Source of the DNA: a virus
Taxonomy: Duplodnaviria; Caudoviricetes
Direction: 5' to 3' (one strand)
IMG/VR virus record: IMGVR_UViG_3300028025_001269
Location: 1-56,719 of that record
DNA length: 56,719 nt
In this document: positions 1 through 56,719 of the stretch, in pieces
How positions within the stretch are numbered: position 1 is the first letter of the stretch
Layout of the letters: each line of letters starts with the position of its first letter
The notes under the pieces: model-generated
Seen by the model: only the letters and a program-made list of their open reading frames with translations
What the model was told of the DNA's origin: nothing
The model's database searches: none
Made by a program: the position numbers and the translations under genes

Positions 1-53
1 CAAATGCAGAATTAGCGAAGGATACGAAGTATCGTAACGAATTCAGCGAGATT

Positions 54-605
54 ATGTCTCGACAATTTGGCTCAACTAAGGGTTTTACCCTTGGCGATGC
101 TATTGAACATTCAGCTAGTGTTTACACTAGTTTAGTGAAACAAAAGCGTAATCAGCTTGAAAAGCTGTGTGAAATCGGCAAGGTTTTACAGGAACTTCGT
201 TCCGTAATTGGCAAGTCTGACAAAGAGTTTGGTCAAGCAGTAAAGTCTACGGCTCTTAAAAACATGAGCCGTCAAGACCGTAGTGATGCTATGTGGCTTT
301 CTGAAAATTGGGTAGCAATTCAGAGCAAAATGAAAGAGTTAGATATTAACTCTTGTTCAGCTAGTTATCTTCGTCAGTTACTACGTAAAGAAGCAAAATC
401 TACCGATAGCGAAGCTACTGTTAGCGAAGCTACTGAGTCAGATCAAGACTCTAGCGAAGCTAGTTCTAGTGTCGAATCTTCGTCAGTAAAATTGTCAGGC
501 AATGATGCTGAAAGCATAGCAGTTGCCGTGATTACATTAGCGAAGCTAAAAGGTGTGTCACTTGCTGAAATAGCTACGCTAATCCTAGCCGAATCAGCTA
601 TCTAA
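54..605 (+). CDS. First early protein; N-terminal half resembles DUF3102-type helical DNA-binding proteins
   Basis: 183 aa ORF. The segment EIGKVLQELR...EFG...MSRQDRSDAM resembles DUF3102 by recall. It has a Ser/Glu-rich linker and is followed by a terminator. Confidence 0.5.
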   Translation: MSRQFGSTKGFTLGDAIEHSASVYTSLVKQKRNQLEKLCEIGKVLQELRSVIGKSDKEFGQAVKSTALKNMSRQDRSDAMWLSENWVAIQSKMKELDINSCSASYLRQLLRKEAKSTDSEATVSEATESDQDSSEASSSVESSSVKLSGNDAESIAVAVITLAKLKGVSLAEIATLILAESAI

Positions 606-634
606 AACCTACGGTTTATCCTGCAGTACCCACC

Positions 635-657
635 AAGGGGAGCTTAGGCTCCCTTTT
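635..657 (+). terminator. Rho-independent terminator after gene 1
   Basis: GGGAGC-TTAG-GCTCCC stem-loop followed by TTTT. Confidence 0.6.
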
Positions 658-835
658 GGCGTTAGCAGGTCATGCATTTGCATCACCTTGCTATGTAGTG
701 TGCTATGCCCTGTGCCATGTAGTGTGTGACATGTATGTGTATGTCACGCCATGATGTATGTATGTGTCTCATATCGAAGGCACAGGGTTCATGGCACAGT
801 CTTTTACCTGTAAAAATAGGGTAATACAAAGTATT

Positions 836-879
836 AGGGAAAATCCCTATTTACAAGGGTATTTCTATGCCCCGAAACT
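836..879 (+). promoter_or_regulatory. Early sigma70-like promoter with upstream AGGG-N5-CCCT box
   Basis: AGGGAAAATCCCT (836-848), TTTACA (850-855), 18 nt spacer, GAAACT (874-879). Confidence 0.55.
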
Positions 880-903
880 GTAAGCCAAGCAACACAATTC
901 TAC

Positions 904-919
904 TGTCGAATGTTCGGCA
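904..919. promoter_or_regulatory. Operator-like imperfect palindrome, class A
   Basis: TGTCGAATGTTCGGCA; near-identical copies at 470-485, 1515-1530 and 4960-4975. Confidence 0.65.
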
Positions 920-939
920 CTAACTTGGAGGATGTAAAC

Positions 940-1203
940 ATGGAAAAAAAGATGGAGCGTTTAGCTCGTAAGTTCCCTAAGGTATGGTTCAAAGACGGTG
1001 GCGAATTCAGTCCCGATCATGTAGGTACTATCTGGACAGGTGAAGGTAGCTCAATCGGTGACGAAGGGCAATGGGAAGCCTTCGACTACTACGGATATGA
1101 CAGCACCTTCGGTGTTCACCCTAAGCTTGCTCATGTCCTCGAGAACATGGGATTGTATGCCGAGTTCTACGATGCTGGCACAGTGTTCTTTTACAAAAAA
1201 TAA
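940..1203 (+). CDS. Hypothetical early protein
   Basis: GGAGG RBS before ATG 940 (start re-called from 910). Confidence 0.7.
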   Translation: MEKKMERLARKFPKVWFKDGGEFSPDHVGTIWTGEGSSIGDEGQWEAFDYYGYDSTFGVHPKLAHVLENMGLYAEFYDAGTVFFYKK

Positions 1204-1216
1204 TCGGAGATTAACC

Positions 1217-1435
1217 ATGGAAAATGCACCACAATTTAACCGTAAACGGCATGGCAGTTTATTTGATCGGGGTCGTGCTGATAGCTACTATAGTAGACCC
1301 GAAGCCCCTCACTGGTATCCCGAGGGTTCGTATAACTGTGATCCCGTCACAGACCTAACCGATGCTGAGGTGAAGGAGTACCTAGATGGATATGCACACA
1401 ATGAAAAGTTCGGGGACAAGAAATCGTGGGACTAG
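1217..1435 (+). CDS. Hypothetical early protein (HGSLFDRGRADSYY...Y.GY type)
   Basis: GGAG RBS before ATG 1217 (start re-called from 1040). Confidence 0.7.
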   Translation: MENAPQFNRKRHGSLFDRGRADSYYSRPEAPHWYPEGSYNCDPVTDLTDAEVKEYLDGYAHNEKFGDKKSWD

Positions 1436-1447
1436 TACATAGTACTA

Positions 1448-1490
1448 AGGGAAAGTCCCTATTTACAGGGAAAATTGTAGCTACGACAAT
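1448..1490 (+). promoter_or_regulatory. Early sigma70-like promoter with upstream AGGG-N5-CCCT box
   Basis: AGGGAAAGTCCCT (1448-1460), TTTACA (1462-1467), 17 nt spacer, GACAAT (1485-1490). Confidence 0.6.
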
Positions 1491-1514
1491 GGAAGCCAAG
1501 CAGTCGAATTCTAC

Positions 1515-1530
1515 TGTCGAATGTTCGTCA
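1515..1530. promoter_or_regulatory. Operator-like imperfect palindrome, class A
   Basis: TGTCGAATGTTCGTCA between the promoter and the RBS of the gene at 1550. Confidence 0.65.
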
Positions 1531-1549
1531 CTAACCATCGGAGGTTTAT

Positions 1550-2269
1550 ATGTCACCAATCACCTTACTATCCACTGTCGCTAATGCCAAGATCGAGAAG
1601 ACGAATGCCCTTGTAGGTGGCAATCATCTGTATGCCGAGATGAGCATGATGCCTAACAATGTCATCTGTGCTGGCAGTAAAGCTGCCCAGTGTATGACCC
1701 CATGCCTTAAGAATGCTGGTCGTGGTGTCTTCTCGAATGTTCAATTGTCCCGTCAACGGAAGACTGATTTTTGGATGTCCAATCCTACTGAATTCAAGGC
1801 TCAATTAGTTCGTGAATTGGAAGCCCTTATCAGGAAGGCTCAGAGACAGGGTAAAACGGCTCGTGTAAGGCTCAATTGCTTCTCGGATATATCTTGGGAG
1901 CTTCAAGCCTGTACTCGTAATGGCAAGCCATTTAAGGGCATTCCACAGGCTTTCCCCGAGATCGAGTTCTACGACTACACCAAGCATGCATCACGATTAG
2001 GTAAGACACCTAGCAATTACACATTGACATTCTCATACTCTGGTGTATCCACCTATGTGAATCAAGTCAAATTGGCACAGGGTTCTAGCGATACGAATAT
2101 GGCAGTCGTATTCCATGGTAAGGAATTGCCAGTCACATTCATGAATCGTAAGGTAATTGACGGTGACTTGCATGATGCTCGTATCGATGATCCTAAGGGT
2201 GTGATTGTGGGTCTCCGTGCCAAGGGTCCTGCTCGTAAGGATACAAGTGGATTCGTAGTGCATATGTAA
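1550..2269 (+). CDS. GP88-like (mycobacteriophage gene 88 family) Cys-cluster protein
   Basis: C-x7-C-x3-C, VRLN..SDI, FYDYTK, LTFSYSG, DGD.HD.R, VGLRAKG and SGFV motifs. Confidence 0.7.
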   Translation: MSPITLLSTVANAKIEKTNALVGGNHLYAEMSMMPNNVICAGSKAAQCMTPCLKNAGRGVFSNVQLSRQRKTDFWMSNPTEFKAQLVRELEALIRKAQRQGKTARVRLNCFSDISWELQACTRNGKPFKGIPQAFPEIEFYDYTKHASRLGKTPSNYTLTFSYSGVSTYVNQVKLAQGSSDTNMAVVFHGKELPVTFMNRKVIDGDLHDARIDDPKGVIVGLRAKGPARKDTSGFVVHM

Positions 2270-2278
2270 TGTTAGTCA

Positions 2279-2301
2279 AGCCCCACTTTCGGGGCTGTTT
2301 T
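2279..2301 (+). terminator. Rho-independent terminator
   Basis: AGCCCC-ACTTTC-GGGGCT followed by GTTTT. Confidence 0.55.
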
Positions 2302-2309
2302 ACCCAATT

Positions 2310-2329
2310 TTGTGCAATATATTACACAT
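2310..2329. promoter_or_regulatory. Operator-like palindrome, class B
   Basis: TTGTGCAATATATTACACAT; an identical 20-mer lies at 3441-3460. Confidence 0.6.
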
Positions 2330-2346
2330 TTTTCAAGGAGAAAATC

Positions 2347-2799
2347 ATGGGTTTAGATATGTATCTAACTGCTAAGCGTTACATTTGGGAAAATTCAGAT
2401 AAGCCTGAGGAACAGGCACTGGCTGATGCACTCAATAAGATGCCTACACTAGGCAATAAGGGTAAGCGTGTCAAAGGGGTAGAGGTGGAGGGTATGTACT
2501 GGCGTAAGGCTAACGCCATTCACAAGTGGTTTGTTGACAATGTCCAAGACGGGGAGGATGAATGCCGAGAACACTATGTGTCACGAGAACAACTCACGGA
2601 ACTACGGGATGCATGCATAGAAGCAATGGCAGACCCCGACAATGCTCTGGATTATCTGCCCACTACATGCGGATTCTTTTTCGGTAGCACAGAGATAGAT
2701 GAGTGGTACTTTCAGGGCTTACGGGACACCATCGATGGGCTGAATGGCTGTCTTGAGATGGATAAGGCATGGAGTTTTTACTATTGTTCAAGCTGGTAA
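2347..2799 (+). CDS. Conserved phage protein (MGLDMYL...YWRKANAIHKWF...Y.SSW type)
   Basis: AAGGAG RBS before ATG 2347; recognisable widespread phage motif of unknown function. Confidence 0.75.
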   Translation: MGLDMYLTAKRYIWENSDKPEEQALADALNKMPTLGNKGKRVKGVEVEGMYWRKANAIHKWFVDNVQDGEDECREHYVSREQLTELRDACIEAMADPDNALDYLPTTCGFFFGSTEIDEWYFQGLRDTIDGLNGCLEMDKAWSFYYCSSW

Positions 2800-2808
2800 G
2801 GGGGATGT

Positions 2809-3159
2809 ATGTGGAAAGCAGTCGAATTAGCGGAAGATTACTGGATCATCCAAGATGACAATGGGTATGACGAATACATGGATGCACAGGGGGATAACCT
2901 CATGTTCACCACGAAGGATGAAGCAGAAGAAAAGATTTACATGATCAACACAGGAAAGGTACAGAAAATGGACATCACTAATGCAATCGAGATCATCAAG
3001 GAATACGGAGACAACATCGGTACTACCGATATCCTACTCACACTCAAGGAGATGCAGGATGACGAAGACCTACCCAACAGGGATCGTGCCGCATTGAATG
3101 TGTTTATGCATGAGGGTAGGAAGATGTTTGCCGCAGTCAAATTTAAACTGGAGGTTTAA
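2809..3159 (+). CDS. Hypothetical acidic early protein
   Basis: ORF with RBS in a tightly packed operon. Confidence 0.65.
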   Translation: MWKAVELAEDYWIIQDDNGYDEYMDAQGDNLMFTTKDEAEEKIYMINTGKVQKMDITNAIEIIKEYGDNIGTTDILLTLKEMQDDEDLPNRDRAALNVFMHEGRKMFAAVKFKLEV

Positions 3160-3161
3160 CC

Positions 3162-3350
3162 ATGATGACTACAGAACAGATGATTGAAAAACTAATTGCT
3201 GATGACATTTTGACTATCAAGTCGGCAATGTACCAAGGTGATACAGAATACCTGTACCACATCTTAGCTGATGGCATTGGCTACAACAATATGACATCGG
3301 TTCAAATTGAAATCGAATACGAAGAAAGAAATTGGGAGGAAGCAGTGTGA
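3162..3350 (+). CDS. Hypothetical early protein
   Basis: GGAGG RBS; shares a GY.N.T......EY.E motif with 3778-4008. Confidence 0.65.
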   Translation: MMTTEQMIEKLIADDILTIKSAMYQGDTEYLYHILADGIGYNNMTSVQIEIEYEERNWEEAV

Positions 3351-3440
3351 GAGTCACACCAGTAGCACCCGTCTACCCTGTGTCCAAGTTCAATAGGCAC
3401 AGGGAACAAGCAGTCTATACACCCAAACCCAAGGAGAAAA

Positions 3441-3460
3441 TTGTGCAATATATTACACAT
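3441..3460. promoter_or_regulatory. Operator-like palindrome, class B, overlapping a start codon
   Basis: Identical to 2310-2329; covers GTG 3443. Confidence 0.6.
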
Positions 3461-3781
3461 AATCAAGACGATCTAATCCGTAGCAGTGGCACATGTCTAC
3501 GAGGATGTATCACAGATACCAGCTACATCACTCTTGTAAGTACATTCGGTGAGCCTATGAAGGATGGCTTTGATGACTATAAGTCAGATGCAGAATGGCG
3601 TGTGCAGTTTGAAGATGGCACAGTAGCTACGATTTATAACTGGAAGAATGGTAGGAATTATTGCGGTGATGAGGGTACACCCACTAGCCTGATCCGTGAG
3701 TGGCACATCGGTGGGTACACAAGTGATGCAGTTGATCGTGTCAAACAAGCACTGCGTAGCATATGTAAGGAGGTAGCATGA
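3443..3781 (+). CDS. Conserved phage protein (K.DAEW...ATIYNWK...WHIGG type)
   Basis: AAGGAG RBS then GTG 3443, in frame with the supplied ORF 3332-3781. Confidence 0.7.
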   Translation: MQYITHNQDDLIRSSGTCLRGCITDTSYITLVSTFGEPMKDGFDDYKSDAEWRVQFEDGTVATIYNWKNGRNYCGDEGTPTSLIREWHIGGYTSDAVDRVKQALRSICKEVA

Positions 3782-4008
3782 CAACCGAGTATGTAACTAC
3801 AACCCGATCAGGCATTATCGATGCATTATGTCAGTCGATGTGTGATGACATTGAGATGAACATGGAAAAGCTAGGTGTCATAGCTTATCAGGGGTTCAAA
3901 GGCTATAGTAATTACACCGATGAGGAACTAATCAAAGAGTACATGGAGTATCTCAGTGAAGATCCTGACGCAGATATTTTTGTATTACTTGAACGGGGGG
4001 TAGCATGA
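3778..4008 (+). CDS. Hypothetical early protein
   Basis: ATGA overlap with the upstream gene; GGAGG RBS. Confidence 0.7.
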   Translation: MTTEYVTTTRSGIIDALCQSMCDDIEMNMEKLGVIAYQGFKGYSNYTDEELIKEYMEYLSEDPDADIFVLLERGVA

Positions 4009-4139
4009 CTAAGCTAGAGTTACTCAAAATGATTCGGGAACTAATCGAACCCGAGACTACCCCCGATCCTGACAATATGTCAGACGGGGAATTGCTTGAC
4101 ATCATCTACGATCTTGTGAGATCAGAGGAGGGTGTATGA
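4005..4139 (+). CDS. Small hypothetical protein, 44 aa (not in the ORF track)
   Basis: MTKLELLKMIRE...SEEGV; ATGA-coupled at both ends. Confidence 0.6.
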   Translation: MTKLELLKMIRELIEPETTPDPDNMSDGELLDIIYDLVRSEEGV

Positions 4140-4309
4140 AAAAGTACAGAGTTATCGCTTCATATGTTGTCGAATGCTACTGTGACATAGAAGCAGAATC
4201 GAAGGAGGAAGCGTGGGATCTTGCATATCACATAGATGGGGGAGACTATACCCCTAGAAAAACCGTTGATGGAGACTGGCAGATCGAAAGAATCGAGGAG
4301 GTAGCATGA
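4136..4309 (+). CDS. Small hypothetical protein, 57 aa (not in the ORF track)
   Basis: MKKYRVIASY...IEAESKEEA...IEEVA; ATGA-coupled. Confidence 0.65.
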   Translation: MKKYRVIASYVVECYCDIEAESKEEAWDLAYHIDGGDYTPRKTVDGDWQIERIEEVA

Positions 4310-4554
4310 CAGACACACGAACTGTATTACAGAAGGCACAGGATTTTGCCATGGGTCAAGTGCTATCCGAATGGGATTGTGACTACGACTACGATGACAT
4401 CATCCGAGTACTGCGTAGTGATGAGTATGCAGATGGAGAGACGGATAGCGTTACCCCATGGGAACCATACGAGAATGACTATGGTACAGACATAGCCGAT
4501 ACCATTGAAGGTATGGTGCAAGACTTAGTTAGATTATTTGGAGGTACAAAATGA
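4306..4554 (+). CDS. Hypothetical acidic protein
   Basis: ATGA-coupled; GGAGG RBS. Confidence 0.7.
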   Translation: MTDTRTVLQKAQDFAMGQVLSEWDCDYDYDDIIRVLRSDEYADGETDSVTPWEPYENDYGTDIADTIEGMVQDLVRLFGGTK

Positions 4555-4940
4555 GAGTATTCGTATACTGGAATTTACACAGGGATTGCTGGTCAGTCAA
4601 GGCACTCGAGGGTGAGAACAAGGGCAGGGTCATACGCCATGCCAACAATATCAACCTCACTCACTGCACATTCAAGGTGTCCAAGGCTGGCAGGGAGCGT
4701 GTGCTTAGAGAGAAGCGTAAGAATGTACATGCTGGTGTAATAGGTAACCTGAGTTTTGTAGGTGAGATGGGTGACACAGGATTGTGGAAATGTGCCAGCA
4801 CCTATCCTGCATTCATCCCCGTTACCTACAACCCATACAAGTACAGCACATTTGTGCGTAAGAACAATGACCACATGGAAATGCACAGTTCACCCGATGT
4901 ATTTTTAAATCAGGATCGAAGTGTGTTTGCAATGGTCTAA
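4551..4940 (+). CDS. Conserved phage protein (VYWNLH..CWSV...RE.RKNVHA...YNPY type)
   Basis: Recognisable widespread phage motif of unknown function. Confidence 0.75.
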   Translation: MRVFVYWNLHRDCWSVKALEGENKGRVIRHANNINLTHCTFKVSKAGRERVLREKRKNVHAGVIGNLSFVGEMGDTGLWKCASTYPAFIPVTYNPYKYSTFVRKNNDHMEMHSSPDVFLNQDRSVFAMV

Positions 4941-4982
4941 GGGTTTGTCCTAATTGTAGTGTCGAATGTTCGTCACTAAACT
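4940..4982 (+). promoter_or_regulatory. Degenerate AGGG box with class A operator; possible promoter
   Basis: AGGGTTTGTCCTA, then TTGTAG-N17-TAAACT with TGTCGAATGTTCGTCA (4960-4975) in the spacer. Confidence 0.5.
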
Positions 4983-4991
4983 GGAGGGAAT

Positions 4992-5195
4992 ATGAACGAG
5001 TACTTAACACTTGAAGTTGCAACAGAAGTAGCATGGCAGATCGGTGACATCCTTGAGAGTAAGCCAAGGGCAGAGAGCCGATGGCATGTATGTAACATCA
5101 CAAGCCGATTGCTAAAGGCAGGGGTCATCGATGAGAACACAGAGGACATTGACGAAGTCATTAGTGCGTGGTTACATGAGAATGAGGGGTACTAG
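4992..5195 (+). CDS. Hypothetical protein
   Basis: GGAGG RBS. Confidence 0.65.
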   Translation: MNEYLTLEVATEVAWQIGDILESKPRAESRWHVCNITSRLLKAGVIDENTEDIDEVISAWLHENEGY

Positions 5196-5306
5196 TATGA
5201 GTAACTTTGAAATGTTATGCAGCCTAGTGCTAACAGGTATGGCATTGGCTGCTTGTATAGGGGCTGTATACATGATGGTGTTTGTATTATGAAAGGGACG
5301 AATGAT

Positions 5307-5441
5307 ATGCAAGATGATCGGATACAACAAGAAAAAAACACACGGTATTTTTATATGGCACTGGCTGGGTTAGGAGTTTTGGTACTCATTGCACAGGTTT
5401 GTATGTATGTAGGTTACATGATAGGGGAGTGGTTGCTATGA
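5307..5441 (+). CDS. Small membrane protein
   Basis: Single hydrophobic segment; start re-called at ATG 5307. Confidence 0.45.
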   Translation: MQDDRIQQEKNTRYFYMALAGLGVLVLIAQVCMYVGYMIGEWLL

Positions 5442-5689
5442 CGATTACGAATAGTGATGTAGAGATGTTTGGATGTACCGAAGCAGAGTTAAACGACATG
5501 CTTGACAACAACTACTATGCTCGTGTACTTAACAAAGATGTAGCGGATCTAATGCTGGCAATGAGCATACTCAGTGATGCACAGGAAGTGCTATCACATG
5601 GTAGTACCAATCAGGCTAGGCAGTTCATTAACAAATCCAAGTTCATCTTGAGCAGATGCATGGATAAGATTGATATAAGGGGAGAGTGA
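5438..5689 (+). CDS. Hypothetical protein (AMSILSDAQE...ARQFIN.K type)
   Basis: GGAG RBS; ATGA overlap at 5438. Confidence 0.7.
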   Translation: MTITNSDVEMFGCTEAELNDMLDNNYYARVLNKDVADLMLAMSILSDAQEVLSHGSTNQARQFINKSKFILSRCMDKIDIRGE

Positions 5690-5690
5690 T

Positions 5691-5921
5691 ATGAGCAGAG
5701 AGATACATTTCAATGGTCGTAAGCCTAGCAAGGCACAGGTAATGAAGCATGTCCGTACCCTGATTGCCGAAGGATGGCAACACATCGAAGTATTTTGGGG
5801 TGAAAACTGGATAGAACTTGAGAAGTTCAATGGGTACTGGCATGGCAGTGGATGGATCAGGGATATTAGTGGTGCAGACATAGCATGTTTCGATCTTAAC
5901 CAACAGGGGAAGGCAGCATGA
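5691..5921 (+). CDS. Hypothetical protein
   Basis: ORF with RBS in operon. Confidence 0.7.
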   Translation: MSREIHFNGRKPSKAQVMKHVRTLIAEGWQHIEVFWGENWIELEKFNGYWHGSGWIRDISGADIACFDLNQQGKAA

Positions 5922-6136
5922 GAGCAGACCTAAGCATTACTCATGATGACAATGAAGGATCACACTACCTCAACTTTGATCGCATCCTTGACAACGATTG
6001 TGGGACAGTAGCAACAGGTGGATACATTGGTGTCAGGGAAGATGAAGACGGTACTCTGCACATCTTTGTTGTAGATCAAGGTGGTGATGTAGTAATGCAG
6101 TGTGATGTACCCGTAACCCAAATGATAGGAGGATGA
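5918..6136 (+). CDS. Hypothetical protein
   Basis: ATGA-coupled. Confidence 0.65.
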   Translation: MRADLSITHDDNEGSHYLNFDRILDNDCGTVATGGYIGVREDEDGTLHIFVVDQGGDVVMQCDVPVTQMIGG

Positions 6137-6363
6137 CGATGAGTAAGAAAGTATTGTGGGTAATACAGACCAAGAAGACGGATCACATCTTCCCAACACT
6201 CAAGGCAGCAAGGGCTTCTACTGCTGGCTTGGATGCATGGTTTCATGGGGAGCAGTTGCGTATCATTAGTCGGATAGTACTGGATAAAATCACACGGAAA
6301 GGATCACATGTTAGAAGCACTCGAAGTGGTAGTACCCAATCATCCCAAGGCACGAGAGCGTAA
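6133..6363 (+). CDS. Hypothetical protein
   Basis: ATGA-coupled; AGGAGG RBS. Confidence 0.55.
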   Translation: MTMSKKVLWVIQTKKTDHIFPTLKAARASTAGLDAWFHGEQLRIISRIVLDKITRKGSHVRSTRSGSTQSSQGTRA

Positions 6364-6778
6364 CAAGTTCGATGCCCCAGTGGATGTGAAGGAGCACGAC
6401 TGGGTACATACGAATGTCAAGTTTGTAGGTACACCAGTTCAGTATGGCACAGTGTACAAGGCATTCAAAGGTACGACACCATTCACTGATCTAGGATACA
6501 AGGCACAGGCTGATTGCCCTACACATACCATCAGTCGATGGTCAGTCAGGGAATGTCCTGTAGCTAAGTACGAAGGGGATAGTTTGTGGCTGGCATTTGA
6601 GTCACGGGGTGGTACACCTCACCAGTTCTTGCAGTATGTAGCAGACACACAGAATGTAACAGTTGTAGGTACACATTTACCTGTGTATTCAATTAGATGG
6701 AAGCAGACGATCTACTCTAAGGGTTTACCCCTATTGACAGGTAGTTACGGTAGGTCTGATACTAGCAGTGCAATTTAG
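6308..6778 (+). CDS. Hypothetical protein
   Basis: 156 aa ORF with AAGGA RBS. Confidence 0.65.
   Translation: MLEALEVVVPNHPKARERNKFDAPVDVKEHDWVHTNVKFVGTPVQYGTVYKAFKGTTPFTDLGYKAQADCPTHTISRWSVRECPVAKYEGDSLWLAFESRGGTPHQFLQYVADTQNVTVVGTHLPVYSIRWKQTIYSKGLPLLTGSYGRSDTSSAI
6720..6763 (+). promoter_or_regulatory. Sigma70-like promoter with upstream AGGG-N5-CCCT box
   Basis: AGGGTTTACCCCT (6720-6732), TTGACA (6734-6739), 18 nt spacer, GATACT. Confidence 0.6.
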
Positions 6779-6822
6779 TTTCACAGTTCAATTTCAATCA
6801 CACATTTTATAAGGAAATAAAT

Positions 6823-7698
6823 ATGTTAGTTACATCAAACAACGGTATCCCAGCATTGCCAGCACACTTGGACTTTGACCCAGTGCGTGAGCCACAGATG
6901 CGTAATGGCATTGCAATCCCTAACAAGTTCTGGACAGTCAACCCCCTCACAGATACGGTGATCGGTGATGGCAAGTCAGTGCATAACCCAGTCAACTTCC
7001 GTACCGTATGGGACAACATGCGTACTGGCTTGAGCCTAGCTAAGCTGGACACCAGCAATGTGGATGTCAAGTTCTCATCCATGAATAACGGTGCAGCATT
7101 CTCTGCTCAGATCATCCTCAAGCAGTACAACTTCGAGAAGAAGCTAGGTGAGCCAGCGAAGATGGTGATGCATGTCCGTGACTCACACGATCAGTCAGTC
7201 AAGATGCAGATCAGTGCCATGATCTACCGCCTTGCTTGCTTGAACGGTATGATTGCACCCCGTGAGCGTGTTGGTATCTCACAGAAGCACACCACATTCT
7301 ATGACCCAGAGGTGATTGGCAAGGTAGCTTCCCAGTTCCCTGAGAAGTTAGAGCGTGATGCAGAAGTGATGTACCGTATGCAAGGTGTGAAGGTGAATCG
7401 TGATATGGCTATCGAGTTCTTCCGTAAGAACGTAGCTACATACATGACGAAGACTGGTGCCAAGATCAATAACAAATGGCTTGAGCGTATCATCGGTATC
7501 TACGATAGCTACAACACCATGAATGGTACTGCGTATCAGGTCTACAACACACTGACACACATCAGTACTCACGTTGAAGCCCAGCGTGATGGCACTGAGG
7601 TAGAGCGTAAGCGTATTCGTATCGAGCAGGACATCGAGTCTGTCATTCAAGGTGCTGACTTCCAGCACATGATTGCACCTCAAGTTGAGTATGCTTAA
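6823..7698 (+). CDS. DUF932-family protein
   Basis: DSHD.S, RLACLNGM, HT and AYQVYNTLT motifs typical of DUF932. Confidence 0.7.
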   Translation: MLVTSNNGIPALPAHLDFDPVREPQMRNGIAIPNKFWTVNPLTDTVIGDGKSVHNPVNFRTVWDNMRTGLSLAKLDTSNVDVKFSSMNNGAAFSAQIILKQYNFEKKLGEPAKMVMHVRDSHDQSVKMQISAMIYRLACLNGMIAPRERVGISQKHTTFYDPEVIGKVASQFPEKLERDAEVMYRMQGVKVNRDMAIEFFRKNVATYMTKTGAKINNKWLERIIGIYDSYNTMNGTAYQVYNTLTHISTHVEAQRDGTEVERKRIRIEQDIESVIQGADFQHMIAPQVEYA

Positions 7699-7772
7699 AT
7701 AATAGGCAACCTGTACTGCACTCAGATGTTTGGGTGTAGTACACTTTCTTTAATTAAATCAAGGAGTTACGA

Positions 7773-8015
7773 ATGATTAATGAACATGATCTAGCAGACA
7801 TGTGTAACCTGTTTGAGTTACGTAAGGGTGACAAGTTCAAGCTTGCACCTGAGGAAGAAGCAGGTGAAGAGGTACGAGTACCGCCTGCACACGAGGACCC
7901 TAACTTTGACTTAGAGTATTTATTTGATCACATCGATGGCATGTACAGCTACTGTAAGAATCAAGCTGGGCAGGTCGTACACTTTGCAGCATGGACTAAG
8001 GTATATAAATTATGA
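7773..8015 (+). CDS. Hypothetical protein
   Basis: AAGGAG RBS. Confidence 0.7.
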   Translation: MINEHDLADMCNLFELRKGDKFKLAPEEEAGEEVRVPPAHEDPNFDLEYLFDHIDGMYSYCKNQAGQVVHFAAWTKVYKL

Positions 8016-8416
8016 CTAAGAAAATAAGTTCGTTACAAGAAGAATGGGATGCAATTACTGCTATAGCCAGTAAAAAATATATATCTACAAAGGATCGCAT
8101 GGATGTCGAGGATGCAATCCAACACGTAGAGAATACAGTCGAGGACATTGATGCACTCATCGAGCGATACATAGACAGACCCGATCACATCAGTGAGGAT
8201 GAGATGTGGAACTACCTTGAGGGTATCAAGTGCGTACTCAAGCTGCGAATGGATGCATTGTGGAATGCACACAGACAGCGTGAATGCATCGATGGGTACG
8301 GTACCTTTGAAGAGGTAATGGAACAACGTGCAAAAGATTCCTTACCTACACTCAAGGTATTCAAAGATGCAATCAAGCAAACCCCTAAGAAAAAGAAGGT
8401 GAGTAAAAAGAAATGA
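8012..8416 (+). CDS. Hypothetical protein with basic C-terminus
   Basis: ATGA-coupled ORF. Confidence 0.65.
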   Translation: MTKKISSLQEEWDAITAIASKKYISTKDRMDVEDAIQHVENTVEDIDALIERYIDRPDHISEDEMWNYLEGIKCVLKLRMDALWNAHRQRECIDGYGTFEEVMEQRAKDSLPTLKVFKDAIKQTPKKKKVSKKK

Positions 8417-8619
8417 ACATACGTATAGAGGAAGTGTCAACCAACAAGGATGGCAGTACGAATGTCAACATTGACTTTGATGACGAAGGATTGAAGTACT
8501 TAGTACAGCATGCAGTCATTGACATCCTTACCCAGTACGCTAAACAAAACCCTATCCGACAACCCGATGAGACGGCTAAAACAAAACGAGTGCGTAAGAA
8601 AAATGTTAAGGCTACTTAA
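8413..8619 (+). CDS. Hypothetical protein
   Basis: ATGA-coupled ORF. Confidence 0.6.
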   Translation: MNIRIEEVSTNKDGSTNVNIDFDDEGLKYLVQHAVIDILTQYAKQNPIRQPDETAKTKRVRKKNVKAT

Positions 8620-8836
8620 GCAGGTGTTTGTACTGGCTGTGTTTATCTTAGGTGTATTCCTAGGGTACATGGCTGGTCAGTCTGAGTACAAGCATGACAG
8701 TTGTTACGATGCGACAGGCAAGTATTCAGATTACACAGCGTGGTTGTCTGTACGAGACGGTATCTACAGATGCTTTTGGATTGAGAAGAACTACCCATGG
8801 AGGGTAAGACAACAAGGAGTGATCGATGTCAAGTAA
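8603..8836 (+). CDS. Small protein with N-terminal membrane anchor
   Basis: VFVLAVFILGVFLGY hydrophobic stretch after ATG 8603. Confidence 0.55.
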   Translation: MLRLLKQVFVLAVFILGVFLGYMAGQSEYKHDSCYDATGKYSDYTAWLSVRDGIYRCFWIEKNYPWRVRQQGVIDVK

Positions 8837-9191
8837 TGTTGGAGATATTAACAGTGATGCCAAGGGTACTGGTGCTAGGTACATCAGTGGCAAGGCAGAC
8901 TTAAGCCTTATCCCTCTGAGTACATTGGAGGAAGAAGCAAGGGTATGGATGTACGGTACCAAGAAGTACAAGGCATTTAACTGGATGAAGGGTATGCCTT
9001 GGTCAGTACCACTGGGCTGTGCACTAAGGCACATAGCTGCATGGCAAGAGGGGGAGGACTTGGATCAAGAGTCTGGGCACCATCACTTAGCACATGCTAT
9101 GTGTAACCTGCGTATGCTCATGCTATACAGCAAGGCATACAAAGAAGGGGATGACAGACCTCCGAAGGAATACTTTAGTGAAGGCAATTAA
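8826..9191 (+). CDS. dATP/dGTP diphosphohydrolase-like (DUF5664) domain protein
   Basis: K.DLSLIP, YG.KKY...NW.KG, ALRH and GEDLDQESG..HLAHA.CN motifs. Confidence 0.85.
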   Translation: MSSNVGDINSDAKGTGARYISGKADLSLIPLSTLEEEARVWMYGTKKYKAFNWMKGMPWSVPLGCALRHIAAWQEGEDLDQESGHHHLAHAMCNLRMLMLYSKAYKEGDDRPPKEYFSEGN

Positions 9192-9393
9192 ATGGGCAGG
9201 TACTATCCTGTGTTTGGCTGGCATAGCTTTAACCAGCTTCAACGTATACCCACTCAACATATTCTTAAGCCTGATTGGTAGTGGGCTATGGACATGGGCT
9301 GGGTGGGCACAAAGAGATGCACCTTTAACTTTGGTTGAGGGTGTTGCAGTTACATTATATTTTATAGGAGTAATAACATGGCTGATGAATTAA
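9178..9393 (+). CDS. Small polytopic membrane protein
   Basis: Three hydrophobic segments from GTG 9178. Confidence 0.6.
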   Translation: MKAIKWAGTILCLAGIALTSFNVYPLNIFLSLIGSGLWTWAGWAQRDAPLTLVEGVAVTLYFIGVITWLMN

Positions 9394-9614
9394 ATATACC
9401 CTCGTTTAGTAAGCAAAAGAAACTCAAGACTAAGTCCGTAACGATACAGGCACCACTGCCTAGTATGGATGCACCCAATGAGATTACATACACACCACCG
9501 CCTAGCTACGTAGCACTGACGGATGATCAGATTGAATCCTGCCGTAAGGGTCAGGACATCTTTGACTTTGCCCGTGACATTGAAGAACTTGTACGCATCA
9601 ACAACAAGATCTAG
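9378..9614 (+). CDS. Hypothetical protein (LTDDQI...FARDIE type)
   Basis: AGGAG RBS. Confidence 0.65.
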   Translation: MADELNIPSFSKQKKLKTKSVTIQAPLPSMDAPNEITYTPPPSYVALTDDQIESCRKGQDIFDFARDIEELVRINNKI

Positions 9615-9615
9615 T

Positions 9616-9750
9616 ATGTACGTTTTGATCGGAGCATTCCTGCTGTACCAGTTCGGTGCTGGTCCAATGTGGTGGGCTGCGTATGGCATCGTGTTAGTAC
9701 TTAACTTTTTAATTGCCTTCATTCAAGGCTACAGACAACGGAGTATTTAA
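9616..9750 (+). CDS. Small membrane protein
   Basis: Hydrophobic 44 aa ORF filling the gap between genes. Confidence 0.5.
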   Translation: MYVLIGAFLLYQFGAGPMWWAAYGIVLVLNFLIAFIQGYRQRSI

Positions 9751-9751
9751 A

Positions 9752-10039
9752 ATGGATTATAAATTTACATTAAGTTTAGATGGTGATCAGGTAGATGAAC
9801 TGGTAGTAGCCAGTCTAAAAGATACCTACGAAGAATGTGTCAAGACATTGCTGTGTCCTACCCGTCAGTGGTATGACCCCATCGAAGATGTAATCCGTAG
9901 GCAAGAGGCACTGAATGAATTGCTGCAGTATCACATGGCACCTGAAGCCTATCGTACTTACGTTAACTATTGGAATGCATACACCCTACAGGAAGGAACA
10001 GCAAATGAAAAAGATAAAGATACAGGAGTTGATGACTGA
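9752..10039 (+). CDS. Hypothetical protein
   Basis: GGAG RBS before ATG 9752. Confidence 0.65.
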   Translation: MDYKFTLSLDGDQVDELVVASLKDTYEECVKTLLCPTRQWYDPIEDVIRRQEALNELLQYHMAPEAYRTYVNYWNAYTLQEGTANEKDKDTGVDD

Positions 10040-10910
10040 GTATTACGCATCACTAGACTACCGTTCCTTATCTGATTCAGCTAAGAAGGATTACAAGTAC
10101 TGCCTTAACACATTGCTGGCTACTGTTGTACGTGACAGATCAATATCCAAGATGTATCTCCAATCTATGAATACTCCCTTAGCCCAAGTTGCTTACAACA
10201 TCTGGGCTGAGAGGGGTGTTTCATTTGCTAACCACACCCACGCTGTGGCTAGTAAACTGTACAACTTTGGAATACAGCTAGGGTACACAGATCTAAATCC
10301 CTTCAGCAAGGTATCTAAACGCTCCGCTAAGCCACGCAAAGTGGTATGGACAAGGGAGCATATCAACTTGTTCTTAGACACCGCCTACAGCCGTTTTAAG
10401 TGGCGTAGCGTAGGGCTTATAGTTCAGATGGCATACGAGTGGTGTCAGAGACTAGGTGACATGGCTAACCTAACATGGGATATGTATGACCCTGAGACTA
10501 GGGTTCTGTACCTAGAACAGTCTAAGCGTAGGGCTAAGGTAGAGTTACCTACTACAGATGAACTGCATGAGATGTTGATGCAGCAGAAGACAGACGTAGA
10601 CTTCCAGTCTTATGTGGCACCTAGGTGTATGGAACGTAGGATCATTAGCAGACCTTACGATAAGTACGCATTGTCGTATGTAGCTAGGGAAATCATCAAG
10701 GCTGCTGGGTTACCTGATGAGTTACAGATTATGGACATGCGTAGGACTGGCACCATGGAGATGGTTGAAGCAGGGGTCTCCCTCCCTCAGATCATGAGTA
10801 TCACAGGTCATGCCAATCCACAGTCAGTAAAACCCTACATGAAAAATACATTGACAAGTGCAAGGAAAGCTGCTACGCTTCGCTTTAACACCGCCAGTGA
10901 TACAGTATAA
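10005..10910 (+). CDS. int: Tyrosine recombinase / integrase
   Basis: Catalytic residues R (CQRLGD), K (QSKR), DMRRT, H (TGH) and Y (VKPY); core-binding N-terminal domain; start re-called at ATG 10005 after AAGGA. Confidence 0.9.
   Translation: MKKIKIQELMTEYYASLDYRSLSDSAKKDYKYCLNTLLATVVRDRSISKMYLQSMNTPLAQVAYNIWAERGVSFANHTHAVASKLYNFGIQLGYTDLNPFSKVSKRSAKPRKVVWTREHINLFLDTAYSRFKWRSVGLIVQMAYEWCQRLGDMANLTWDMYDPETRVLYLEQSKRRAKVELPTTDELHEMLMQQKTDVDFQSYVAPRCMERRIISRPYDKYALSYVAREIIKAAGLPDELQIMDMRRTGTMEMVEAGVSLPQIMSITGHANPQSVKPYMKNTLTSARKAATLRFNTASDTV
10851..10879 (+). promoter_or_regulatory. Sigma70-like promoter inside the int 3' end, ahead of the replication genes
   Basis: TTGACA-N17-TACGCT. Confidence 0.55.
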
Positions 10911-10919
10911 GGATACACA

Positions 10920-11114
10920 ATGCAAGTAGCAGGGTTTAAATCAGATGAGTATGAGATGAGCTTGCCCGAGATAGGTAAAGCACTTGGAATGTCTACGAGT
11001 AGGGTGTATGAACTACAGGTTAGTGCCATGTCTAAAGTGCGTATGTATTGTGAGATACATGGCATTGAGTTTGAGGATCTCATAGATTCGTTAAGTAAAA
11101 AGGATAAGCAATGA
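10920..11114 (+). CDS. Stand-alone sigma70 region-4-like helix-turn-helix protein
   Basis: MSLPEIGKALGMSTSRVYELQVSAMSKVR matches the region 4.2 pattern (TL.EIG...G.S.ERVRQI...AL.KLR). Confidence 0.75.
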   Translation: MQVAGFKSDEYEMSLPEIGKALGMSTSRVYELQVSAMSKVRMYCEIHGIEFEDLIDSLSKKDKQ

Positions 11115-11242
11115 AAGTAAAACTACACATAACCCACTGGCACAAGGGTGGTGTATTCCACTGGGGTGAATGGAAGTTTAATGGAGGAGACAGCTACCTA
11201 AGCTATCGCCTCGGTCCTCTACTAGTACAGATAAGGAAATAG
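11111..11242 (+). CDS. Small hypothetical protein, 43 aa (not in the ORF track)
   Basis: ATGA-coupled; AAGGA RBS; fills the gap between genes. Confidence 0.5.
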   Translation: MKVKLHITHWHKGGVFHWGEWKFNGGDSYLSYRLGPLLVQIRK

Positions 11243-11244
11243 AA

Positions 11245-11442
11245 ATGAGTGAGCACGAAGAACTTAAAGCTGCAGTGCGTAGTTTCTTTCAAGACTTCCT
11301 TGACATACGGGAAGAGTCTGATAGTGGCAGAGTGTTTGCACCTATAACAATCAGTAGCTGCAGGTGCATGATGATAGAACCCTTAGCTGAGGTGTTAGCT
11401 AAGATGCGTAAGTTATCGGGTGCACAGAAAGGGAGTAAGTAA
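11245..11442 (+). CDS. Hypothetical protein
   Basis: AAGGA RBS. Confidence 0.65.
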   Translation: MSEHEELKAAVRSFFQDFLDIREESDSGRVFAPITISSCRCMMIEPLAEVLAKMRKLSGAQKGSK

Positions 11443-12218
11443 TGAACATCCGTGCATACGTAGAAGGATTAGAACTATCCCTAGGTCGAGTACACAGGGG
11501 GAACTGCCCAGTATGCCAGCGTAAGAACACCTTCACTGCCATCAATGATATGGGTACCGTGATGTGGAACTGTTACTCCAATGGTTGCAATGTGGCAGGG
11601 GCTATCAAAACATTTATACCTGCTGCAGATTTAATGAGGTTAATGCATGTGAGTTATGTACATACAGATTTACCTATCGACTTTGAGTTTCCTGACTGGA
11701 TCATTGTTGACTATGAACGCAAGGGATTGAAAGACTTGTGCCATCGCTGGCAGTTAGATCCGCACTGGCTTGACTTACGATACGACATCCGAGAAGAGCG
11801 TGTGGTATTTCCTGTACGTGAGGGTGGCAAGTTAGTAGACGGAGTAGGTAGAGGCATACACCATGGCATCACACCTAAGTGGAAACGCTACGGTGTAGCA
11901 CGTACAGCGTATGTGGTAGGTGACATGGATGTAGCTGTCGTAGTAGAGGATTGCATTAGTGCTGCAGTTGTAGATACTTTAGGTGGCACAGGCTTTGCCC
12001 TACTGGGTACAGCGTTACTCGAGGAACACAAACGATTGCTTGCCAAGTATAAGAAGGTTGTGGTAGCATTAGATCCAGACGCAATGAGTAAGACACTTGT
12101 ATATACCCGTGAACTAAAGGCTATTGGAATCGAAGCAGTAGCCATGAATTTGCTGGATGATTTAAAGTACCGTGTCCCAGAGGATATAGCCCAGTTGAAA
12201 AATAGAATGAGGAGTTAG
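11442..12218 (+). CDS. DNA primase (Zn finger plus TOPRIM)
   Basis: CPVC...CYSNGC zinc finger; VVVED..SA and ALDPDA TOPRIM motifs. Confidence 0.9.
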   Translation: MNIRAYVEGLELSLGRVHRGNCPVCQRKNTFTAINDMGTVMWNCYSNGCNVAGAIKTFIPAADLMRLMHVSYVHTDLPIDFEFPDWIIVDYERKGLKDLCHRWQLDPHWLDLRYDIREERVVFPVREGGKLVDGVGRGIHHGITPKWKRYGVARTAYVVGDMDVAVVVEDCISAAVVDTLGGTGFALLGTALLEEHKRLLAKYKKVVVALDPDAMSKTLVYTRELKAIGIEAVAMNLLDDLKYRVPEDIAQLKNRMRS

Positions 12219-12219
12219 T

Positions 12220-13443
12220 ATGGAATTAACCTTGATTAGAAGTTTGATGGACAAAGACTTCTACGATGAGACCAGAGGTAACCGTTGTCCAGATAAGTTG
12301 TTCAGTAAAGATACACGTAAGATCAAATCAACCATCGATACAGCGATGGAACAGTACCAAAGAAATTTAACAGTAGACGAAGTACAAGCACTATTCTTTG
12401 CAGCAAATCCCACACTTACTACAGCACAAAAACAATCATACGAATTGCAGTTCAATAAGATTCGTAAGGAAGACATCATGGGTGCTGATGTTGCAACAGA
12501 AGTATTGAGCAACATGTTCCGGCAGGTAGTGGGTGAGGAGGTAGCTAACCTTGGATTCCAGTATGTCAATGGTGACCAGACTACGATGGAGCCACTGAGA
12601 CATATCCTTGATATGTACCAAGATGATTTCACACCAAGCATTCGTATCAAGTATGTAGACAATAGCATTGAGAACTTGATTGAGAGTGCAGCAAACAATA
12701 CCAAGTGGCAGTTTAATATTCCATCACTACATCACTCAGTCAATGGCTTAGACAATGGAATGTTATTTGTTATCGGTGCACGTAGTAACGTAGGTAAGTC
12801 AAGCTTCCACTCCACCTTATGTGCAGGTCCTAATGGCTGGGCATACCAAGGTGCAAAGATACTTGTGCTGTGTAATGAAGAGAAGCCGGAGCGTGTAGCA
12901 TCTCGCTACATGACTGCTTGTACGGGCATGACGATACAGCAGATCGTGTCTGACAAGATCACTGCACACAGATCCTATGATCCTATCAAGGATAACTTAA
13001 AGTTTGTAGATGCAACAGGCAAGACAATGAAGTGGGCTGAGTCAGTCATCAAGAAACATAAGCCTGACATTGTTGTGCTTGACATCGGCAGTAAGTTCTC
13101 AGAGGAAGGTGCTTCAACTAATAACCATGAGACACTGAAAGCTAATGCAGTCTATGCCCGTAACATCGGTAAGATCTATGGCTGCTTAGTTGTGTATTGC
13201 ACACAGTTGAGTGCTGAAGCAGAAGGCAAGATCGTATTGTCTCAGGCTATGATTGAAGGCAGTAAGACTGGCTTGGCAGGTGAGTCAGACTTGATGATCT
13301 TAGTTGCACGTAACCCACCCATGAATGATCAGACTGAGGATGATGGTATGCGTTACTTAAACATTGTGAAGAACAAGATCAGTGGTATCCATCGTATTAT
13401 AAATTGTGAGTTTGACTATCACACTGGTGCATACTCATCATGA
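12220..13443 (+). CDS. DnaB-like SF4 replicative helicase
   Basis: Walker A GARSNVGKSS; NEE; VVLD; TQLS; VKNK. Confidence 0.9.
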   Translation: MELTLIRSLMDKDFYDETRGNRCPDKLFSKDTRKIKSTIDTAMEQYQRNLTVDEVQALFFAANPTLTTAQKQSYELQFNKIRKEDIMGADVATEVLSNMFRQVVGEEVANLGFQYVNGDQTTMEPLRHILDMYQDDFTPSIRIKYVDNSIENLIESAANNTKWQFNIPSLHHSVNGLDNGMLFVIGARSNVGKSSFHSTLCAGPNGWAYQGAKILVLCNEEKPERVASRYMTACTGMTIQQIVSDKITAHRSYDPIKDNLKFVDATGKTMKWAESVIKKHKPDIVVLDIGSKFSEEGASTNNHETLKANAVYARNIGKIYGCLVVYCTQLSAEAEGKIVLSQAMIEGSKTGLAGESDLMILVARNPPMNDQTEDDGMRYLNIVKNKISGIHRIINCEFDYHTGAYSS

Positions 13444-15491
13444 TTATCACACTTGACGTGGAGAACACAGTCAGTAACAGAGGGGGTAAGAAACACCTAG
13501 ATCCCTTTGAGACTGGCAATACACTGGTGATGGTTGGCTATAAGTTACTAGGCGGTACACACCGTGTGTATACCTTTGACCATTCACAGGTGCAAGAAGA
13601 TTGTGCTAAGAACAGGCAGGAGCTACAGTCTGTACTGGATCAGACTACCCTTATGATTGGACACAATCTAAACCATGACTTAGTGTGGCTATGGGAGTCT
13701 GGCTTTAAGTATGATGGTCTTATCTTCGATACCATGATCAGTGACTACGTCTTACAGCGTGGAGTCAAGTTGCCATCCGACTTGGGTTCAGTTGCTATGC
13801 GTCATGGCTGTGAGATCCTTAAGCAAGACACACTCAAGACTTACTTTAAGAATGGATACAGTACTCGTGACATTCCCCATGCTGAGCTAGTCGAGTACCT
13901 TGAGCATGACTTAGGTTCCACTGAGGGTATCTACAAATCAATACAGGCTAAGCTGTTGACACCTCAGGATGCAGGTCTACGTGAGACGATTGAGATGTCC
14001 AACGAAGTTGCTATGGTCCTGTCAAGGATCTATCACACGGGTATCAAGGTAGACTTGTCAGCACTGGATGCAGTACGGCTACAGTTCGAGACAGAGCGTG
14101 ATGACATTGTGAAGTTACTACAGTCTCATGTACGTACACTGATGGGTGATACACCAATCAATCTCAATAGTCCTGAGCAGTTGTCATGGATTGTGTACAG
14201 TCGTAAGCCCCACAATAAGGGTGCATGGATGACTGCTATTACTCCGTACATGAAAGACACAGAGTTCAAGGAAGCAGTCAAGCGACACTTCAGTAATGTG
14301 TACAAGACCAAGGCAGTTAAGTGTGCTGGCTGTGATGGCAAGGGCTTTAACTACAAGCTGAAGAAGGATGGTTCCCCATTCAAGAAGTCCACCAAGTGTG
14401 TTACATGTAACGGTGTGGGGTTTGAGTTCAAGCCCACTAAAGAACTGGCAGGGTTAAAGTTCACAGCACCTAACGCTAAGTGGGCTAGTGCCAATGGCTT
14501 TGGTACAGGCAAGGATAACCTTGAGACCCTTGAGCGAGTGGCTGTATCCAAGGGTATGACTGATGCTGTTGAGTTCCTAGGTAAGTTACGTAGGCTGTCA
14601 GCATTGGATAGTTACCTAAGTAACTTCGTAGAGGGCATTGCTTCCTACCTCAAGCCGGACGGTCTATTGCATGTACGATTAAACCAACATGTCACTTCGA
14701 CTGGTAGGTTCAGTGGGTCTAACCCCAACATGCAGAACATGCCTAGGGGTGGTACCTTCCCAGTGAAGCGGGTATTTGTATCTCGCTTTGAGGGTGGCAA
14801 GATTATGGAAGCAGACTTTGCCCAGCTAGAGTTTCGTGTAGCTGCATTCTTATCCCAAGATCAACGAGCTATGCAGGAAGTCAGTGAAGGGTTTGATGTG
14901 CACTCGTATACTGCCAAGGTTATTACGGATGCAGGTCAGCCTACCAGTAGACAGGATGCCAAGGCACATACCTTTGCCCCACTCTATGGTGCTACTGGGT
15001 ATGGGCGTACCCCGTCTGAGGCTGCATACTACAAGCACTTCCTAGAGAAGTACACAGGCATTGCCAAGTGGCACAGTGTTCTAGCCAAGCAAGCCCTGAA
15101 TTATAAGTACATAAAGATACCTAGCAATAGGGAGTTTGCATTCCCCGATGTGCAGCGTAAGCGGGATGGGACAGTGACACACTTTACTGCCATCAAGAAC
15201 TACCCAGTTCAAGCCTTCGCTACAGCAGACATAGTGCCTTTAGCCCTAGTAGAAATCTACAATAGGCTTAAGCCGTACAAGAGCAGAGTAGTAAATTCTG
15301 TCCATGATTCTATCGTGATTGATGTTCACCCCGATGAGATAGAAGAAGCGGTCAGAGTAATTGATGGAGTACAGCGGGATCTAGTAGGTTTGATTAATAA
15401 AAAATGGTCAATAGATTTCAATGTACCCCTTGCATTAGATAGTAAAATGGGTGATAATTGGTTAGAGCAAAAAGATGTACACGTTAATTAA
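13440..15491 (+). CDS. polA: Family A DNA polymerase with 3'-5' exonuclease and DnaJ-type Zn-finger insertion
   Basis: Exo motifs LDVE, HN..HD and Y..HD; TGRFSG.NPNMQN; motif A DFAQLEFR; motif B KAHTFAPLYG (Phe at the E. coli 762-equivalent position); motif C VHDS; CAGCDGKG and CVTCNGVG. Confidence 0.95.
   Translation: MIITLDVENTVSNRGGKKHLDPFETGNTLVMVGYKLLGGTHRVYTFDHSQVQEDCAKNRQELQSVLDQTTLMIGHNLNHDLVWLWESGFKYDGLIFDTMISDYVLQRGVKLPSDLGSVAMRHGCEILKQDTLKTYFKNGYSTRDIPHAELVEYLEHDLGSTEGIYKSIQAKLLTPQDAGLRETIEMSNEVAMVLSRIYHTGIKVDLSALDAVRLQFETERDDIVKLLQSHVRTLMGDTPINLNSPEQLSWIVYSRKPHNKGAWMTAITPYMKDTEFKEAVKRHFSNVYKTKAVKCAGCDGKGFNYKLKKDGSPFKKSTKCVTCNGVGFEFKPTKELAGLKFTAPNAKWASANGFGTGKDNLETLERVAVSKGMTDAVEFLGKLRRLSALDSYLSNFVEGIASYLKPDGLLHVRLNQHVTSTGRFSGSNPNMQNMPRGGTFPVKRVFVSRFEGGKIMEADFAQLEFRVAAFLSQDQRAMQEVSEGFDVHSYTAKVITDAGQPTSRQDAKAHTFAPLYGATGYGRTPSEAAYYKHFLEKYTGIAKWHSVLAKQALNYKYIKIPSNREFAFPDVQRKRDGTVTHFTAIKNYPVQAFATADIVPLALVEIYNRLKPYKSRVVNSVHDSIVIDVHPDEIEEAVRVIDGVQRDLVGLINKKWSIDFNVPLALDSKMGDNWLEQKDVHVN
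15430..15458 (+). promoter_or_regulatory. Sigma70-like promoter ahead of the SSB gene
   Basis: TTGCAT-N17-GATAAT. Confidence 0.5.
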
Positions 15492-15512
15492 CAACAGAAA
15501 AGGAATAGACAC

Positions 15513-16406
15513 ATGTCTAATATAACTCTCGCAGCAGGTGGTAACTTTGCACAGATGGCTGAAGCCATGGGCATGGCAGTTGATATTGCTAAGCCTAAGA
15601 AGCAAAGCAATCTAGCCCGATTAAAGTTGGATCACAAGGGCATCATGGGTGAAGAGGTTGTCGGTGGTAAGAAGAAGAAGGTAGAAGTAGTGTCAGCAGG
15701 TAGCTACGTACTTGATCGTCCTAACCTAGACCCAGTTTATGGTAATGATGTAACCATTCGTTTGTTTAACCAACGCTTTATGTATAAGAAATATATCCAA
15801 GGTTCAGGTGATGTTAAGTCTAAGTACGTAAAGACCATCATGGACAAAGACTTGAATGGTGACTTGCGGGATAACGATGGTGGCTTTAACTGTGGCAAAC
15901 CCTCCGGCTGGATCGAAGACTACAGTGCATTGCCAGCAGAGACAAAGGCTTTACTCAAGTCTATCAAGCGGGTACGTGTATTGTTTGGTGAGATTACAAT
16001 GAAGGACCCAGTCAACGCTAAAGGCGAAGCACTCGGTTTGATTGAGTCTATTCCTTTTATTTGGGAGATTGATAACCGTGATGCATTTAAAACTTTGGGT
16101 GCACCTATTGCACAGATGGCTAAGCAAAACCGCATCCTTCCACAACACCGCATCATCTTGGGTGCAGAAGAGCAGTCTCTCCCAACAGGGGCAACTTACT
16201 TCTTGCCTACAGCAGTACTCGATCTATCTAGCACCCTTGAGTTGACAGATGCAGACAGTACTTTGTTCGGTGACTTTAATGCTTGGGTTGATAACTACAA
16301 CGAGTACATCGTTAAGGAGTTCAACAAGTTAAGTCAACCAGCAGAAGCTAGTGCAGATGAACTTGCGATTGCCGAAGAGTTTGTTGACGTAGAAGTAGAA
16401 GCGTAA
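15513..16406 (+). CDS. Probable single-stranded DNA-binding protein
   Basis: Position after polA, beta-rich body and acidic C-terminal tail; D..GGFNCG motif. Confidence 0.6.
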   Translation: MSNITLAAGGNFAQMAEAMGMAVDIAKPKKQSNLARLKLDHKGIMGEEVVGGKKKKVEVVSAGSYVLDRPNLDPVYGNDVTIRLFNQRFMYKKYIQGSGDVKSKYVKTIMDKDLNGDLRDNDGGFNCGKPSGWIEDYSALPAETKALLKSIKRVRVLFGEITMKDPVNAKGEALGLIESIPFIWEIDNRDAFKTLGAPIAQMAKQNRILPQHRIILGAEEQSLPTGATYFLPTAVLDLSSTLELTDADSTLFGDFNAWVDNYNEYIVKEFNKLSQPAEASADELAIAEEFVDVEVEA

Positions 16407-17263
16407 TGAATCATCCTGCCGAGTTAAAGATACACCAGTATCTAAGTAAGGTAAGACACGGGGACAGTACCCTGAGCGATGAAGTAGTAGAACAGATCGT
16501 CTCAGATGTTCGTGCTGCCCTTACTCGGCAGTTTGTAGACAAGCGGGATAACAAGTTCTCACTGAGAATGTCAAACGTAGGGCGTGACTACTGTCAGCTT
16601 TGGTTTGATAAGAACAGTCCTGAGGATGCAGTGCCCCACTCTACAAACTTCATTATCAATATGATGATGGGTGACATTGCTGAGGCAGTGTTCAAAGGTT
16701 TACTGACACAGTCTGGTGTGGCTTATGCTAACGGAGATAAGGTAACACTGGTGGCAGGTGAGCACACTATCCATGGCACACCCGACTTAAGCACTGAGGG
16801 TGCAGTAGATGACGTTAAGTCTGCTAGTCCTTGGTCATACACCAATAAGTTTGTTGACTATCAAACCCTACACGACAATGATTCCTTTGGCTATGTGGGT
16901 CAGCTTGCTGGCTACGCTAAGGCTATGGGTATCAAGCCGGGTGGTTGGTGGGTAATCAACAAGGCTAACGGTGAGTTTAAGTATGTAGCTGCTGAGGGTA
17001 TTGATCTTGATGCAGAAGTAAAGAAGATCGAACAGAAGGCAGACAAGCTAAAGGAGAATACCTTTGAACGATGTTACGAAGCAATCCCTGAAACCTATCG
17101 CAAGAAAGAAACAGGGAACCTTGTACTGGGGCGGGAGTGTGGCTGGTGCTCTTACCGATACAAATGTTGGCAAGGACTACAAGAGAAACCATCACTTGTA
17201 TCTAAGGCAGCAAACCCTCCAATGGTTTCCTACGTTAAGATAATGCCGAAGGAAATAGAGTAA
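16406..17263 (+). CDS. PD-(D/E)xK Cas4-like exonuclease
   Basis: LRMS..G..C, G.PD, DVKS, Y..QL..Y and C..C.Y...C motifs. Confidence 0.8.
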   Translation: MNHPAELKIHQYLSKVRHGDSTLSDEVVEQIVSDVRAALTRQFVDKRDNKFSLRMSNVGRDYCQLWFDKNSPEDAVPHSTNFIINMMMGDIAEAVFKGLLTQSGVAYANGDKVTLVAGEHTIHGTPDLSTEGAVDDVKSASPWSYTNKFVDYQTLHDNDSFGYVGQLAGYAKAMGIKPGGWWVINKANGEFKYVAAEGIDLDAEVKKIEQKADKLKENTFERCYEAIPETYRKKETGNLVLGRECGWCSYRYKCWQGLQEKPSLVSKAANPPMVSYVKIMPKEIE

Positions 17264-17264
17264 C

Positions 17265-17723
17265 GTGCCTAAGTTTAATGCCAAGCATTACGCTGCTTCT
17301 AAGGCAAATGGATACCGCAGTGGGTTAGAAGAACTTGTCCAGTCGGATTTGATACAAGCGAATGTTGATGCATCGTATGAATCAATTAAGATTGAATGGG
17401 AAGATCTAACCTACCGTAGGTACACACCAGACTTTCTATTACCCAATGGTATTATCGTTGAGACTAAAGGATTGTTTACTACAGAAGATAGACGTAAGCA
17501 TACATTAGTTAAGAAGCAACACCCTATGCTAGACATTCGGTTTGTATTTCAAAGTAGTAAACGCAGAATCAGTAAGACATCTAAGACTACGTATGCAGGT
17601 TGGTGTGAGAAGCAAGGCTTCTTGTATGCAGATAAGACAGTACCAGAGTCATGGATTAAAGAGCCAAAGAAAAAAGATATGCCCCTAGAATTCAATCCAT
17701 TTAAAGGAACTAAACATGAGTAA
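17265..17723 (+). CDS. T7 endonuclease I-like Holliday junction resolvase
   Basis: YRSGLE, YTPDF.LPNG...ETKG, DRRKH and DIRFVF motifs. Confidence 0.9.
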   Translation: MPKFNAKHYAASKANGYRSGLEELVQSDLIQANVDASYESIKIEWEDLTYRRYTPDFLLPNGIIVETKGLFTTEDRRKHTLVKKQHPMLDIRFVFQSSKRRISKTSKTTYAGWCEKQGFLYADKTVPESWIKEPKKKDMPLEFNPFKGTKHE

Positions 17724-18048
17724 TGCAATTAAGAAAGATGACATCGTACTAATCATTCGACCTAACTTCAATGAAGCTAAGTGGTCAGGTACTGTAGATC
17801 TTAATGTGATGTACATGCCATCAGATAAGTTAGACGAAGAGTCATACGAAGAACTTATGGGATTGATGCATGGGGTTATTACTTGTTTCCACTTACTCAA
17901 TACAGATGCTGAGTTTGGTGAGAAGGTATCTGAAGAGATGGACAAGATGATTGAATCAGGTAAGTTGACAGTAAGTCAGCTAGATGAGAACACCTTAGGT
18001 GAAGTCATTGACTTAACCGAGTGGACACAGACACGGGGGAATGCATAA
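17716..18048 (+). CDS. Hypothetical protein
   Basis: AAGGA RBS; overlapping operon. Confidence 0.7.
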   Translation: MSNAIKKDDIVLIIRPNFNEAKWSGTVDLNVMYMPSDKLDEESYEELMGLMHGVITCFHLLNTDAEFGEKVSEEMDKMIESGKLTVSQLDENTLGEVIDLTEWTQTRGNA

Positions 18049-18467
18049 TGGGAACTTTGGATGATCGTAATCAACCGCTTAACACCCGCAAGTCTATTGA
18101 TGATTGTTCAGGGGAAGAGTGGAGTGCTGCCAATCGTGCATTCTGGAAACAGATGGAGGAAGATCCACAGTATCAAAAGCAAGAGAGTCTCTTTGAGGGT
18201 GACTCCTTGTTTGACGATACACTAAGACAAGATGAAGACGAGCATGCAATGGAAACTCAATTCATGCTTGACGATGAGAGACAGTTTGAACAGATAGTAC
18301 AGGTGCTAGGTCCTTACGATGCCATTAGCTATTGTCATGGTGCAGCACTAGAGATCCTACTTAACTTGGATAACTGCTTAAACAATTCTGCAGCTATCCG
18401 TAAGGCTAGTCGTGCATTAGATCGTATGGCTAGATTGACAGACGAAACACGAGGAGTTAACTGGTGA
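18048..18467 (+). CDS. Hypothetical protein; C-terminus loosely resembles degenerate DUF3310
   Basis: LG......YC.G.AL...IRKA...LDR pattern; TAATG coupling at 18048. Confidence 0.5.
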   Translation: MGTLDDRNQPLNTRKSIDDCSGEEWSAANRAFWKQMEEDPQYQKQESLFEGDSLFDDTLRQDEDEHAMETQFMLDDERQFEQIVQVLGPYDAISYCHGAALEILLNLDNCLNNSAAIRKASRALDRMARLTDETRGVNW

Positions 18468-18655
18468 GCACAGAACCTACTATCTTTGTAGAGGTACGCT
18501 TTGAATTAGTATTAGATCCAGAGTCTGCCCCTCCGACATATAAAGATCCAGACTACCTACAAGAAGTATTGCAAGAAGCAATCAAGGATGCAGTCTACGA
18601 CATTGGTGCTGAAGAAGTTAATGAATTCTTTATTGAACTGGAAACAGACCTATGA
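18464..18655 (+). CDS. Hypothetical acidic protein
   Basis: GTGA-coupled; AGGAG RBS. Confidence 0.65.
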   Translation: MSTEPTIFVEVRFELVLDPESAPPTYKDPDYLQEVLQEAIKDAVYDIGAEEVNEFFIELETDL

Positions 18656-19101
18656 ATGCACCAGTCCGTAAGCGATTCGATAGAGAACTATTTAATGAAA
18701 CAGATGGTACTGCTAGAGATTCCGCTAGGGTATACTGGACATCTTTGGGTCATACCGTTGAGGATCACCCCGATAGGTATGCTGTAGATCTTATTGTAGA
18801 CACAGGATCAGAGACATTCTATTGTGAGGTAGAGATTAAGAAGGTATGGACAGGTGCTGCGTTTAAGTACGATACCCTGCAGATACCTGAGCGTAAGGCT
18901 AAGTTTGCTAAGCTAGATAAGCCAGCATACTTTATGATCTTTAATAAAGAACGTAGTCATGCATTCATCTGCAGTCACACAGACCTGTTAGATTCCCCCA
19001 TAGTTGAGGTGCCTAACAAGTATGTGTATAAGGGAGAGATGTTCTTTCAAGTACCGATTACGAAGTTACAGCTAGTGGAGATTCCAAGTGGCAACCCGTA
19101 A
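18652..19101 (+). CDS. PD-(D/E)xK nuclease-fold protein
   Basis: YAVDL...CEVEIK motif. Confidence 0.65.
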   Translation: MNAPVRKRFDRELFNETDGTARDSARVYWTSLGHTVEDHPDRYAVDLIVDTGSETFYCEVEIKKVWTGAAFKYDTLQIPERKAKFAKLDKPAYFMIFNKERSHAFICSHTDLLDSPIVEVPNKYVYKGEMFFQVPITKLQLVEIPSGNP

Positions 19102-19675
19102 ACATGAACAATCCCCTCAAGATAGGATGGACAATCTACTCCTAGATAATAATATGTTCTTCTTAAATGGGGACATTGATATCGAGAACGTAGATCGATG
19201 CATCAAGTGGATTGAGTATGAGAACATTGACAGTACTAAGTCTAAGCTGCTAACACTGTATGTGAATACACCGGGTGGGGATCTGTATCAGACCTTTGCC
19301 TTGATTGATATCATGCGTAGCAGTAAGCATCCTATCCGTACCATTGGGCTAGGCAACATCATGAGTGGTGGCTTCTTGATCTTTGTATGTGGTACCAAGG
19401 GTGAGAGATACATTGCACCTAATGCTGGCATCATGTGTCACCAACTGTCGGATGACATTACAGATAAGTATCATGACATTAAGTCAGCAGTAAAAGAAGT
19501 AGAGAACTGTAATGCTAAGATGATTAAGATACTTCGTGATGCAACAGGCTTAAGTGCATTAAAGATTTCAGCTAAACTATTACCAGCAAGTGATGTATAC
19601 TTGACTGCAAAGGAATTGATACAGTTAAATGCAGCAGACTATATACTAGGAGAAGATGATGGCACACCTGTCTGA
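19088..19675 (+). CDS. clpP: ClpP-family serine protease
   Basis: LYVNTPGG; G.IMS (Ser); IMCHQ (His); D.YLTA.E (Asp). Confidence 0.85.
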   Translation: MATRKHEQSPQDRMDNLLLDNNMFFLNGDIDIENVDRCIKWIEYENIDSTKSKLLTLYVNTPGGDLYQTFALIDIMRSSKHPIRTIGLGNIMSGGFLIFVCGTKGERYIAPNAGIMCHQLSDDITDKYHDIKSAVKEVENCNAKMIKILRDATGLSALKISAKLLPASDVYLTAKELIQLNAADYILGEDDGTPV

Positions 19676-20045
19676 TGACTTGTTTGATGAGAGTATGGTA
19701 AAGTTAAAGAGGGCACTAGGTGTTGCTACTTGTGCTATGTCTGCAACTGCCAACTCAGAATGGCTTGACCATAAACCTGCTATTGAGTATGCTTTATGGC
19801 AGGTGCAAGAGAATCTATGTGATGTTATTATAGATGTAGAAGAAGCAGTAGAGTTTAATACAGGGTTTTCAAAGTTAGCACGAGTGAAAGCCTTGTTTGA
19901 AGCAGCACGTTTAGTGGAACGATTCCATGATTCACCCGTAGTGATTCCACCTAACGAAAGTTTTGCAACGGTCATAGCTAGAGCAATCAAGCAACTAGCT
20001 ACCACAGAGGAGAGTGATGATGACATCGAAGATTATGAAGGGTAG
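19656..20045 (+). CDS. Hypothetical protein
   Basis: AGGAG RBS. Confidence 0.65.
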   Translation: MMAHLSDDLFDESMVKLKRALGVATCAMSATANSEWLDHKPAIEYALWQVQENLCDVIIDVEEAVEFNTGFSKLARVKALFEAARLVERFHDSPVVIPPNESFATVIARAIKQLATTEESDDDIEDYEG

Positions 20046-20304
20046 TATTGCAGTAGGCATTGCAGCAGCAGTCTTAGGAATTACAGGGTGTGCATCTTCA
20101 CCTTATGGTTCCGAGTCTAAGCTGGTAGTACAGAAGAGAGCACAAGCTATGAGTAGACAAGAGGTTATTCAAGCGATACAGGATTGTGAAGTATCTAGAA
20201 TGAGACCTGTTCTCATTATGGCTAAGCGTAGGGTGAATGATTGGGATACGGACATCATCATTGATGTAACTTGTGCCCCACGCAATCCAGCCTACTACTT
20301 TTAA
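20035..20304 (+). CDS. Putative lipoprotein
   Basis: MKG, then a hydrophobic stretch and an ITGC lipobox. Confidence 0.65.
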   Translation: MKGSIAVGIAAAVLGITGCASSPYGSESKLVVQKRAQAMSRQEVIQAIQDCEVSRMRPVLIMAKRRVNDWDTDIIIDVTCAPRNPAYYF

Positions 20305-20334
20305 TATAATAAAAACAAGTACATACGAAGGCAG

Positions 20335-20363
20335 TTGCTTTAAAGGGAATTTTAAGTATAACT
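20335..20363 (+). promoter_or_regulatory. Promoter upstream of nrdJ
   Basis: TTGCTT-N16-TATAACT; same geometry as the capsid promoter. Confidence 0.55.
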
Positions 20364-20376
20364 AAAGTCCCCCCAT

Positions 20377-20410
20377 GGGAGTACAGATTTTACTGTGCTC
20401 CTATTTTTTT
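20377..20410 (+). terminator. Rho-independent terminator-like hairpin upstream of nrdJ
   Basis: GGGAGTACAG-ATTTTA-CTGTGCTCCT followed by A and T7. Confidence 0.65.
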
Positions 20411-20439
20411 CAATAAAATCAACAACATAGGTATACTTC

Positions 20440-22347
20440 ATGACGAAATACACAATGACTCCCTACAATGACTTCATTGCCAAGAGCAGATACTCTCGTT
20501 ACATAGACGAGCTTGGCAGACGTGAGCATTGGAGTGAGACAGTAACACGATACTTTGACTTTATGACAGAGCATCTAAAGGATAAAAAGAATTACACCCT
20601 GACTCCTGAGCTACGTGCCGAGTTAGAACAAGCAGTAAAGGATCTAGATGTAGTGCCATCCATGAGAGCCGTCATGACCTCGGGACCAGCACTAGAGAGA
20701 CAGAACGTAGCAGCATTCAATTGTTCCTACCTACCTATCGATGACCCTAAAGCATTCGATGAAGCTATGTACATCCTCCTGTGTGGTACAGGTGTAGGAT
20801 TTAGTGTGGAGAAGAAGTATGTATCTAGATTACCTGAAGTCCCTGATCGTATGTTCAGTAGTCAAACTACTATTGTTGTTTCGGATTCTAAAGAAGGATG
20901 GGCTAAATCACTTCGACAACTCATTGCTCTTCTGTACTCTGGCGAAGTTCCACAGTACGACATACATAAAGTCCGTGAGGCAGGTGCAAGACTCAAGACC
21001 TTTGGAGGCAGGGCATCTGGACCAAAACCCTTGGAAGACTTATTTAAGTTTGTCATTAGCAAATTCAAAGGTGCAGCTGGTAGACGTTTATCTTCCCTCG
21101 AATGCCATGACATTCTGTGCAAGATCGGGGAAGTTGTTGTTGTGGGTGGAGTACGTAGGTCAGCAATGATCTCACTGTCAGACTTAACAGATGACAACAT
21201 GGCTCATGCTAAAGCAGGTGCATGGTGGGATGGTCAAGGACAACGTGCCTTGGCTAACAACTCTGCTGTGTACGAAGAGAAGCCAAGCATTGGACACTTC
21301 ATGCGTGAGTGGACATCTATTTATGAATCACATTCAGGTGAGAGAGGAATCTTCAGTCGTGATGCATCCCAAAGACAAGCAGCAAAAAACGGAAGGCGTG
21401 ATAGTACTTATGAGTTTGGTACTAATCCTTGTAGCGAAATTATTTTACGCCCTTATCAATTCTGTAATCTGTCTAGCTGTATTGTGCGTAGCACTGATAG
21501 CTTTGATTCTCTATCCACTAAGATTCGCTTGGCAACTATTCTCGGAACATTTCAAGCGACCTTAACAGACTTCCCGTACCTACGTAAGATCTGGCAGAAG
21601 AATACAGAAGAAGAAGCATTGCTTGGTGTGTCAATGACTGGTATCCTTGACAATGCTTTATTAAATAATCCAGATGATCTGGACCTACCTAAACGCTTGG
21701 AGGCTTTACGTGATATTGCTGTCGCTACTAACGCTGAATACGCTGCTGCTATTGGCATTAATCAATCTGTCGCTGTTACTGCCATTAAACCAGAAGGCAC
21801 AGTCAGTCAGCTTTGTTCTACTGCTAGTGGCATTCATCCTCAGCACAGCAAGTATTATATTAGAAGGGTTAGGGCTGATAACAAGGACCCACTTACTCAA
21901 TTTATGATTCAGGCTGGGTTCGTAGCAGAGCCATGCTTCATGAAACCTGATAGCACTACTGTGTTTAGTTTCCCTGTGAAGGTTGCAGATGGTGCACTGT
22001 TACGTGAAGACTTGTCTGCTATCCAGCATCTGAAACTGTGGCTACTATTCCAACGTCATTACTGTGAACACAAGCCATCTGTCACAATCTCTGTGAAGGA
22101 AGACGAGTGGATGCAGGTAGGTGCTTGGGTATATGAACACTTCGATGAGGTTACAGGGGTATCTTTCCTGCCTATGGATGGTGGCACATACAAGCAAGCA
22201 CCGTATGAAGAGTGTACAGAAGAAGAGTACAACAAGTTGAAGCTGTTAGTACCTGAGTCAGTAGACTGGAGTAACTTCAAAGAGTATGATGATAATGTGG
22301 AAGGTGCTCAGATGTTATCTTGTACTGCGGGTGGTTGTAGTATATAA
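20440..22347 (+). CDS. nrdJ: Class II (adenosylcobalamin-dependent) ribonucleotide reductase
   Basis: PSMRA, FNC, GGVRRSA, TNPCSE, QFCNL, KPEGT and C-terminal CTAGGC; no beta-subunit gene is present. Confidence 0.92.
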   Translation: MTKYTMTPYNDFIAKSRYSRYIDELGRREHWSETVTRYFDFMTEHLKDKKNYTLTPELRAELEQAVKDLDVVPSMRAVMTSGPALERQNVAAFNCSYLPIDDPKAFDEAMYILLCGTGVGFSVEKKYVSRLPEVPDRMFSSQTTIVVSDSKEGWAKSLRQLIALLYSGEVPQYDIHKVREAGARLKTFGGRASGPKPLEDLFKFVISKFKGAAGRRLSSLECHDILCKIGEVVVVGGVRRSAMISLSDLTDDNMAHAKAGAWWDGQGQRALANNSAVYEEKPSIGHFMREWTSIYESHSGERGIFSRDASQRQAAKNGRRDSTYEFGTNPCSEIILRPYQFCNLSSCIVRSTDSFDSLSTKIRLATILGTFQATLTDFPYLRKIWQKNTEEEALLGVSMTGILDNALLNNPDDLDLPKRLEALRDIAVATNAEYAAAIGINQSVAVTAIKPEGTVSQLCSTASGIHPQHSKYYIRRVRADNKDPLTQFMIQAGFVAEPCFMKPDSTTVFSFPVKVADGALLREDLSAIQHLKLWLLFQRHYCEHKPSVTISVKEDEWMQVGAWVYEHFDEVTGVSFLPMDGGTYKQAPYEECTEEEYNKLKLLVPESVDWSNFKEYDDNVEGAQMLSCTAGGCSI

Positions 22348-22357
22348 TCTAAGTAGT

Positions 22358-22431
22358 GCCCCTTTAGTTAAATGGTATAACACTTGATTTGTAATCATGG
22401 ATTGGCAGTTCGATTCTGTCAAGGGGCACCA
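22358..22431 (+). tRNA. tRNA-Thr(UGU)
   Basis: Acceptor stem GCCCCTT/AAGGGGC; D arm GTTA/TAAC; anticodon loop TT-TGT-AA (one mismatch in the stem); T arm GGCAG-TTCGATT-CTGTC; encoded CCA. Confidence 0.9.
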
Positions 22432-22434
22432 CTA

Positions 22435-22611
22435 AGTATTACATGAGAGTGTGGTAAATAGTAAGCAAGCCTAACTGTCAAGGTTAATCAGTACCCCAAC
22501 GGCATGATCCCTAGTGGAGACGGTCCGTATGCTGAAGCGGAAGGAAGCTGTAAGTTGGGGAAGAGGGTACAATCTTCTTTTAAACACACGACAGTACTCT
22601 CATTTAATACT
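22435..22611 (+). ncRNA. Candidate structured non-coding RNA
   Basis: Closing helix AGTATTA-C-ATGAGAGT / ACTCTCAT-T-TAATACT, with nested CCCCAAC/GTTGGGG and GGCATG/TATGCT stems. Confidence 0.5.
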
Positions 22612-22623
22612 AAAGGAGCTAAC

Positions 22624-22881
22624 ATGAATCGCTATAGAATTGCAGAAGAATACCCAGATGTCCAGCTTATGATGCTAGAACCTCACTACTTTGATAAAGC
22701 TATTGTGGGTGTAGTACAGAAGTGTAATCAAGTACAAGCCATCTGCTATGATGCAGTTAAATGCATTAAGCTATTAGCTAAGTATGAGGGTATGTCGGAG
22801 GATGAGGCAGCTGAGTACTTCGAGTACAACACACAGGGTGCATACGTAGGTGAACACACACCTGTGTTTCTTTATAAGTGA
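22624..22881 (+). CDS. Conserved phage protein (EA.EYFEYN..GAYVGE.TP type)
   Basis: AAGGAG RBS before ATG 22624 (start re-called from 22504). Confidence 0.75.
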   Translation: MNRYRIAEEYPDVQLMMLEPHYFDKAIVGVVQKCNQVQAICYDAVKCIKLLAKYEGMSEDEAAEYFEYNTQGAYVGEHTPVFLYK

Positions 22882-25800
22882 TTATCTAAACCGCTGGATC
22901 AGTGCTTCGTATTTGTAGACTTGGCTGTACTCTTTAGTCTGATCCATTGTCCTGCCATCATTCTCTTCAGCATACAGTTCATTGATAGCCCTACGTGCAA
23001 CAGCAGGCAGCTTATCAAACCGCATCTTATTAACACGATCCCTATCTTCAACCGTCATCTTAGCTTGAGTAATCTCACGAGCCATGCTTAATGTCTCTTG
23101 CAGATTAGTAGCCATAGCAATGCGTTGTTGATCCCGAGTAAAGCCTTTGTATCTCTCACTGTTAATCAAACCAGTGATACGATTCTCTACATAAGGGATA
23201 GATGCCTTAATGAAGGCACGATCATAGACCTTATCTCCAGTAGCACCAAAGAATGTATACGGGTCTAGCTTCAGCTTAACAAACTCACGTTCAATAAGAT
23301 TCTTCTCTGGGGTTAAACGTACACCAGATAAGCTGTTAAAGAATTCACCAGCACGAACAGGTGCCTTGTCAGAGAAGTAAGGTTGGAATCCCGGTAACTC
23401 TTCTTTGAGTTCAGGTATCTTAGCCATCACCCTTTGAACAGCAGCTTGACCAATAGTAGGCAGAGCAGTAACAGTCTTCTCTATGTCGGATACTTCGCCT
23501 GCTTCAGTGCGTCTCTTTAGTTCTTTGGCAGAAGAGTATGGTCCTATTATGTTAGGGTCTCTAGCAATCTGACCACCTTCATCAAACAAATCTAAGTACT
23601 CAAAGACAGCTTTTCCGGGGGTAGTAAAGCGACCAGCAAAGTCACCTAATAATCTACCGATTGCTTTGTTAACACGCTCTACTCCCTTGCCTTCTGAACC
23701 TGCAATAAGATTAGGCAGTTCATCAATCAAAGAAGCCTGTGATCCAGCTGGCATCTTCATACCAATAATAGCTGTGAGCAATTCAGATACCTTGGCATCT
23801 TCTGTTCTGCCTAGCTTTTGCTTAGCAAGGAAATCCCCTACTGCCATGTACGGACCAATAGGAAATACACCACGGATATCTACGGTACTGCCATCTTCAT
23901 TGGTGACATTGAACCACTCACCGTCTTGGTTTTCTAGACGATACTTGTAGGCAGCATAGATAGCTGCTGTACCTACAACACCTTTACTCATATTCTCTAA
24001 GCCCTTATTAAGCTGAGCTTGACCCCCAGCTTCACCCTTAGCTACCCGCATTGCACCATTAGCAATATCCCCTACACCAGCAGCACCACCCAATGGACTG
24101 TTACGATATTGGAATGCAATAGCATTAGACATAAACCGAGGGAAGGTAACCATTAAAGATCCACCCGGTAACTTCTCAAAGAAACTAACGAAGTTACTAG
24201 CTAACCCCTCTGCGGCTGCTTCTACGCCCTTCTGAGACGCTTTCTGTTGTTTAGGGGTGTAGGCAAAGGTAGCCTTCAAAGTCTCGTCTGCAGCGTTTTT
24301 AAGCACGTCTGTGGGGATTGCTTTATTGTTGGCTAACATATCTGTCATATCCAAACCAACACGCCTTAGCTGACGCTCTACACTCGAGGCAAAGATAGCC
24401 CGTCTAAAGAAGGCATCCTGTGCTACGTTTAATGTGTTTACTACACGGGCAACTTTACTTAAGTCACCCGTCTGATTCTCTTGCAGTGCACTAAAGATCT
24501 GATTCTGGATACGTGGGTTATCCTTTAATAGCAGATCAACTGTCTCAGCAGTCAAGCCTGTATCAGCTAAGTTACCTAAAGTATTAAAGGTATCTTTAAT
24601 GGTGTCACTTAAGCCACGAGTAATGTCACCCTGCTTGTAGTTACCTGTGACTACACCCGTTACTGCCTTACCTGTAGTGTAGATAGCACCTTCGATTAGT
24701 TTAGATGCAGCATCAAATGTGATAGCCGTACCTGTACCAAGGATGTTACGTACCGTAGTACCAATACCAGAAACCACAAAGGCTTTAGACTCACGCTCTA
24801 ACCTATTGATTACTCTCATGAAATTACCAGTCATTGAAACCATCTCATGGTCTCTGCCGTACATATCATCTACTAGTTTCTGTGCTTCAGGATCTAAGCT
24901 AGACACTTTCTTCAGAGTACGAGCCAGTGCAGAGTATCCCTGTAGAATGGTACCTGCATCAGCTACAGTGGTACGAGTAGCCTGAGCAAATTCTGCTGGA
25001 GTTAGATTGGCTTTATTTAAAGCAGCTTGAATGACATCATCATCTACTGTGTCAATAGTTTGGAAGATATTCTTAACTGCATCACTGACCTTCTGTCCAT
25101 TCGCAGGACGGAACTCAGGTGCTAATAGCATCACATACTTAGCTACATCAATAGCTCGTCTGTTAATGTCGGTACGGATTTGTGATTGGGTTAAATCTGT
25201 AGGGCTATCGATTGCATCAAGAGTACGTCTACCTTCAAAGATATCAAACTCATTAAGCAAGTCCTCTTGTGACTTATCAAAGGCTTTATTCAAAGCATCT
25301 GTAGCTGGGTCTTCAGCTGCTTTACCTGCTCTCTTACCAGCTAACTTATCTTCTAACTGCTTCTTGGTAGTGATAGCACCCTTACCCACAACAGCAGTAC
25401 CAGCTTCTAAGGCACCACCAAAAGCACTTAAGCCGGAGGCAATACCTAACTCAATTAGATTTAATTCATCAGTCTGAACACCCGTCTTACGTCTTACATC
25501 CTGATCAATCACATTCTGACCAGCACCGATAACTGTTTCAGCACCTGCTGCTACACCCATAGCTTTAACTTTAGAGCTAAGGACATTCTTAATTGCTTCA
25601 CGAGCAAATGCATACCTAGCACCAGCACCAATGCCAGCACTTAAAATGTTAGTAGGCTCACTGATTGCAGATAGAACTGCCTCACCGAAAGGTCTAACAC
25701 CCGGCTGTCCACCTGCAGAGTACCATGAGGGTACAGCATCGTATAGATTGTGAGCACGAGCAGCCTTGAGTACAGCATCAGGCTTAGCATTGTTAATCCA

Positions 25801-26223
25801 GTTTAATTCAGGGATAGCATTCAGAGAAGTGTTCCACTCTACCTGACGCATAGCTGTCATGAAACGCTTAGCGTAGTCCTCGTCAGACTCATCCTTCTGT
25901 TGCTTACCTGCTTCACCGTAACGGGCTTCAGCATAGTCACGAATAACCTTTAGATTCTCTGGACTCTTATAGAGGGATTCAAAGGGTACTTCTTTAGCCT
26001 TACCTGCAGCACGTTCTTCTGGGGTACCCTTGATGCGCTGGATAGTAGGATCCTGCTGGTATTTAAACTCAGCCTTAGGTTGTTCTATAGGTAAGTCAAA
26101 CTCTGAATCAGGAACAGCTGCTGATGCAGCTTTCTGCTCGGGAGTTGCTGTAGGTTCAATATCAAGAGGAGCACCTTCAACAGATACTACCCCTGCTACT
26201 GGCAAATCAAATTCACTAGCCAT
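22882..26223 (-). CDS. Large internal virion (ejection) protein
   Basis: 1113 aa, helical and Ala-rich; last gene of the structural arm, as in podoviruses. Confidence 0.65.
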   Translation of the reverse strand: MASEFDLPVAGVVSVEGAPLDIEPTATPEQKAASAAVPDSEFDLPIEQPKAEFKYQQDPTIQRIKGTPEERAAGKAKEVPFESLYKSPENLKVIRDYAEARYGEAGKQQKDESDEDYAKRFMTAMRQVEWNTSLNAIPELNWINNAKPDAVLKAARAHNLYDAVPSWYSAGGQPGVRPFGEAVLSAISEPTNILSAGIGAGARYAFAREAIKNVLSSKVKAMGVAAGAETVIGAGQNVIDQDVRRKTGVQTDELNLIELGIASGLSAFGGALEAGTAVVGKGAITTKKQLEDKLAGKRAGKAAEDPATDALNKAFDKSQEDLLNEFDIFEGRRTLDAIDSPTDLTQSQIRTDINRRAIDVAKYVMLLAPEFRPANGQKVSDAVKNIFQTIDTVDDDVIQAALNKANLTPAEFAQATRTTVADAGTILQGYSALARTLKKVSSLDPEAQKLVDDMYGRDHEMVSMTGNFMRVINRLERESKAFVVSGIGTTVRNILGTGTAITFDAASKLIEGAIYTTGKAVTGVVTGNYKQGDITRGLSDTIKDTFNTLGNLADTGLTAETVDLLLKDNPRIQNQIFSALQENQTGDLSKVARVVNTLNVAQDAFFRRAIFASSVERQLRRVGLDMTDMLANNKAIPTDVLKNAADETLKATFAYTPKQQKASQKGVEAAAEGLASNFVSFFEKLPGGSLMVTFPRFMSNAIAFQYRNSPLGGAAGVGDIANGAMRVAKGEAGGQAQLNKGLENMSKGVVGTAAIYAAYKYRLENQDGEWFNVTNEDGSTVDIRGVFPIGPYMAVGDFLAKQKLGRTEDAKVSELLTAIIGMKMPAGSQASLIDELPNLIAGSEGKGVERVNKAIGRLLGDFAGRFTTPGKAVFEYLDLFDEGGQIARDPNIIGPYSSAKELKRRTEAGEVSDIEKTVTALPTIGQAAVQRVMAKIPELKEELPGFQPYFSDKAPVRAGEFFNSLSGVRLTPEKNLIEREFVKLKLDPYTFFGATGDKVYDRAFIKASIPYVENRITGLINSERYKGFTRDQQRIAMATNLQETLSMAREITQAKMTVEDRDRVNKMRFDKLPAVARRAINELYAEENDGRTMDQTKEYSQVYKYEALIQRFR

Positions 26224-26248
26224 TTAGATGTCCTTGTTATTATTCTTA

Positions 26249-27496
26249 TTACTGCCAGCTTTTGCCATTCCAAGTTTTAACAGTGCCATCAGCTGCATTG
26301 TACTTTTGACCGCTTACTAATTTGGTACCATCAATCTTACCGTCTGCAGTTTTAGGAATAGGAATAGCCTTTTCAGATACAGGGGGTGTTTCAGAAGTTT
26401 TATCTTTAGGTTCTTTAGGTTTCTCAGGAGCAGTGACAGACTTCCATGAGACTACTTTGCCATCTTTAATATTTGCATACGGCAATAGGGCATCACTAGC
26501 ATTGCGTCCACCTACAATATTGTTATCTTTGTCTAAGATACCTAGTTCTCTAGCTTGATCTTGAATCAACTTGTTCTTGTGCTCCATAAAGTTCTTAATG
26601 GCATCAGCATCACCCGTGATAGGAACATAATCATTAACACTAGGATCAAAGCGAACAACACCTTTAATCACAAATGGATCTAAGCCAGCACGTAAAGACT
26701 TATCCATGACAGAATTAATAGCAGCTGTAGTACGGGGTTTGCCATCTTCACCTTTCTCTTTAAACATGTCTTTAATAACAGCATCAGCACGGAGTTGAGC
26801 CAACAAGGGTTTAGCTTTATCTGAATTAAGATCTTCCCCTTTAGCCACTATATCTCGTAGCTTGTTCTGTATGTTAGTTAAGGATTCTGGATTACCAAAC
26901 TGCGACAGATCAAGTGTCCCAACCGTAGGTTTAAATTCAGCACCCATATCCACACGACCTCGAGCAATGCCCCTAACTTCAGCAGCAGTTCTACCTGAGA
27001 TAGATTCAAACTCTCTTTCAGCCTGTGCTACACCGGGAGATGCAAAGCCAAATGCCCCACGTACAACTGGAGTAGGCTTACCAGCATCTTGATCAACAGC
27101 GATACTAGTTTTCTTACGAACAAATTCTTCGGGTTCCATCTCAGTACCGGGCTTAGTAACTTTAAAGATACTTGCAAAGTCTACATCCCGTAAATCTTTT
27201 TTATTGTTTAGATCTTCAATAAGTTTCTTAGCTACAGGAGGTTGTTGAATAAGACCAAGGATCTGACTCTTAGTAAATCCAACACCTTGTGCATTCACAT
27301 ACGTAGATAATTGCTTAGCCTGTTCAGATAAAGTATCACGTTCTGTCTTCAGCCCTTTCTCTTTAGCTGAAGCCTCTTGAACTAGCTGATCTAATTCTTT
27401 AGTAGCCCCATTACGAATCTGCTTATTACGAGATTCAATAGACTCTGCTGCTCCTGTCGAGAAGCCAGCAACTAATGCTCCGAAGTCAAATGCCAT
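26249..27496 (-). CDS. Probable internal virion protein
   Basis: N-terminal FGALVAGF, coiled coil and position in the arm. Confidence 0.55.
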   Translation of the reverse strand: MAFDFGALVAGFSTGAAESIESRNKQIRNGATKELDQLVQEASAKEKGLKTERDTLSEQAKQLSTYVNAQGVGFTKSQILGLIQQPPVAKKLIEDLNNKKDLRDVDFASIFKVTKPGTEMEPEEFVRKKTSIAVDQDAGKPTPVVRGAFGFASPGVAQAEREFESISGRTAAEVRGIARGRVDMGAEFKPTVGTLDLSQFGNPESLTNIQNKLRDIVAKGEDLNSDKAKPLLAQLRADAVIKDMFKEKGEDGKPRTTAAINSVMDKSLRAGLDPFVIKGVVRFDPSVNDYVPITGDADAIKNFMEHKNKLIQDQARELGILDKDNNIVGGRNASDALLPYANIKDGKVVSWKSVTAPEKPKEPKDKTSETPPVSEKAIPIPKTADGKIDGTKLVSGQKYNAADGTVKTWNGKSWQ

Positions 27497-27497
27497 A

Positions 27498-28016
27498 TTA
27501 TTCTACCATCCCTTTCTGTGGTCTAGACATCAACCCCATTGGTTCCGTCATAGGAGGTTCTTCTGGTAGTGCTGTAGGTATTTCTTCTTCTGGTTCAGCC
27601 ATTGATTTCTCAAGGTCTTTCATAGCCATTCTTACAGCACGAGGATTAGCAACAAAGCCTTCCATGATCTGATCCATAGATTCTGCATAGCGAACACCAT
27701 ACATATCTGCTACAGCCATAATCATTTCTTCTACTGCTGGGGCAACAAGGATTCCTACATCAATAGTGTGTAGTCCTTCCATGACACTAGTCTTCTGGAG
27801 AATGTTAGCTACGTTCTGTACAGGAACTTGTAGCTCTAGCATTTCAAGAATAGCATCATGGCTCTCTGTGTCAGAGATTAATCTATTAGCATAGAACTCA
27901 AGAGCATCCTCAACTGTTACAAGCATAGGAGGATTTTCCCATGGGCGATTGCCCGGCTCTGTCGTTAAAGACATTCCGGGAATTGGGGCATTTACAAATC
28001 CAGCATCAGCAGCCAT
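27498..28016 (-). CDS. Probable virion protein (APIPGMSLT.EPG.RPWE.PP type)
   Basis: Position; C-terminal GLMSR motif. Confidence 0.6.
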   Translation of the reverse strand: MAADAGFVNAPIPGMSLTTEPGNRPWENPPMLVTVEDALEFYANRLISDTESHDAILEMLELQVPVQNVANILQKTSVMEGLHTIDVGILVAPAVEEMIMAVADMYGVRYAESMDQIMEGFVANPRAVRMAMKDLEKSMAEPEEEIPTALPEEPPMTEPMGLMSRPQKGMVE

Positions 28017-28243
28017 TACTTTGATCCCTTCTTATTGTTATTCTGTTGGAACTCTAATCTCTTTTGACGAAGGGCATATACAAATTCACCAATGGTAGCT
28101 ATGGCATCTTTCTGTTCTGGAGTACCTCTAGCCATAGAATTCTTAGGTGATAGCAGTCCTTTGGAATCATTACCTTTGGAAGAAGCACTACCCTTCTGCT
28201 TGATGTATGCTTCAATCTTTTTCTTGTATGTCTTAACGCTCAT
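28016..28243 (-). CDS. Small basic protein
   Basis: Coupled ORF; KGLLSPK motif. Confidence 0.6.
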   Translation of the reverse strand: MSVKTYKKKIEAYIKQKGSASSKGNDSKGLLSPKNSMARGTPEQKDAIATIGEFVYALRQKRLEFQQNNNKKGSK

Positions 28244-28253
28244 TGTTTATTCC

Positions 28254-30218
28254 TCACAGTTCCACAGGACCAGACTCAAAGAAGCTACCTACCCACTTAG
28301 CACCCTCATCCCATATTTTACCTCCAATTGAGGTGAGTGCTTTCAGAGCATCTGCAGGTAAGCTAGTTCCAGATATAATGCTTGCAGCAGACTTACCAAT
28401 AGCCATGGTGATCTCAGCATCTTTAGCCATAGTAGCAGCTAAGATAGTAGCGTTAGCAGCAATCTCTTGTTTAGCAATTGCATTGACACGCTCTTTGGCA
28501 CTCTCAGAAGACTTCCATGAATACTCAATCTCATCACGGAACTGCTGCCACATATTGTTATATTCTACCATGGTAATTTCCATAGCTTTGGTAGCATTAA
28601 ACTCATTAGCCCTGTTGATAGCTGCAGTGTTAGCAGTAGAAATCTCTCTACGCCACTGGGCATTTGACTGGTCAATCACAAGTCTATTCTGAGCATTGAA
28701 CTGATCACGCTGGTTCTGTACTTCTGAATTAAACTTAGCTACAGTATTTGCTTGGTCAGTATTAAACTGGGACATAGCATTGGTTTGTGTAGTATTAAAC
28801 TGTCCTACTTGGGTAGTCAGATTAGCAAAGAACTGGTCTGTCTGATTCTGACTGGAGGCATTGAACTGCTTAGCAGCATTAACAGCAGCTGTGTCTGTTA
28901 GGATAGACTGCACATTAGACTGGGCTTTAAAGATCTCAGTCTGCTGTTCATTAGCTAAGTTAGCCATATCCATCTGTAAGAAAGACTGAGCATTAACTAC
29001 AGCAGCTTGCTGACGGTTGTTAAGGTTAGCAGATTCTAAGTTAGCTATCTGTGCAGCATTAGCCATGACTAAAGCTTGACTGTTAGACAGATTAGCTAGA
29101 TCCATAGTCTGTGCCATACGAGCATTCTCTAATGCAATCTGTTGCTGTGCAGTAAAGTTTATGTTTGCTATATCCGATACCTTAGCTGCATTCATAACTC
29201 GAGTCTGGAAAGCCTGATCAAACTCTTGACCTAAGAACTGGGCACGTTGCTGAGCATTGAGGACAGCAACCTGCTGTCTGTTAGACAAGTTCTGTAATCC
29301 CATCTGTTGAAATACAGCAGCATCCTGAGCAGCGATAGGTGTAGCAGCTTCGAGGGTAGCTTGGATAATAGCTTGACCTGCTAAGCTAGAAGCACCTAAA
29401 CCACGAGCAGCCATCTGTGCAGTAGCGTTACGTAGTGAAGCAGCTGCCCATGGTGGAGGATTGCCTGTTTCAAAGTTAGCCATTAACTTCCCTAGCTGAC
29501 CTTGAACTGTCATGTCCTCTGTTACAACACCTTGAGCAGCTTCATTCTTAGCTAGTGTTTGTTCTACCTGTGTCATATCAACTGCAGGACCAGAGACTAT
29601 TTCACCTGCACCCAACTCACGGGTAGGTGCACCAGTTACTTGTGTAGCAGTTCCCTGTGCAGCTTTTAAGCTACTAACAGCAGTAGAGGTAGGCTCCATC
29701 TGTGCTGCTTGTACCTGTGCCTGAGGTGCTACTGTACCTTGTGCAGCCTCTACATTTTGAAGTGCAGCACTTACATCTGGGGCAGCAGTAGTTGCAGTCA
29801 TTGTAGCTGCGGGAGTAATAGTGGGGGCTGCAGCTGTAGCAGCTGTAACTGGAGCAGCACCTGTGACAGTAGCTGCCTGTGTAGGAGCTAACTCAGTAGC
29901 AAGTGTTTCATCTGCACTTGCAGTTTGAATTGCTGGGGCTACCTGTGCAGCCTTAGGTTGAATAGGGAAACCTGTGACAGGATCAACGGTGGCAGTACCC
30001 GCTTTTTGTGCAGTAGGTATTACATCTCCACCAACAGCATAGTTAGTAGCTCTAACCATACCACCCTTAGCCATGAACTTCTCCGTAATCAAACCATACT
30101 TCTGAGCATCAGCCGGAGTAGACTTGAGGTACTTATCAAACATATTCATAGGTCCTTCATAGCCCATCTTACGAGCTACAATCTCCCGTTGCTTTTCTGT
30201 GAATGTTTTATCTGCCAT
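28254..30218 (-). CDS. Internal virion / DNA-ejection protein (Ala/Gln/Asn-rich)
   Basis: Long A/Q/N heptad-like region; MAKGG and YAVGG motifs near the N-terminus. Confidence 0.65.
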   Translation of the reverse strand: MADKTFTEKQREIVARKMGYEGPMNMFDKYLKSTPADAQKYGLITEKFMAKGGMVRATNYAVGGDVIPTAQKAGTATVDPVTGFPIQPKAAQVAPAIQTASADETLATELAPTQAATVTGAAPVTAATAAAPTITPAATMTATTAAPDVSAALQNVEAAQGTVAPQAQVQAAQMEPTSTAVSSLKAAQGTATQVTGAPTRELGAGEIVSGPAVDMTQVEQTLAKNEAAQGVVTEDMTVQGQLGKLMANFETGNPPPWAAASLRNATAQMAARGLGASSLAGQAIIQATLEAATPIAAQDAAVFQQMGLQNLSNRQQVAVLNAQQRAQFLGQEFDQAFQTRVMNAAKVSDIANINFTAQQQIALENARMAQTMDLANLSNSQALVMANAAQIANLESANLNNRQQAAVVNAQSFLQMDMANLANEQQTEIFKAQSNVQSILTDTAAVNAAKQFNASSQNQTDQFFANLTTQVGQFNTTQTNAMSQFNTDQANTVAKFNSEVQNQRDQFNAQNRLVIDQSNAQWRREISTANTAAINRANEFNATKAMEITMVEYNNMWQQFRDEIEYSWKSSESAKERVNAIAKQEIAANATILAATMAKDAEITMAIGKSAASIISGTSLPADALKALTSIGGKIWDEGAKWVGSFFESGPVEL

Positions 30219-30230
30219 AATGTGAAAACC

Positions 30231-30665
30231 TTAAGAGAATATTCTAGTGCCAGCTTTGTCTATAATTAATGCTTGTTTACGTGGTGGTCTTGCAGCAGTG
30301 TCAGGAACGCTTATATGGGTCCATGAGCCGAATTCTTCTATGATCTGATCATACCCTATGTTCGATGCAATGACAGCCTCTACGACCTGTTTAGGGGTCA
30401 TGCCGGGGACACGGATGTCAGCAGCACACCCGATACGATGTTGGCTGGTGTCTTTCGATCCAACCGAATCATTCACAGCTTTAGACCTGAAACCTGAGTT
30501 TAACAGAATAGGCTTGTTAAGTAAAGATCTTACTTCTTCCAGTAGTGCAGCTAAACGAACTAGATTAGAAACCTCTAAAGCATTAGGGGTATTGTCTAAG
30601 TTCTTACGCTCAGCTACTTCCGAGTGGGTTAGTTCTTCAAGGGTAAAGTGTTCACTTAGCTGCAT
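30231..30665 (-). CDS. Endolysin, peptidase M15A family
   Basis: SGFR, SQH..G.AAD and WTHIS zinc-ligand motifs. Confidence 0.88.
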   Translation of the reverse strand: MQLSEHFTLEELTHSEVAERKNLDNTPNALEVSNLVRLAALLEEVRSLLNKPILLNSGFRSKAVNDSVGSKDTSQHRIGCAADIRVPGMTPKQVVEAVIASNIGYDQIIEEFGSWTHISVPDTAARPPRKQALIIDKAGTRIFS

Positions 30666-31065
30666 CTTTTTCCTTCGCTTTCATATCCATGATCTTCTCC
30701 AGAGTACGACCCCCGAAATAGAAGGACATAATTAACATGCCCCACTGACCTAGTAGTTCTACATAGGCTTTGTTTGTGTCTAAGTCAAATGCTGACATCA
30801 TGGCAAAGATGAAGTAGCCACCTAGGATAAACAATAAAGTCATAGGTCTAATGTTCTTAGATAACCAAGAATCACTAGACATGTCAGCTTGTAGTCTTGC
30901 AGTTAACTCATGCTGTTCTGCAGCATCTGCATTGATCTTAGCTAACTCACCATTCTGTTGCATCTCTAATAGTTTTAGCTTAGCCTGTTCTGCTTGAGCA
31001 GGATCAGGGAATACCTTGTCTAAGATTTTACCACCAATGTCTAGTAACGCACCTAATGGAAACAT
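30652..31065 (-). CDS. Holin (3TM gene-transfer-release type)
   Basis: SWLSKNIRP, two hydrophobic helices and YFGGRT.EK; adjacent to the endolysin. Confidence 0.75.
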   Translation of the reverse strand: MFPLGALLDIGGKILDKVFPDPAQAEQAKLKLLEMQQNGELAKINADAAEQHELTARLQADMSSDSWLSKNIRPMTLLFILGGYFIFAMMSAFDLDTNKAYVELLGQWGMLIMSFYFGGRTLEKIMDMKAKEKDAAK

Positions 31066-31521
31066 TTAAAAAGCTCCTAAAATAAATTTAAGCCACAGGG
31101 TTACAATCAATGCGGCAACAAAACAATAGAACTGCACCCGCCTCACTGCTGTTAAATCGTGTTGGAACTCTTCGTTGTTCTTGCGTTCCATGTTTTCTAT
31201 ATCCAACTTAATCTTAAGCAATGCATCCCACTCTTTGGCACCGTACTGCTTAACAAACTTAATCTTTAAATCAGCCTCTTCATCAGAGATTTGCTTCTTT
31301 CTTTTCCACTCGTTTAAAGCCTTGACTAAAGCTCGTTCTTTCCTGAGTTCTGCTTCACGGGCTGCTCGTACTCTTTCTTGTGCCCTTTGTTTGGCTACGT
31401 CTGTTGCATCTTGTTGTATGCTTTCAATCTGTTTAGAGACAGACTTACCTGCCTCACGAGCAGAGTCCAGCCCAGAACTAAGCCCCTTTACCCCTTCGGT
31501 TAAACCCAGTAAATCGGACAT
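31066..31521 (-). CDS. Coiled-coil protein with C-terminal membrane anchor
   Basis: Charged helical body and C-terminal hydrophobic helix; lies in the lysis cluster. Confidence 0.6.
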   Translation of the reverse strand: MSDLLGLTEGVKGLSSGLDSAREAGKSVSKQIESIQQDATDVAKQRAQERVRAAREAELRKERALVKALNEWKRKKQISDEEADLKIKFVKQYGAKEWDALLKIKLDIENMERKNNEEFQHDLTAVRRVQFYCFVAALIVTLWLKFILGAF

Positions 31522-31527
31522 AGGTTA

Positions 31528-31734
31528 TCATTTTCTAAATACCATCTCTGAAACATAGCTGATAAAAGCACCAGCAACAGAAGCAACACCCATCAGTGCC
31601 CACAGAGAACCTTTACTACGCTCTGCCATAGCCACTAACTTCTTGATGTCTACTTCCATAGCATCTACCTTACGCTCTAAGTTCTCAACGGAGTTAACTA
31701 ACTTGCCGTACTCGATTGGGTCTATGTCTGTCAT
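31528..31734 (-). CDS. Small coiled-coil plus TM protein (XhlA/holin-like)
   Basis: Heptad repeat followed by one TM helix. Confidence 0.55.
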   Translation of the reverse strand: MTDIDPIEYGKLVNSVENLERKVDAMEVDIKKLVAMAERSKGSLWALMGVASVAGAFISYVSEMVFRK

Positions 31735-32636
31735 ACCGCTGCCCCTTCTAACGCTGTAATTCGTACTGCTTGTGCATCTACGGTTGCTTTAAGTTCTTGA
31801 ATGGCGGCAGTAAGGGTAGCTACTAAGAAGCTAGTATCAATGCCTTGATATTGCGGATTACCATTAGCATCAACAGCGTCTTTATCACCGCTTACGCAAT
31901 CAGGCACAATGGCTTGTAATTCATGGGCAATAAAACCTTGACCGTCAGAATTATCTATATTCCACTTATAGGTAACTGGTCTAAGCGCAGATACTTTTTC
32001 TAAAGCGCCTGTCATTGGTGCAATAGAGTTTTTTAAACGGTAATCTGAGGATGTGTTGTAAGAAGTTGATGATGTTGTTGATTCAATAGAGCCAATGCGT
32101 GATGTGTTTGACCCAGTAAAAAAGTCAATTTGACGCATTGTTCCAGAACCAGTAGAATTAATACAGCTTATGGATGGCTGTGTTGTTGTTCCATTATTCT
32201 GAACAACATTTCTAGCGCCATAAGATGCGCTTGTAGTCCCAACCAACAAATTACCACTAGAGTCAATACGCATCCGTTCTGAACCGCCTGTTTGAAATGT
32301 CATTGGCAGGTATGTGCCTGACCCACGAACAGCAGAACGAATAGAATATTCGGTTGAGTTAATTATAAGTTGACCCATTGATGGGCTATTAGAACCGTTT
32401 GGGTCGCTTTTATTGTAGACCTCTAAATTTGCTTGTGTTGCAGTACCACTTGGTATAACACCAACTACTGTTACATTATCGGTTGTGCTGTTTTGAAAAA
32501 AAACACGATTAGAAATCGTAGCATTACTAAAATCACCAGTAATGCGCTGTGCCGTACCAGTAAAATTTAAGTTCCCTGAACTGTCCACTGTAATAGCACC
32601 ATCGAGCATTTGCCCATTTACTTTAGTTAACGCCAT
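31731..32636 (-). CDS. Tail fibre with C-terminal intramolecular chaperone (peptidase S74-like)
   Basis: ERMRIDSSGN repeat unit; SDYRLK cleavage motif; GFIAHELQ; C-terminal coiled coil. Confidence 0.85.
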   Translation of the reverse strand: MALTKVNGQMLDGAITVDSSGNLNFTGTAQRITGDFSNATISNRVFFQNSTTDNVTVVGVIPSGTATQANLEVYNKSDPNGSNSPSMGQLIINSTEYSIRSAVRGSGTYLPMTFQTGGSERMRIDSSGNLLVGTTSASYGARNVVQNNGTTTQPSISCINSTGSGTMRQIDFFTGSNTSRIGSIESTTSSTSYNTSSDYRLKNSIAPMTGALEKVSALRPVTYKWNIDNSDGQGFIAHELQAIVPDCVSGDKDAVDANGNPQYQGIDTSFLVATLTAAIQELKATVDAQAVRITALEGAAV

Positions 32637-32830
32637 TATTCTGCTCCCTCTGTATTCTCGCCTGTCGGCTGCGATTCTGCTGGTTCTGGGGTGTTACCCT
32701 CTGCTACCCATGCAAGATAGGCTTGGTAGTCTGTATTGGCTGGGTCGAAAGGTATAAATGTATTTGTGCCAGTTAAACGAACCGCATTATCACAAACTGA
32801 ACCATCTCTGTTTTTAAATAATTGATACAT
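32636..32830 (-). CDS. Small tail-fibre-associated protein
   Basis: IPFDPANTDYQAYL.W...GNTP motif; paralog at 35767-35928. Confidence 0.7.
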   Translation of the reverse strand: MYQLFKNRDGSVCDNAVRLTGTNTFIPFDPANTDYQAYLAWVAEGNTPEPAESQPTGENTEGAE

Positions 32831-32832
32831 AG

Positions 32833-33816
32833 TTATAACTCCGCATTAGAAAATATTGCATCAACATTTCGATTGTTAGTAACACCTGAACTATATAGCC
32901 CATAACCATCAACTTGAGCACCACTACCAGCAATAGTAAAATTTACTGTATATGTATTTGTAGGTGTTGCTCTTTTGGGTACATAAGTTCCATTAAAAAT
33001 GGTGTTTGAACCATCACTAGTGCCAAAAGTTGTTACTGATTGTTTTTGATAATACCGTTTACATAAATAATCTTCAGTACCATAAGGTCTGTAATCAAAA
33101 CTCGTGGCTGACGAGCCTACCTCTAGCTGGACTCCAGTAATGTACCAAGTAGCACCGTTTGTGCCGACTACTGAAACAGAGCCAGTTGGCTGAACCAAAT
33201 TACCCGCTTGCCATGAATTAGCTGTGCCAGTAAAGTTTGAACCGCAGCCTAATCCAAATCGAATTGCAATACCAAGACCATTAGTTGCCCCAATCCAAGT
33301 GCCAGTAGTATCGCCAGCAATAGTTACGCTAATTTTTGTCCAAGTATTTGCTACAGGAATTGAGTAACTAAATATATAACTTCTATCAAAAGCGGAATTA
33401 TTTAAAACACCACCAAATGTACCTGTTAATGAACTGCGAACCCAAAAACTAATGGTAACTGTTTTAGCTGTGCTTTTACCAAAATCTAAGTCTGCCGTGT
33501 TAAATCCCTCAATATATTGGGCTAATAAAAAAGCATCGCCAGCAGCAACTGAATATGCGGAAGTTGAAGTTATTCCAATGTAATTGCTAAACCCTTCAGG
33601 CGGGGTTACTGCACCAGCATTTTGTTGAATTGAAAATTTAGATGCTTGAGTTAAAACTGCTGACCATCTATCCAAAGTATATGTAGAAGCAGTAGGAGTA
33701 ACACTAGCACCGTTGTTCCTCTGATCCAAAACCATCGCACCGTTTATGATTCTATTCTTGAATGCTTCAGATACACCTGCTGAGGCTACCTGTGCAAGTT
33801 CGACTGCTCTAGTCAT
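32833..33816 (-). CDS. Tail fibre / receptor-binding protein
   Basis: NRIING.M..DQRN...YTLDRW...GVQLEVG..AT.F...C.RY; paralog of 35930-37276. Confidence 0.75.
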   Translation of the reverse strand: MTRAVELAQVASAGVSEAFKNRIINGAMVLDQRNNGASVTPTASTYTLDRWSAVLTQASKFSIQQNAGAVTPPEGFSNYIGITSTSAYSVAAGDAFLLAQYIEGFNTADLDFGKSTAKTVTISFWVRSSLTGTFGGVLNNSAFDRSYIFSYSIPVANTWTKISVTIAGDTTGTWIGATNGLGIAIRFGLGCGSNFTGTANSWQAGNLVQPTGSVSVVGTNGATWYITGVQLEVGSSATSFDYRPYGTEDYLCKRYYQKQSVTTFGTSDGSNTIFNGTYVPKRATPTNTYTVNFTIAGSGAQVDGYGLYSSGVTNNRNVDAIFSNAEL

Positions 33817-34034
33817 AATGAAATACCTTTCAATTCATCTAGCGTAGTTGCCTCATCAGCCAACCGAGTAATATCACGAAGTCTTTGCTTCTCAGCCACG
33901 ATAGTAGCAGTGTCTGCATTATTCTCTAAAGCTCTCTGAAACAATACATCTTGTGCTTCTAAGAGTGCAGTACGCTCTGTGCGTAAGCGGTCTTTGGTAA
34001 TTGCTTTAGCCTTATCAAAGTTAATCGTAATCAT
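33813..34034 (-). CDS. Tail fibre assembly-like protein, C-terminal part
   Basis: R..R..LL...D and KQ.LRDIT motifs; start re-called at 34034. Confidence 0.6.
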   Translation of the reverse strand: MITINFDKAKAITKDRLRTERTALLEAQDVLFQRALENNADTATIVAEKQRLRDITRLADEATTLDELKGISL

Positions 34035-34216
34035 TCTTGGTACTCCCATGCGTTACGGAATGTGCGGTCTGTAGGAATGTCAGTAACATCAACAATCTTA
34101 AATGGTTTGCCTTCAGGCACATCTTTAGCGGCAATTTCTTCAATTGTTAATCCGCAATCGGCTGGAACAATAATGGCTACACCATCATCAGTAGGGTAAA
34201 TAATTCGTTGGTTCAT
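34031..34216 (-). CDS. Tail fibre assembly-like protein, N-terminal part
   Basis: KDVP.G.P and DIPTDRTFRNAW motifs. Confidence 0.65.
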   Translation of the reverse strand: MNQRIIYPTDDGVAIIVPADCGLTIEEIAAKDVPEGKPFKIVDVTDIPTDRTFRNAWEYQE

Positions 34217-34228
34217 TTTGTTTTCCTT

Positions 34229-35209
34229 TTAACGAAATACTGAAGCAGTAACAATAGCTGAATCTGCGTTTGATGTAGCTGTATTATAGTTTGCTGTCCA
34301 AAACCTAAAACTAGAAGTAGTTGGGCTTACTAAAGAAGGCGCATTTGTTCCAAACATAAATACTTGTAAATAACTAGCTGCTGTTATTTGAGCAGATACT
34401 TGTGCTGAATAATTAATATCAGGCATAGCAGTTGTAAAGTTAATTGTGTAATCACCTACACCATTATCAGTAATAGAAGTTACATTGCCACTTGCGTTAA
34501 TAGCTACAGTACCAGTACCGTTAAAGTTCACCCATGCACGACAGCCGTATGCCGTAGCGACTGAGCCGTATCCTGAGTTAAATGATAAGTTGCCTGCACT
34601 ATTCCACGATGGAGCACCTGTACTTAAGTCTGCTGGTACGACTGCACCGTTGGCAATCTTATCGGTAGTAATAGCACCATCATTAATATACGAAGTTGTT
34701 ACAGCGTTTGCCACTGCTGGGATAGCATTGAGTACTGAACTTACATAAAACGATATAGTCTCTACTAAGTCACCCTCAGATGCAGCATTAGTCAGTACTA
34801 CAGTCGTACCGCTAGTAGCCGTAAAGTCAGCAGAGCCTAGTAACGCACCGTTACGGTAGACATCAATGTATCCCACTGTGTAAGAGGGTACTGAGAAAGT
34901 AGTCTGACCAGCAGTAGCTGTGAACTCGGTCTGGGTACGGTAGGCTGTAGTAGTTACACCAGAGGCAGGTATGCCCAAGTAACGTACCGATATATTACCT
35001 GTAGCACTTGGGGGTGCTGCACTGAATGTAAGGGTTAAACCTGAAACAGAATAAGTGGTAGGGTCCTGTAAGACACCTGAAACTGCCACAAGGATAGATG
35101 CAGTATTGGCAGGTGCAGCACTTAATGTGAAGGCTGTCTGACTTCCTGTACCATTAAACTGGTCGGTTAAGAAGGCTACCGAGGTTGGTTGATTTCCTAT
35201 GTATGACAT
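34229..35209 (-). CDS. Tail fibre protein
   Basis: MSYIGNQP N-module, TATAGQT.F module and RAWVNFNG...GDYT.NF C-module. Confidence 0.75.
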   Translation of the reverse strand: MSYIGNQPTSVAFLTDQFNGTGSQTAFTLSAAPANTASILVAVSGVLQDPTTYSVSGLTLTFSAAPPSATGNISVRYLGIPASGVTTTAYRTQTEFTATAGQTTFSVPSYTVGYIDVYRNGALLGSADFTATSGTTVVLTNAASEGDLVETISFYVSSVLNAIPAVANAVTTSYINDGAITTDKIANGAVVPADLSTGAPSWNSAGNLSFNSGYGSVATAYGCRAWVNFNGTGTVAINASGNVTSITDNGVGDYTINFTTAMPDINYSAQVSAQITAASYLQVFMFGTNAPSLVSPTTSSFRFWTANYNTATSNADSAIVTASVFR

Positions 35210-35218
35210 TGCCTGTCC

Positions 35219-35767
35219 TTATTCGTACAAGATGTTGATTGTGCCAGCGTCAAATGTGTCTGTGTTATTGACTGCGGTGATGCGAACTTGAGTTAGTGTG
35301 TCGGATAAAGGCTTAGCACCAGAACTTTGATACACGTTAGTTCCGTTTGTCCCTGACAAAATTGCTTGTTGAGTCCATAAAAAGCTATTTGCATTAAGCA
35401 ATGTTAAAACACAAGTTCCACTTGCTGTAGTAGCTGCAATAACTGAGTTAAGAATCATAAACCCTGTCGTTGAACTTGTACCTGATGCACCTACTTGGCA
35501 ATTACTTTTATAACCTGTAATTTCAAAGCCACCTGCATCGCCAATTTGAACTAAATAATTGCTCGACCCGTTAGTGCTAACCTCGTTAAACATTACAGTA
35601 ATACGTTTTACCCAACTAGGGATACTTTCAAAATCAATAAATGTATTCGTAGTCAAACTATTCCAGTTATGGGCTTTAGCTGTTCCGCTAGTTAATGGCT
35701 GTGCTAGATCAGTCGGTGTAACTGAGGCGTTTTCAATACTTGCGCTGTTAATTTGACTTACTGGCAT
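35219..35767 (-). CDS. Tail fibre-related beta protein
   Basis: IPSWVKRITV...FDAG.INI.YE; start re-called at ATG 35767. Confidence 0.65.
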   Translation of the reverse strand: MPVSQINSASIENASVTPTDLAQPLTSGTAKAHNWNSLTTNTFIDFESIPSWVKRITVMFNEVSTNGSSNYLVQIGDAGGFEITGYKSNCQVGASGTSSTTGFMILNSVIAATTASGTCVLTLLNANSFLWTQQAILSGTNGTNVYQSSGAKPLSDTLTQVRITAVNNTDTFDAGTINILYE

Positions 35768-35928
35768 TATGTATTCTCCGCTGGTAATGGTGTGTTGCCT
35801 TCTGCAAGCCATTCAAGGTATTCTTGGTAGTCTGTGTTGTCAATTGAAAAAGGTATAAAAACACCGTCACTTGTACGATATACGCAATTTATTTTTTCAC
35901 TAATATTATCTTTAATTAATTTATACAT
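35767..35928 (-). CDS. Small tail-fibre-associated protein, 53 aa (not in the ORF track)
   Basis: MYKLIKD...FIPFSIDNTDYQEYLEWLAEGNTP; paralog of 32636-32830. Confidence 0.75.
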   Translation of the reverse strand: MYKLIKDNISEKINCVYRTSDGVFIPFSIDNTDYQEYLEWLAEGNTPLPAENT

Positions 35929-35929
35929 T

Positions 35930-37276
35930 TTATAACTCCGCTGAACTTGTAATTGTTGCTGTTCCTGAGTTCCATCTTAAAATACCAGCCCTGCCGCCCG
36001 TTGTACCGCTAGCAGTAGCGTTTGTTGTAAATTGATTTGGGGATGCACTTTTTAATGCCAATACGGTGCAAGTATATCCAGCAGTTCCGTCTGCAATAGA
36101 AAGGGTATTTGCTGCTGTATAAGTTACAGAAGGTGCAGTACGCATTGTTGTTGGGTATTGATACATTGCTTGAACACCGCCTGAAGTACAAGCCCCTACA
36201 CCAAAATCAGCTTCAGCAGTAGCAGACAAAACAAAACAATATCTTTGACACAAAGCCAACTCTTGCTGATACTGTCTGTATTCAAATGAAGTAGCTTGTG
36301 TGCCTACCTCTAGCTGAACTCCAGTAACATACCAAGTAGCACCGTTTGTGCCTACTACTGAGGTTGCGCCTGTGACTGAAGAAAGCGCAGTACCAGCCGA
36401 CCATGCACCAGCAGTTCCGCTTCTATCTGCGCCAGCACCTAAACCAAAAATTAAAGTAATCCCAACACCATTTGTTGTTAGCCAAGTTCCTGTGGTTTCG
36501 CCAGCAATTGTTACGGATTTTTGTTCCCAAGTGTTAGCGGCAGAAATTGTGTAACTAAATGGATAACTTCTGTCTGCGGCAGAATTTCTTAACGCCCCAC
36601 CAAATGTACCAGTTAAACTAGAACGAACCCAAAATGATAAAGTAACCGTTTTAGCGTTGGCTGTTCCCCAACCTAAATCTGCAATGTTATATCCTTCAAT
36701 AAGTTGCCTGACACCAAATGTTTCAGTTGCGCCAACTGTGTAAGCAGATAATGAAGTTACCCCAAGATAATCATTAAATCCTACTGGGGGTGTTACTGCA
36801 CCAGCATCTTGTTGTATGCTAAATTTTGATGCTTGAGATAAAGTAGTTGTCCACCTATCTAATGTATAGGTAGCTGCGGTAGGAGTAACACTAGCACCAG
36901 CGTTCCTTTGGTCAATAACCATTGCACCGTTTATAATGCGATTACGACCAACAACAACAGATTGCAAGTTACTGTCTAATTGATTACGAGTAATACTATT
37001 AGCAGGAACAGTAAAGCTCTGCATAGTAGTAGAAAGATAACGAACGTAAATATTGCTAGTCCCTGAACTAGGTGCAGAAGTAAAGGTAATAGTTGTACCA
37101 CTAAGGGTATAAGCAGAGTTAGGTTGTTGTACTACATTGTTGACTACTGCCTCAATGTCGTTAACCGAGTTAACAGTACGAGTTAAAGTAAACGCAGTCT
37201 GTGATCCTGTACCATTAAAGTAATCAGTACCAGAGATAAAGCTCTGAGTAGTTGGTGTTGAGCCGATGTAAGCCAT
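35930..37276 (-). CDS. Tail fibre / receptor-binding protein
   Basis: MAYIG N-module shared with 34229-35209; body shared with 32833-33816. Confidence 0.78.
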   Translation of the reverse strand: MAYIGSTPTTQSFISGTDYFNGTGSQTAFTLTRTVNSVNDIEAVVNNVVQQPNSAYTLSGTTITFTSAPSSGTSNIYVRYLSTTMQSFTVPANSITRNQLDSNLQSVVVGRNRIINGAMVIDQRNAGASVTPTAATYTLDRWTTTLSQASKFSIQQDAGAVTPPVGFNDYLGVTSLSAYTVGATETFGVRQLIEGYNIADLGWGTANAKTVTLSFWVRSSLTGTFGGALRNSAADRSYPFSYTISAANTWEQKSVTIAGETTGTWLTTNGVGITLIFGLGAGADRSGTAGAWSAGTALSSVTGATSVVGTNGATWYVTGVQLEVGTQATSFEYRQYQQELALCQRYCFVLSATAEADFGVGACTSGGVQAMYQYPTTMRTAPSVTYTAANTLSIADGTAGYTCTVLALKSASPNQFTTNATASGTTGGRAGILRWNSGTATITSSAEL

Positions 37277-37602
37277 TAACTAATCTCCAAGAGACTCGCA
37301 ATAACGTCAGCAGAACTAGCAGCTGAACTAACTACTTTAAGAACATCAGCAGCTTCTAACACAAGCTTCTGATCACCACCAATAGGCACAAGAGAACCAC
37401 CCACTGGAACTACAGCACCTTTAACGATGTAGTAATCTGTTGCACTAGAGGTCACATAAATGTCCACAGTGATGGGACTAGATAGAATGTTACCTACTGT
37501 CATACCAATGATGGTAGTCTGTGTAGCAGATGGACAGGTATAAACTGTCGCAGCTGAAGTGCCTACAGCTTTACTGAATTGATTTTTGAATGTGTTAGCC
37601 AT
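37276..37602 (-). CDS. Small beta-rich virion protein
   Basis: MANTFKN...VYTCP...KLVLEA.D; resembles 53319-53675. Confidence 0.65.
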   Translation of the reverse strand: MANTFKNQFSKAVGTSAATVYTCPSATQTTIIGMTVGNILSSPITVDIYVTSSATDYYIVKGAVVPVGGSLVPIGGDQKLVLEAADVLKVVSSAASSADVIASLLEIS

Positions 37603-37611
37603 TTGTTTTCC

Positions 37612-39060
37612 TTATCCCAATGCGATTGCTAAACTGACTGCAGTACCTGCTGGATCAAAGTCTGTTGTATTTGCAGTAGCTGCTGTTCCTAAACCTAAAC
37701 TTGTTCGGGCTGTTGAACCAGACTCCAATACGAAGTTAGTACCGTTACCTACAATGAAACCATTGTCACTAGGTGTTAGTCCTGCAATGTCAGCTAACTG
37801 TGCATCGTAAGCCTGCACATCAGTACCGACAGTAAGACCTAAAGAAGTCTTTAAAGTAGCACCAGACTCCACTACGAAGTTAGTACCATTGCCGATGATA
37901 ACACCATTATCTGTAGGTGTCAATCCTGCAACATCAGCTAACTGGGCATCATAGGCTTGTACATCTGTGCCAATAGCTAGACCTAGGAAGGAACGAGCAG
38001 CGGATCCACCTGCACCTAAAGTAGTTAAGTCAGCATCATATGCCTGTACATCGGTACCGATTGCTAGACCTAAACTTGTTCTAGCTGTAGTTCCTGTCTC
38101 AACTACAAAGTTGCTGCCGTTACCAATAACGATACCATTGTCAGTAGGTGTCAAACCAGCAATGTCAGCTAACTGTGCATCATAAGCTTGTACGTCTGTG
38201 CCGATAACTAAACCTAAAGAAGTCCTAGCTGTAGCACCTGACTCGGTTACAAAGGTACTTCCGTTACCTACAATGATTGCATTGTCTGTTGGGGTAAGAC
38301 CAGATAGGGCAGCAAGTTCAGCATCATAAGCCTGTACGTCAGTGCCAATCACTAAACCTAAAGTTGTACGTGCTGTAGCTGCATCAGCATCATCTATTAA
38401 ACTACGACCAAAAGAAGTTAGGTCTGCTACTGCAGCAGTACCCGATCCAGTAAAGTAGGGGAGTTTATTAGCTGCAGAAGTTAAACCAGCTAAAGCTGCT
38501 AACTCAGCATCGTAGGCTTGAACATCAGTACCAATGGCTAAGCCAAGTGAAGTACGGGCAGTAGCCCCAGACTCAGCTACGAAGTTAGTACCATTACCAA
38601 TAATAACTGCATTGTCAGTGGGAGTTAAACCAGCAATGTCAGTGAGTTGTGCATCTAAAGGCTGCTTACCATCTAGCTGAGTTTGAATGGCAGAGGTAAC
38701 ACCATCAACAAAGTTTAGCTCAGTAGCTGTTGGAGTGAGGAGAGTACCATTTAAATCTAGGGCATCAATGTATGCAGTACCATCAATGTACAAATCTTTA
38801 TACTGAAATGTAGCAGAACCTAAGTCTACGGTATTCGTAGTCTTTGGGGTAGCACCGCCAGTTGTTACTACGATGTCTTGTGCAGGACCAATCTTAGTAA
38901 TTGGTGCACCTTCAGAATCAGTGCCGTCATGCGTATGCCCTGAAGCTTCATCAAATGCAACAGCAAGAGCATCAAACTCTAAATCTAAATCCGATGCATT
39001 GATAATATTACCGTCAGCAATATTGTTAACGGTATCAGCACGACTATAACCTGTAGACAT
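37612..39060 (-). CDS. Proximal tail fibre with tandem repeats
   Basis: N-terminal GHTHDG motif; six [16 protein letters not shown] repeats. Confidence 0.8.
37700..38660 (-). repeat. Tandem coding repeats of about 48 aa in the tail fibre
   Basis: GTDVQAYDA six times and LTP[TS]DN..I[IV]GNG five times; boundaries approximate. Confidence 0.85.
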
Positions 39061-39069
39061 ATCTTTACC

Positions 39070-41049
39070 TTATCGTCTGTCGAATGTTGCGTATTCTAAA
39101 GTTGCAGCATCAAGTGAAAATGCAGGATCAGTACTCTCTGAAACAAACTGAAGTGACACAGTAAAACCAGATCCTACAACTTGTGTTTGAAATAGTTTCT
39201 TTAACTTAGTTCCGTACCTAGCAGATCCGTATGTAGCTGTTGGTGATCCATAAAAACCTACAGCACCTGTGTCGTTTGATAATGTTATGGTATCTGGTTG
39301 TATCACACCTTCATCATCAAAGTCAAGCTTTAAGTTAGCAGATGTGGTAACACTACCCAATGGATCTGTATACAAGAACAACTTATAGAATGTCTTGCGT
39401 AGTCTAGGATCCGTCATAGGCACAAATGGAGTAGAGAATGTAGCTATAATATTAGCCCCATCAAAGCTACTTCCAGATTCCATCTTATATACATAGCCAT
39501 CTGTCTGAGCAAATACTATAGTCTCAAGTCTTGAGAAGTAATCACTGTCTGCTACAAACGCTCTAATGCCACGCATCTCAGCCCAAGAGATTTCACCTGT
39601 CTCATTACCGATGATCTGTGTACCTAAAATACCAACAGCATTCTGTGTAGTTACAGCAGAACTAAATCCAAATAAACGATACTGGGACTTCTCTCGAATA
39701 ACAACACTGCAGAATGAGGTAGAAGAAGCAATGAAGCTAGTCATCTCACTCTGGATAGGCTTTGATACTACTGCTAAACTAAAGTCACCGAACTTATCCG
39801 TACCAGTCAAAAGTCTCAGACCGTCAGGACCTAAGAACATAATGTCAGATCCAATTTCTTGGATGGTATCAGTGTCAATACACCCGATGTTTAATGTGAT
39901 TGGCTGTAATACAAAGTCAGCTAAACTGTTACCAGTTAAACGTGAGATTCTCTGTTGACTAAAGATAATCAATTGCTCACGGAATACAATCATACCAGTG
40001 ACGGCACTGCCTACACTTAATACACCTGCACCATTAGCAGGATTAAAATCATTGTCTGTATAAGGAGAAGTAAAAGTTACCGTATCTCCTTTAGCGTAGA
40101 ACATCTGGTTCTTAAACCAGCAAATATGTTCTGCAGCTTGTACGTCACTTGGTGCAGAGTTTAATGCAGTGAAAGTAGTATTGTCATAAATGAATGGGGC
40201 ATTGACACTGTCAACACCTGCAATCTTTTCTGTAGTACCAATACGATACTTCTCAAATCTATTCTTTGAACTACCTGATCTGTTAGCAGTCAGGAAAGTA
40301 ATAGCTGCATTATCTGCAGGACTAGATGCTAGATTTGGATTAATACTTAAAGTAGCACCACCTGAAGTTACTGTTGCATCTGCTAGTACTGTGTATACTA
40401 AATTCACACCAGCTATGGTAAATGTGTCACCTTCTTGTGGAGCAGAGGTAAGACCATCTACAGTTAAACTAGCACCCGTCTGTGAACCACCATTAACAAG
40501 TACAGTGCCGTAGCTAGGTATGTTAATCTGACTCCAACCAAAGCTAGAGCTTTTAAATACAGAGTTATTCCGTACTGCAAGAACTCTACTACGCCATGCA
40601 GCTACGCCAATAATTGTTCCTGTATTGCTTGTTACCGTAATGACAGCAGCATTAGCTGGGCTGGATGCAAGGCTAGTGGTTAGTGTTAATGTAGCACGTT
40701 TGTAAGTAGAGTTGTATGCAACACCACCTGCTGCTATAGTATATGTTCCTGCTACACCTGCAATAGTAAAGACAGTTCCCTCTGCAGGTGAGGTATATAG
40801 ATTTGCTACTATTAAAGTTGTTCCTGTTTGACCACTACCATGAACTCGGATACTGGCGTAGGAGGGAACAGCAGCAGTGTCGTACTTTTCAAAGCCTTCA
40901 ATTCTACGATAGCCACCCTCAATGGAGGGTTCAAAGTTACGTAGTACCCTAGCACTGCCCGGTAAAGATATACCATGCTGTAGTGGGGACAAGTTTGTTA
41001 CTAGACCACCCCTAAACTCAAACGGGTACGTCTGCCATTTATCTGCCAT
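39070..41049 (-). CDS. Tail nozzle / tubular protein B-like beta-propeller
   Basis: F.GGL, NFEP...GGYRRI.G and IGC...DTIQE motifs; follows the adaptor gene. Confidence 0.7.
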   Translation of the reverse strand: MADKWQTYPFEFRGGLVTNLSPLQHGISLPGSARVLRNFEPSIEGGYRRIEGFEKYDTAAVPSYASIRVHGSGQTGTTLIVANLYTSPAEGTVFTIAGVAGTYTIAAGGVAYNSTYKRATLTLTTSLASSPANAAVITVTSNTGTIIGVAAWRSRVLAVRNNSVFKSSSFGWSQINIPSYGTVLVNGGSQTGASLTVDGLTSAPQEGDTFTIAGVNLVYTVLADATVTSGGATLSINPNLASSPADNAAITFLTANRSGSSKNRFEKYRIGTTEKIAGVDSVNAPFIYDNTTFTALNSAPSDVQAAEHICWFKNQMFYAKGDTVTFTSPYTDNDFNPANGAGVLSVGSAVTGMIVFREQLIIFSQQRISRLTGNSLADFVLQPITLNIGCIDTDTIQEIGSDIMFLGPDGLRLLTGTDKFGDFSLAVVSKPIQSEMTSFIASSTSFCSVVIREKSQYRLFGFSSAVTTQNAVGILGTQIIGNETGEISWAEMRGIRAFVADSDYFSRLETIVFAQTDGYVYKMESGSSFDGANIIATFSTPFVPMTDPRLRKTFYKLFLYTDPLGSVTTSANLKLDFDDEGVIQPDTITLSNDTGAVGFYGSPTATYGSARYGTKLKKLFQTQVVGSGFTVSLQFVSESTDPAFSLDAATLEYATFDRR

Positions 41050-41771
41050 TAGGAAACCCTAGAGCCAGCAATAGTACGTTTGTTATTTGCTAGTGCAGTT
41101 CCTCTTACATAGTCATACCTATTGATCAGTATGATACGCATATGCTTAATGCCCTCGTCAAACTTAGCTTTAGCAATAGCTGCTGCTTGTTCGTTACTAC
41201 GGAACATATAAGCATAGTACATAGCACCTTCGTCAATGATGTGACGATACATCTCAGGAATGATAGGTGTATCTGTAGCATTCTCTAGAGGAGTAGTACT
41301 AGCGTAGTATTCGTACACTAAAGTAAAAGCTTCTTTAGGTGAAGGCACAACCCCGAATTCACGATCAGGAGTTTGAAATACATATTGGGGGATGTTACGA
41401 ACACTAGTGTCAGATGTATACTCTTGATCAGCAAACTTCTCTAAGTACTCTTCATAAGAGATAATACGAAGTTTAACTGTGTCATTATTAAATGTAGAAT
41501 TCTTCTTAATGCGGAAAGTATCGAAGTCAATAGTTTTCGCATTAGCAGGATAAGCATAGCGAGTAGTACCCGCAGTGAGTGTAGTTTCCTGTGTAACATG
41601 ATTCCAGTGCCATTGAAACTGCAACTGGTTGATATCTTGTATTGCTGAGTTTACTGCATCTTTAGCATGCGAGTAGAATCCTTTAGCACTAGCAAAGTTA
41701 GCACTTGTCAACTCTACTTCATTAAGACGTTTGTTAACGTCATTAACTAAACCTAAGAAGTTATAAGCCAC
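41049..41771 (-). CDS. Head-tail adaptor / tail tubular protein A-like
   Basis: FL.LVN.V..RLNE, W.W, P.P and P.IPE motifs; position. Confidence 0.7.
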   Translation of the reverse strand: MAYNFLGLVNDVNKRLNEVELTSANFASAKGFYSHAKDAVNSAIQDINQLQFQWHWNHVTQETTLTAGTTRYAYPANAKTIDFDTFRIKKNSTFNNDTVKLRIISYEEYLEKFADQEYTSDTSVRNIPQYVFQTPDREFGVVPSPKEAFTLVYEYYASTTPLENATDTPIIPEMYRHIIDEGAMYYAYMFRSNEQAAAIAKAKFDEGIKHMRIILINRYDYVRGTALANNKRTIAGSRVS

Positions 41772-41789
41772 GCTATTGCCTTTATTCTA

Positions 41790-41820
41790 AAGAAAGAAAG
41801 TGGGGGCTTGTGACCCCCAC
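41790..41820 (-). terminator. Rho-independent terminator after the capsid genes
   Basis: Minus strand GTGGGGG-TCACAAG-CCCCCAC then TTTCTTTCTT. Confidence 0.75.
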
Positions 41821-41837
41821 CCCACTACATTAACCGA

Positions 41838-42245
41838 TTAGGCTAATAAATCACGATCTACAGAAGTTGCTTCTGCTGCATTCTCGTTAACATCAACGAT
41901 AACTGCAAACAAGCGACCTGTTACAATACCGGGCGAACCAGTAATGGTAGTTACAACGTCAATGGTATCAGCAGCTGAAATCAAACCAGCTGTAGTACCT
42001 ACACGAATAGTACCAGCTGCGGTATTATCCAATGACAGGTCATTACCAAATACAGTTGTACCATCAGTGATATCGAAAGTGTAAACTGAAATATCAGGTA
42101 CAGTTACGCTTGGCTCGAAACCCGCTGCCAACACCAAGGTACCAGCAGGTACGGAGATACCTACAGTAGTACCAGCAGTAGCTGGAAGCGAGATATACTT
42201 CTCAACCATAATAGGTTGATTTTTTACGGATTGGACTAAAGACAT
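41838..42245 (-). CDS. Probable capsid decoration / minor capsid protein
   Basis: Beta-rich; directly after the MCP and before the terminator; AAGGAG RBS. Confidence 0.6.
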   Translation of the reverse strand: MSLVQSVKNQPIMVEKYISLPATAGTTVGISVPAGTLVLAAGFEPSVTVPDISVYTFDITDGTTVFGNDLSLDNTAAGTIRVGTTAGLISAADTIDVVTTITGSPGIVTGRLFAVIVDVNENAAEATSVDRDLLA

Positions 42246-42262
42246 TTCTATTTCTCCTTAAA

Positions 42263-43333
42263 TTAAGCTGCGTTGTAACGGGCAACAACAATACCTTCTG
42301 GACGAAGAATCTTGCGACCATACAAGTGCATACCACGTACAATGTCAGCAAAGCTGTCAGGATCACGATAGCTCTCGGTCTTGGTGATTTGCTGAGCAGA
42401 AGCAACAGCAGAATCGTGACCAGCAACAACTACACCAAAGTTGGTGGACTGAGCAGAAGCACCAGAAGTGCCAGCACCAGTACCTACTTTAGGCAGATTG
42501 CTAGAAACGAATACACGGAAACCATGGAGGTTGTTGAGGATCAAACCGTTTTGCAAGCCAGAACCACCGAAGTCACCGTTCAAAAGTCGGCTGTCTTCGT
42601 CTTTGAGAATCTCAACGAATACTGGATCGACAACTAACCAACGACCTTGTGTGTCAACTTGTTGCTGATCTAACAGACGAGCCATACGAGCGATAACTTG
42701 CAATGGGGATACGACTGTTGATGGCAGGGCTGTTGCACCGGGCAGACGAGCAGCTAAAGGAATTGAATCGCCAGTAGAACCAGCGGTTGTCAATTGACCA
42801 AAGCTTGGACGGCTCAACTTCATCGAAGCTAACAACTCATCGCTGCCAGCAGAAGTTACAGCTTTAGTACCGGGGAATGTGGTACGAACTGTATTTGGAT
42901 CACCATGCTTAGCGGACTGTTGGAAGCCTGAGAGATAACCTAAAACGTCTTGGTCATACTGGTCACGCAAGCGATAAGCTGCACGATCAGAAGCCATGCT
43001 CATGAAGTTAACGTGGCTGTGTGCTGCTTCGATATCGTCAATCTTGAATGCGAAGTAGTTAGCTTGGTCAACAACGAGTGTGAAGTCTTCGTCATTCAGA
43101 TCTTGTGCAGTGATTTGTGTACCACGAGCATACGACTGAACCGAAACTTCTGGCTCTTTGATGATCTTTACAGAGTCACCCATGTTAGCGATTTCACCGA
43201 AGTAATCGCTGTTAGTGATAGCTTCTACAGTTGAAGCTTTACGGAATGCAAGTTGTACTTGCTTGGAATAGATTACTGGGCTAAAATTACCATTAGGTAA
43301 ATTGCCGTAACCAGCTGCGGATGGGAATGCCAT
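42263..43333 (-). CDS. Major capsid protein (HK97 fold)
   Basis: F.P.IYS, GEI...GD.VKI, F.IDDIE, GRWLVV.P and D.VRG..LYG.K.LRPE motifs; strong RBS. Confidence 0.92.
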   Translation of the reverse strand: MAFPSAAGYGNLPNGNFSPVIYSKQVQLAFRKASTVEAITNSDYFGEIANMGDSVKIIKEPEVSVQSYARGTQITAQDLNDEDFTLVVDQANYFAFKIDDIEAAHSHVNFMSMASDRAAYRLRDQYDQDVLGYLSGFQQSAKHGDPNTVRTTFPGTKAVTSAGSDELLASMKLSRPSFGQLTTAGSTGDSIPLAARLPGATALPSTVVSPLQVIARMARLLDQQQVDTQGRWLVVDPVFVEILKDEDSRLLNGDFGGSGLQNGLILNNLHGFRVFVSSNLPKVGTGAGTSGASAQSTNFGVVVAGHDSAVASAQQITKTESYRDPDSFADIVRGMHLYGRKILRPEGIVVARYNAA

Positions 43334-43600
43334 TTTGTATTTCTCCTAAATTGAATGGAAGTTACTACTACGCTTAACTCAGTAGCAGAGCCTCTTCGAT
43401 TAGGTGCGTATAGCTTAGACTTCTAGATTATCTAAGATATACGGGCTAACTCTGTAGGGTAGTCTGGTGCCGTATTGTCTTTGCGTTTACTTAGTACTAC
43501 ATGGTTTTTGTCTATGGTAGATGGTTGGCTTAGCTAAAGCGGCATCTTAAGACGGATTAAGAAGGGTAAGTAAGCCGAAGCTTACCTATCCCTTTGTACT
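43334..43600 (-). promoter_or_regulatory. Long structured 5' leader of the capsid gene
   Basis: C(UUCG)G hairpin at about 43562-43594 and two hairpins with CC/CA(A)C internal loops. Confidence 0.65.
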
Positions 43601-43602
43601 AC

Positions 43603-43631
43603 AGTTATAAACTTATTTCTACGTTTGTCAA
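43603..43631 (-). promoter_or_regulatory. Capsid gene promoter
   Basis: TTGACA-N16-TATAACT on the minus strand. Confidence 0.7.
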
Positions 43632-43634
43632 GCT

Positions 43635-44507
43635 TTATCGTGCTGAACCTGATTTATCGTAGATAAACTTACCAGATTGAATAGCAGCAATAATTGCCTC
43701 TTGGTTACGCTCATAGTCAATAGAACTCATGCGCTCTACTTCTGACTCACGGAAAGTACCCTGTTCAGACGAGGCATCAAAGCCCGTTTTACGGGAAGAA
43801 CCTACGGCTGAAGCTGCTGCCTTGTCATCCGACTTACGGGTACGCTTAGAGGTAGTAATACCCTTATCTGCCTTATACAAATCAATAGCACGAGCAGCAG
43901 ATATTGCATCATTCTCATTCTCATACAGGGCACTTTGGACCCACTTAGGCTGTGCTTCTACCCAGTCATGGAACTCATCTTGCTCACGGATCTGATCAAA
44001 GTCAGGGTGTAAGCGGAGTAAGTCTGCCTCAGCCTTTTCCTTGGCAGTCTGTGCTTCACGCTGATCTAAAGCTTTGAATCGCTCCTCCAGTACAGCACTT
44101 TGTTCCTTTGCCTTCTTGAGGGCTATGGTTTCAACAATCTTAGCTACCTCGGGGAACTCCCGTGACCACTGCTCTAGCTCCTCTTCAGACTTTGGCAGTT
44201 TAATCTGCTGACTAGCTGTCTGTTCTAGGGAAGCCTTTAAATCATCAATTTGTTTCTGCATCTCAACTTGTTGCTTTTGAGTATGCCTACGTAGATCACC
44301 ATAACGCTTCTTAAAGCTTTTCTCTTCTGCACTTAACCCTTCATCACTACCATTGTCCTCATCTTCAGGATCTTTAGGGGGTGCTGAGTTTTTTTCAGTC
44401 AGCGTCTTAAGTTCTTCTTCTTCTTGTTTAATTCTGGCTTCGTTTGCATTACGTGTTGCAAAACCAGCCACGACTTTTTTAGGTACTTCTACTTGTGTGA
44501 GTTCCAT
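43635..44507 (-). CDS. Capsid scaffolding protein
   Basis: Acidic coiled coil; FKKRYGDLRRH and HPDF...F.DW motifs; directly upstream of the MCP. Confidence 0.8.
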   Translation of the reverse strand: MELTQVEVPKKVVAGFATRNANEARIKQEEEELKTLTEKNSAPPKDPEDEDNGSDEGLSAEEKSFKKRYGDLRRHTQKQQVEMQKQIDDLKASLEQTASQQIKLPKSEEELEQWSREFPEVAKIVETIALKKAKEQSAVLEERFKALDQREAQTAKEKAEADLLRLHPDFDQIREQDEFHDWVEAQPKWVQSALYENENDAISAARAIDLYKADKGITTSKRTRKSDDKAAASAVGSSRKTGFDASSEQGTFRESEVERMSSIDYERNQEAIIAAIQSGKFIYDKSGSAR

Positions 44508-44525
44508 CTTTTCCTCTTTTGTTGG

Positions 44526-44566
44526 GGCTAACAGTTGCCAGTGTTTAACTGGGGTATTAGGTAGCC
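44526..44566 (-). promoter_or_regulatory. Structured leader hairpin of the scaffold gene
   Basis: GGC-TACC-TAATA-CC-CCAG..CTGG-CAAC-TGTTA-GCC. Confidence 0.6.
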
Positions 44567-44584
44567 ATGAATAAGGGGGTAATG

Positions 44585-45823
44585 TTAAGACTTCTTACCT
44601 GCCAGCCCCTTTCTGGTAGTTACTTTCTTTTCTACGTCTGGCTTACGTTTTGCCAGTAATGGTTGTTTGCTGTATTTTACCATGTTTGTACTGATTAGTC
44701 CACCCTCAGCTGCACCAATAGTTTCTACGGGTTCATAGCCGGAGGGGATAGGCTGTTGTGGTTTATCATCTTTGAAAGAGATTAAAGTACTTTGCCCCTC
44801 TGGGTTAGCATACTTACGAAGTTCAAACTTATCTGGCTGTACTTGAGTCAAGTTTAAACTGGTATCCGCTTCACCTTCAATTGTCTGATCCCCAAAACTT
44901 TTTCCCCGTCTACGGAAGGTTAAGAATCCCATTGGATCGCCTTCAGAAGTATTGCCACCATAAATGCTATTTAGAATACTGCCGCCAATAGCTTCTGTGA
45001 CTAGCTTCTTGCCTGTCTTTTCTATTATATTATCTCTAATAGGAGGAGGTGTATATATCTCTCCGGGTTGATAAGAGCCAGCAATGTTCTGTGCTACTGC
45101 CTTTTCTCCAATGCCTTGATTCGTCAAAGTAGAAATGTCTTGGGCTACGAAAGGATCCATACCCTCTTGAGTTAATACCTTTGCCATGTACTCATCACTA
45201 ACTCCACCGGGCTGTGCACGTAAGCTTTCTGCCTGTGCAGCAGCAAAGTCTGCATCTGCCTGAATAGAGGGGGGTGTGGCTTGCCCATAGCCCAATTCAC
45301 TGCGGACAGTGTTATACCCCTGATTTACGCCATACCCAACACCGCCCATGACACCACCAACAACACTGCCCTTTAAGACGGCTTCACCAATATCGTCTCC
45401 TCGAACAGCAGCTGTAGCACCAGAACTTCCACCACCCAAAACTGCACCCGTAGTAACTGCCCCAGTTATACCACCACCTGCCCACTCGTTAATGCCGGGT
45501 GCAAACTGAGAACCTGCATATGCAACACCAAAGGATAAAGCAATATCTTCGAGCTTTCCACCTTTAATAGCAGTGTTAGCTGCTGCAATATAGGGAAGTA
45601 AATAATACTGTTGAGTAGCAATAGCAGCAATAGTAGCAACACTACCAACAGGGTCTTTAGCCATAGGCTGAATTACATTCTTATCAATGGCTTCTCCTAC
45701 GTCTCCAATAGCAGGACCGGGGTCAATTTCAGCTAGTTGCTCACCTGCTGCTTCTGTCCAGTTGTCTGCTTTATCAATTGCATCATCAACAAAGCCAATA
45801 CCTGTTGGTCCACCACCACACAT
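44585..45823 (-). CDS. Gly/Ala-rich probable internal virion (pilot-like) protein
   Basis: MCGGG N-terminus, glycine-zipper hydrophobic segments and C-terminal AAEGG...KGL. Confidence 0.55.
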   Translation of the reverse strand: MCGGGPTGIGFVDDAIDKADNWTEAAGEQLAEIDPGPAIGDVGEAIDKNVIQPMAKDPVGSVATIAAIATQQYYLLPYIAAANTAIKGGKLEDIALSFGVAYAGSQFAPGINEWAGGGITGAVTTGAVLGGGSSGATAAVRGDDIGEAVLKGSVVGGVMGGVGYGVNQGYNTVRSELGYGQATPPSIQADADFAAAQAESLRAQPGGVSDEYMAKVLTQEGMDPFVAQDISTLTNQGIGEKAVAQNIAGSYQPGEIYTPPPIRDNIIEKTGKKLVTEAIGGSILNSIYGGNTSEGDPMGFLTFRRRGKSFGDQTIEGEADTSLNLTQVQPDKFELRKYANPEGQSTLISFKDDKPQQPIPSGYEPVETIGAAEGGLISTNMVKYSKQPLLAKRKPDVEKKVTTRKGLAGKKS

Positions 45824-45832
45824 ATCGTATCC

Positions 45833-46273
45833 TTAGAGTTTTTTCATGCTGTTAAATCCACCGATTTTATAGCCTTGGTGAATATAGAATTTCTTCATTT
45901 CTTCAATTTTGCCACCCACACTGTGACCCATAAAGATCTCAGATACGCCCTGCTCTTTAGCCCACTGCTCTACAGCTTGTAGTAACCTAAAAGCTTCTCT
46001 ACCTCCACGATACTCTGGAAGTATGTAGAATCCCACATCCGTTGCTCTTTCATAGTCAGAAAAAAAGAAAGAATCAATTACTGCACCAATAAAGCCAATA
46101 CAAACATCATCTCGATACGCTAAGAATGCTGCACCCCTAGGGTAGTTAAAGAGTTTCTGAATCTTAGCTTTACTGGGTTTAGCATAAGAGAAGACACTTT
46201 CTTCTACCATGCTTTCAATTAAACTAAAGAGCGTATCAAAGTGCTCTTGCTTAGCTCTAAGTATCTGTGTCAT
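45833..46273 (-). CDS. GNAT-family acyltransferase
   Basis: FYILPEYRGG (acyl-CoA-binding motif A) and FY...GY (motif B). Confidence 0.85.
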   Translation of the reverse strand: MTQILRAKQEHFDTLFSLIESMVEESVFSYAKPSKAKIQKLFNYPRGAAFLAYRDDVCIGFIGAVIDSFFFSDYERATDVGFYILPEYRGGREAFRLLQAVEQWAKEQGVSEIFMGHSVGGKIEEMKKFYIHQGYKIGGFNSMKKL

Positions 46274-46814
46274 TTAAGAAGGCTGCATCTTTTATTGTTA
46301 ATGAATCTTTTTTTATTGCATCCCCAAACTTTACTGTGGACAGATGATGATCTCCCATAACAATTCCAGAGTAATCAGCAGCTACGCAATGCGGCTCTAC
46401 CCCATTCAGCCAATGCTGAACGGACATGAATACACCACCTTCGGGTCCTGTCATAGCACCATGTACATCTGATGGTTTCACTCTCCATGAAACCCCACGC
46501 CTAATAGAAGTACCTATGTCTGTTGGAGTTGTTAGATCTTCTTCGCTTATAAGCCATTTACCTTGATGGCTAAACCTAACTTGACCACCAATGTATACTT
46601 CAAAAGAATCTACATTTGGGTGTGTATGTTCTGGAATAATCACGTTACCCGGAACTACAAACAGCTGTACTTGAAACTCTTTATCTCTGTACCATATAAC
46701 AGAAGTTATATCTTCAACCTTGTGTACAGACTTAAACAGAGGTACTGCACCAATGCCAGAAACATTTTTAAAAAACCAATTATAGAATTCTAAAAGTTTA
46801 TCTTTTTCTTCCAT
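46257..46814 (-). CDS. Cupin-fold protein
   Basis: IPEHTHPNVDSFE...G and V.P...HG metal-binding motifs. Confidence 0.7.
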   Translation of the reverse strand: MEEKDKLLEFYNWFFKNVSGIGAVPLFKSVHKVEDITSVIWYRDKEFQVQLFVVPGNVIIPEHTHPNVDSFEVYIGGQVRFSHQGKWLISEEDLTTPTDIGTSIRRGVSWRVKPSDVHGAMTGPEGGVFMSVQHWLNGVEPHCVAADYSGIVMGDHHLSTVKFGDAIKKDSLTIKDAAFLNDTDT

Positions 46815-46817
46815 ACA

Positions 46818-48269
46818 TTATTCTAGGGTCAATGACCATCCTTGATTACCATTATCTTTAACGGGATATCCGCTTTTTATTAAGGCATCTACAAGTAGAG
46901 GATTACTTTTATCGGATTCAAACTTAGAAATACCTGCAGACTTAGCCGTATTCATATTAGCAACCACTGCACTTAATAGTTTCTCAGGGGCATCATTACT
47001 AAACACTATAGGATCTACAACACCCGGCTGTTTTACAAATCCAATTACAACGGTATCGTTATGACGAGTAATAATAGCACGATTAGCTTTAACTAATCTA
47101 TTGATCTTTGAAAGATACTGCTGTGTTTTTTCTGGATCTTCCGGCTGAAAGTTATTTTTAATAATGGCAGCAGAAGTCAATCCTTCTGTAGGCATACTCT
47201 GCTGTTCGGGAGAAACTTGCATTTGCTGTGCCTTCATTCCCGATGCAGTCTGTTGAATAAAAGCTAACTGTTCTTCAGTTAAAGTTGGCACTTGAGCTTG
47301 TTGTGGCTGCTGATCTTGTGCAAGAGCTTCTTGTGTCTGTGCCATAGCTGCAGGGTCTGTTGCCATACCACCTACAGCCATCTCTACATCTTCGTCCTTC
47401 TCTTCACCCATCTCACCCATGATCTCATCGATCTGAGATTCAAACTCACCTGTGTCTTCTTCCGTAGCTTCGTCAGCATTAGACATCTGACCCATGTCTT
47501 CCATCTTGCCAAGACCTTCCTTAGCAGCTTGACGCATCATCATTAAACGCTCAAGCCCAATAAAGCGTACTACGTCAGCTGGGAATACAAACTCACCTTC
47601 ACTTAACTGTGCAGGGATATCATCTCGTACTTCTTCTTGCATTGCACCGACAGGTACGTCATTCCCACTAACGGGATCAACTGTACCGCCCTCCTGCATC
47701 ATGCCGCCTTCTTTAAGCATACGTTGTGTTTGTGATATCACTTGTCCACCTTTAGCCATGTTTGTTGGCTCTTCTTTTGAAAAGCTTTGACGTAGTTTTT
47801 CTACGAACTGAGTTTGCTCTTCTGTTGGAGTGCCAGCACTAGGATCTCCAGATAAAATTCTAGCAGCTATAGTTGCTTTTCTATCTGCCTCTGAAGCTTG
47901 TTTATATGTGTTACTATTTAAAAACTCTGCCTGTGACGGGGTCAATTCAAAATTAGGTGCTAAACTTTTATCTGTTCTCATTTTAATTCTAGCAGCTTCA
48001 TTTAGAGCAACAGCTTGTTTTTCTTGGTCTGTTAATTTAGAATAGGGATTTAAGATGACTCGATTGTCCTCCGTTGCCATCCCTGTTACATTAGGATTAT
48101 TTTTAAAATACTCTAACTCACTGTCTTCTGGCTTACGCATAAGACCCTTAACAACATCACCACCTGCCCGAAAAGTAGGCAGCTTAATCACGGGAGAAGT
48201 AGACTGTTGATGTCCAATAGGCTCAGAGCTATCCAGTGTTACTTGCTGTGGTTCTATCTTATTCAACAT
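46818..48269 (-). CDS. Multi-module virion protein with DDIPA.LSEGEFV domain
   Basis: Five xxGG motifs and a DDIPAQLSEGEFVFPADVV core; lies between portal and scaffold. Confidence 0.6.
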   Translation of the reverse strand: MLNKIEPQQVTLDSSEPIGHQQSTSPVIKLPTFRAGGDVVKGLMRKPEDSELEYFKNNPNVTGMATEDNRVILNPYSKLTDQEKQAVALNEAARIKMRTDKSLAPNFELTPSQAEFLNSNTYKQASEADRKATIAARILSGDPSAGTPTEEQTQFVEKLRQSFSKEEPTNMAKGGQVISQTQRMLKEGGMMQEGGTVDPVSGNDVPVGAMQEEVRDDIPAQLSEGEFVFPADVVRFIGLERLMMMRQAAKEGLGKMEDMGQMSNADEATEEDTGEFESQIDEIMGEMGEEKDEDVEMAVGGMATDPAAMAQTQEALAQDQQPQQAQVPTLTEEQLAFIQQTASGMKAQQMQVSPEQQSMPTEGLTSAAIIKNNFQPEDPEKTQQYLSKINRLVKANRAIITRHNDTVVIGFVKQPGVVDPIVFSNDAPEKLLSAVVANMNTAKSAGISKFESDKSNPLLVDALIKSGYPVKDNGNQGWSLTLE

Positions 48270-48498
48270 TGACTTGATCCCTTAGGTACTTTAATTTTCT
48301 AAGAGCATGAATGGCACCCTGAGCTTGATACATCTCAATTGGATCCACCGACTGCTCTAGCTTTGTACGTTGCATTTCAATCTCATAATCAATAGCTTCA
48401 ACAAAACCTTGCCACTGATTGTTATTAGATACAAAACCTTTTAACTTAGATAAGAAGGCTTTAGCTGGTTTAGTGTCTGTACTCTTTGCTTGTGTCAT
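48259..48498 (-). CDS. Small conserved protein downstream of the portal
   Basis: YQAQG.I..L..L..LRD motif. Confidence 0.7.
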   Translation of the reverse strand: MTQAKSTDTKPAKAFLSKLKGFVSNNNQWQGFVEAIDYEIEMQRTKLEQSVDPIEMYQAQGAIHALRKLKYLRDQVNVE

Positions 48499-48501
48499 AG
48501 T

Positions 48502-50616
48502 TTACTGTGGCATTCCGGGTGGAGGGGCAGCTGGAGGTGTACCCTGTGGTGTTATGTTACCACTAAAGCCTTGCTCTCCGGGTACTGGTGCTGCACCCAC
48601 TCCGATATTGCCACCGCCACCACCTGTCATATCCTGAACACCGGGTACTCCGGGAACTCCACCTGCTGGTGCTGGAGGTGCAGGAGGTTGATTCTGTTGC
48701 AATAGAACCATCTGACGTGTAGCCTCATCTATATTGTTGGTTACCTTGTCTGGATCTAAATCCATTGACTTAGCAATCTCACGAATAATGTACGGGAACT
48801 TAGCGTAAGGAGCAAGAGCAGGATTACTTGCTACTTGCAAGAATTGCATTAGACGTTGACTGCGTACTTCATTTGCCATGAGGCTTTCTGTACCACGGGC
48901 TTTAACTTCTAAGTCACCCTTGATTTCTGCATCAAAGTCAAACTGCATATTAAAGCTAAAGAATGCCTCACCTAGTGGACGTAACAAGTAGTCATCTAAG
49001 TTCTTGATAACAGTCTTAACGCTACCAGAAGCAGCATTCATCAGCATGCTAATACCACTAGCAGTACGACCTACGCCTGATACGCCAGTCTGTCCATGCG
49101 AGAACGAAGGTAAGCCTGTAGACTCATCAGCTAAAATACGAGCTTTATCAAATAGCTGCAGGTTCTCATTGGATACGTTAGGGAACTTGGTACCGAAGAT
49201 AGCTTGACCGGGAGCACCACCCTGTCTACGGAATACTTTACCGGGATAGACTGACAGATCTTGACCGGGAGTCAAGTTAGTCTCATCGACCTCGAATACA
49301 AGGTTGCCAGATAGGACGGCATTATCTACCGCCATACGCATAAACCCGTTCATTAAAGTTTGTGTATCGTCCATGTTTTCTGCGATACCGATGCCAAATA
49401 GCGAGTATGGGTTTAATTCGTAGGGGACAGCGTAATACGGAATCCTAGCTGGCTTGAAAGGATTTAATACCATGCGGAGAATACGACCATTACAGTACCA
49501 GATGTTGGCTTGTAATTCATCGGCATTCTCTAACTCTTTAGGAATCGTAACTTCGTTTTGTTCTAACAGTTCACGCTCAACTGCACCCCAGAACTCAAGG
49601 ACCTCAAAGCGATCAATGCCTTGGTCAGTACGATAATCCATCAAGTCATCTTCCCAATACTTCTTGGTATACGACTCACCCTGTGCTACTACATCATCAA
49701 TAACTGTCTTGCGGAAGAAGGGACGCTTCTTGAGAGCACGAATCTGAGTACGGCTCATCTTGTGACGCTCGATTACATACTGTGCTTCATCCATGTTAAT
49801 TGCATCGGGATCAGCATAGAAGTTCCATACGCTAACATGAGATGTAGAAGGTACTGTCTTAATCAAGGGGCTGTACTCACCCTCGTTTGACCAGTTAGGA
49901 TATTCTTTATCAATAGCAAAAGGACCCTTCATGATACCTGTACCAAAAAGTGCCATCTCAAATGCTGTTGATCTTAGCTGCTTACTTGCATTCGATTCAT
50001 CTAGCTGATCATGGATCTTCTTCTCCATCTTCTTAGCAGCTACCATCGCTGGGCTAAAGGTAGCAGATCCGGGTGTTACACCGGGACCTTCATTTAGATT
50101 CTGAATACCAGAGAGTTCATCGGCTAGAGGACCTAGACGTTCTTGGAGTGTTGCAAAGGTAGCACCGGGAGGTAAGTCATTACCGTCACCTTTGTAACCA
50201 TAGGGAGAAAAATCAGGAATAGCTTCCTGTAACTTAGCTTCATTTGGATCAAAGCTAACATCTGCTGCTACGCCATCGGGTAATACGGTTGGGTCTACGC
50301 TGATAGGGAAACTGTTGTTTGAAAACAATACATCAACGATCTGACCATAAGCGGCTAGAGTCTTAGTCTTAGTAACTTTGATAAAGACACGGCTCTTCTC
50401 CGTTTCAGTGAACTGAACGTCAGGACCATAGATACCCCGATAGTTGCGATAGGCACGGAGCCATCTCTCTTCATCTATCCTGCGGGTTGTCTCTGCCTTG
50501 GTGTACTTTTCCATAAGCAACTGGACAATAGGACCAGTTACTTTATCTTCTGCATTGATGTTATCGACATCCCCTAAATTAATAGAGTCTGTTTCAATAA
50601 AATTTTTATCTATCAT
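48502..50616 (-). CDS. Portal protein
   Basis: 704 aa; W...Y.NYRG.Y, GTG..K, G.G..E and RTASG.SM motifs; Pro/Gln-rich tail; follows TerL. Confidence 0.9.
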   Translation of the reverse strand: MIDKNFIETDSINLGDVDNINAEDKVTGPIVQLLMEKYTKAETTRRIDEERWLRAYRNYRGIYGPDVQFTETEKSRVFIKVTKTKTLAAYGQIVDVLFSNNSFPISVDPTVLPDGVAADVSFDPNEAKLQEAIPDFSPYGYKGDGNDLPPGATFATLQERLGPLADELSGIQNLNEGPGVTPGSATFSPAMVAAKKMEKKIHDQLDESNASKQLRSTAFEMALFGTGIMKGPFAIDKEYPNWSNEGEYSPLIKTVPSTSHVSVWNFYADPDAINMDEAQYVIERHKMSRTQIRALKKRPFFRKTVIDDVVAQGESYTKKYWEDDLMDYRTDQGIDRFEVLEFWGAVERELLEQNEVTIPKELENADELQANIWYCNGRILRMVLNPFKPARIPYYAVPYELNPYSLFGIGIAENMDDTQTLMNGFMRMAVDNAVLSGNLVFEVDETNLTPGQDLSVYPGKVFRRQGGAPGQAIFGTKFPNVSNENLQLFDKARILADESTGLPSFSHGQTGVSGVGRTASGISMLMNAASGSVKTVIKNLDDYLLRPLGEAFFSFNMQFDFDAEIKGDLEVKARGTESLMANEVRSQRLMQFLQVASNPALAPYAKFPYIIREIAKSMDLDPDKVTNNIDEATRQMVLLQQNQPPAPPAPAGGVPGVPGVQDMTGGGGGNIGVGAAPVPGEQGFSGNITPQGTPPAAPPPGMPQ

Positions 50617-50625
50617 TCGTTACCT

Positions 50626-52221
50626 TTAGTATCCGAAAACATTGTCTGCAATTGCAGGACCACTACGTTGGCTCAGAGGATTATAATCGAATAGACTACT
50701 TCTAGGTCTACTCATTACTCCATATCGCAAAGAATCATATAAGTGATCCTCTGACTTGGTATCTATATCCTCTGGGTTATTTTTATCCAAAGGCAAGATG
50801 GGCAATTGTGCAATCAGGTTTGTGCAGTTACTAGTTATAACAAGTCTTGGCTCTTCTGTAAAGGGGTCAACCTGTAATCGTCTATGTATTTCATTCTTTC
50901 CTGCAATACGGCTACCTGCACTTCTATCTGCTGGTCTCCATCTGCAGCCAGATTGAATCATCTGCTCTGCTAATGAAGGACCTGTGTCTCCCCGCTTGTG
51001 CCAACATGAACTATCCAGTACACCGTAGCGAATAGTACCGTCATTCTTCTCTGCTTCTAGTACCATACCCGCTAAATCCTTGGCTAATACCTTACTTACG
51101 TACAGTTCACGGTACACAATTAGCTGTTCACTGGGGCTAACTGCGAACCAAACAACAGCAGAATAAGACCCATATCCGTAGTCACAAGCCCTGAATCTAG
51201 CCCAATCTCGGGGTATTTCAATAGGGTCAATGACGTGAATCTGCCTGTTAAACTCTGAAAATGCAGCACCTTCTGCTACATCCCAGTTACCTTCTAGCAA
51301 TTGCTTGCGTTGATGCTCGGGTAATGACAGCAACATGGTCTCATAGTCACCTTGTTGTGCCAAATAAGGGTTATCTATCAGCATAGCTGGGATAAACCTA
51401 CGCTTAAACAGGGGTTGTCCTGCCTTACTGTGCCCTGCAGGATACTCCAACCGCTTACCTGTCTCTACATCCGTAGCCCAATAGGACTTTCCCGGGGGTG
51501 ATGGGTCAATAAACATCTTTTTAACCCATGCATGACCCGGTCCACCGGGGTTAGTTGTAGCTCTCATGTAGATTGGCAGGTCTGGTGCTGTACTACGCAG
51601 ACGAGAACGCATGTAATTCCACGCAAATGGGGTAGACCACTGCGTTAACTCGTCAAAACCCACCCAACTAAAGGCTAAACCCTGATACCTGAGTACATCT
51701 TCGTCTCTATCGAGGTAAGAGAACCACAATCTAGCACCACTAGGGGCTACCCACTGCATCTTTCGCTCTGACCACTTGATACCCGGGTAGATCTTCGGGT
51801 ACATTTCCTGTGATTTCCAGATTAACTCTCTAAGTTCCTCAGTAGTATGACGCAAAAGAAGACCGCTAAAGGAAGGATGACCCATATATCTGAGAGGGTC
51901 AGCAAGCATGGCATAAGATTTACCTCCTCCGGCTGCTCCACCGTACAATACTTCCCGTTCTGGTGCTGCTAAGAAGTATGTCTGGGGTCCAGCATTGGGT
52001 TTAAAGATAATATTCTGTCCCTCAATGTTAGGAACATGCATCTCTTCATCGTCAATCTGTGATTCCGTGTTCGAGGTCAACATCTGCGATGATGTCTTTG
52101 GCTCGTTTGATTCCTTTGTTGCCAATTCTTTTTTCGTACTTCTCCGCTTCTTCAATGGCTTTTTTGTATTTGGTAGCCCAGCTTCGGAGAGTAGAAGCTT
52201 TTGTCTTGTTTCGCTGCTCAT
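50626..52221 (-). CDS. terL: Terminase large subunit (true start uncertain: 52221, 52083 or 52041)
   Basis: Walker A YGGAAGGGKS; Walker B GFDE; ATTNPGG; nuclease motifs DYG and DH.YD..RY. Confidence 0.93.
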   Translation of the reverse strand: MSSETRQKLLLSEAGLPNTKKPLKKRRSTKKELATKESNEPKTSSQMLTSNTESQIDDEEMHVPNIEGQNIIFKPNAGPQTYFLAAPEREVLYGGAAGGGKSYAMLADPLRYMGHPSFSGLLLRHTTEELRELIWKSQEMYPKIYPGIKWSERKMQWVAPSGARLWFSYLDRDEDVLRYQGLAFSWVGFDELTQWSTPFAWNYMRSRLRSTAPDLPIYMRATTNPGGPGHAWVKKMFIDPSPPGKSYWATDVETGKRLEYPAGHSKAGQPLFKRRFIPAMLIDNPYLAQQGDYETMLLSLPEHQRKQLLEGNWDVAEGAAFSEFNRQIHVIDPIEIPRDWARFRACDYGYGSYSAVVWFAVSPSEQLIVYRELYVSKVLAKDLAGMVLEAEKNDGTIRYGVLDSSCWHKRGDTGPSLAEQMIQSGCRWRPADRSAGSRIAGKNEIHRRLQVDPFTEEPRLVITSNCTNLIAQLPILPLDKNNPEDIDTKSEDHLYDSLRYGVMSRPRSSLFDYNPLSQRSGPAIADNVFGY

Positions 52222-52507
52222 GTTTTATTCTTTTCAGTAACCCTGCATGCGATATCGATCTGCCTGTAACCTTAGTAAGCCAAGCTGCGACATACCGAGA
52301 CGGGTACTGCTTCAGATACTTCTTAGCTTTTTCTAAAGCCTCAAGTTCATGAGGTATAGGATCTAAGACTTGATCATCAGTCTCACAAATCTTATACCCA
52401 AATGGAACCTGTATCTTTGCAATACGGGGTATCGGTACGTATTCCCCAGTCTCTGGTGCATCTAGCGGTTGGGGTAGAATCCACTTGCCAGCCGTAGCAC
52501 GTACCAT
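52052..52507 (-). CDS. Probable DNA-binding protein (recombinase-like HTH)
   Basis: VPFGY...P.P.E motif and SR.VA.WL...GR.IS..GL helix-turn-helix-like segment. Confidence 0.55.
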   Translation of the reverse strand: MVRATAGKWILPQPLDAPETGEYVPIPRIAKIQVPFGYKICETDDQVLDPIPHELEALEKAKKYLKQYPSRYVAAWLTKVTGRSISHAGLLKRIKHEQRNKTKASTLRSWATKYKKAIEEAEKYEKRIGNKGIKRAKDIIADVDLEHGITD

Positions 52508-52509
52508 AG

Positions 52510-52887
52510 TTACTCGTCTTCTTCGTTATCTCGTTCTTTAGGTGGAAGAATCATTAAACCATTCGTAGCTTCAACTTGTAACTTCTCAGTCTTAACTAAA
52601 CCAACACGGTCTAAGAGATCCTTAGCTGCATTGATTTTATCACGTAATCCTAATTCTGTGGGGTCTACCATACCAGATACAATTGACATGGCTGCACGAG
52701 GGGCATTACGTGCCATGTACAACTGGGTACGCTCCATGATCTCTTCCTTGATACCCTTAACTAAATCAGTCGTAGAGTAGTCACGGGAGTAGCCAGCTAG
52801 TTCCTTAGCACGAATAGGATCTCCACCTGCTTCTTCAAACAGGACTTCTAGAAACTTAGCTTGCTTTTCATTTAACTCTTTTGCCAT
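52510..52887 (-). CDS. terS: Terminase small subunit
   Basis: L.EKQ.KF...A..LAGYS N-terminal HTH; AAKDLLDR.G motif. Confidence 0.75.
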   Translation of the reverse strand: MAKELNEKQAKFLEVLFEEAGGDPIRAKELAGYSRDYSTTDLVKGIKEEIMERTQLYMARNAPRAAMSIVSGMVDPTELGLRDKINAAKDLLDRVGLVKTEKLQVEATNGLMILPPKERDNEEDE

Positions 52888-53135
52888 TATGTTTTCCTAA
52901 ATGGTTTTACCTTCTTGGCTATTGCTTTTGGCTGGGCTACAAACTGCTTACCCGATTTAGTGCCTTCTCGTTTAGCCTTTGACGTAGCTGCGTATTCTGC
53001 AGAGCTTAACGCCTTAATTGCTTTCTCAGGTAAGTAACGCTCTCCTGTCTCAGAAGACTTCTTACCAGACTTTGTAGTCCACTTCTGTTTACCCCAAGCC
53101 TTTAAGGACTCTTGGGGTTTCTTTAGTGCACTCAC
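52887..53135 (-). CDS. Small Lys-rich protein (DUF5872-like C-terminal half)
   Basis: Q.SLK.W..Q.W.TKSG...TGERYLP..A...KQFV. Confidence 0.65.
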   Translation of the reverse strand: MSALKKPQESLKAWGKQKWTTKSGKKSSETGERYLPEKAIKALSSAEYAATSKAKREGTKSGKQFVAQPKAIAKKVKPFRKT

Positions 53136-53317
53136 TTATATCCTCCACCAGCAGCCTTATACTTCTTAGCCACTAGCTGTGCTTTTCTAGCTGACCACTC
53201 ACCAGCACCTGTTCCCTGTGTAGCTGCAGACTTTACCTGCGATACTATCTTCTTACGTAACTCAGGCTTTGTGTAGTTACCTGCAGCATTAACCGTGGAT
53301 TTCTTTTTAGTTGCCAT
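53132..53317 (-). CDS. Small Lys-rich protein (DUF5872-like N-terminal half)
   Basis: YTKPELR...WSARKAQ...YK.AGGGY; start re-called at 53317. Confidence 0.65.
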   Translation of the reverse strand: MATKKKSTVNAAGNYTKPELRKKIVSQVKSAATQGTGAGEWSARKAQLVAKKYKAAGGGYK

Positions 53318-53318
53318 G

Positions 53319-53675
53319 TTATTCTCGGTTAGCTGGATCAAAGAACTCTTCTACTGTGACTGTGGCATCCATAGTACTTGCAGCTTCTGGAGTAACTTTA
53401 AAACTATCACCTGCATTTAACACGAGATAACTTTGATCAAAGGTCAAATAGTTGTAAGCTGAAATTGTGTATCCTCCTACAATAGCATAGGTCGCATTAG
53501 CAGAAGCATCATACCAGTCTAACTGAACAGTCTTATTGCCAGACCCTTTGTTAGCTATAAATAGTAAAACTATCTTACAGGTATGATTTGCAGGACATGT
53601 GTAGATGGTATTCGTAGTACCTGCTACCAGATTAGTACCAAGACTACGTAACTTAGGTGGGATTGCAGTTGTCAT
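53319..53675 (-). CDS. Small beta-rich protein, paralog-like to 37276-37602
   Basis: IYTCP...N...LVL.AGD. Confidence 0.65.
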   Translation of the reverse strand: MTTAIPPKLRSLGTNLVAGTTNTIYTCPANHTCKIVLLFIANKGSGNKTVQLDWYDASANATYAIVGGYTISAYNYLTFDQSYLVLNAGDSFKVTPEAASTMDATVTVEEFFDPANRE

Positions 53676-54088
53676 TACTTCTTTTTCACTTTACGTGCTT
53701 CAGATAAGGCAATAGCAATAGCTTGCTTAGGATTCTTAACTACAGGACCACCCTTACCCGAGTGTAATCCCTTGTCCTTGAACTCACCCATAACCTTGCC
53801 TACCTTAGCTGTTTGCTTTTTAGTTAAACCACCTTCAGCTAACTTCTTAGTTTTTACTGGGGAGAATTTAGTTACACCTGCCTTAGCAGCTTTAGAACCT
53901 GACTTCTTAATCACAGAACCTCCTTTAGCCATAGCAGTCATAGCACCTGTACGCTTACGACTCATCTGACCTTCTATCTCTGCAATACGCCTAGCAATCC
54001 GAGGATCTTGTACAGATCTCCCGGACTGGGCATTACGTAAGGAAACTAATTCAGCCTTAAGTTGATTAATTTCAAGGTCTTCTGCCAT
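53675..54088 (-). CDS. Lys-rich protein with DUF6496-like C-terminal domain
   Basis: KV.KVM.EFK...LHSG....V.NPKQAIAIALSEA; MAKGG and LAEGG motifs. Confidence 0.7.
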   Translation of the reverse strand: MAEDLEINQLKAELVSLRNAQSGRSVQDPRIARRIAEIEGQMSRKRTGAMTAMAKGGSVIKKSGSKAAKAGVTKFSPVKTKKLAEGGLTKKQTAKVGKVMGEFKDKGLHSGKGGPVVKNPKQAIAIALSEARKVKKK

Positions 54089-54393
54089 TACTTCTTCTTA
54101 GCCTTAGGTACACCAATCATGATAGCCAGTATAGGTTTTTTAGAAGCAGAGCCACCTTTAGCCATCTTCTTAGCTAAACACTTACCTGCAGCCTTACACT
54201 TAGCTGGGGAAGGGCAAGCATCACAGGGTTTAAACTTCTTTACATCTCCACCCTTAGCCATCTTCTTTTCCTTCTCTTTTTCTTTCTCAGCTTTGGCTTT
54301 ATCCATACGCTCTTGAGCAGCCTTGTTCTGTTCTGGGGTACCTAAGATATTTTCTTTAAGGCGGGTAAGGGGGTTAGTCGCTTTAGATGCCAT
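54088..54393 (-). CDS. Lys-rich protein with a 4-Cys segment
   Basis: Two MAKGG motifs flank CDACPSPAKCKAAGKC. Confidence 0.7.
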   Translation of the reverse strand: MASKATNPLTRLKENILGTPEQNKAAQERMDKAKAEKEKEKEKKMAKGGDVKKFKPCDACPSPAKCKAAGKCLAKKMAKGGSASKKPILAIMIGVPKAKKK

Positions 54394-54395
54394 GA

Positions 54396-54575
54396 TTATT
54401 TTCCTAATTTTTTTAATGTCTTAGCTAAACGGGCACGTTGCCCAAGTTTACCGGGAGCTTTAGAAGCTTTAGCTAGTTCTTTAGCAGGGATTGTTTCACC
54501 CTCTTTAACCTTTAATGACCTACGTAAAGCACCGGGTTTCTTAATTGCTTCTTGAATCCAGTTCTTAGTAGCCAT
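54396..54575 (-). CDS. Small Lys-rich protein, 59 aa (not in the ORF track)
   Basis: MATKNWIQEAIKKPGALR...GKLGQRARLAKTLKKLGK; exactly fills the gap between genes. Confidence 0.75.
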   Translation of the reverse strand: MATKNWIQEAIKKPGALRRSLKVKEGETIPAKELAKASKAPGKLGQRARLAKTLKKLGK

Positions 54576-54577
54576 GA

Positions 54578-54976
54578 TTACTTCTTAGCCTTTTGAGCAG
54601 GTTTCATAGAAGCACCACAGTTAGCTTTAACCATGCCACCTTTAGCATATGCCATTGGCTTTTTAGCCATGCCACCTTTTTTTAATTCTAAAGACTTCTG
54701 TAATTCTTTCTTCTCTTTCTCAGTCAAAGGACCCTTCTTACCAGCTGGCTTCTCTTTACCCATAGCAGAAGCATAAGCCTCTTTATCAGCAGCAGCTTCT
54801 TCCTTCTTGGTCAGCTTCTTAGACTTCTCTACTTCCTTTTCTTTCATGAACTCTTTCTGAGCAGCCATAGTATCTTCATCGTAACCGGGACTACCTGCAG
54901 CTTTTTTAGCAGCTTCATCCATCTTCTTTACTTCTGCTTTAGAAAACATCTTACCTAAACGTGAGGAGAGTGACAT
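54578..54976 (-). CDS. Lys-rich protein
   Basis: LKKGG and YAKGG motifs; AAGGA RBS. Confidence 0.7.
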   Translation of the reverse strand: MSLSSRLGKMFSKAEVKKMDEAAKKAAGSPGYDEDTMAAQKEFMKEKEVEKSKKLTKKEEAAADKEAYASAMGKEKPAGKKGPLTEKEKKELQKSLELKKGGMAKKPMAYAKGGMVKANCGASMKPAQKAKK

Positions 54977-54999
54977 GATTTGATTCCTTTAGTTAAAAA

Positions 55000-55470
55000 T
55001 TATTTACCGTAAAACTTATTGAGTGGGTGACTACGTGAGGCAGTAGCAGGTGCCTTTGCTTTAGCTGGGGCTTTCTTCTTAGTTACCATACCGCCTTTAT
55101 TAAACTTAGGGGACTCTTCAGCAGCTTTCTCTTGCTTCTTAGTAGGAGTATTTGCGCTTACTTGTTTTTTCCACTGTCTATGATCTTCAGGAGTGATTGG
55201 CGGTTCTTTAACTGCATAGGGTCCACTTTCACGACCTGATTTAACATCTCTATTCATCTGTCTACGATCTAACTCGTCTGCTGCAGCCATAGCCCTTTTG
55301 CTTCTGCCTTTTGAAATATCACTAAGTTCTGCTTTAGATAACTTAGTCATTTCAATGGCATCCATCTCTTCTTTTACGTCAGCCTTAGTAAAGCCTTCAG
55401 GTATATCCTTCATCTGCTTTTTCATCCATGCTGCCATTTTGGTACTCACGCCCATCTTATTACTCCTCAA
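55000..55470 (-). CDS. Lys-rich protein
   Basis: FNKGG motif; the start may be ATG 55455. Confidence 0.7.
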   Translation of the reverse strand: MRSNKMGVSTKMAAWMKKQMKDIPEGFTKADVKEEMDAIEMTKLSKAELSDISKGRSKRAMAAADELDRRQMNRDVKSGRESGPYAVKEPPITPEDHRQWKKQVSANTPTKKQEKAAEESPKFNKGGMVTKKKAPAKAKAPATASRSHPLNKFYGK

Positions 55471-55487
55471 TTACGTTAGTTTGTGTA

Positions 55488-55757
55488 TTACCACTTGACC
55501 TTGTCAGCCCAATACGCAGCTGATAACTTACCCTTTGAAATATTCTTAGCGTGTCTTGCCTTGAATGACTTCTGCCTTGCTTTCTCTGCTGGAGTCTTAG
55601 GGGCTGAACCAGCACCAGATACACCTTGCTGACCAAAGCGTATTAGCTTCTCTGTACTACCTTCTTTTGCTAACACAGCATGTGACTTAGTTGGATGACC
55701 GGGAGTCTTCTTTGGCTTATTGTAGCCACTGAACTCTTCTTTACCCTTCTTAATCAT
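55488..55757 (-). CDS. Small basic protein (FG..G...SFKARH...YWA.K..W type)
   Basis: Recognisable widespread viral motif of unknown function. Confidence 0.75.
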   Translation of the reverse strand: MIKKGKEEFSGYNKPKKTPGHPTKSHAVLAKEGSTEKLIRFGQQGVSGAGSAPKTPAEKARQKSFKARHAKNISKGKLSAAYWADKVKW

Positions 55758-56073
55758 TTGCTAAGACTTTCTGTTTGTAAGGTACAAGTACTCTGGATTC
55801 ATTCCAGCCTTCTGCTCTCATAGCAGCTTCTACATCCTTGAGTTTGAACTTCATCCCTAAGTGATGCTCCATCGCTGCCTTCACAAAGAATACATCACTG
55901 TGGGGTACATGTATAGAATCTAGTCTGTTATTCCTAACTGCGGAATAGAAATCTTCCAGTACGTAGTCATCACGTAACTGGATCTTCTTTTTAATCCGTT
56001 TCGGTACAGCAAGAGGCTTAGTCCTCGAGCTATGCTCTGCGGATAGTTTTACTTGTTTTTCAGACATTGTCAA
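55750..56073 (-). CDS. Hypothetical protein, first gene of the late arm
   Basis: 107 aa ORF; H.PHSDVFF motif. Confidence 0.65.
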   Translation of the reverse strand: MTMSEKQVKLSAEHSSRTKPLAVPKRIKKKIQLRDDYVLEDFYSAVRNNRLDSIHVPHSDVFFVKAAMEHHLGMKFKLKDVEAAMRAEGWNESRVLVPYKQKVLAND

Positions 56074-56189
56074 TCTTTATTATTGTTCTTGTTTGACTGC
56101 ACCCTCGTCTTAGAAGACTCGGACTTTCAGTAGGATACAGATTTGTATCTCATTGTATACAAAACTTAGTACAAGTGTCTATCTTACGA

Positions 56190-56430
56190 TACAGTTAAAT
56201 GTAGTTCAAAGGTTACTCACTTAACTGTAACACTCTAAGTGTCTTTTAGTTTAACTATCTTTTACATTTAACTGTATTTACACTTAACTATGTTTTTATA
56301 GTTTAACTATATACAGTTAACTGTATCACTTTAAGTGAGTCTGTTAGACGTAGTTTTGCATTAATCTAAATACTTGTCAAGTACTATTTTTAATTGTGTA
56401 GTTAAACTGCCACACTCTTAACTACCACTC
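56190..56430. repeat. AT-rich non-coding region with repeated TTAACT(G/A) motifs
   Basis: About 9 copies of TTAACT/AGTTAA in both orientations. Confidence 0.7.
56352..56380 (-). promoter_or_regulatory. Candidate promoter of the late arm
   Basis: TTGACA-N16-CAAAACT on the minus strand. Confidence 0.55.
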
Positions 56431-56719
56431 GTTATCTGCTAACACACTAGAACCTTCTCTAAGCTGTTACAGTTATCTGGTGCACCCTAGGTATCACCTT
56501 ATGTGAGATCACGTCTTGTAGGCACCTCTAATGCCCTGCAATTCAATTGTACCACATAACCTAAGTACTTTAAGTGATATGTTTTATGTGGAGTGGTTTA
56601 CGTGTAGCATTTAAAGTGATGTTCAAAGGTGAGGTAGGGAATGTGTGAGGGGACATGTGTGTATATGTAAGTGTACACTAACCCTTTTAAATACCTGATC
56701 TGTGGGTATAGCCATATAC

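What the first reader, a model, noticed from the sequence alone, without database searches (positions are those of the whole stretch)
28254..55470. Hydrophobic-x-x-Gly-Gly motif repeated ~15 times across seven late proteins: candidate virion cargo-tagging or polyprotein-processing system
Seen: FNKGG (55000); LKKGG and YAKGG (54578); MAKGG twice (54088); MAKGG and LAEGG (53675); FRAGG, MAKGG, LKEGG, MQEGG and MAVGG (46818); AAEGG (44585); MAKGG and YAVGG (28254). The motif is usually followed by x-V/I/M/A. These proteins are otherwise unrelated, and the motifs sit at module boundaries: they flank a 4-Cys peptide, precede a DUF6496-like domain and bracket a zincin-like insert. Known: adenovirus protease cleaves (M/I/L)xGG-x in basic core proteins and the ASFV protease cleaves GG-x, and an [FY]AxGG...D.IPA.LS.GE.V segment occurs in many tape-measure proteins. 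Inference: the motif is a cleavage site or capsid-targeting tag that loads and matures a set of DNA-condensing and ejected proteins. The likely reader or protease is the DDIPAQLSEGEFV domain, encoded between portal and scaffold where prohead proteases usually lie.
Basis: partly seen in the sequence, partly recalled or inferred. Interest (0 to 1): 0.85.

Follow-up and report, generated by a model that had tools for sequence, protein, structure and literature searches.

The report
Gly-Gly peptide tag of phage ejection proteins
A short hydrophobic-x-x-Gly-Gly peptide that recurs in seven late proteins of this marine phage is real and conserved, and is the flanking element of an unnamed module otherwise found near the end of tape-measure proteins, so these are probably proteins injected with the DNA rather than substrates of a new protease.

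Summary
The window is a near-complete HMO-2011-type marine podovirus genome. All 15 listed pentapeptides are at the stated places. A fixed pattern gives 15 hits against 1.35 in shuffles, and MAKGG occurs five times. The motif recurs at matching places in HMO-2011, CRP-1/-2/-3, a spring-water relative and pelagiphage HTVC115P. The DDIPAQLSEGEFV segment is the core of a conserved module of about 130 aa (2948 clusters in the 50%-identity library). The module is homologous to an unnamed segment of siphophage tape-measure proteins, including lambda gpH and JBD30 gp46, where the same Gly-Gly pentapeptide brackets the core. No Pfam, PHROG or PDB entry covers it. The core does not model as a globular domain, and no nucleophile stands out in the family members I compared, so the protease reading is not supported. 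No Gly-Gly-type or prohead protease is encoded. An early-region ClpP was not seen in the listed relatives. Best reading: the module and its stand-alone copies are docking or assembly peptides of virion-internal, ejected proteins (the post-portal protein, a 654-aa protein and small lysine-rich proteins). A processing-site reading stays open, because the published T5 tape-measure cut falls one residue before an A-E-G-G. No virion proteomics exist for this group, so function is inferred.

The parts
46818..48269 (-). 483-aa post-portal protein (w483): N-terminal domain, Gly-Gly/DDIPA module, C-terminal domain
   Evidence: ORF. No Pfam, PHROG or PDB sequence match. Only aa 171-302 is conserved in HMO-2011 gp49, CRP-1 gp49 and the MW202701 994-aa protein.
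47364..47759 (-). Conserved module (aa 171-302): three upstream Gly-Gly motifs, the core, a helix pair, an acidic linker and a downstream Gly-Gly motif
   Evidence: phmmer against 1.84 billion representatives gives 2948 clusters at E<=1e-3 and 613 at E<=1e-30. 40 columns are invariant in 23 sequences. In 150 family proteins the motif peaks at -50..-30 and +70..+90 relative to the core.
47586..47624 (-). DDIPAQLSEGEFV core (aa 216-228)
   Evidence: Coordinates. An HMM of tape-measure segments hits aa 216-258 with i-E 6e-12. The monomer model has low confidence.
48159..48173 (-). FRAGG motif, upstream bracket of the N-terminal domain of w483
44585..45823 (-). 412-aa Gly-rich protein (w412). It probably corresponds to the C-terminal part of the fused post-portal proteins of relatives. 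AAEGG lies at 44699-44713 in a basic C-terminal tail (44588-44725). A PIP-containing mini-module lies at 44723-44842.
   Evidence: The C-terminal tail resembles the ends of P0016, P0038, P0112 and P0150. aa 328-367 matches CRP-1 gp35 aa 360-399 at E 4e-8.
28254..30218 (-). 654-aa Q/N-rich protein (w654), orthologue of HMO-2011 gp25. Its conserved N-terminal segment (30021-30218) carries MAKGG (30060-30074) and YAVGG (30027-30041).
   Evidence: BLASTP gives 51% identity over 588 aa to HMO-2011 gp25 and 49% to CRP-1 gp35. The motif is at the same place in HMO-2011, MW202701 and CRP-1.
54578..54976 (-). 132-aa lysine-rich protein with LKKGG (54671-54685), YAKGG (54635-54649) and a C-terminal C-G-A-S
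   Evidence: 244 homologues. In 15 aligned members the conserved N-terminal 95 aa are followed by 2 to 4 tandem Gly-Gly units and an invariant CGAS.
54088..54393 (-). 101-aa lysine-rich protein. Two MAKGG (54247-54261, 54151-54165) flank a 4-Cys peptide (54166-54243).
   Evidence: Near-identical arrangements occur in IMG/VR loci L019, L023 and L024.
53675..54088 (-). 137-aa basic protein with MAKGG (53918-53932), LAEGG (53828-53842) and a DUF6496 domain (53687-53821)
   Evidence: Pfam DUF6496 at E 3.3e-8, aa 90-134. Coordinates.
55000..55470 (-). 156-aa basic protein (TTG start uncertain) with FNKGG (55090-55104) in a lysine-rich tail

Best explanation
What it is (well supported). The pentapeptide hydrophobic-A/x-x-G-G, usually followed by hydrophobic-V, is the bracketing element of an uncurated module. 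The module's core is D-x-I-P-A-x-L-S-x-G-E-F-V followed by a helix pair. The module sits near the C-terminus of siphophage tape-measure proteins (lambda gpH, JBD30 gp46, many actinophage and Pseudomonas phages). In HMO-2011-type podoviruses, which have no tape measure, it sits in the multidomain protein encoded just after the portal. In this phage that protein is split into a 483-aa and a 412-aa gene.

What is special here. Extra stand-alone copies of the bracket peptide occur, often in pairs or tandem arrays, in a 654-aa Q/N-rich protein and in four small lysine-rich proteins encoded upstream of the terminase.

How it most likely works (inferred). The carriers are virion-internal proteins that leave with the DNA. 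The Gly-Gly peptide is a short docking or assembly signal, a turn flanked by hydrophobic residues, used in several copies for avidity. It fastens these largely unfolded proteins to a common partner in the DNA conduit (the portal-tail lumen, or the module core of the post-portal protein), much as the C-terminal part of a tape measure is held in the tail tip.

The DDIPA segment is part of this unit and is not a separate protease.

The confidence given is for the mechanistic reading; the identification of the module is much firmer.
For: - Identity of the phage and gene order: portal 72-75% identical to CRP-1 and HMO-2011; order TerL, portal, 79 aa, w483..., coat.
- Enrichment and conservation of the motif.
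- Module family: 2948 clusters; the module lies at variable positions in proteins of 130-1594 aa. Of the 8 large members scanned, 3 have Pfam hits over the cut-off: Phage_lysozyme2+LysM, HNH and DUF4214; LPD23 is below it. That resembles tape measures with embedded lytic domains.
- Homology to tape-measure proteins: 1261 records; PDB 8rk3 and 8zdo chains carry the segment; HMM i-E 6e-12 for w483, 2e-7 for lambda gpH aa 728-782.
- Bracket architecture in 11 hand-picked tape-measure-type proteins: upstream motif in 10 of 11, downstream in 9 of 11; the core lies 91-112 aa from the C-end in 6 complete tape measures.
- Points favouring a tag over a cut site: 63 of 390 motif hits in 150 family proteins lie within 30 aa of the C-terminus (some of those proteins are fragments). 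The copy number of tandem units varies from 2 to 4 within one small-protein family. Each separate polypeptide carries its own copy.
- Association at the level of the whole system: in 13 of 26 IMG/VR loci with at least 8 kb upstream of the module, a small basic ORF carries the strict motif (shuffle mean 3.0, maximum 9 of 500). 23 of 282 small ORFs carry it, against 3.25 in shuffles.
- Against an enzyme: low-confidence non-globular model, and no Pfam match even at E<=10.
Against: - No virion proteomics or structure exists for any HMO-2011-type phage in the papers I searched, so presence in the virion is inferred from gene position and homology only.
- The module is not resolved in the published lambda, JBD30 or T5 tail maps: lambda about 690-817 unresolved; JBD30 only the last 33 residues built (passages). 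That argues against rigid symmetric docking, at least in siphophages.
- In lambda the motif occurs only twice in all six frames, both times in gpH, so the dispersed-tag use is not general.
- The published T5 pb2 cut lies directly before an A-E-G-G, which favours the rival processing reading.
- The pattern was defined after seeing the data.
- The 13 of 26 loci without a strict hit carry only variant forms or nothing.
Confidence: 0.45

Rival explanations
1. Processing site. The motif marks points where the multidomain ejection protein, the tape measures and the small proteins are cut. The cut falls just before A-x-G-G or after G-G, and the protease is a host one or is unknown. Lytic or basic fragments would be released.
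For: - T5 pb2 is cut after R1127 (Linares 2023, passages). In the T5 record the next residues are A-E-G-G-M-M.
- Lambda gpH loses about 14 kDa from a Gly-rich region. Its site and catalyst are stated to be unknown (Sci Adv 2025, passages). A cut at the upstream F-A-T-G-G would give 79.8 + 12.5 kDa, against the reported ~78 + ~14 kDa.
- Motifs lie at domain boundaries, and in 3 of the 8 sampled tape measures I read an NlpC/P60-like or other lytic-looking domain after the downstream motif (by eye; weak Pfam NLPC_P60 for one).
- Stand-alone module proteins start M-A-K/L/R at about the motif position.
Against: - The T5 segment is not detected by the module HMM, and its P1 is Arg rather than a hydrophobic residue.
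- For lambda, 710 fits the reported sizes better than 733.
- Many copies lie within 30 aa of a C-terminus or in 11-12-aa tandem arrays, where cutting would give tiny peptides.
- No suitable phage protease is encoded. ClpP is not among the 15 listed matches of 178, and none of the 14 HMO-type isolates appears there.
- Spacing differs from recalled adenain, ubiquitin-like and C39 sites.
Confidence: 0.25
2. The DDIPA..GEFV core is the reader or protease that recognises MAKGGxV peptides in trans and loads or matures cargo.
For: - Core and motif always co-occur in one unit.
- Genomes with the core often encode small motif-bearing proteins.
- The catalyst of tape-measure cleavage next to this unit is unknown.
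Against: - No globular fold.
- No nucleophile shared between the HMO-type, tape-measure and lambda versions in the sequences inspected.
- In lambda there is no trans substrate at all.
- In the monomer model the motifs in cis do not pack on the core: residues 1-30 have pLDDT 43-48.
Confidence: 0.08
3. Packaged polycations with a structural turn. The small proteins are disordered lysine-rich DNA counter-ions. The Gly-Gly unit is only a favoured hinge or turn of a tandem repeat, with no dedicated partner, and its likeness to the tape-measure bracket is convergent.
For: - Carriers have 23-30% K+R; one of the 23 has 16%.
- Some relatives have four tandem K-K-M-M-G-G-G-M-A-K units in a 69- to 73-aa protein.
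- Flanks differ between basic stand-alone copies and acidic in-module copies.
Against: - Within-protein shuffles keep composition and give 3.25 against 23 observed, and 1.35 against 15.
- The same hydrophobic positions at -3 and +1/+2 recur in non-basic proteins and in tape measures of unrelated hosts.
Confidence: 0.15
4. Post-ejection role. The module and motif act in the host envelope after ejection (membrane insertion, channel formation or cell-wall contact) and not in assembly.
For: - The unit is unresolved in virions.
- It adjoins lysozyme, LysM and NlpC/P60-like domains.
- It is shared by phages of Gram-positive and Gram-negative hosts, which points to a universal target.
- The T5 C-fragment beginning at the motif is reported as muralytic (passage citing Boulanger 2008).
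Against: - Lambda virions are stated to have no such enzyme.
- This gives no explanation for the copies in small basic proteins.
Confidence: 0.12

Closest known systems
C-terminal region of siphophage tape-measure proteins (lambda gpH aa ~730-785, JBD30 gp46 aa ~1019-1085, many actinophage TMPs)
   Same: Homologous core (HMM i-E 6e-12). Same bracket of hydrophobic-A-x-G-G motifs. Often followed or accompanied by lytic domains. Belongs to a protein that is ejected ahead of the DNA.
   Different: Here it lies in a podovirus, in the gene after the portal, at variable positions in the protein. It has three upstream motif copies and an acidic linker. Further stand-alone copies occur in other proteins, whereas lambda has none outside gpH.
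Adenovirus adenain and ASFV pS273R Gly-Gly-X polyprotein processing (recalled)
   Same: Gly-Gly preceded by a hydrophobic residue, in basic core-like proteins of a dsDNA virus.
   Different: The hydrophobic residue is one position further away (P5). No clan CE protease is encoded (and the Pfam scans). Many copies are at extreme C-termini or in tandem arrays.
T4 capsid-targeting sequence of internal proteins, with gp21 prohead protease (recalled)
   Same: A short peptide shared by otherwise unrelated internal proteins, which would direct them into the particle.
   Different: The T4 signal is N-terminal, single-copy and removed by a dedicated prohead protease. Here the copies are internal or C-terminal and often multiple, and no prohead protease gene is found.
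Large polyvalent proteins of phages and conjugative elements (Iyer et al. 2017, PMC5512222; search listing and start of abstract only)
   Same: Relatives are 700-1600-aa mosaics of lysozyme, LysM and HNH domains (Pfam) and, read by eye only, H-E-x-x-H segments, joined by linkers. There is a weak LPD23 hit.
   Different: The constant element here is the Gly-Gly/DDIPA module, which no Pfam LPD or other model detected in the members scanned. The window's own copy is short and split, and shows no enzyme domain.
Post-portal minor head proteins (SPP1 gp7 / Mu F type; recalled)
   Same: Gene directly downstream of the portal; expected to be carried in the head and released with the DNA.
   Different: No Phage_Mu_F match at E<=0.01.

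Membership tests
Tape-measure C-terminal Gly-Gly/D-x-I-P-A...G-E-F-V module (unnamed) | Core segment with the ...L-S-x-G-E-F-V hairpin followed by a helix | tested here: met
   An HMM built from 9 tape-measure segments hits w483 aa 216-258 at i-E 6e-12 (Z=1). Lambda gpH aa 728-782 scores 2e-7. tblastn of the HTVC115P variant finds 1261 records, mostly tape-measure genes.
Tape-measure C-terminal Gly-Gly/D-x-I-P-A...G-E-F-V module (unnamed) | Core bracketed by hydrophobic-A-x-G-G motifs | tested here: met
   10 of 11 upstream and 9 of 11 downstream in tape-measure-type proteins. In 150 HMO-type family proteins the motif peaks at -50..-30 and +70..+90.
Tape-measure C-terminal Gly-Gly/D-x-I-P-A...G-E-F-V module (unnamed) | Host protein is a tail tape measure, with the module about 90-110 aa from its C-terminus | tested here: not met
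   Podovirus gene order, with the carrier encoded after the portal. The module lies at aa 171-302 of 483, and anywhere in relatives of 130-1594 aa.
Adenain / pS273R-type Gly-Gly-X processing | Virus-encoded clan CE cysteine protease | tested here: not met
   PF00770 search of the whole genome gave 0 matches at E<=1.
Adenain / pS273R-type Gly-Gly-X processing | Site (M/I/L)-x-G-G-x with the hydrophobic residue at P4 (recalled consensus) | tested here: not met
   In all 15 window sites and in 60 distal family sites, the hydrophobic residue is three residues before the first G, which is P5.
Adenain / pS273R-type Gly-Gly-X processing | Cleavage products in virions | not testable with these tools
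   No proteomics found for this phage group.
T4-type capsid-targeting sequence system | N-terminal single-copy signal plus a prohead protease gene in the head module | tested here: not met
   Motif positions range from 0.07 to 0.83 of protein length, often in pairs. No S77, S78 or S49 protease was found. ClpP lies in the early module and is not among the 15 listed matches of 178.
Mu F / SPP1 gp7 minor head protein | Phage_Mu_F domain | tested here: not met
   No Pfam family for w483 at E<=0.01, and none for the module at E<=10.
Large polyvalent proteins | Several effector or enzymatic domains in one virion-delivered polypeptide | tested here: inconclusive
   Relatives have Phage_lysozyme2+LysM, HNH and DUF4214, plus LPD23 below its cut-off. 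The window's w483 and w412 show no enzyme domain.

The most novel reading that the evidence does not exclude
The hydrophobic-A-x-G-G peptide and the adjacent hairpin-helix core form a self-contained code for ejected phage proteins. The core reads the peptide, in cis in tape measures and in trans in HMO-2011-type podoviruses, and either docks it or cuts it. This would account for the so-far unknown site and catalyst of lambda gpH and T5 pb2 maturation. It would also define a cargo-loading system for small DNA-associated proteins in one of the most abundant marine phage groups.
Probability: 0.12. Interest if true: 0.85.

Novelty: new variant of a known kind. Interest (0 to 1): 0.6.

Why it matters
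- HMO-2011-type phages are described in the literature I searched as a dominant marine viral group (abstract of PMC9038755), yet their internal proteins are unannotated.
- This work assigns the post-portal protein, the gp25-like protein and a set of small basic proteins to one peptide-marked set, and ties them by homology to tape-measure proteins. That bridges podovirus ejection proteins and siphovirus tape measures.
- It defines a very common module that the Pfam copy used here does not cover: 2948 clusters at 50% identity plus over 1200 phage records.
- It gives testable predictions for an old open point. The lambda gpH cleavage site and its catalyst are stated to be unknown, and the bracket motif at residue 733 is a candidate.
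- If the stand-alone copies are loading tags, they could be used to direct proteins into phage particles.

Tried and rejected
- Complex prediction of the module core (aa 28-105 of P0001, alignment A1) with the Gly-Gly tail of the 132-aa protein (aa 85-132, alignment A4): no verdict, score 0.00 in both runs, controls not run. It counts neither way.
- AlphaFold2 monomer of the module: low confidence. I therefore ran no fold search, since matches would be meaningless.
- PDB sequence searches: none at E<=10 for w483. For w654 only a chance PsaQ hit. For profile A1 only chance L31 hits at E about 1.
- Pfam and PHROGs: nothing for w483, w412, w654 or three of the small proteins.
- Atlas leads (crAss cargo protein 1 at 0.82; P22 gp7 at 0.78) are under the 0.9 mark and were not confirmed by Pfam at E<=10.
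- DNA-level repeat or recombination linker: rejected, because codons vary synonymously.
- ClpP (19088-19675) as the cognate protease: rejected. It lies in the early module, and none of the 14 HMO-type isolates is among the 15 listed matches of 178.
- Internal translation starts at M-A-K: rejected, because the first position is mostly F in the family (33 of 60 distal sites).
- Homology of the T5 pb2 C-fragment to the module: not detected by the HMM. The likeness is by eye only.
- Late-against-early contrast conditioned on GG count: not significant.
- 'Zincin-like insert': not supported.
- Literature:
  - No hit for the pentapeptides as words.
  - No mention of the motif in the HMO-2011-type papers, searched by terms only.
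  - The TM4 tape-measure motifs 1-3 are different enzymatic domains.
  - Searches for tape-measure cleavage or autoproteolysis added only the lambda paper.
- Supplementary files were not read. The T5 cleavage mapping (fig. S5G, table S3) and the JBD30 hook prediction (Appendix Fig. S8) rest on main-text passages.

Full report
**Identity of the window.** The window is the whole of an IMG/VR virus record of 56,719 bases, estimated 97% complete. Early and replication genes lie on the plus strand up to about 22.9 kb. Late genes lie on the minus strand from 56,073 down to 22,882. The portal (48502-50616) is 72-75% identical to those of Roseobacter phage CRP-1 and Puniceispirillum phage HMO-2011, and about 51% identical to pelagiphage HTVC115P. 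It matches Pfam SU10_portal. The late gene order, reading down the minus strand, is:
- small basic proteins
- TerS-like 125 aa
- TerL (50626-52221)
- portal
- 79 aa
- the 483-aa protein (w483)
- a cupin-like gene
- a GNAT gene
- the 412-aa protein (w412)
- a 290-aa protein
- the coat protein
- adaptor and tail genes
- an M15 endolysin and a holin
- the 654-aa protein (w654)
- four further proteins up to 1113 aa.

**The observation.**
- MAKGG occurs five times. A 5-mer count that high was reached in 2 of 1000 shuffles.
- The only other 5-mers as frequent come from a 48-aa repeat in one tail-fibre gene.
- The loose form of the pattern is barely enriched (51 against 38.4).
- The pattern is post hoc, so the independent tests count for more. 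With the same pattern, four relatives give 16 hits in late-strand genes and 0 in early-strand genes. Pooled with the window, the per-residue binomial p is 1.4e-4. The contrast is not significant when conditioned on the number of GG dipeptides.
- Codons at the sites differ synonymously, so the peptide is selected, not a DNA repeat.

**Conservation in relatives.** The motif recurs at corresponding places.
- It is near residue 50 of the w654 orthologues: HMO-2011 gp25, the MW202701 863-aa protein, and the junction of the N-terminal extension in CRP-1 gp35.
- It is in the post-portal proteins.
- It is in small basic proteins upstream of the terminase in HMO-2011, CRP-1, CRP-2 and MW202701.
- The 132-aa protein belongs to a family with 244 matches at E<=0.001. 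In 15 aligned members a conserved N-terminal 95 aa is followed by two to four tandem Gly-Gly units and an invariant C-G-A-S.
- I fetched 80 IMG/VR loci that encode the module. Only 26 had at least 8 kb upstream, and the other 54 were not examined. In 13 of those 26, at least one small upstream ORF carries the strict motif (shuffle mean 3.0, maximum 9 in 500). 23 of 282 small ORFs carry it, against 3.25 in shuffles. Of those 23, 22 have 23-30% Lys+Arg. Several of the remaining loci carry variant tandem units.

**What the DDIPA segment is.** Only aa 171-302 of w483 is shared with the post-portal proteins of relatives. In HMO-2011 gp49 and CRP-1 gp49 it sits at the very N-terminus. In the MW202701 994-aa protein and CRP-3 gp36 it sits deep inside.
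- phmmer of aa 165-310 against 1.84 billion representatives gave 2948 clusters at E<=1e-3 and 613 at E<=1e-30. The match lies at any position in proteins of 130 to 1594 aa.
- In an alignment of 23 short members, 40 columns are invariant.
- In the 150 best proteins, a slightly widened pattern gives 390 motif hits against 23.8 +/- 4.9 in shuffles that used the same widened pattern. The hits cluster 30-50 residues before the core and 70-90 after it. 63 lie within 30 residues of a C-terminus; some of these proteins are fragments.
- I scanned 8 large members against Pfam. They carry Phage_lysozyme2+LysM, HNH and DUF4214 over the cut-off, a below-cut-off LPD23, and one below-cut-off Phage_L5_gp82. 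Three had no hit.
- Several end in a basic tail with a last Gly-Gly unit that resembles the end of w412. w412 aa 328-367 also matches CRP-1 gp35. I therefore read w483 plus w412 as a split form of the fused protein, with the cupin-like and GNAT genes lying between the halves.

**The tape-measure link.** In pelagiphage HTVC115P the post-portal protein gp72 carries a variant of the core preceded by a G-P-G-T-G-T-S-D-S loop, and ends in a MAKGG unit.
- tblastn of that 101-aa piece against 50,697 phage records found 1261 records. In the 60 rows listed, the match lies almost always under a tape-measure annotation. By organism: Mycobacterium 452, Gordonia 341, Pseudomonas 170, Vibrio 92.
- Two solved entries contain chains with the segment: 8rk3 (JBD30 tape measure) and 8zdo (a tape measure gp16 with two copies).
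- An HMM from 9 such segments scores w483 aa 216-258 at i-E 6e-12 and lambda gpH aa 728-782 at 2e-7. One of the ten candidates, Mollymur, was dropped because my extraction pattern missed it.
- I chose 11 tape-measure-type proteins for diversity: 8 from the spread list, plus MP42, HTVC115P gp72 and lambda gpH. A hydrophobic-A-x-G-G unit lies 18-31 residues before the core in 10 of them, and 16-42 residues after it in 9.
- In the six complete tape measures the core lies 91-112 residues from the C-terminus.
- Pfam does not cover the unit. In lambda gpH the matches are aa 54-256 and 627-701 only. The window module has no match even at E<=10.

**What is published about that region** (main-text passages only; supplements not seen).
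- In JBD30 only the last 33 residues of the tape measure are built. [quoted passage not shown] The authors propose that it holds the protein in the baseplate after cleavage.
- In T5, pb2 is cut after R1127 and the C-fragment stays in the tail tip. In the T5 record, residues 1128-1133 read A-E-G-G-M-M. The numbering checks out, because T1085 is the first built residue in both.
- For lambda, a fragment of about 14 kDa from a Gly-rich region is removed. Residues about 690-817 are unresolved. [quoted passage not shown] A cut at the upstream bracket (after 733) would give 79.8 + 12.5 kDa. A cut after 710 would give 77.7 + 14.6 kDa.

**Protease question.**
- Peptidase_C5 has no match in six frames.
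- The ClpP query matched 178 phage records. None of the 15 listed is an HMO-type isolate; the listed hits are mostly jumbo phages. It therefore does not look like the partner of a motif conserved throughout the group.
- The module itself models poorly (pLDDT 59.9, pTM 0.26; coil, a helix pair at residues 67-94, no sheet).
- In the sequences I inspected from the HMO-type, tape-measure and lambda versions, the shared positions are the glycines, the Glu of G-E-F and hydrophobic residues. No joint alignment was made. This does not look like an enzyme.

**Weighing tag against cut site.**
- For a docking or assembly tag:
  - every separate polypeptide has its own copy;
  - copies are often paired or tandem, with variable number;
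  - many sit at extreme C-termini;
  - the homologous region of tape measures belongs to the end that is held in the tail tip.
- For a cut site:
  - the T5 coincidence;
  - the location at domain boundaries, including before lytic-looking domains that I read by eye in three sampled tape measures;
  - the lambda fragment size, which fits only roughly.
- Against rigid docking: the region is invisible in three tail structures.
- Against a cut site: T5 is not detected by the HMM and has Arg at P1; tandem arrays would be chopped into 11-12-residue peptides; and no protease is at hand.
- In lambda the motif occurs nowhere outside gpH in any frame. The dispersed stand-alone use is therefore a feature of the HMO-2011-type lineage and HTVC115P, not of the module in general.
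- I rate the tag reading at about 0.45 and processing at about 0.25.

**Limits.**
- No virion proteomics or structure for this phage group turned up in my searches.
- The complex prediction gave no verdict.
- The patterns were set after seeing the data.
- The tape-measure sample was hand-picked.
- Adenain, ubiquitin-like and C39 site rules, the T4 targeting sequence, SPP1 gp7 and the JAB domain of lambda gpK are recalled, not checked here.

Noticed in passing
window 19088-19675 (+): A full-length ClpP homologue (Pfam CLP_protease, E 1.3e-27) lies in the early/replication module. The query matched 178 phage records; the 15 listed are mostly jumbo phages and include no HMO-2011-type isolate.
   Followed up: partly
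window 46257-46814 (-) and 45833-46273 (-): A cupin-like gene has a weak PCO_ADO match (E 1.4e-4, below cut-off; by recall, that family oxidises N-terminal cysteine). A GNAT acetyltransferase gene sits beside it. Both lie between the two halves of the split post-portal protein. The downstream half, w412, begins M-C-G-G-G, so it would expose an N-terminal Cys after Met removal.
   Followed up: no
window 44723-44842 (-); CRP-1 gp35 (L002), HMO-2011 gp49 (L001), P0016, P0061: A second mini-module of about 35 aa, ending ...P-I-P-x-G-F/Y-x-P, recurs 50-100 residues after the DDIPA module in fused relatives, in w412, and in the N-terminal extension of CRP-1 gp35 (BLASTP E 4e-8).
   Followed up: partly
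window 37612-39060 (-): A tail-fibre-like protein has six copies of a ~48-aa repeat containing G-T-D-V-Q-A-Y-D-A. This is the source of the only 5-mers in the proteome more frequent than MAKGG.
   Followed up: partly
L004 47095-47448 (CRP-2 117-aa protein); L005 33103-36981 (CRP-3 gp36): DnaJ-type C-x-x-C-x-G-x-G zinc-finger pairs occur in a small Gly-Gly protein of CRP-2 and at the C-end of the CRP-3 post-portal protein. They echo the DnaJ-like insert reported in the DNA polymerases of this phage group.
   Followed up: no
L001 (HMO-2011 gp49 and gp25 C-termini); P0104, MW202701 994-aa protein (L003): Several post-portal and gp25-like proteins of relatives end in a Cys-containing hydrophobic segment (C-T-E-L/M-Y..., C-W-V-A-R-E-V-Y..., C-F-L-T-T-A-A-V...). 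The window's w483 and w654 lack it.
   Followed up: no
window 9915-10910 (+) and early region: The genome encodes a tyrosine integrase (E 6.5e-15). One of the 42 early ORFs scanned has a Sigma70_r4 match (E 2e-5); I did not identify which ORF.
   Followed up: no
L029 and L035 (IMG/VR loci), upstream of the module: Large upstream ORFs in these two loci carry 7 and 6 strict Gly-Gly motifs respectively, while their small ORFs carry none. This may be another arrangement of the same set.
   Followed up: no
L014 (Gordonia phage Mollymur), L015 (Mycobacterium phage Reptar3000), L017 (Rhodococcus phage Braxoaddie): In these tape measures the downstream Gly-Gly bracket is followed directly by what I read as a cell-wall hydrolase-like domain. 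The NlpC/P60-type reading rests on a weak Pfam hit for Mollymur only and is by eye for the others. The arrangement resembles the one at the T5 cut.
   Followed up: partly

Follow-up and report, generated by a model that had tools for sequence, protein, structure and literature searches.

The scaffold-like and capsid genes of an HMO-2011-type podophage are each preceded by a leader in which hairpins with completely different stems carry the same small, asymmetric, C-rich internal loop, which raises the question of whether these loops belong to conserved RNA structures and, if so, what such structures do ahead of these two genes. A sequence-only reading of the locus had described one such hairpin in the scaffold leader and two in the capsid leader, and had proposed a cis-regulatory RNA system setting the ratio of scaffold to capsid through a single RNA-binding protein. 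All three hairpins were found in the sequence as that reading described them. The whole stretch of DNA analysed here (56,719 nt, IMG/VR record IMGVR_UViG_3300028025_001269) is referred to as the window, and the coordinates of its relevant features are collected in Table 1.

The window is a nearly complete HMO-2011-type podophage, a type for which at least about 600 related contigs were found. The hosts of such phages are dominant marine bacteria (SAR116 and the Roseobacter RCA lineage), and many freshwater relatives exist. The structural genes form a 33-kb run on the same strand, and the capsid leader sits in the middle of this run. The capsid protein has 72% identity to the HMO-2011 coat protein and is P22-coat-like, per a note in the HMO-2011 record. 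The 290 aa protein encoded ahead of it matched no Pfam family and only a single PHROG, and a scaffold role is suggested by the position of its gene ahead of the capsid gene and by its composition. We take the products of these two genes to be the most abundant virion-assembly proteins. The sequence UAGGAG upstream of the capsid gene is conserved among relatives. At the place of the helix that spans the stop codon upstream of the scaffold leader, relatives have GGUGGG/CCCACC and GACGGG/CCCGUC, as judged by eye.

Table 1. Features of the scaffold-like and capsid genes and of their leaders, in window coordinates
Feature	Position	Strand	Details
Helix ahead of scaffold leader	44575..44609	-	GGGG (44609..44606) with CCCC (44579..44576); spans stop codon of upstream 412-aa ORF
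Scaffold-leader rod	44523..44567	-	UGG-CUAC-CUAAUA-CC-CCAGU-UAAAC-ACUGG-CAAC-UGUUAG-CC-CCA; covariance model R2, 64.9 bits
Scaffold-leader hairpin	44560..44528	-	CUAAUA-CC-CCAGU-loop-ACUGG-CAAC-UGUUAG
Shine-Dalgarno, scaffold-like ORF	44516..44512	-	GAGGA; start codon 44507..44505
Scaffold-like ORF	43635..44507	-	290 aa; matches PHROG 13678, function unknown
Capsid promoter	43604..43631	-	-35 TTGACA 43631..43626; 16-nt spacer; -10 TATAAC 43609..43604
5' hairpin of capsid leader	43564..43592	-	13-bp stem, UUCG loop; a few nt past predicted transcript start
Hairpin 2	43519..43547	-	AGAUG-CC-GCUU-UAGCU-AAGC-CAAC-CAUCU; lengthened by GUCU (43554..43551) pairing with AGAC (43512..43509)
3' domain of capsid leader	43367..43488	-	Covariance model R1, 70.5 bits
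P1 of 3' domain		-	ACGC 43486..43483 with GCGU 43373..43370
Helix A of 3' domain		-	CAGA 43466..43463 with UCUG 43389..43386
Long-range internal loop of 3' domain		-	CUAC 43462..43459 opposite C 43390
Helix B of 3' domain		-	CCU 43458..43456 with AGG 43393..43391; hairpin 3 next
Hairpin 3	43400..43449	-	UUAG-CC (43445..43444)-CGUAUA...UAUACG-CAC (43406..43404)-CUAA
Shine-Dalgarno, capsid gene	43347..43343	-	AGGAG; start codon 43333..43331
Major capsid gene	42263..43333	-	356 aa; PHROG 267 major head protein, E 9.4e-64; Pfam PF25209

The number of such hairpins in the window is not in itself evidence of function. A strict descriptor derived from the three hairpins (outer stem of at least 4 pairs, CC, inner stem of at least 4 pairs, CAC or CAAC) had four matches on both strands of the window, three of them the hairpins themselves, compared with a mean of 2.4 in 200 dinucleotide shuffles, 40 of which reached four or more. 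With stems required to sum to at least 9 pairs, three matches were observed against a shuffle mean of 1.5, and again 40 of 200 shuffles reached that number or more. We therefore rejected the count as evidence and, since it does not exceed chance, let the relatives decide whether the hairpins are real. All three hairpins fall within 378 nt of leader, a post hoc observation in that the descriptor was made from these same hairpins. The fourth match (56216..56171, minus strand) was set aside as chance, having weak, G-U-rich 4+4 stems and lying inside an AGTTAA-type repeat array. A double-loop descriptor recovered the scaffold-leader rod of the window as well as a match at 51178-51276 on the plus strand, which was also attributed to chance, with minimal 3/3/3 stems and a match number at shuffle level (mean 0.84). 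Palindromic apical loops, as might be used for kissing, were not above 4-mer expectation.

Among 102 non-redundant related loci, the capsid leaders contained 72 matches to the strict descriptor in 36.6 kb (1.97 per kb), the remaining sense strand 48 in 502 kb (0.096 per kb, nine of them being the scaffold-leader hairpin), and the antisense strand 13 in 539 kb (0.024 per kb); 49 of the 102 capsid leaders had no match to this descriptor. Alignment of about 100 non-redundant freshwater and marine relatives revealed that the helices of both leaders are retained, with numerous compensatory changes, and that one loop is common to them, with nearly invariant letters: G-CC opposite (N)AC-C, in which the G pairs with the last C. 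Each leader forms a rod with two such loops facing in opposite orientations, and the capsid leader adds a third, so that the loop is shared by the two leaders and a single leader can contain as many as three copies. What had been read from a single genome as differing stems with kept pairing and a kept loop is thus borne out by compensatory changes and near-invariant loops across relatives. The two leaders are cis-acting RNAs, homologous in design.

In the capsid leader, conservation is clearest in the 3' domain. In an alignment of 92 sequences, 90.2% of cells were paired and compensatory changes were found at 21 of 22 pairs, while slid alignments gave 25-39% paired and none of 500 shuffles scored as high. 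RNAalifold run on a plain MAFFT alignment returned exactly the eight pairs of hairpin 3 together with its CC/CAC loop, all pairs with compensatory changes; across relatives the outer stem of this hairpin is 95% paired and the inner stem 91.7%. Within its loop, both CC positions are kept in 92 of 92 sequences, and the opposite strand reads C in 83, A in 92 and C in 92. A further near-fixed loop column of the domain is C in 91 of 92, and the long strand of the long-range loop ends in A (71/92) and C (92/92). G-U pairs are frequent (e.g., 23/92 and 17/92 at two pairs). A model built from freshwater sequences only gave one match per locus in 92 of 100 sources, namely in the window, in all 44 freshwater sources and in 47 of 55 marine ones, and in the subset of matches for which coordinates were compared, the match lay just upstream of the capsid start. 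The domain ends about 20 nt before AGGAG.

Two details of the sequence-only reading had to be revised here. The additional CAGAG/CUCUG closure proposed for hairpin 3 is not kept in the closest relatives, and the conserved closure consists of helices A and B. The G(G/A)CUACC element said to precede two of the hairpins does not stand by itself; it supplies the long strand of one more such internal loop, in the opposite orientation. On the MAFFT alignment, a local hairpin CAG/CUG and a helix AAACU/AGUUU pair about equally well; we nevertheless rejected them as local alternatives and chose the nested rod, because the window's subclade cannot form CAG/CUG and keeps CAGA/UCUG and CCU/AGG. A switch or a pseudoknot may be an alternative to the nested rod. 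From P1 to the Shine-Dalgarno sequence the subclades have no conserved stretch in common, and the window has no hairpin there; sequestration of the Shine-Dalgarno by CACCU or GCCUCU was dismissed, as no covariation was seen by eye.

Upstream of the 3' domain, which is about 120 nt long and carries two of the loops, the capsid leader begins with a conserved host-type promoter, the 5' hairpin and one loop-bearing hairpin (hairpin 2). The promoter is the sole match in the window to TTGACA-N16-18-TATAAY, with 0.11 expected by chance, and a like promoter precedes the capsid leader in 99 of 102 non-redundant relatives; the simple promoter scan demands T at the last -10 position and therefore does not list it. 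The 5' hairpin is part of the minimum-free-energy fold of the window, its place is occupied by a hairpin of different sequence in relatives, and it may act as a stabiliser. Hairpin 2 keeps its outer stem, CC, inner stem and CAC or CAAC in relatives with differing stem sequences, and 47 of 99 leaders have an element of this type within their first 110 nt, versus 3.3 in shuffles. A leader peptide was considered and discarded, as the short AUG-stop frames of the window's leader are not conserved.

Contigs from four lake and freshwater metatranscriptome libraries aligned to the window, although strand, starts and level cannot be read from them and DNA may be present; the 19 sequencing runs, 16 of which are on record as RNA, each cover a small share of the window. 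Contigs at 43284-43439 (X1) and at 43196-43385 and 43359-43478 (X5) bridge the capsid start and the 3' domain. A further X1 contig (43457-43591) has adapter-like loose ends, and its upstream end falls in the stem of the 5' hairpin, at the second G of that stem and 13 nt past the -10 element, though contigs cannot show transcript starts.

The scaffold leader is simpler, consisting of a hairpin of about 45 nt with two loops of the same kind in opposite orientation, which ends 6 nt upstream of the Shine-Dalgarno GAGGA. RNAalifold on the plain MAFFT alignment recovered its helix A, the CUAC/CC loop and helix B. Among 85 sequences, 81.9% of cells were paired, with compensatory changes at 11 of 13 pairs; the outer loop was present in 74, the inner in 68 and both in 60, the strict double-loop pattern thus being incomplete in 25 of 85. 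The long strand of the loops reads CUAC in 43 of 60 and CAAC in 13 of 60. The phages CRP-2, CRP-13 and HTVC115P have minimal scaffold leaders with one loop only. The simple scan, with its requirement for T at the last -10 position, detected no promoter upstream of the scaffold leader.

All matches of the covariance models R1 and R2 lie on the sense strand, and four of five complete genomes have exactly one match per model. Single-sequence folding lends weak support to the structures, the z-scores being -2.06 (capsid leader) and +0.71 (scaffold leader). A search of the whole window against Rfam 15 retrieved a tRNA at 22358-22428 only; between 43250 and 44700, at E<=10, four matches were obtained, all far below gathering scores, and 20 related loci gave no match. 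A simple scan found no sense-strand terminator-like site in or just after either leader. The one publication on structured RNA upstream of major capsid genes that our literature search retrieved is a catalogue for which IMG/VR intergenic regions were mined by covariation, comprising 8,495 candidates without names, 29-151 nt in length, of which five typically precede a major capsid protein family (PMC10690425, in part). Parts of both leaders may already be included in it, and the portion of that catalogue drawn on here names no HMO-2011-type leader, shared loop motif or scaffold-capsid link. The portion consulted of an article on HMO-2011 intergenic regions (PMC6918029) is silent on the leaders.

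The loops resemble a known RNA module. C-loops, which occur in rRNA, the thrS operator, viroids and BC RNAs, are defined in three dimensions by base triples and non-Watson-Crick pairs that join the loop cytosines to the flanking pairs and raise the helical twist. By sequence they are described, in the parts of PMC2952876 and PMC9516175 used here, as having an unpaired adenine flanked by two cytosines, with one variant known to carry an extra nucleotide, and as RNA-protein binding sites active in translational control. The leader loops fit this description by sequence, as had been proposed. They are asymmetric internal loops in a hairpin or rod (2x3, CC/CAC; 2x4, CC/CAAC and CUAC/CC; 1x4, CUAC/C), each flanked by covarying helices, and their long strand is CAC or, as CAAC and CUAC, the variant with one extra nucleotide of those same descriptions. 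They differ in their short strand, which is CC (92/92 and 83-91/92) and is a single C in the window's long-range loop; the PSTVd example has one nucleotide on this strand, per the relevant part of PMC9516175, and strand lengths vary among rRNA examples, per that of PMC2952876. They differ also in that the closing G-C pair and CC are nearly invariant in the phage leaders and in that the loop is repeated two to three times in each, in both orientations. The thrS operator contains a C-loop that the same part of PMC9516175 links to translational control.

What stands of the proposed cis-regulatory system is thus a set of conserved, covarying, strand-specific structures with one common loop motif in both leaders. 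As to their role, we consider it roughly 45% probable that the loops serve as a shared protein-binding translational operator for the scaffold-like and capsid genes. They would then be recognition sites of one trans-acting protein, encoded by the phage or by its host, which, bound beside the ribosome-binding sites, would adjust, in concert, how strongly the two most abundant shell proteins are translated. In the thrS operator, a protein on a leader hairpin by the ribosome-binding site competes with or assists the 30S subunit and so controls initiation, and a leader-bound protein could follow the same logic here. Similar to that operator, the structured elements adjoin the ribosome-binding sites (at 6 nt for the scaffold rod and about 20 nt for the capsid 3' domain). 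In contrast to it, the phage module is common to two different mRNAs, it shares no sequence or Rfam similarity with thrS, and no tRNA-like loop is evident in the leaders. A protein partner, the sign of its effect and a link to the state of assembly are things that we infer.

The operator reading draws on the covariation and near-invariant loops, the presence of the same loop in two leaders, the scaffold rod abutting its Shine-Dalgarno and the C-loop precedent, and the many G-U pairs and exclusively sense-strand model matches point to a strand-specific RNA. It is weakened by the low single-sequence fold support, by the minimal leaders with one loop, by the incomplete strict patterns and by phage P22. 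Papers of 1985 reportedly described post-transcriptional autoregulation of the P22 scaffolding gene, and we know of no RNA target of that control. The sequence-only reading had appealed to this case, and the analogy is weaker than claimed. P22 has a capsid protein of the same broad kind and offers the idea that shell-protein synthesis is tuned post-transcriptionally, but its portal and scaffold genes lie 13 nt apart and its scaffold and coat genes overlap, which leaves no comparable leader RNA in the only phage for which autoregulation of scaffold has been reported; we rejected it as a homologous case on this ground. A more specific form of the operator reading, in which the double-loop rod would be the dedicated operator of a single RNA-binding regulator that ties the translation of the two shell proteins to capsid assembly state, seems to us somewhat unlikely; the scaffold-like or the capsid protein itself, in free form, would be among the candidate regulators.

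The operator reading is weakened further in that a strong promoter and a 5' hairpin would also suit a design for high expression with no protein involved, and this leads to its main rival. Under that explanation, which we regard as unlikely though the strongest of the competitors, the 5' hairpin and the rods would block decay that depends on the 5' end, or act as a ribosome stand-by site or enhancer, and RNA tertiary folding, not a protein, would be what keeps the loops conserved. It would account for the capsid gene having the only consensus-type promoter of the window, for the hairpin directly after the predicted transcript start in both window and relatives, and for the want of any conserved helix sequestering the Shine-Dalgarno, the stretch from P1 onward varying between subclades; it also agrees with the general expectation that both genes encode the most abundant virion-assembly proteins. 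However, stability and stand-by elements rarely need near-invariant loop letters, here present five times in two mRNAs, and the scaffold rod, with no promoter upstream of it in the simple scan, apparently lies within a longer transcript and so would provide no 5'-end cap.

Action at the level of transcription is quite improbable. The nascent RNA might act on the polymerase, as in processive antitermination of the HK022 put kind, or an attenuator might control the late operon; like put, two stem-loops downstream of a promoter that act on polymerase, the capsid leader begins directly behind its promoter, and it does so in the middle of the structural gene run, while a helix crosses the stop codon just ahead of the scaffold leader. 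Unlike put, the scaffold leader has no promoter ahead of it that the simple scan could find. The lack of terminator-like sites in that scan of the sense strand, the lack of similarity to any Rfam family, and the 6 nt between scaffold rod and Shine-Dalgarno, a spacing better suited to translation, all speak against this explanation.

Still less probable is a ligand-sensing riboswitch or a ribozyme, with the capsid 3' domain as aptamer or catalytic core. The domain does have several helices closed by the long-range P1, with conserved junction letters, and in many relatives the 3' strand of P1 can alternatively join a small downstream hairpin (by eye). This alternative hairpin is absent in the window's own subclade, however, and of the aptamer and expression platform that make up a riboswitch, no conserved platform was found, given the unconserved stretch from P1 to the Shine-Dalgarno and the lack of a terminator-like site on the sense strand. 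In addition, the simple 45-nt scaffold hairpin, too small for a typical aptamer, carries the same loop, and no Rfam riboswitch or ribozyme was matched. Finally, it is scarcely credible that the hairpins arose by chance, act as sites in the DNA or are left over from an HNH endonuclease gene in decay. In favour of such a view, the hairpin count of the window taken by itself does not exceed chance expectation, and 17 of 76 relatives carry an HNH ORF within the capsid leader, with coding sequence that includes, in nearly identical form, the hairpin-2 element of a related leader lacking the insertion. Against it, compensatory changes, G-U pairs, strand specificity and invariant loops extend across freshwater and marine clades, and within the HNH ORF the outer stem changes from CUG/CAG to UUG/CAA with both pairing and amino acids kept.

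The leader modules probably act as a shared control point in the production of the two main shell proteins. They represent a conserved structured RNA, absent from Rfam, ahead of the two main shell-protein genes of widespread aquatic phages, and they offer a mutable handle on the balance of scaffold and capsid synthesis in tailed phages, which has been an open question since the report of post-transcriptional control of the P22 scaffold; cultured phage-host pairs exist in HMO-2011 and the CRP phages. With its strict G-CC/AC-C core, occurring in both orientations among freely varying helices, the loop family also forms a clean natural data set from which to work out the sequence rules of C-loop-like motifs and to trace the partner that binds them. 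Should the assembly-coupled operator prove true, the leaders would provide a defined RNA target, the first of its kind, through which a tailed phage links control of its morphogenetic genes to assembly, with natural tandem C-loop modules in both orientations as a recognition code, and this control would operate in one of the most abundant aquatic phage groups.

The three hairpins described by the sequence-only reading, one in the scaffold leader and two in the capsid leader (hairpins 2 and 3), are present exactly as written. A descriptor derived from them matches the window four times, three of these matches being the hairpins themselves, and shuffled windows yield a mean of 2.4 matches and reach four in 40 of 200 shuffles. 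The hairpin count in the window is therefore no evidence; the sole striking feature is the clustering of the three hairpins within 378 nt of leader, which is a post hoc observation. The real test of the hairpins is conservation in relatives.

The record of 56,719 bases has an estimated completeness of 97% and carries two convergent gene arms, the minus-strand arm running from ~56.1 kb down to 22.9 kb. With 72% capsid-protein identity to Puniceispirillum phage HMO-2011 and 57-74% to the Roseobacter CRP phages, the window phage is classed as a freshwater HMO-2011-type phage. The 290-aa protein encoded ahead of the major capsid gene matches no Pfam family, and its only match is to a PHROG of unknown function; it is therefore a putative scaffold, judged by position and composition, and is referred to as scaffold-like. 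The two arms meet at a tRNA gene (Rfam, 65 bits). Operator or iteron-like sites may head the structural arm: ahead of its first ORF, ~7 copies of an (A/T)AGTTAA(A/C/G)T-type repeat follow a promoter-like site with TTGACA near 56390.

Coordinates of genes and leader features in the window
Feature	Position	Strand
Promoter-like site and repeats	56180-56400	minus
Large terminase	50626-52221	minus
SU10-type portal	48502-50616	minus
Several unnamed ORFs	between SU10-type portal and 290-aa ORF	minus
Helix across stop codon of 412-aa ORF	44575-44609	minus
Scaffold-leader hairpin	44560-44528	minus
290-aa scaffold-like ORF	43635-44507	minus
5' hairpin of capsid leader	43592-43564	minus
Capsid-leader hairpin 2	43547-43519	minus
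Capsid-leader hairpin 3	43449-43400	minus
Major capsid gene	42263-43333	minus
SU10-type adaptor	41049-41771	minus
tRNA gene	22358-22428	plus

Relatives were collected by IMG/VR scans with the window capsid and the HMO-2011 capsid as queries, which gave at least 599 and at least 598 confirmed stretches, respectively. The best 80 loci of each scan were retained, 7 named phage records were added, and near-duplicates were dropped, leaving 102 non-redundant loci. Among the best loci, 59 relatives have 217-364 nt between the scaffold-like and capsid genes, and another 17 have a longer gap of 696-836 nt. A strict descriptor (outer stem of at least 4 pairs, CC, inner stem of at least 4 pairs, CAC or CAAC) was found across the 102 best non-redundant loci at 1.97 per kb in capsid leaders, 0.096 per kb elsewhere on the sense strand, and 0.024 per kb on the antisense strand. 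No strict match was found in 49 of the 102 capsid leaders, mostly because loop letters vary or a stem has a mismatch.

For the capsid leader, RNAalifold was given 48 freshwater sequences aligned with plain MAFFT and predicts exactly hairpin 3: an outer stem of five pairs and an inner stem of three, with CC and CAC between them. All 8 pairs have compensatory changes, and pairing is 95% in the outer stem and 91.7% in the inner stem versus 26-39% in slid controls. Inspection by subclade shows hairpin 3 prolonged into a rod. In the window, CUAC opposite C lies between helix A (CAGA/UCUG) and helix B (CCU/AGG). Other subclades form helix B from CUG(AA)/(UU)CAG or CCAA/UUGG, with N-UAC or CAAC facing CC in the loop. 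This rod loop is the hairpin loop in reversed orientation, and the GACUACC word, previously described as an element ahead of a hairpin, is thus present as the long strand of that loop and not as a separate element. Hairpin 3 has a tip that varies between clades but is kept within each: many freshwater relatives carry a GGCA or GGCG tetraloop, many marine relatives have an NGGCCA hexaloop, and the window's clade has loops containing CUAGA. Several tips are palindromic.

A covariance model of this 3' domain (R1), built from 46 freshwater sequences with the rod structure, matched once per locus in 92 of the 100 sources among the best loci: the window, 44/44 freshwater relatives, and 47/55 marine relatives, including HMO-2011, CRP-1, CRP-13, and Sinorhizobium phage phiM6. 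Those of the 92 matches whose coordinates were compared lie directly upstream of the capsid start. In the R1 alignment, which is fitted to the model and therefore biased towards it, 90.2% of cells are paired and 21 of 22 pairs show compensatory change; 0 of 500 shuffles reached this level, and slid controls gave 25-39%. The sequence-only reading would have fallen had the loops not been conserved in homologous leaders; the loop letters are almost fixed, and the helices covary. In hairpin 3, CC is found in 92/92 at both positions and C-A-C in 83/92, 92/92, and 92/92; in the long-range loop, A-C is found in 71/92 and 92/92 and the opposite C-C in 91/92 and 83/92. The closing pairs are G-C or C-G in 90/92 for hairpin 3 and in 84/92 for the long-range loop, which has U-G in a further 8.

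The 80 nt ahead of the scaffold-like start show conservation across freshwater and marine relatives, and RNAalifold on a MAFFT alignment of 56 sequences predicts helix A (N-UGG/CCA-N'), a CUAC-opposite-CC loop, and helix B. The window rod, UGG-CUAC-CUAAUA-CC-CCAGU-loop-ACUGG-CAAC-UGUUAG-CC-CCA, comprises two loops in opposite orientation, and the conserved words GGCUAC and GCCCCA correspond to helix A plus the loop strands. The covariance model of this rod (R2) gave one match each in 85 of 100 sources among the best loci; its alignment is 81.9% paired with 11 of 13 pairs compensatory, versus 15-51% in slid controls, and register shifts lower pairing in the inner helices. At the 85 R2 loci, a strict descriptor of the scaffold loops recovers the outer loop in 74, the inner loop in 68, and both in 60. 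In CRP-2 and CRP-13, and on visual inspection also in Pelagibacter phage HTVC115P, the leader has a minimal form with a single loop. R1 and R2 each match exactly once in four of five complete genomes, and neither matches HTVC115P. Directly ahead of the rod, a helix bridges the stop codon of the preceding 412-aa ORF; across relatives it takes the forms GGGG/CCCC, GGUGGG/CCCACC, or GACGGG/CCCGUC with a loop of ~25 nt, and by eye it looks covarying.

Between the two genes, 3' of the scaffold-like stop codon, lies a promoter (TTGACA, 16 nt, TATAAC) that is the sole site of its kind in the window, and 99 of 102 relatives (best non-redundant loci) have a like promoter ahead of the leader. A simple promoter scan misses this site because T is required at the last -10 position; the -10 element of alphaproteobacterial housekeeping promoters often ends in C. 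The capsid gene is predicted to have its own strong promoter. After the promoter come the 5' hairpin and then hairpin 2, and 47 of 99 leaders have a hairpin-2-type element in their first 110 nt, versus 3.3 in shuffles (best loci). In the marine clade this element is often the first hairpin past the promoter, with a long strand of CUAC, UUAC, or AAUAC. Ahead of the promoter, one relative has a tRNA-Met gene (L042:489-564, per ARAGORN) and one subclade (L051, L061, L064) has 2-3 direct repeats of ~20 nt (GTAAGTACTTCACGCACGTTA-like), in both cases after the scaffold-like stop.

The capsid leader itself contains an HNH endonuclease ORF in L012 (L012:2338-2964) and 16 other relatives with the 696-836 nt gap, and in MW202701 (L001) the ORF in the leader is annotated as such. 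The ORF is placed between the promoter plus 5' hairpin and the 3' domain, continues across the entire 3' domain, and stops in the hairpin after P1, the helix closing that domain. In inserted loci the outer stem CUG/CAG becomes UUG/CAA, with pairing and amino acids both preserved. L010, a relative without the insertion, has a hairpin-2 element that recurs almost unchanged within the HNH coding sequence of L012.

All R1 and R2 matches are on the sense strand, and G-U pairs are frequent in the capsid 3' domain alignment; on this pattern, the structures appear to act as RNA, not DNA. Lake metatranscriptome contigs span the leader and the capsid start, but carry no information on transcript ends, strand, or level, so nothing more is drawn from them. 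One such contig, which covers exactly window 43457-43591, is a short insert, since adapter-like loose ends flank it on both sides. On the upstream side it ends at the second G in the stem of the 5' hairpin, 13 nt past the -10 element, a position that may mark either a 5' end or chance breakage.

C-loops are described, in the passages on them in PMC2952876 and PMC9516175, as asymmetric internal loops that serve as protein-binding sites, with a long strand that usually has C first and two multi-paired cytosines flanking an exposed adenine; an extra nucleotide is present in one rRNA example, and the C-loops of thrS mRNA and BC RNAs have a role in translational control. The proposed likeness holds in part: the leader loops match this description at the sequence level (the defining base triples being a 3D feature), and their short strand of two C is a point of difference from the PSTVd example, which has one nucleotide there; strand lengths vary among rRNA examples. 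The precedent of P22 is weaker than had been implied, because P22 has no leaders comparable to those here. No description of these leaders was found in the literature searched, in which the 2023 IMG/VR RNA catalogue was considered from its main text. That text reports 8,495 unnamed candidate structured RNAs, five of them upstream of a major capsid protein family (PMC10690425), and the catalogue may include parts of these leaders. What seems to be new here is the loop common to both leaders, the rod with two loops, and the link between scaffold and capsid.

Conserved, strand-specific structures with one common loop adjoin the ribosome-binding sites of two assembly genes. No conserved Shine-Dalgarno-sequestering helix and no conserved leader peptide were found in the leaders. 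We consider it unlikely, at perhaps one chance in four, that the leaders are a protein-free stability or enhancer design. Control at the level of transcription is improbable; a simple scan found no sense-strand terminator-like site in the leaders. Of the checks proposed with the sequence-only reading, the covariance models recover the leaders in relatives and the Rfam comparison gave no family match (window, region at E<=10, and 20 related loci); a ligand sensor or ribozyme is more improbable still. A non-functional relic is very hard to credit. The reading we favour, tentatively and with a probability of roughly 0.45, is that of a common trans-acting reader, which would recognise the loops in both leaders and would tune translation of the scaffold-like and capsid genes.
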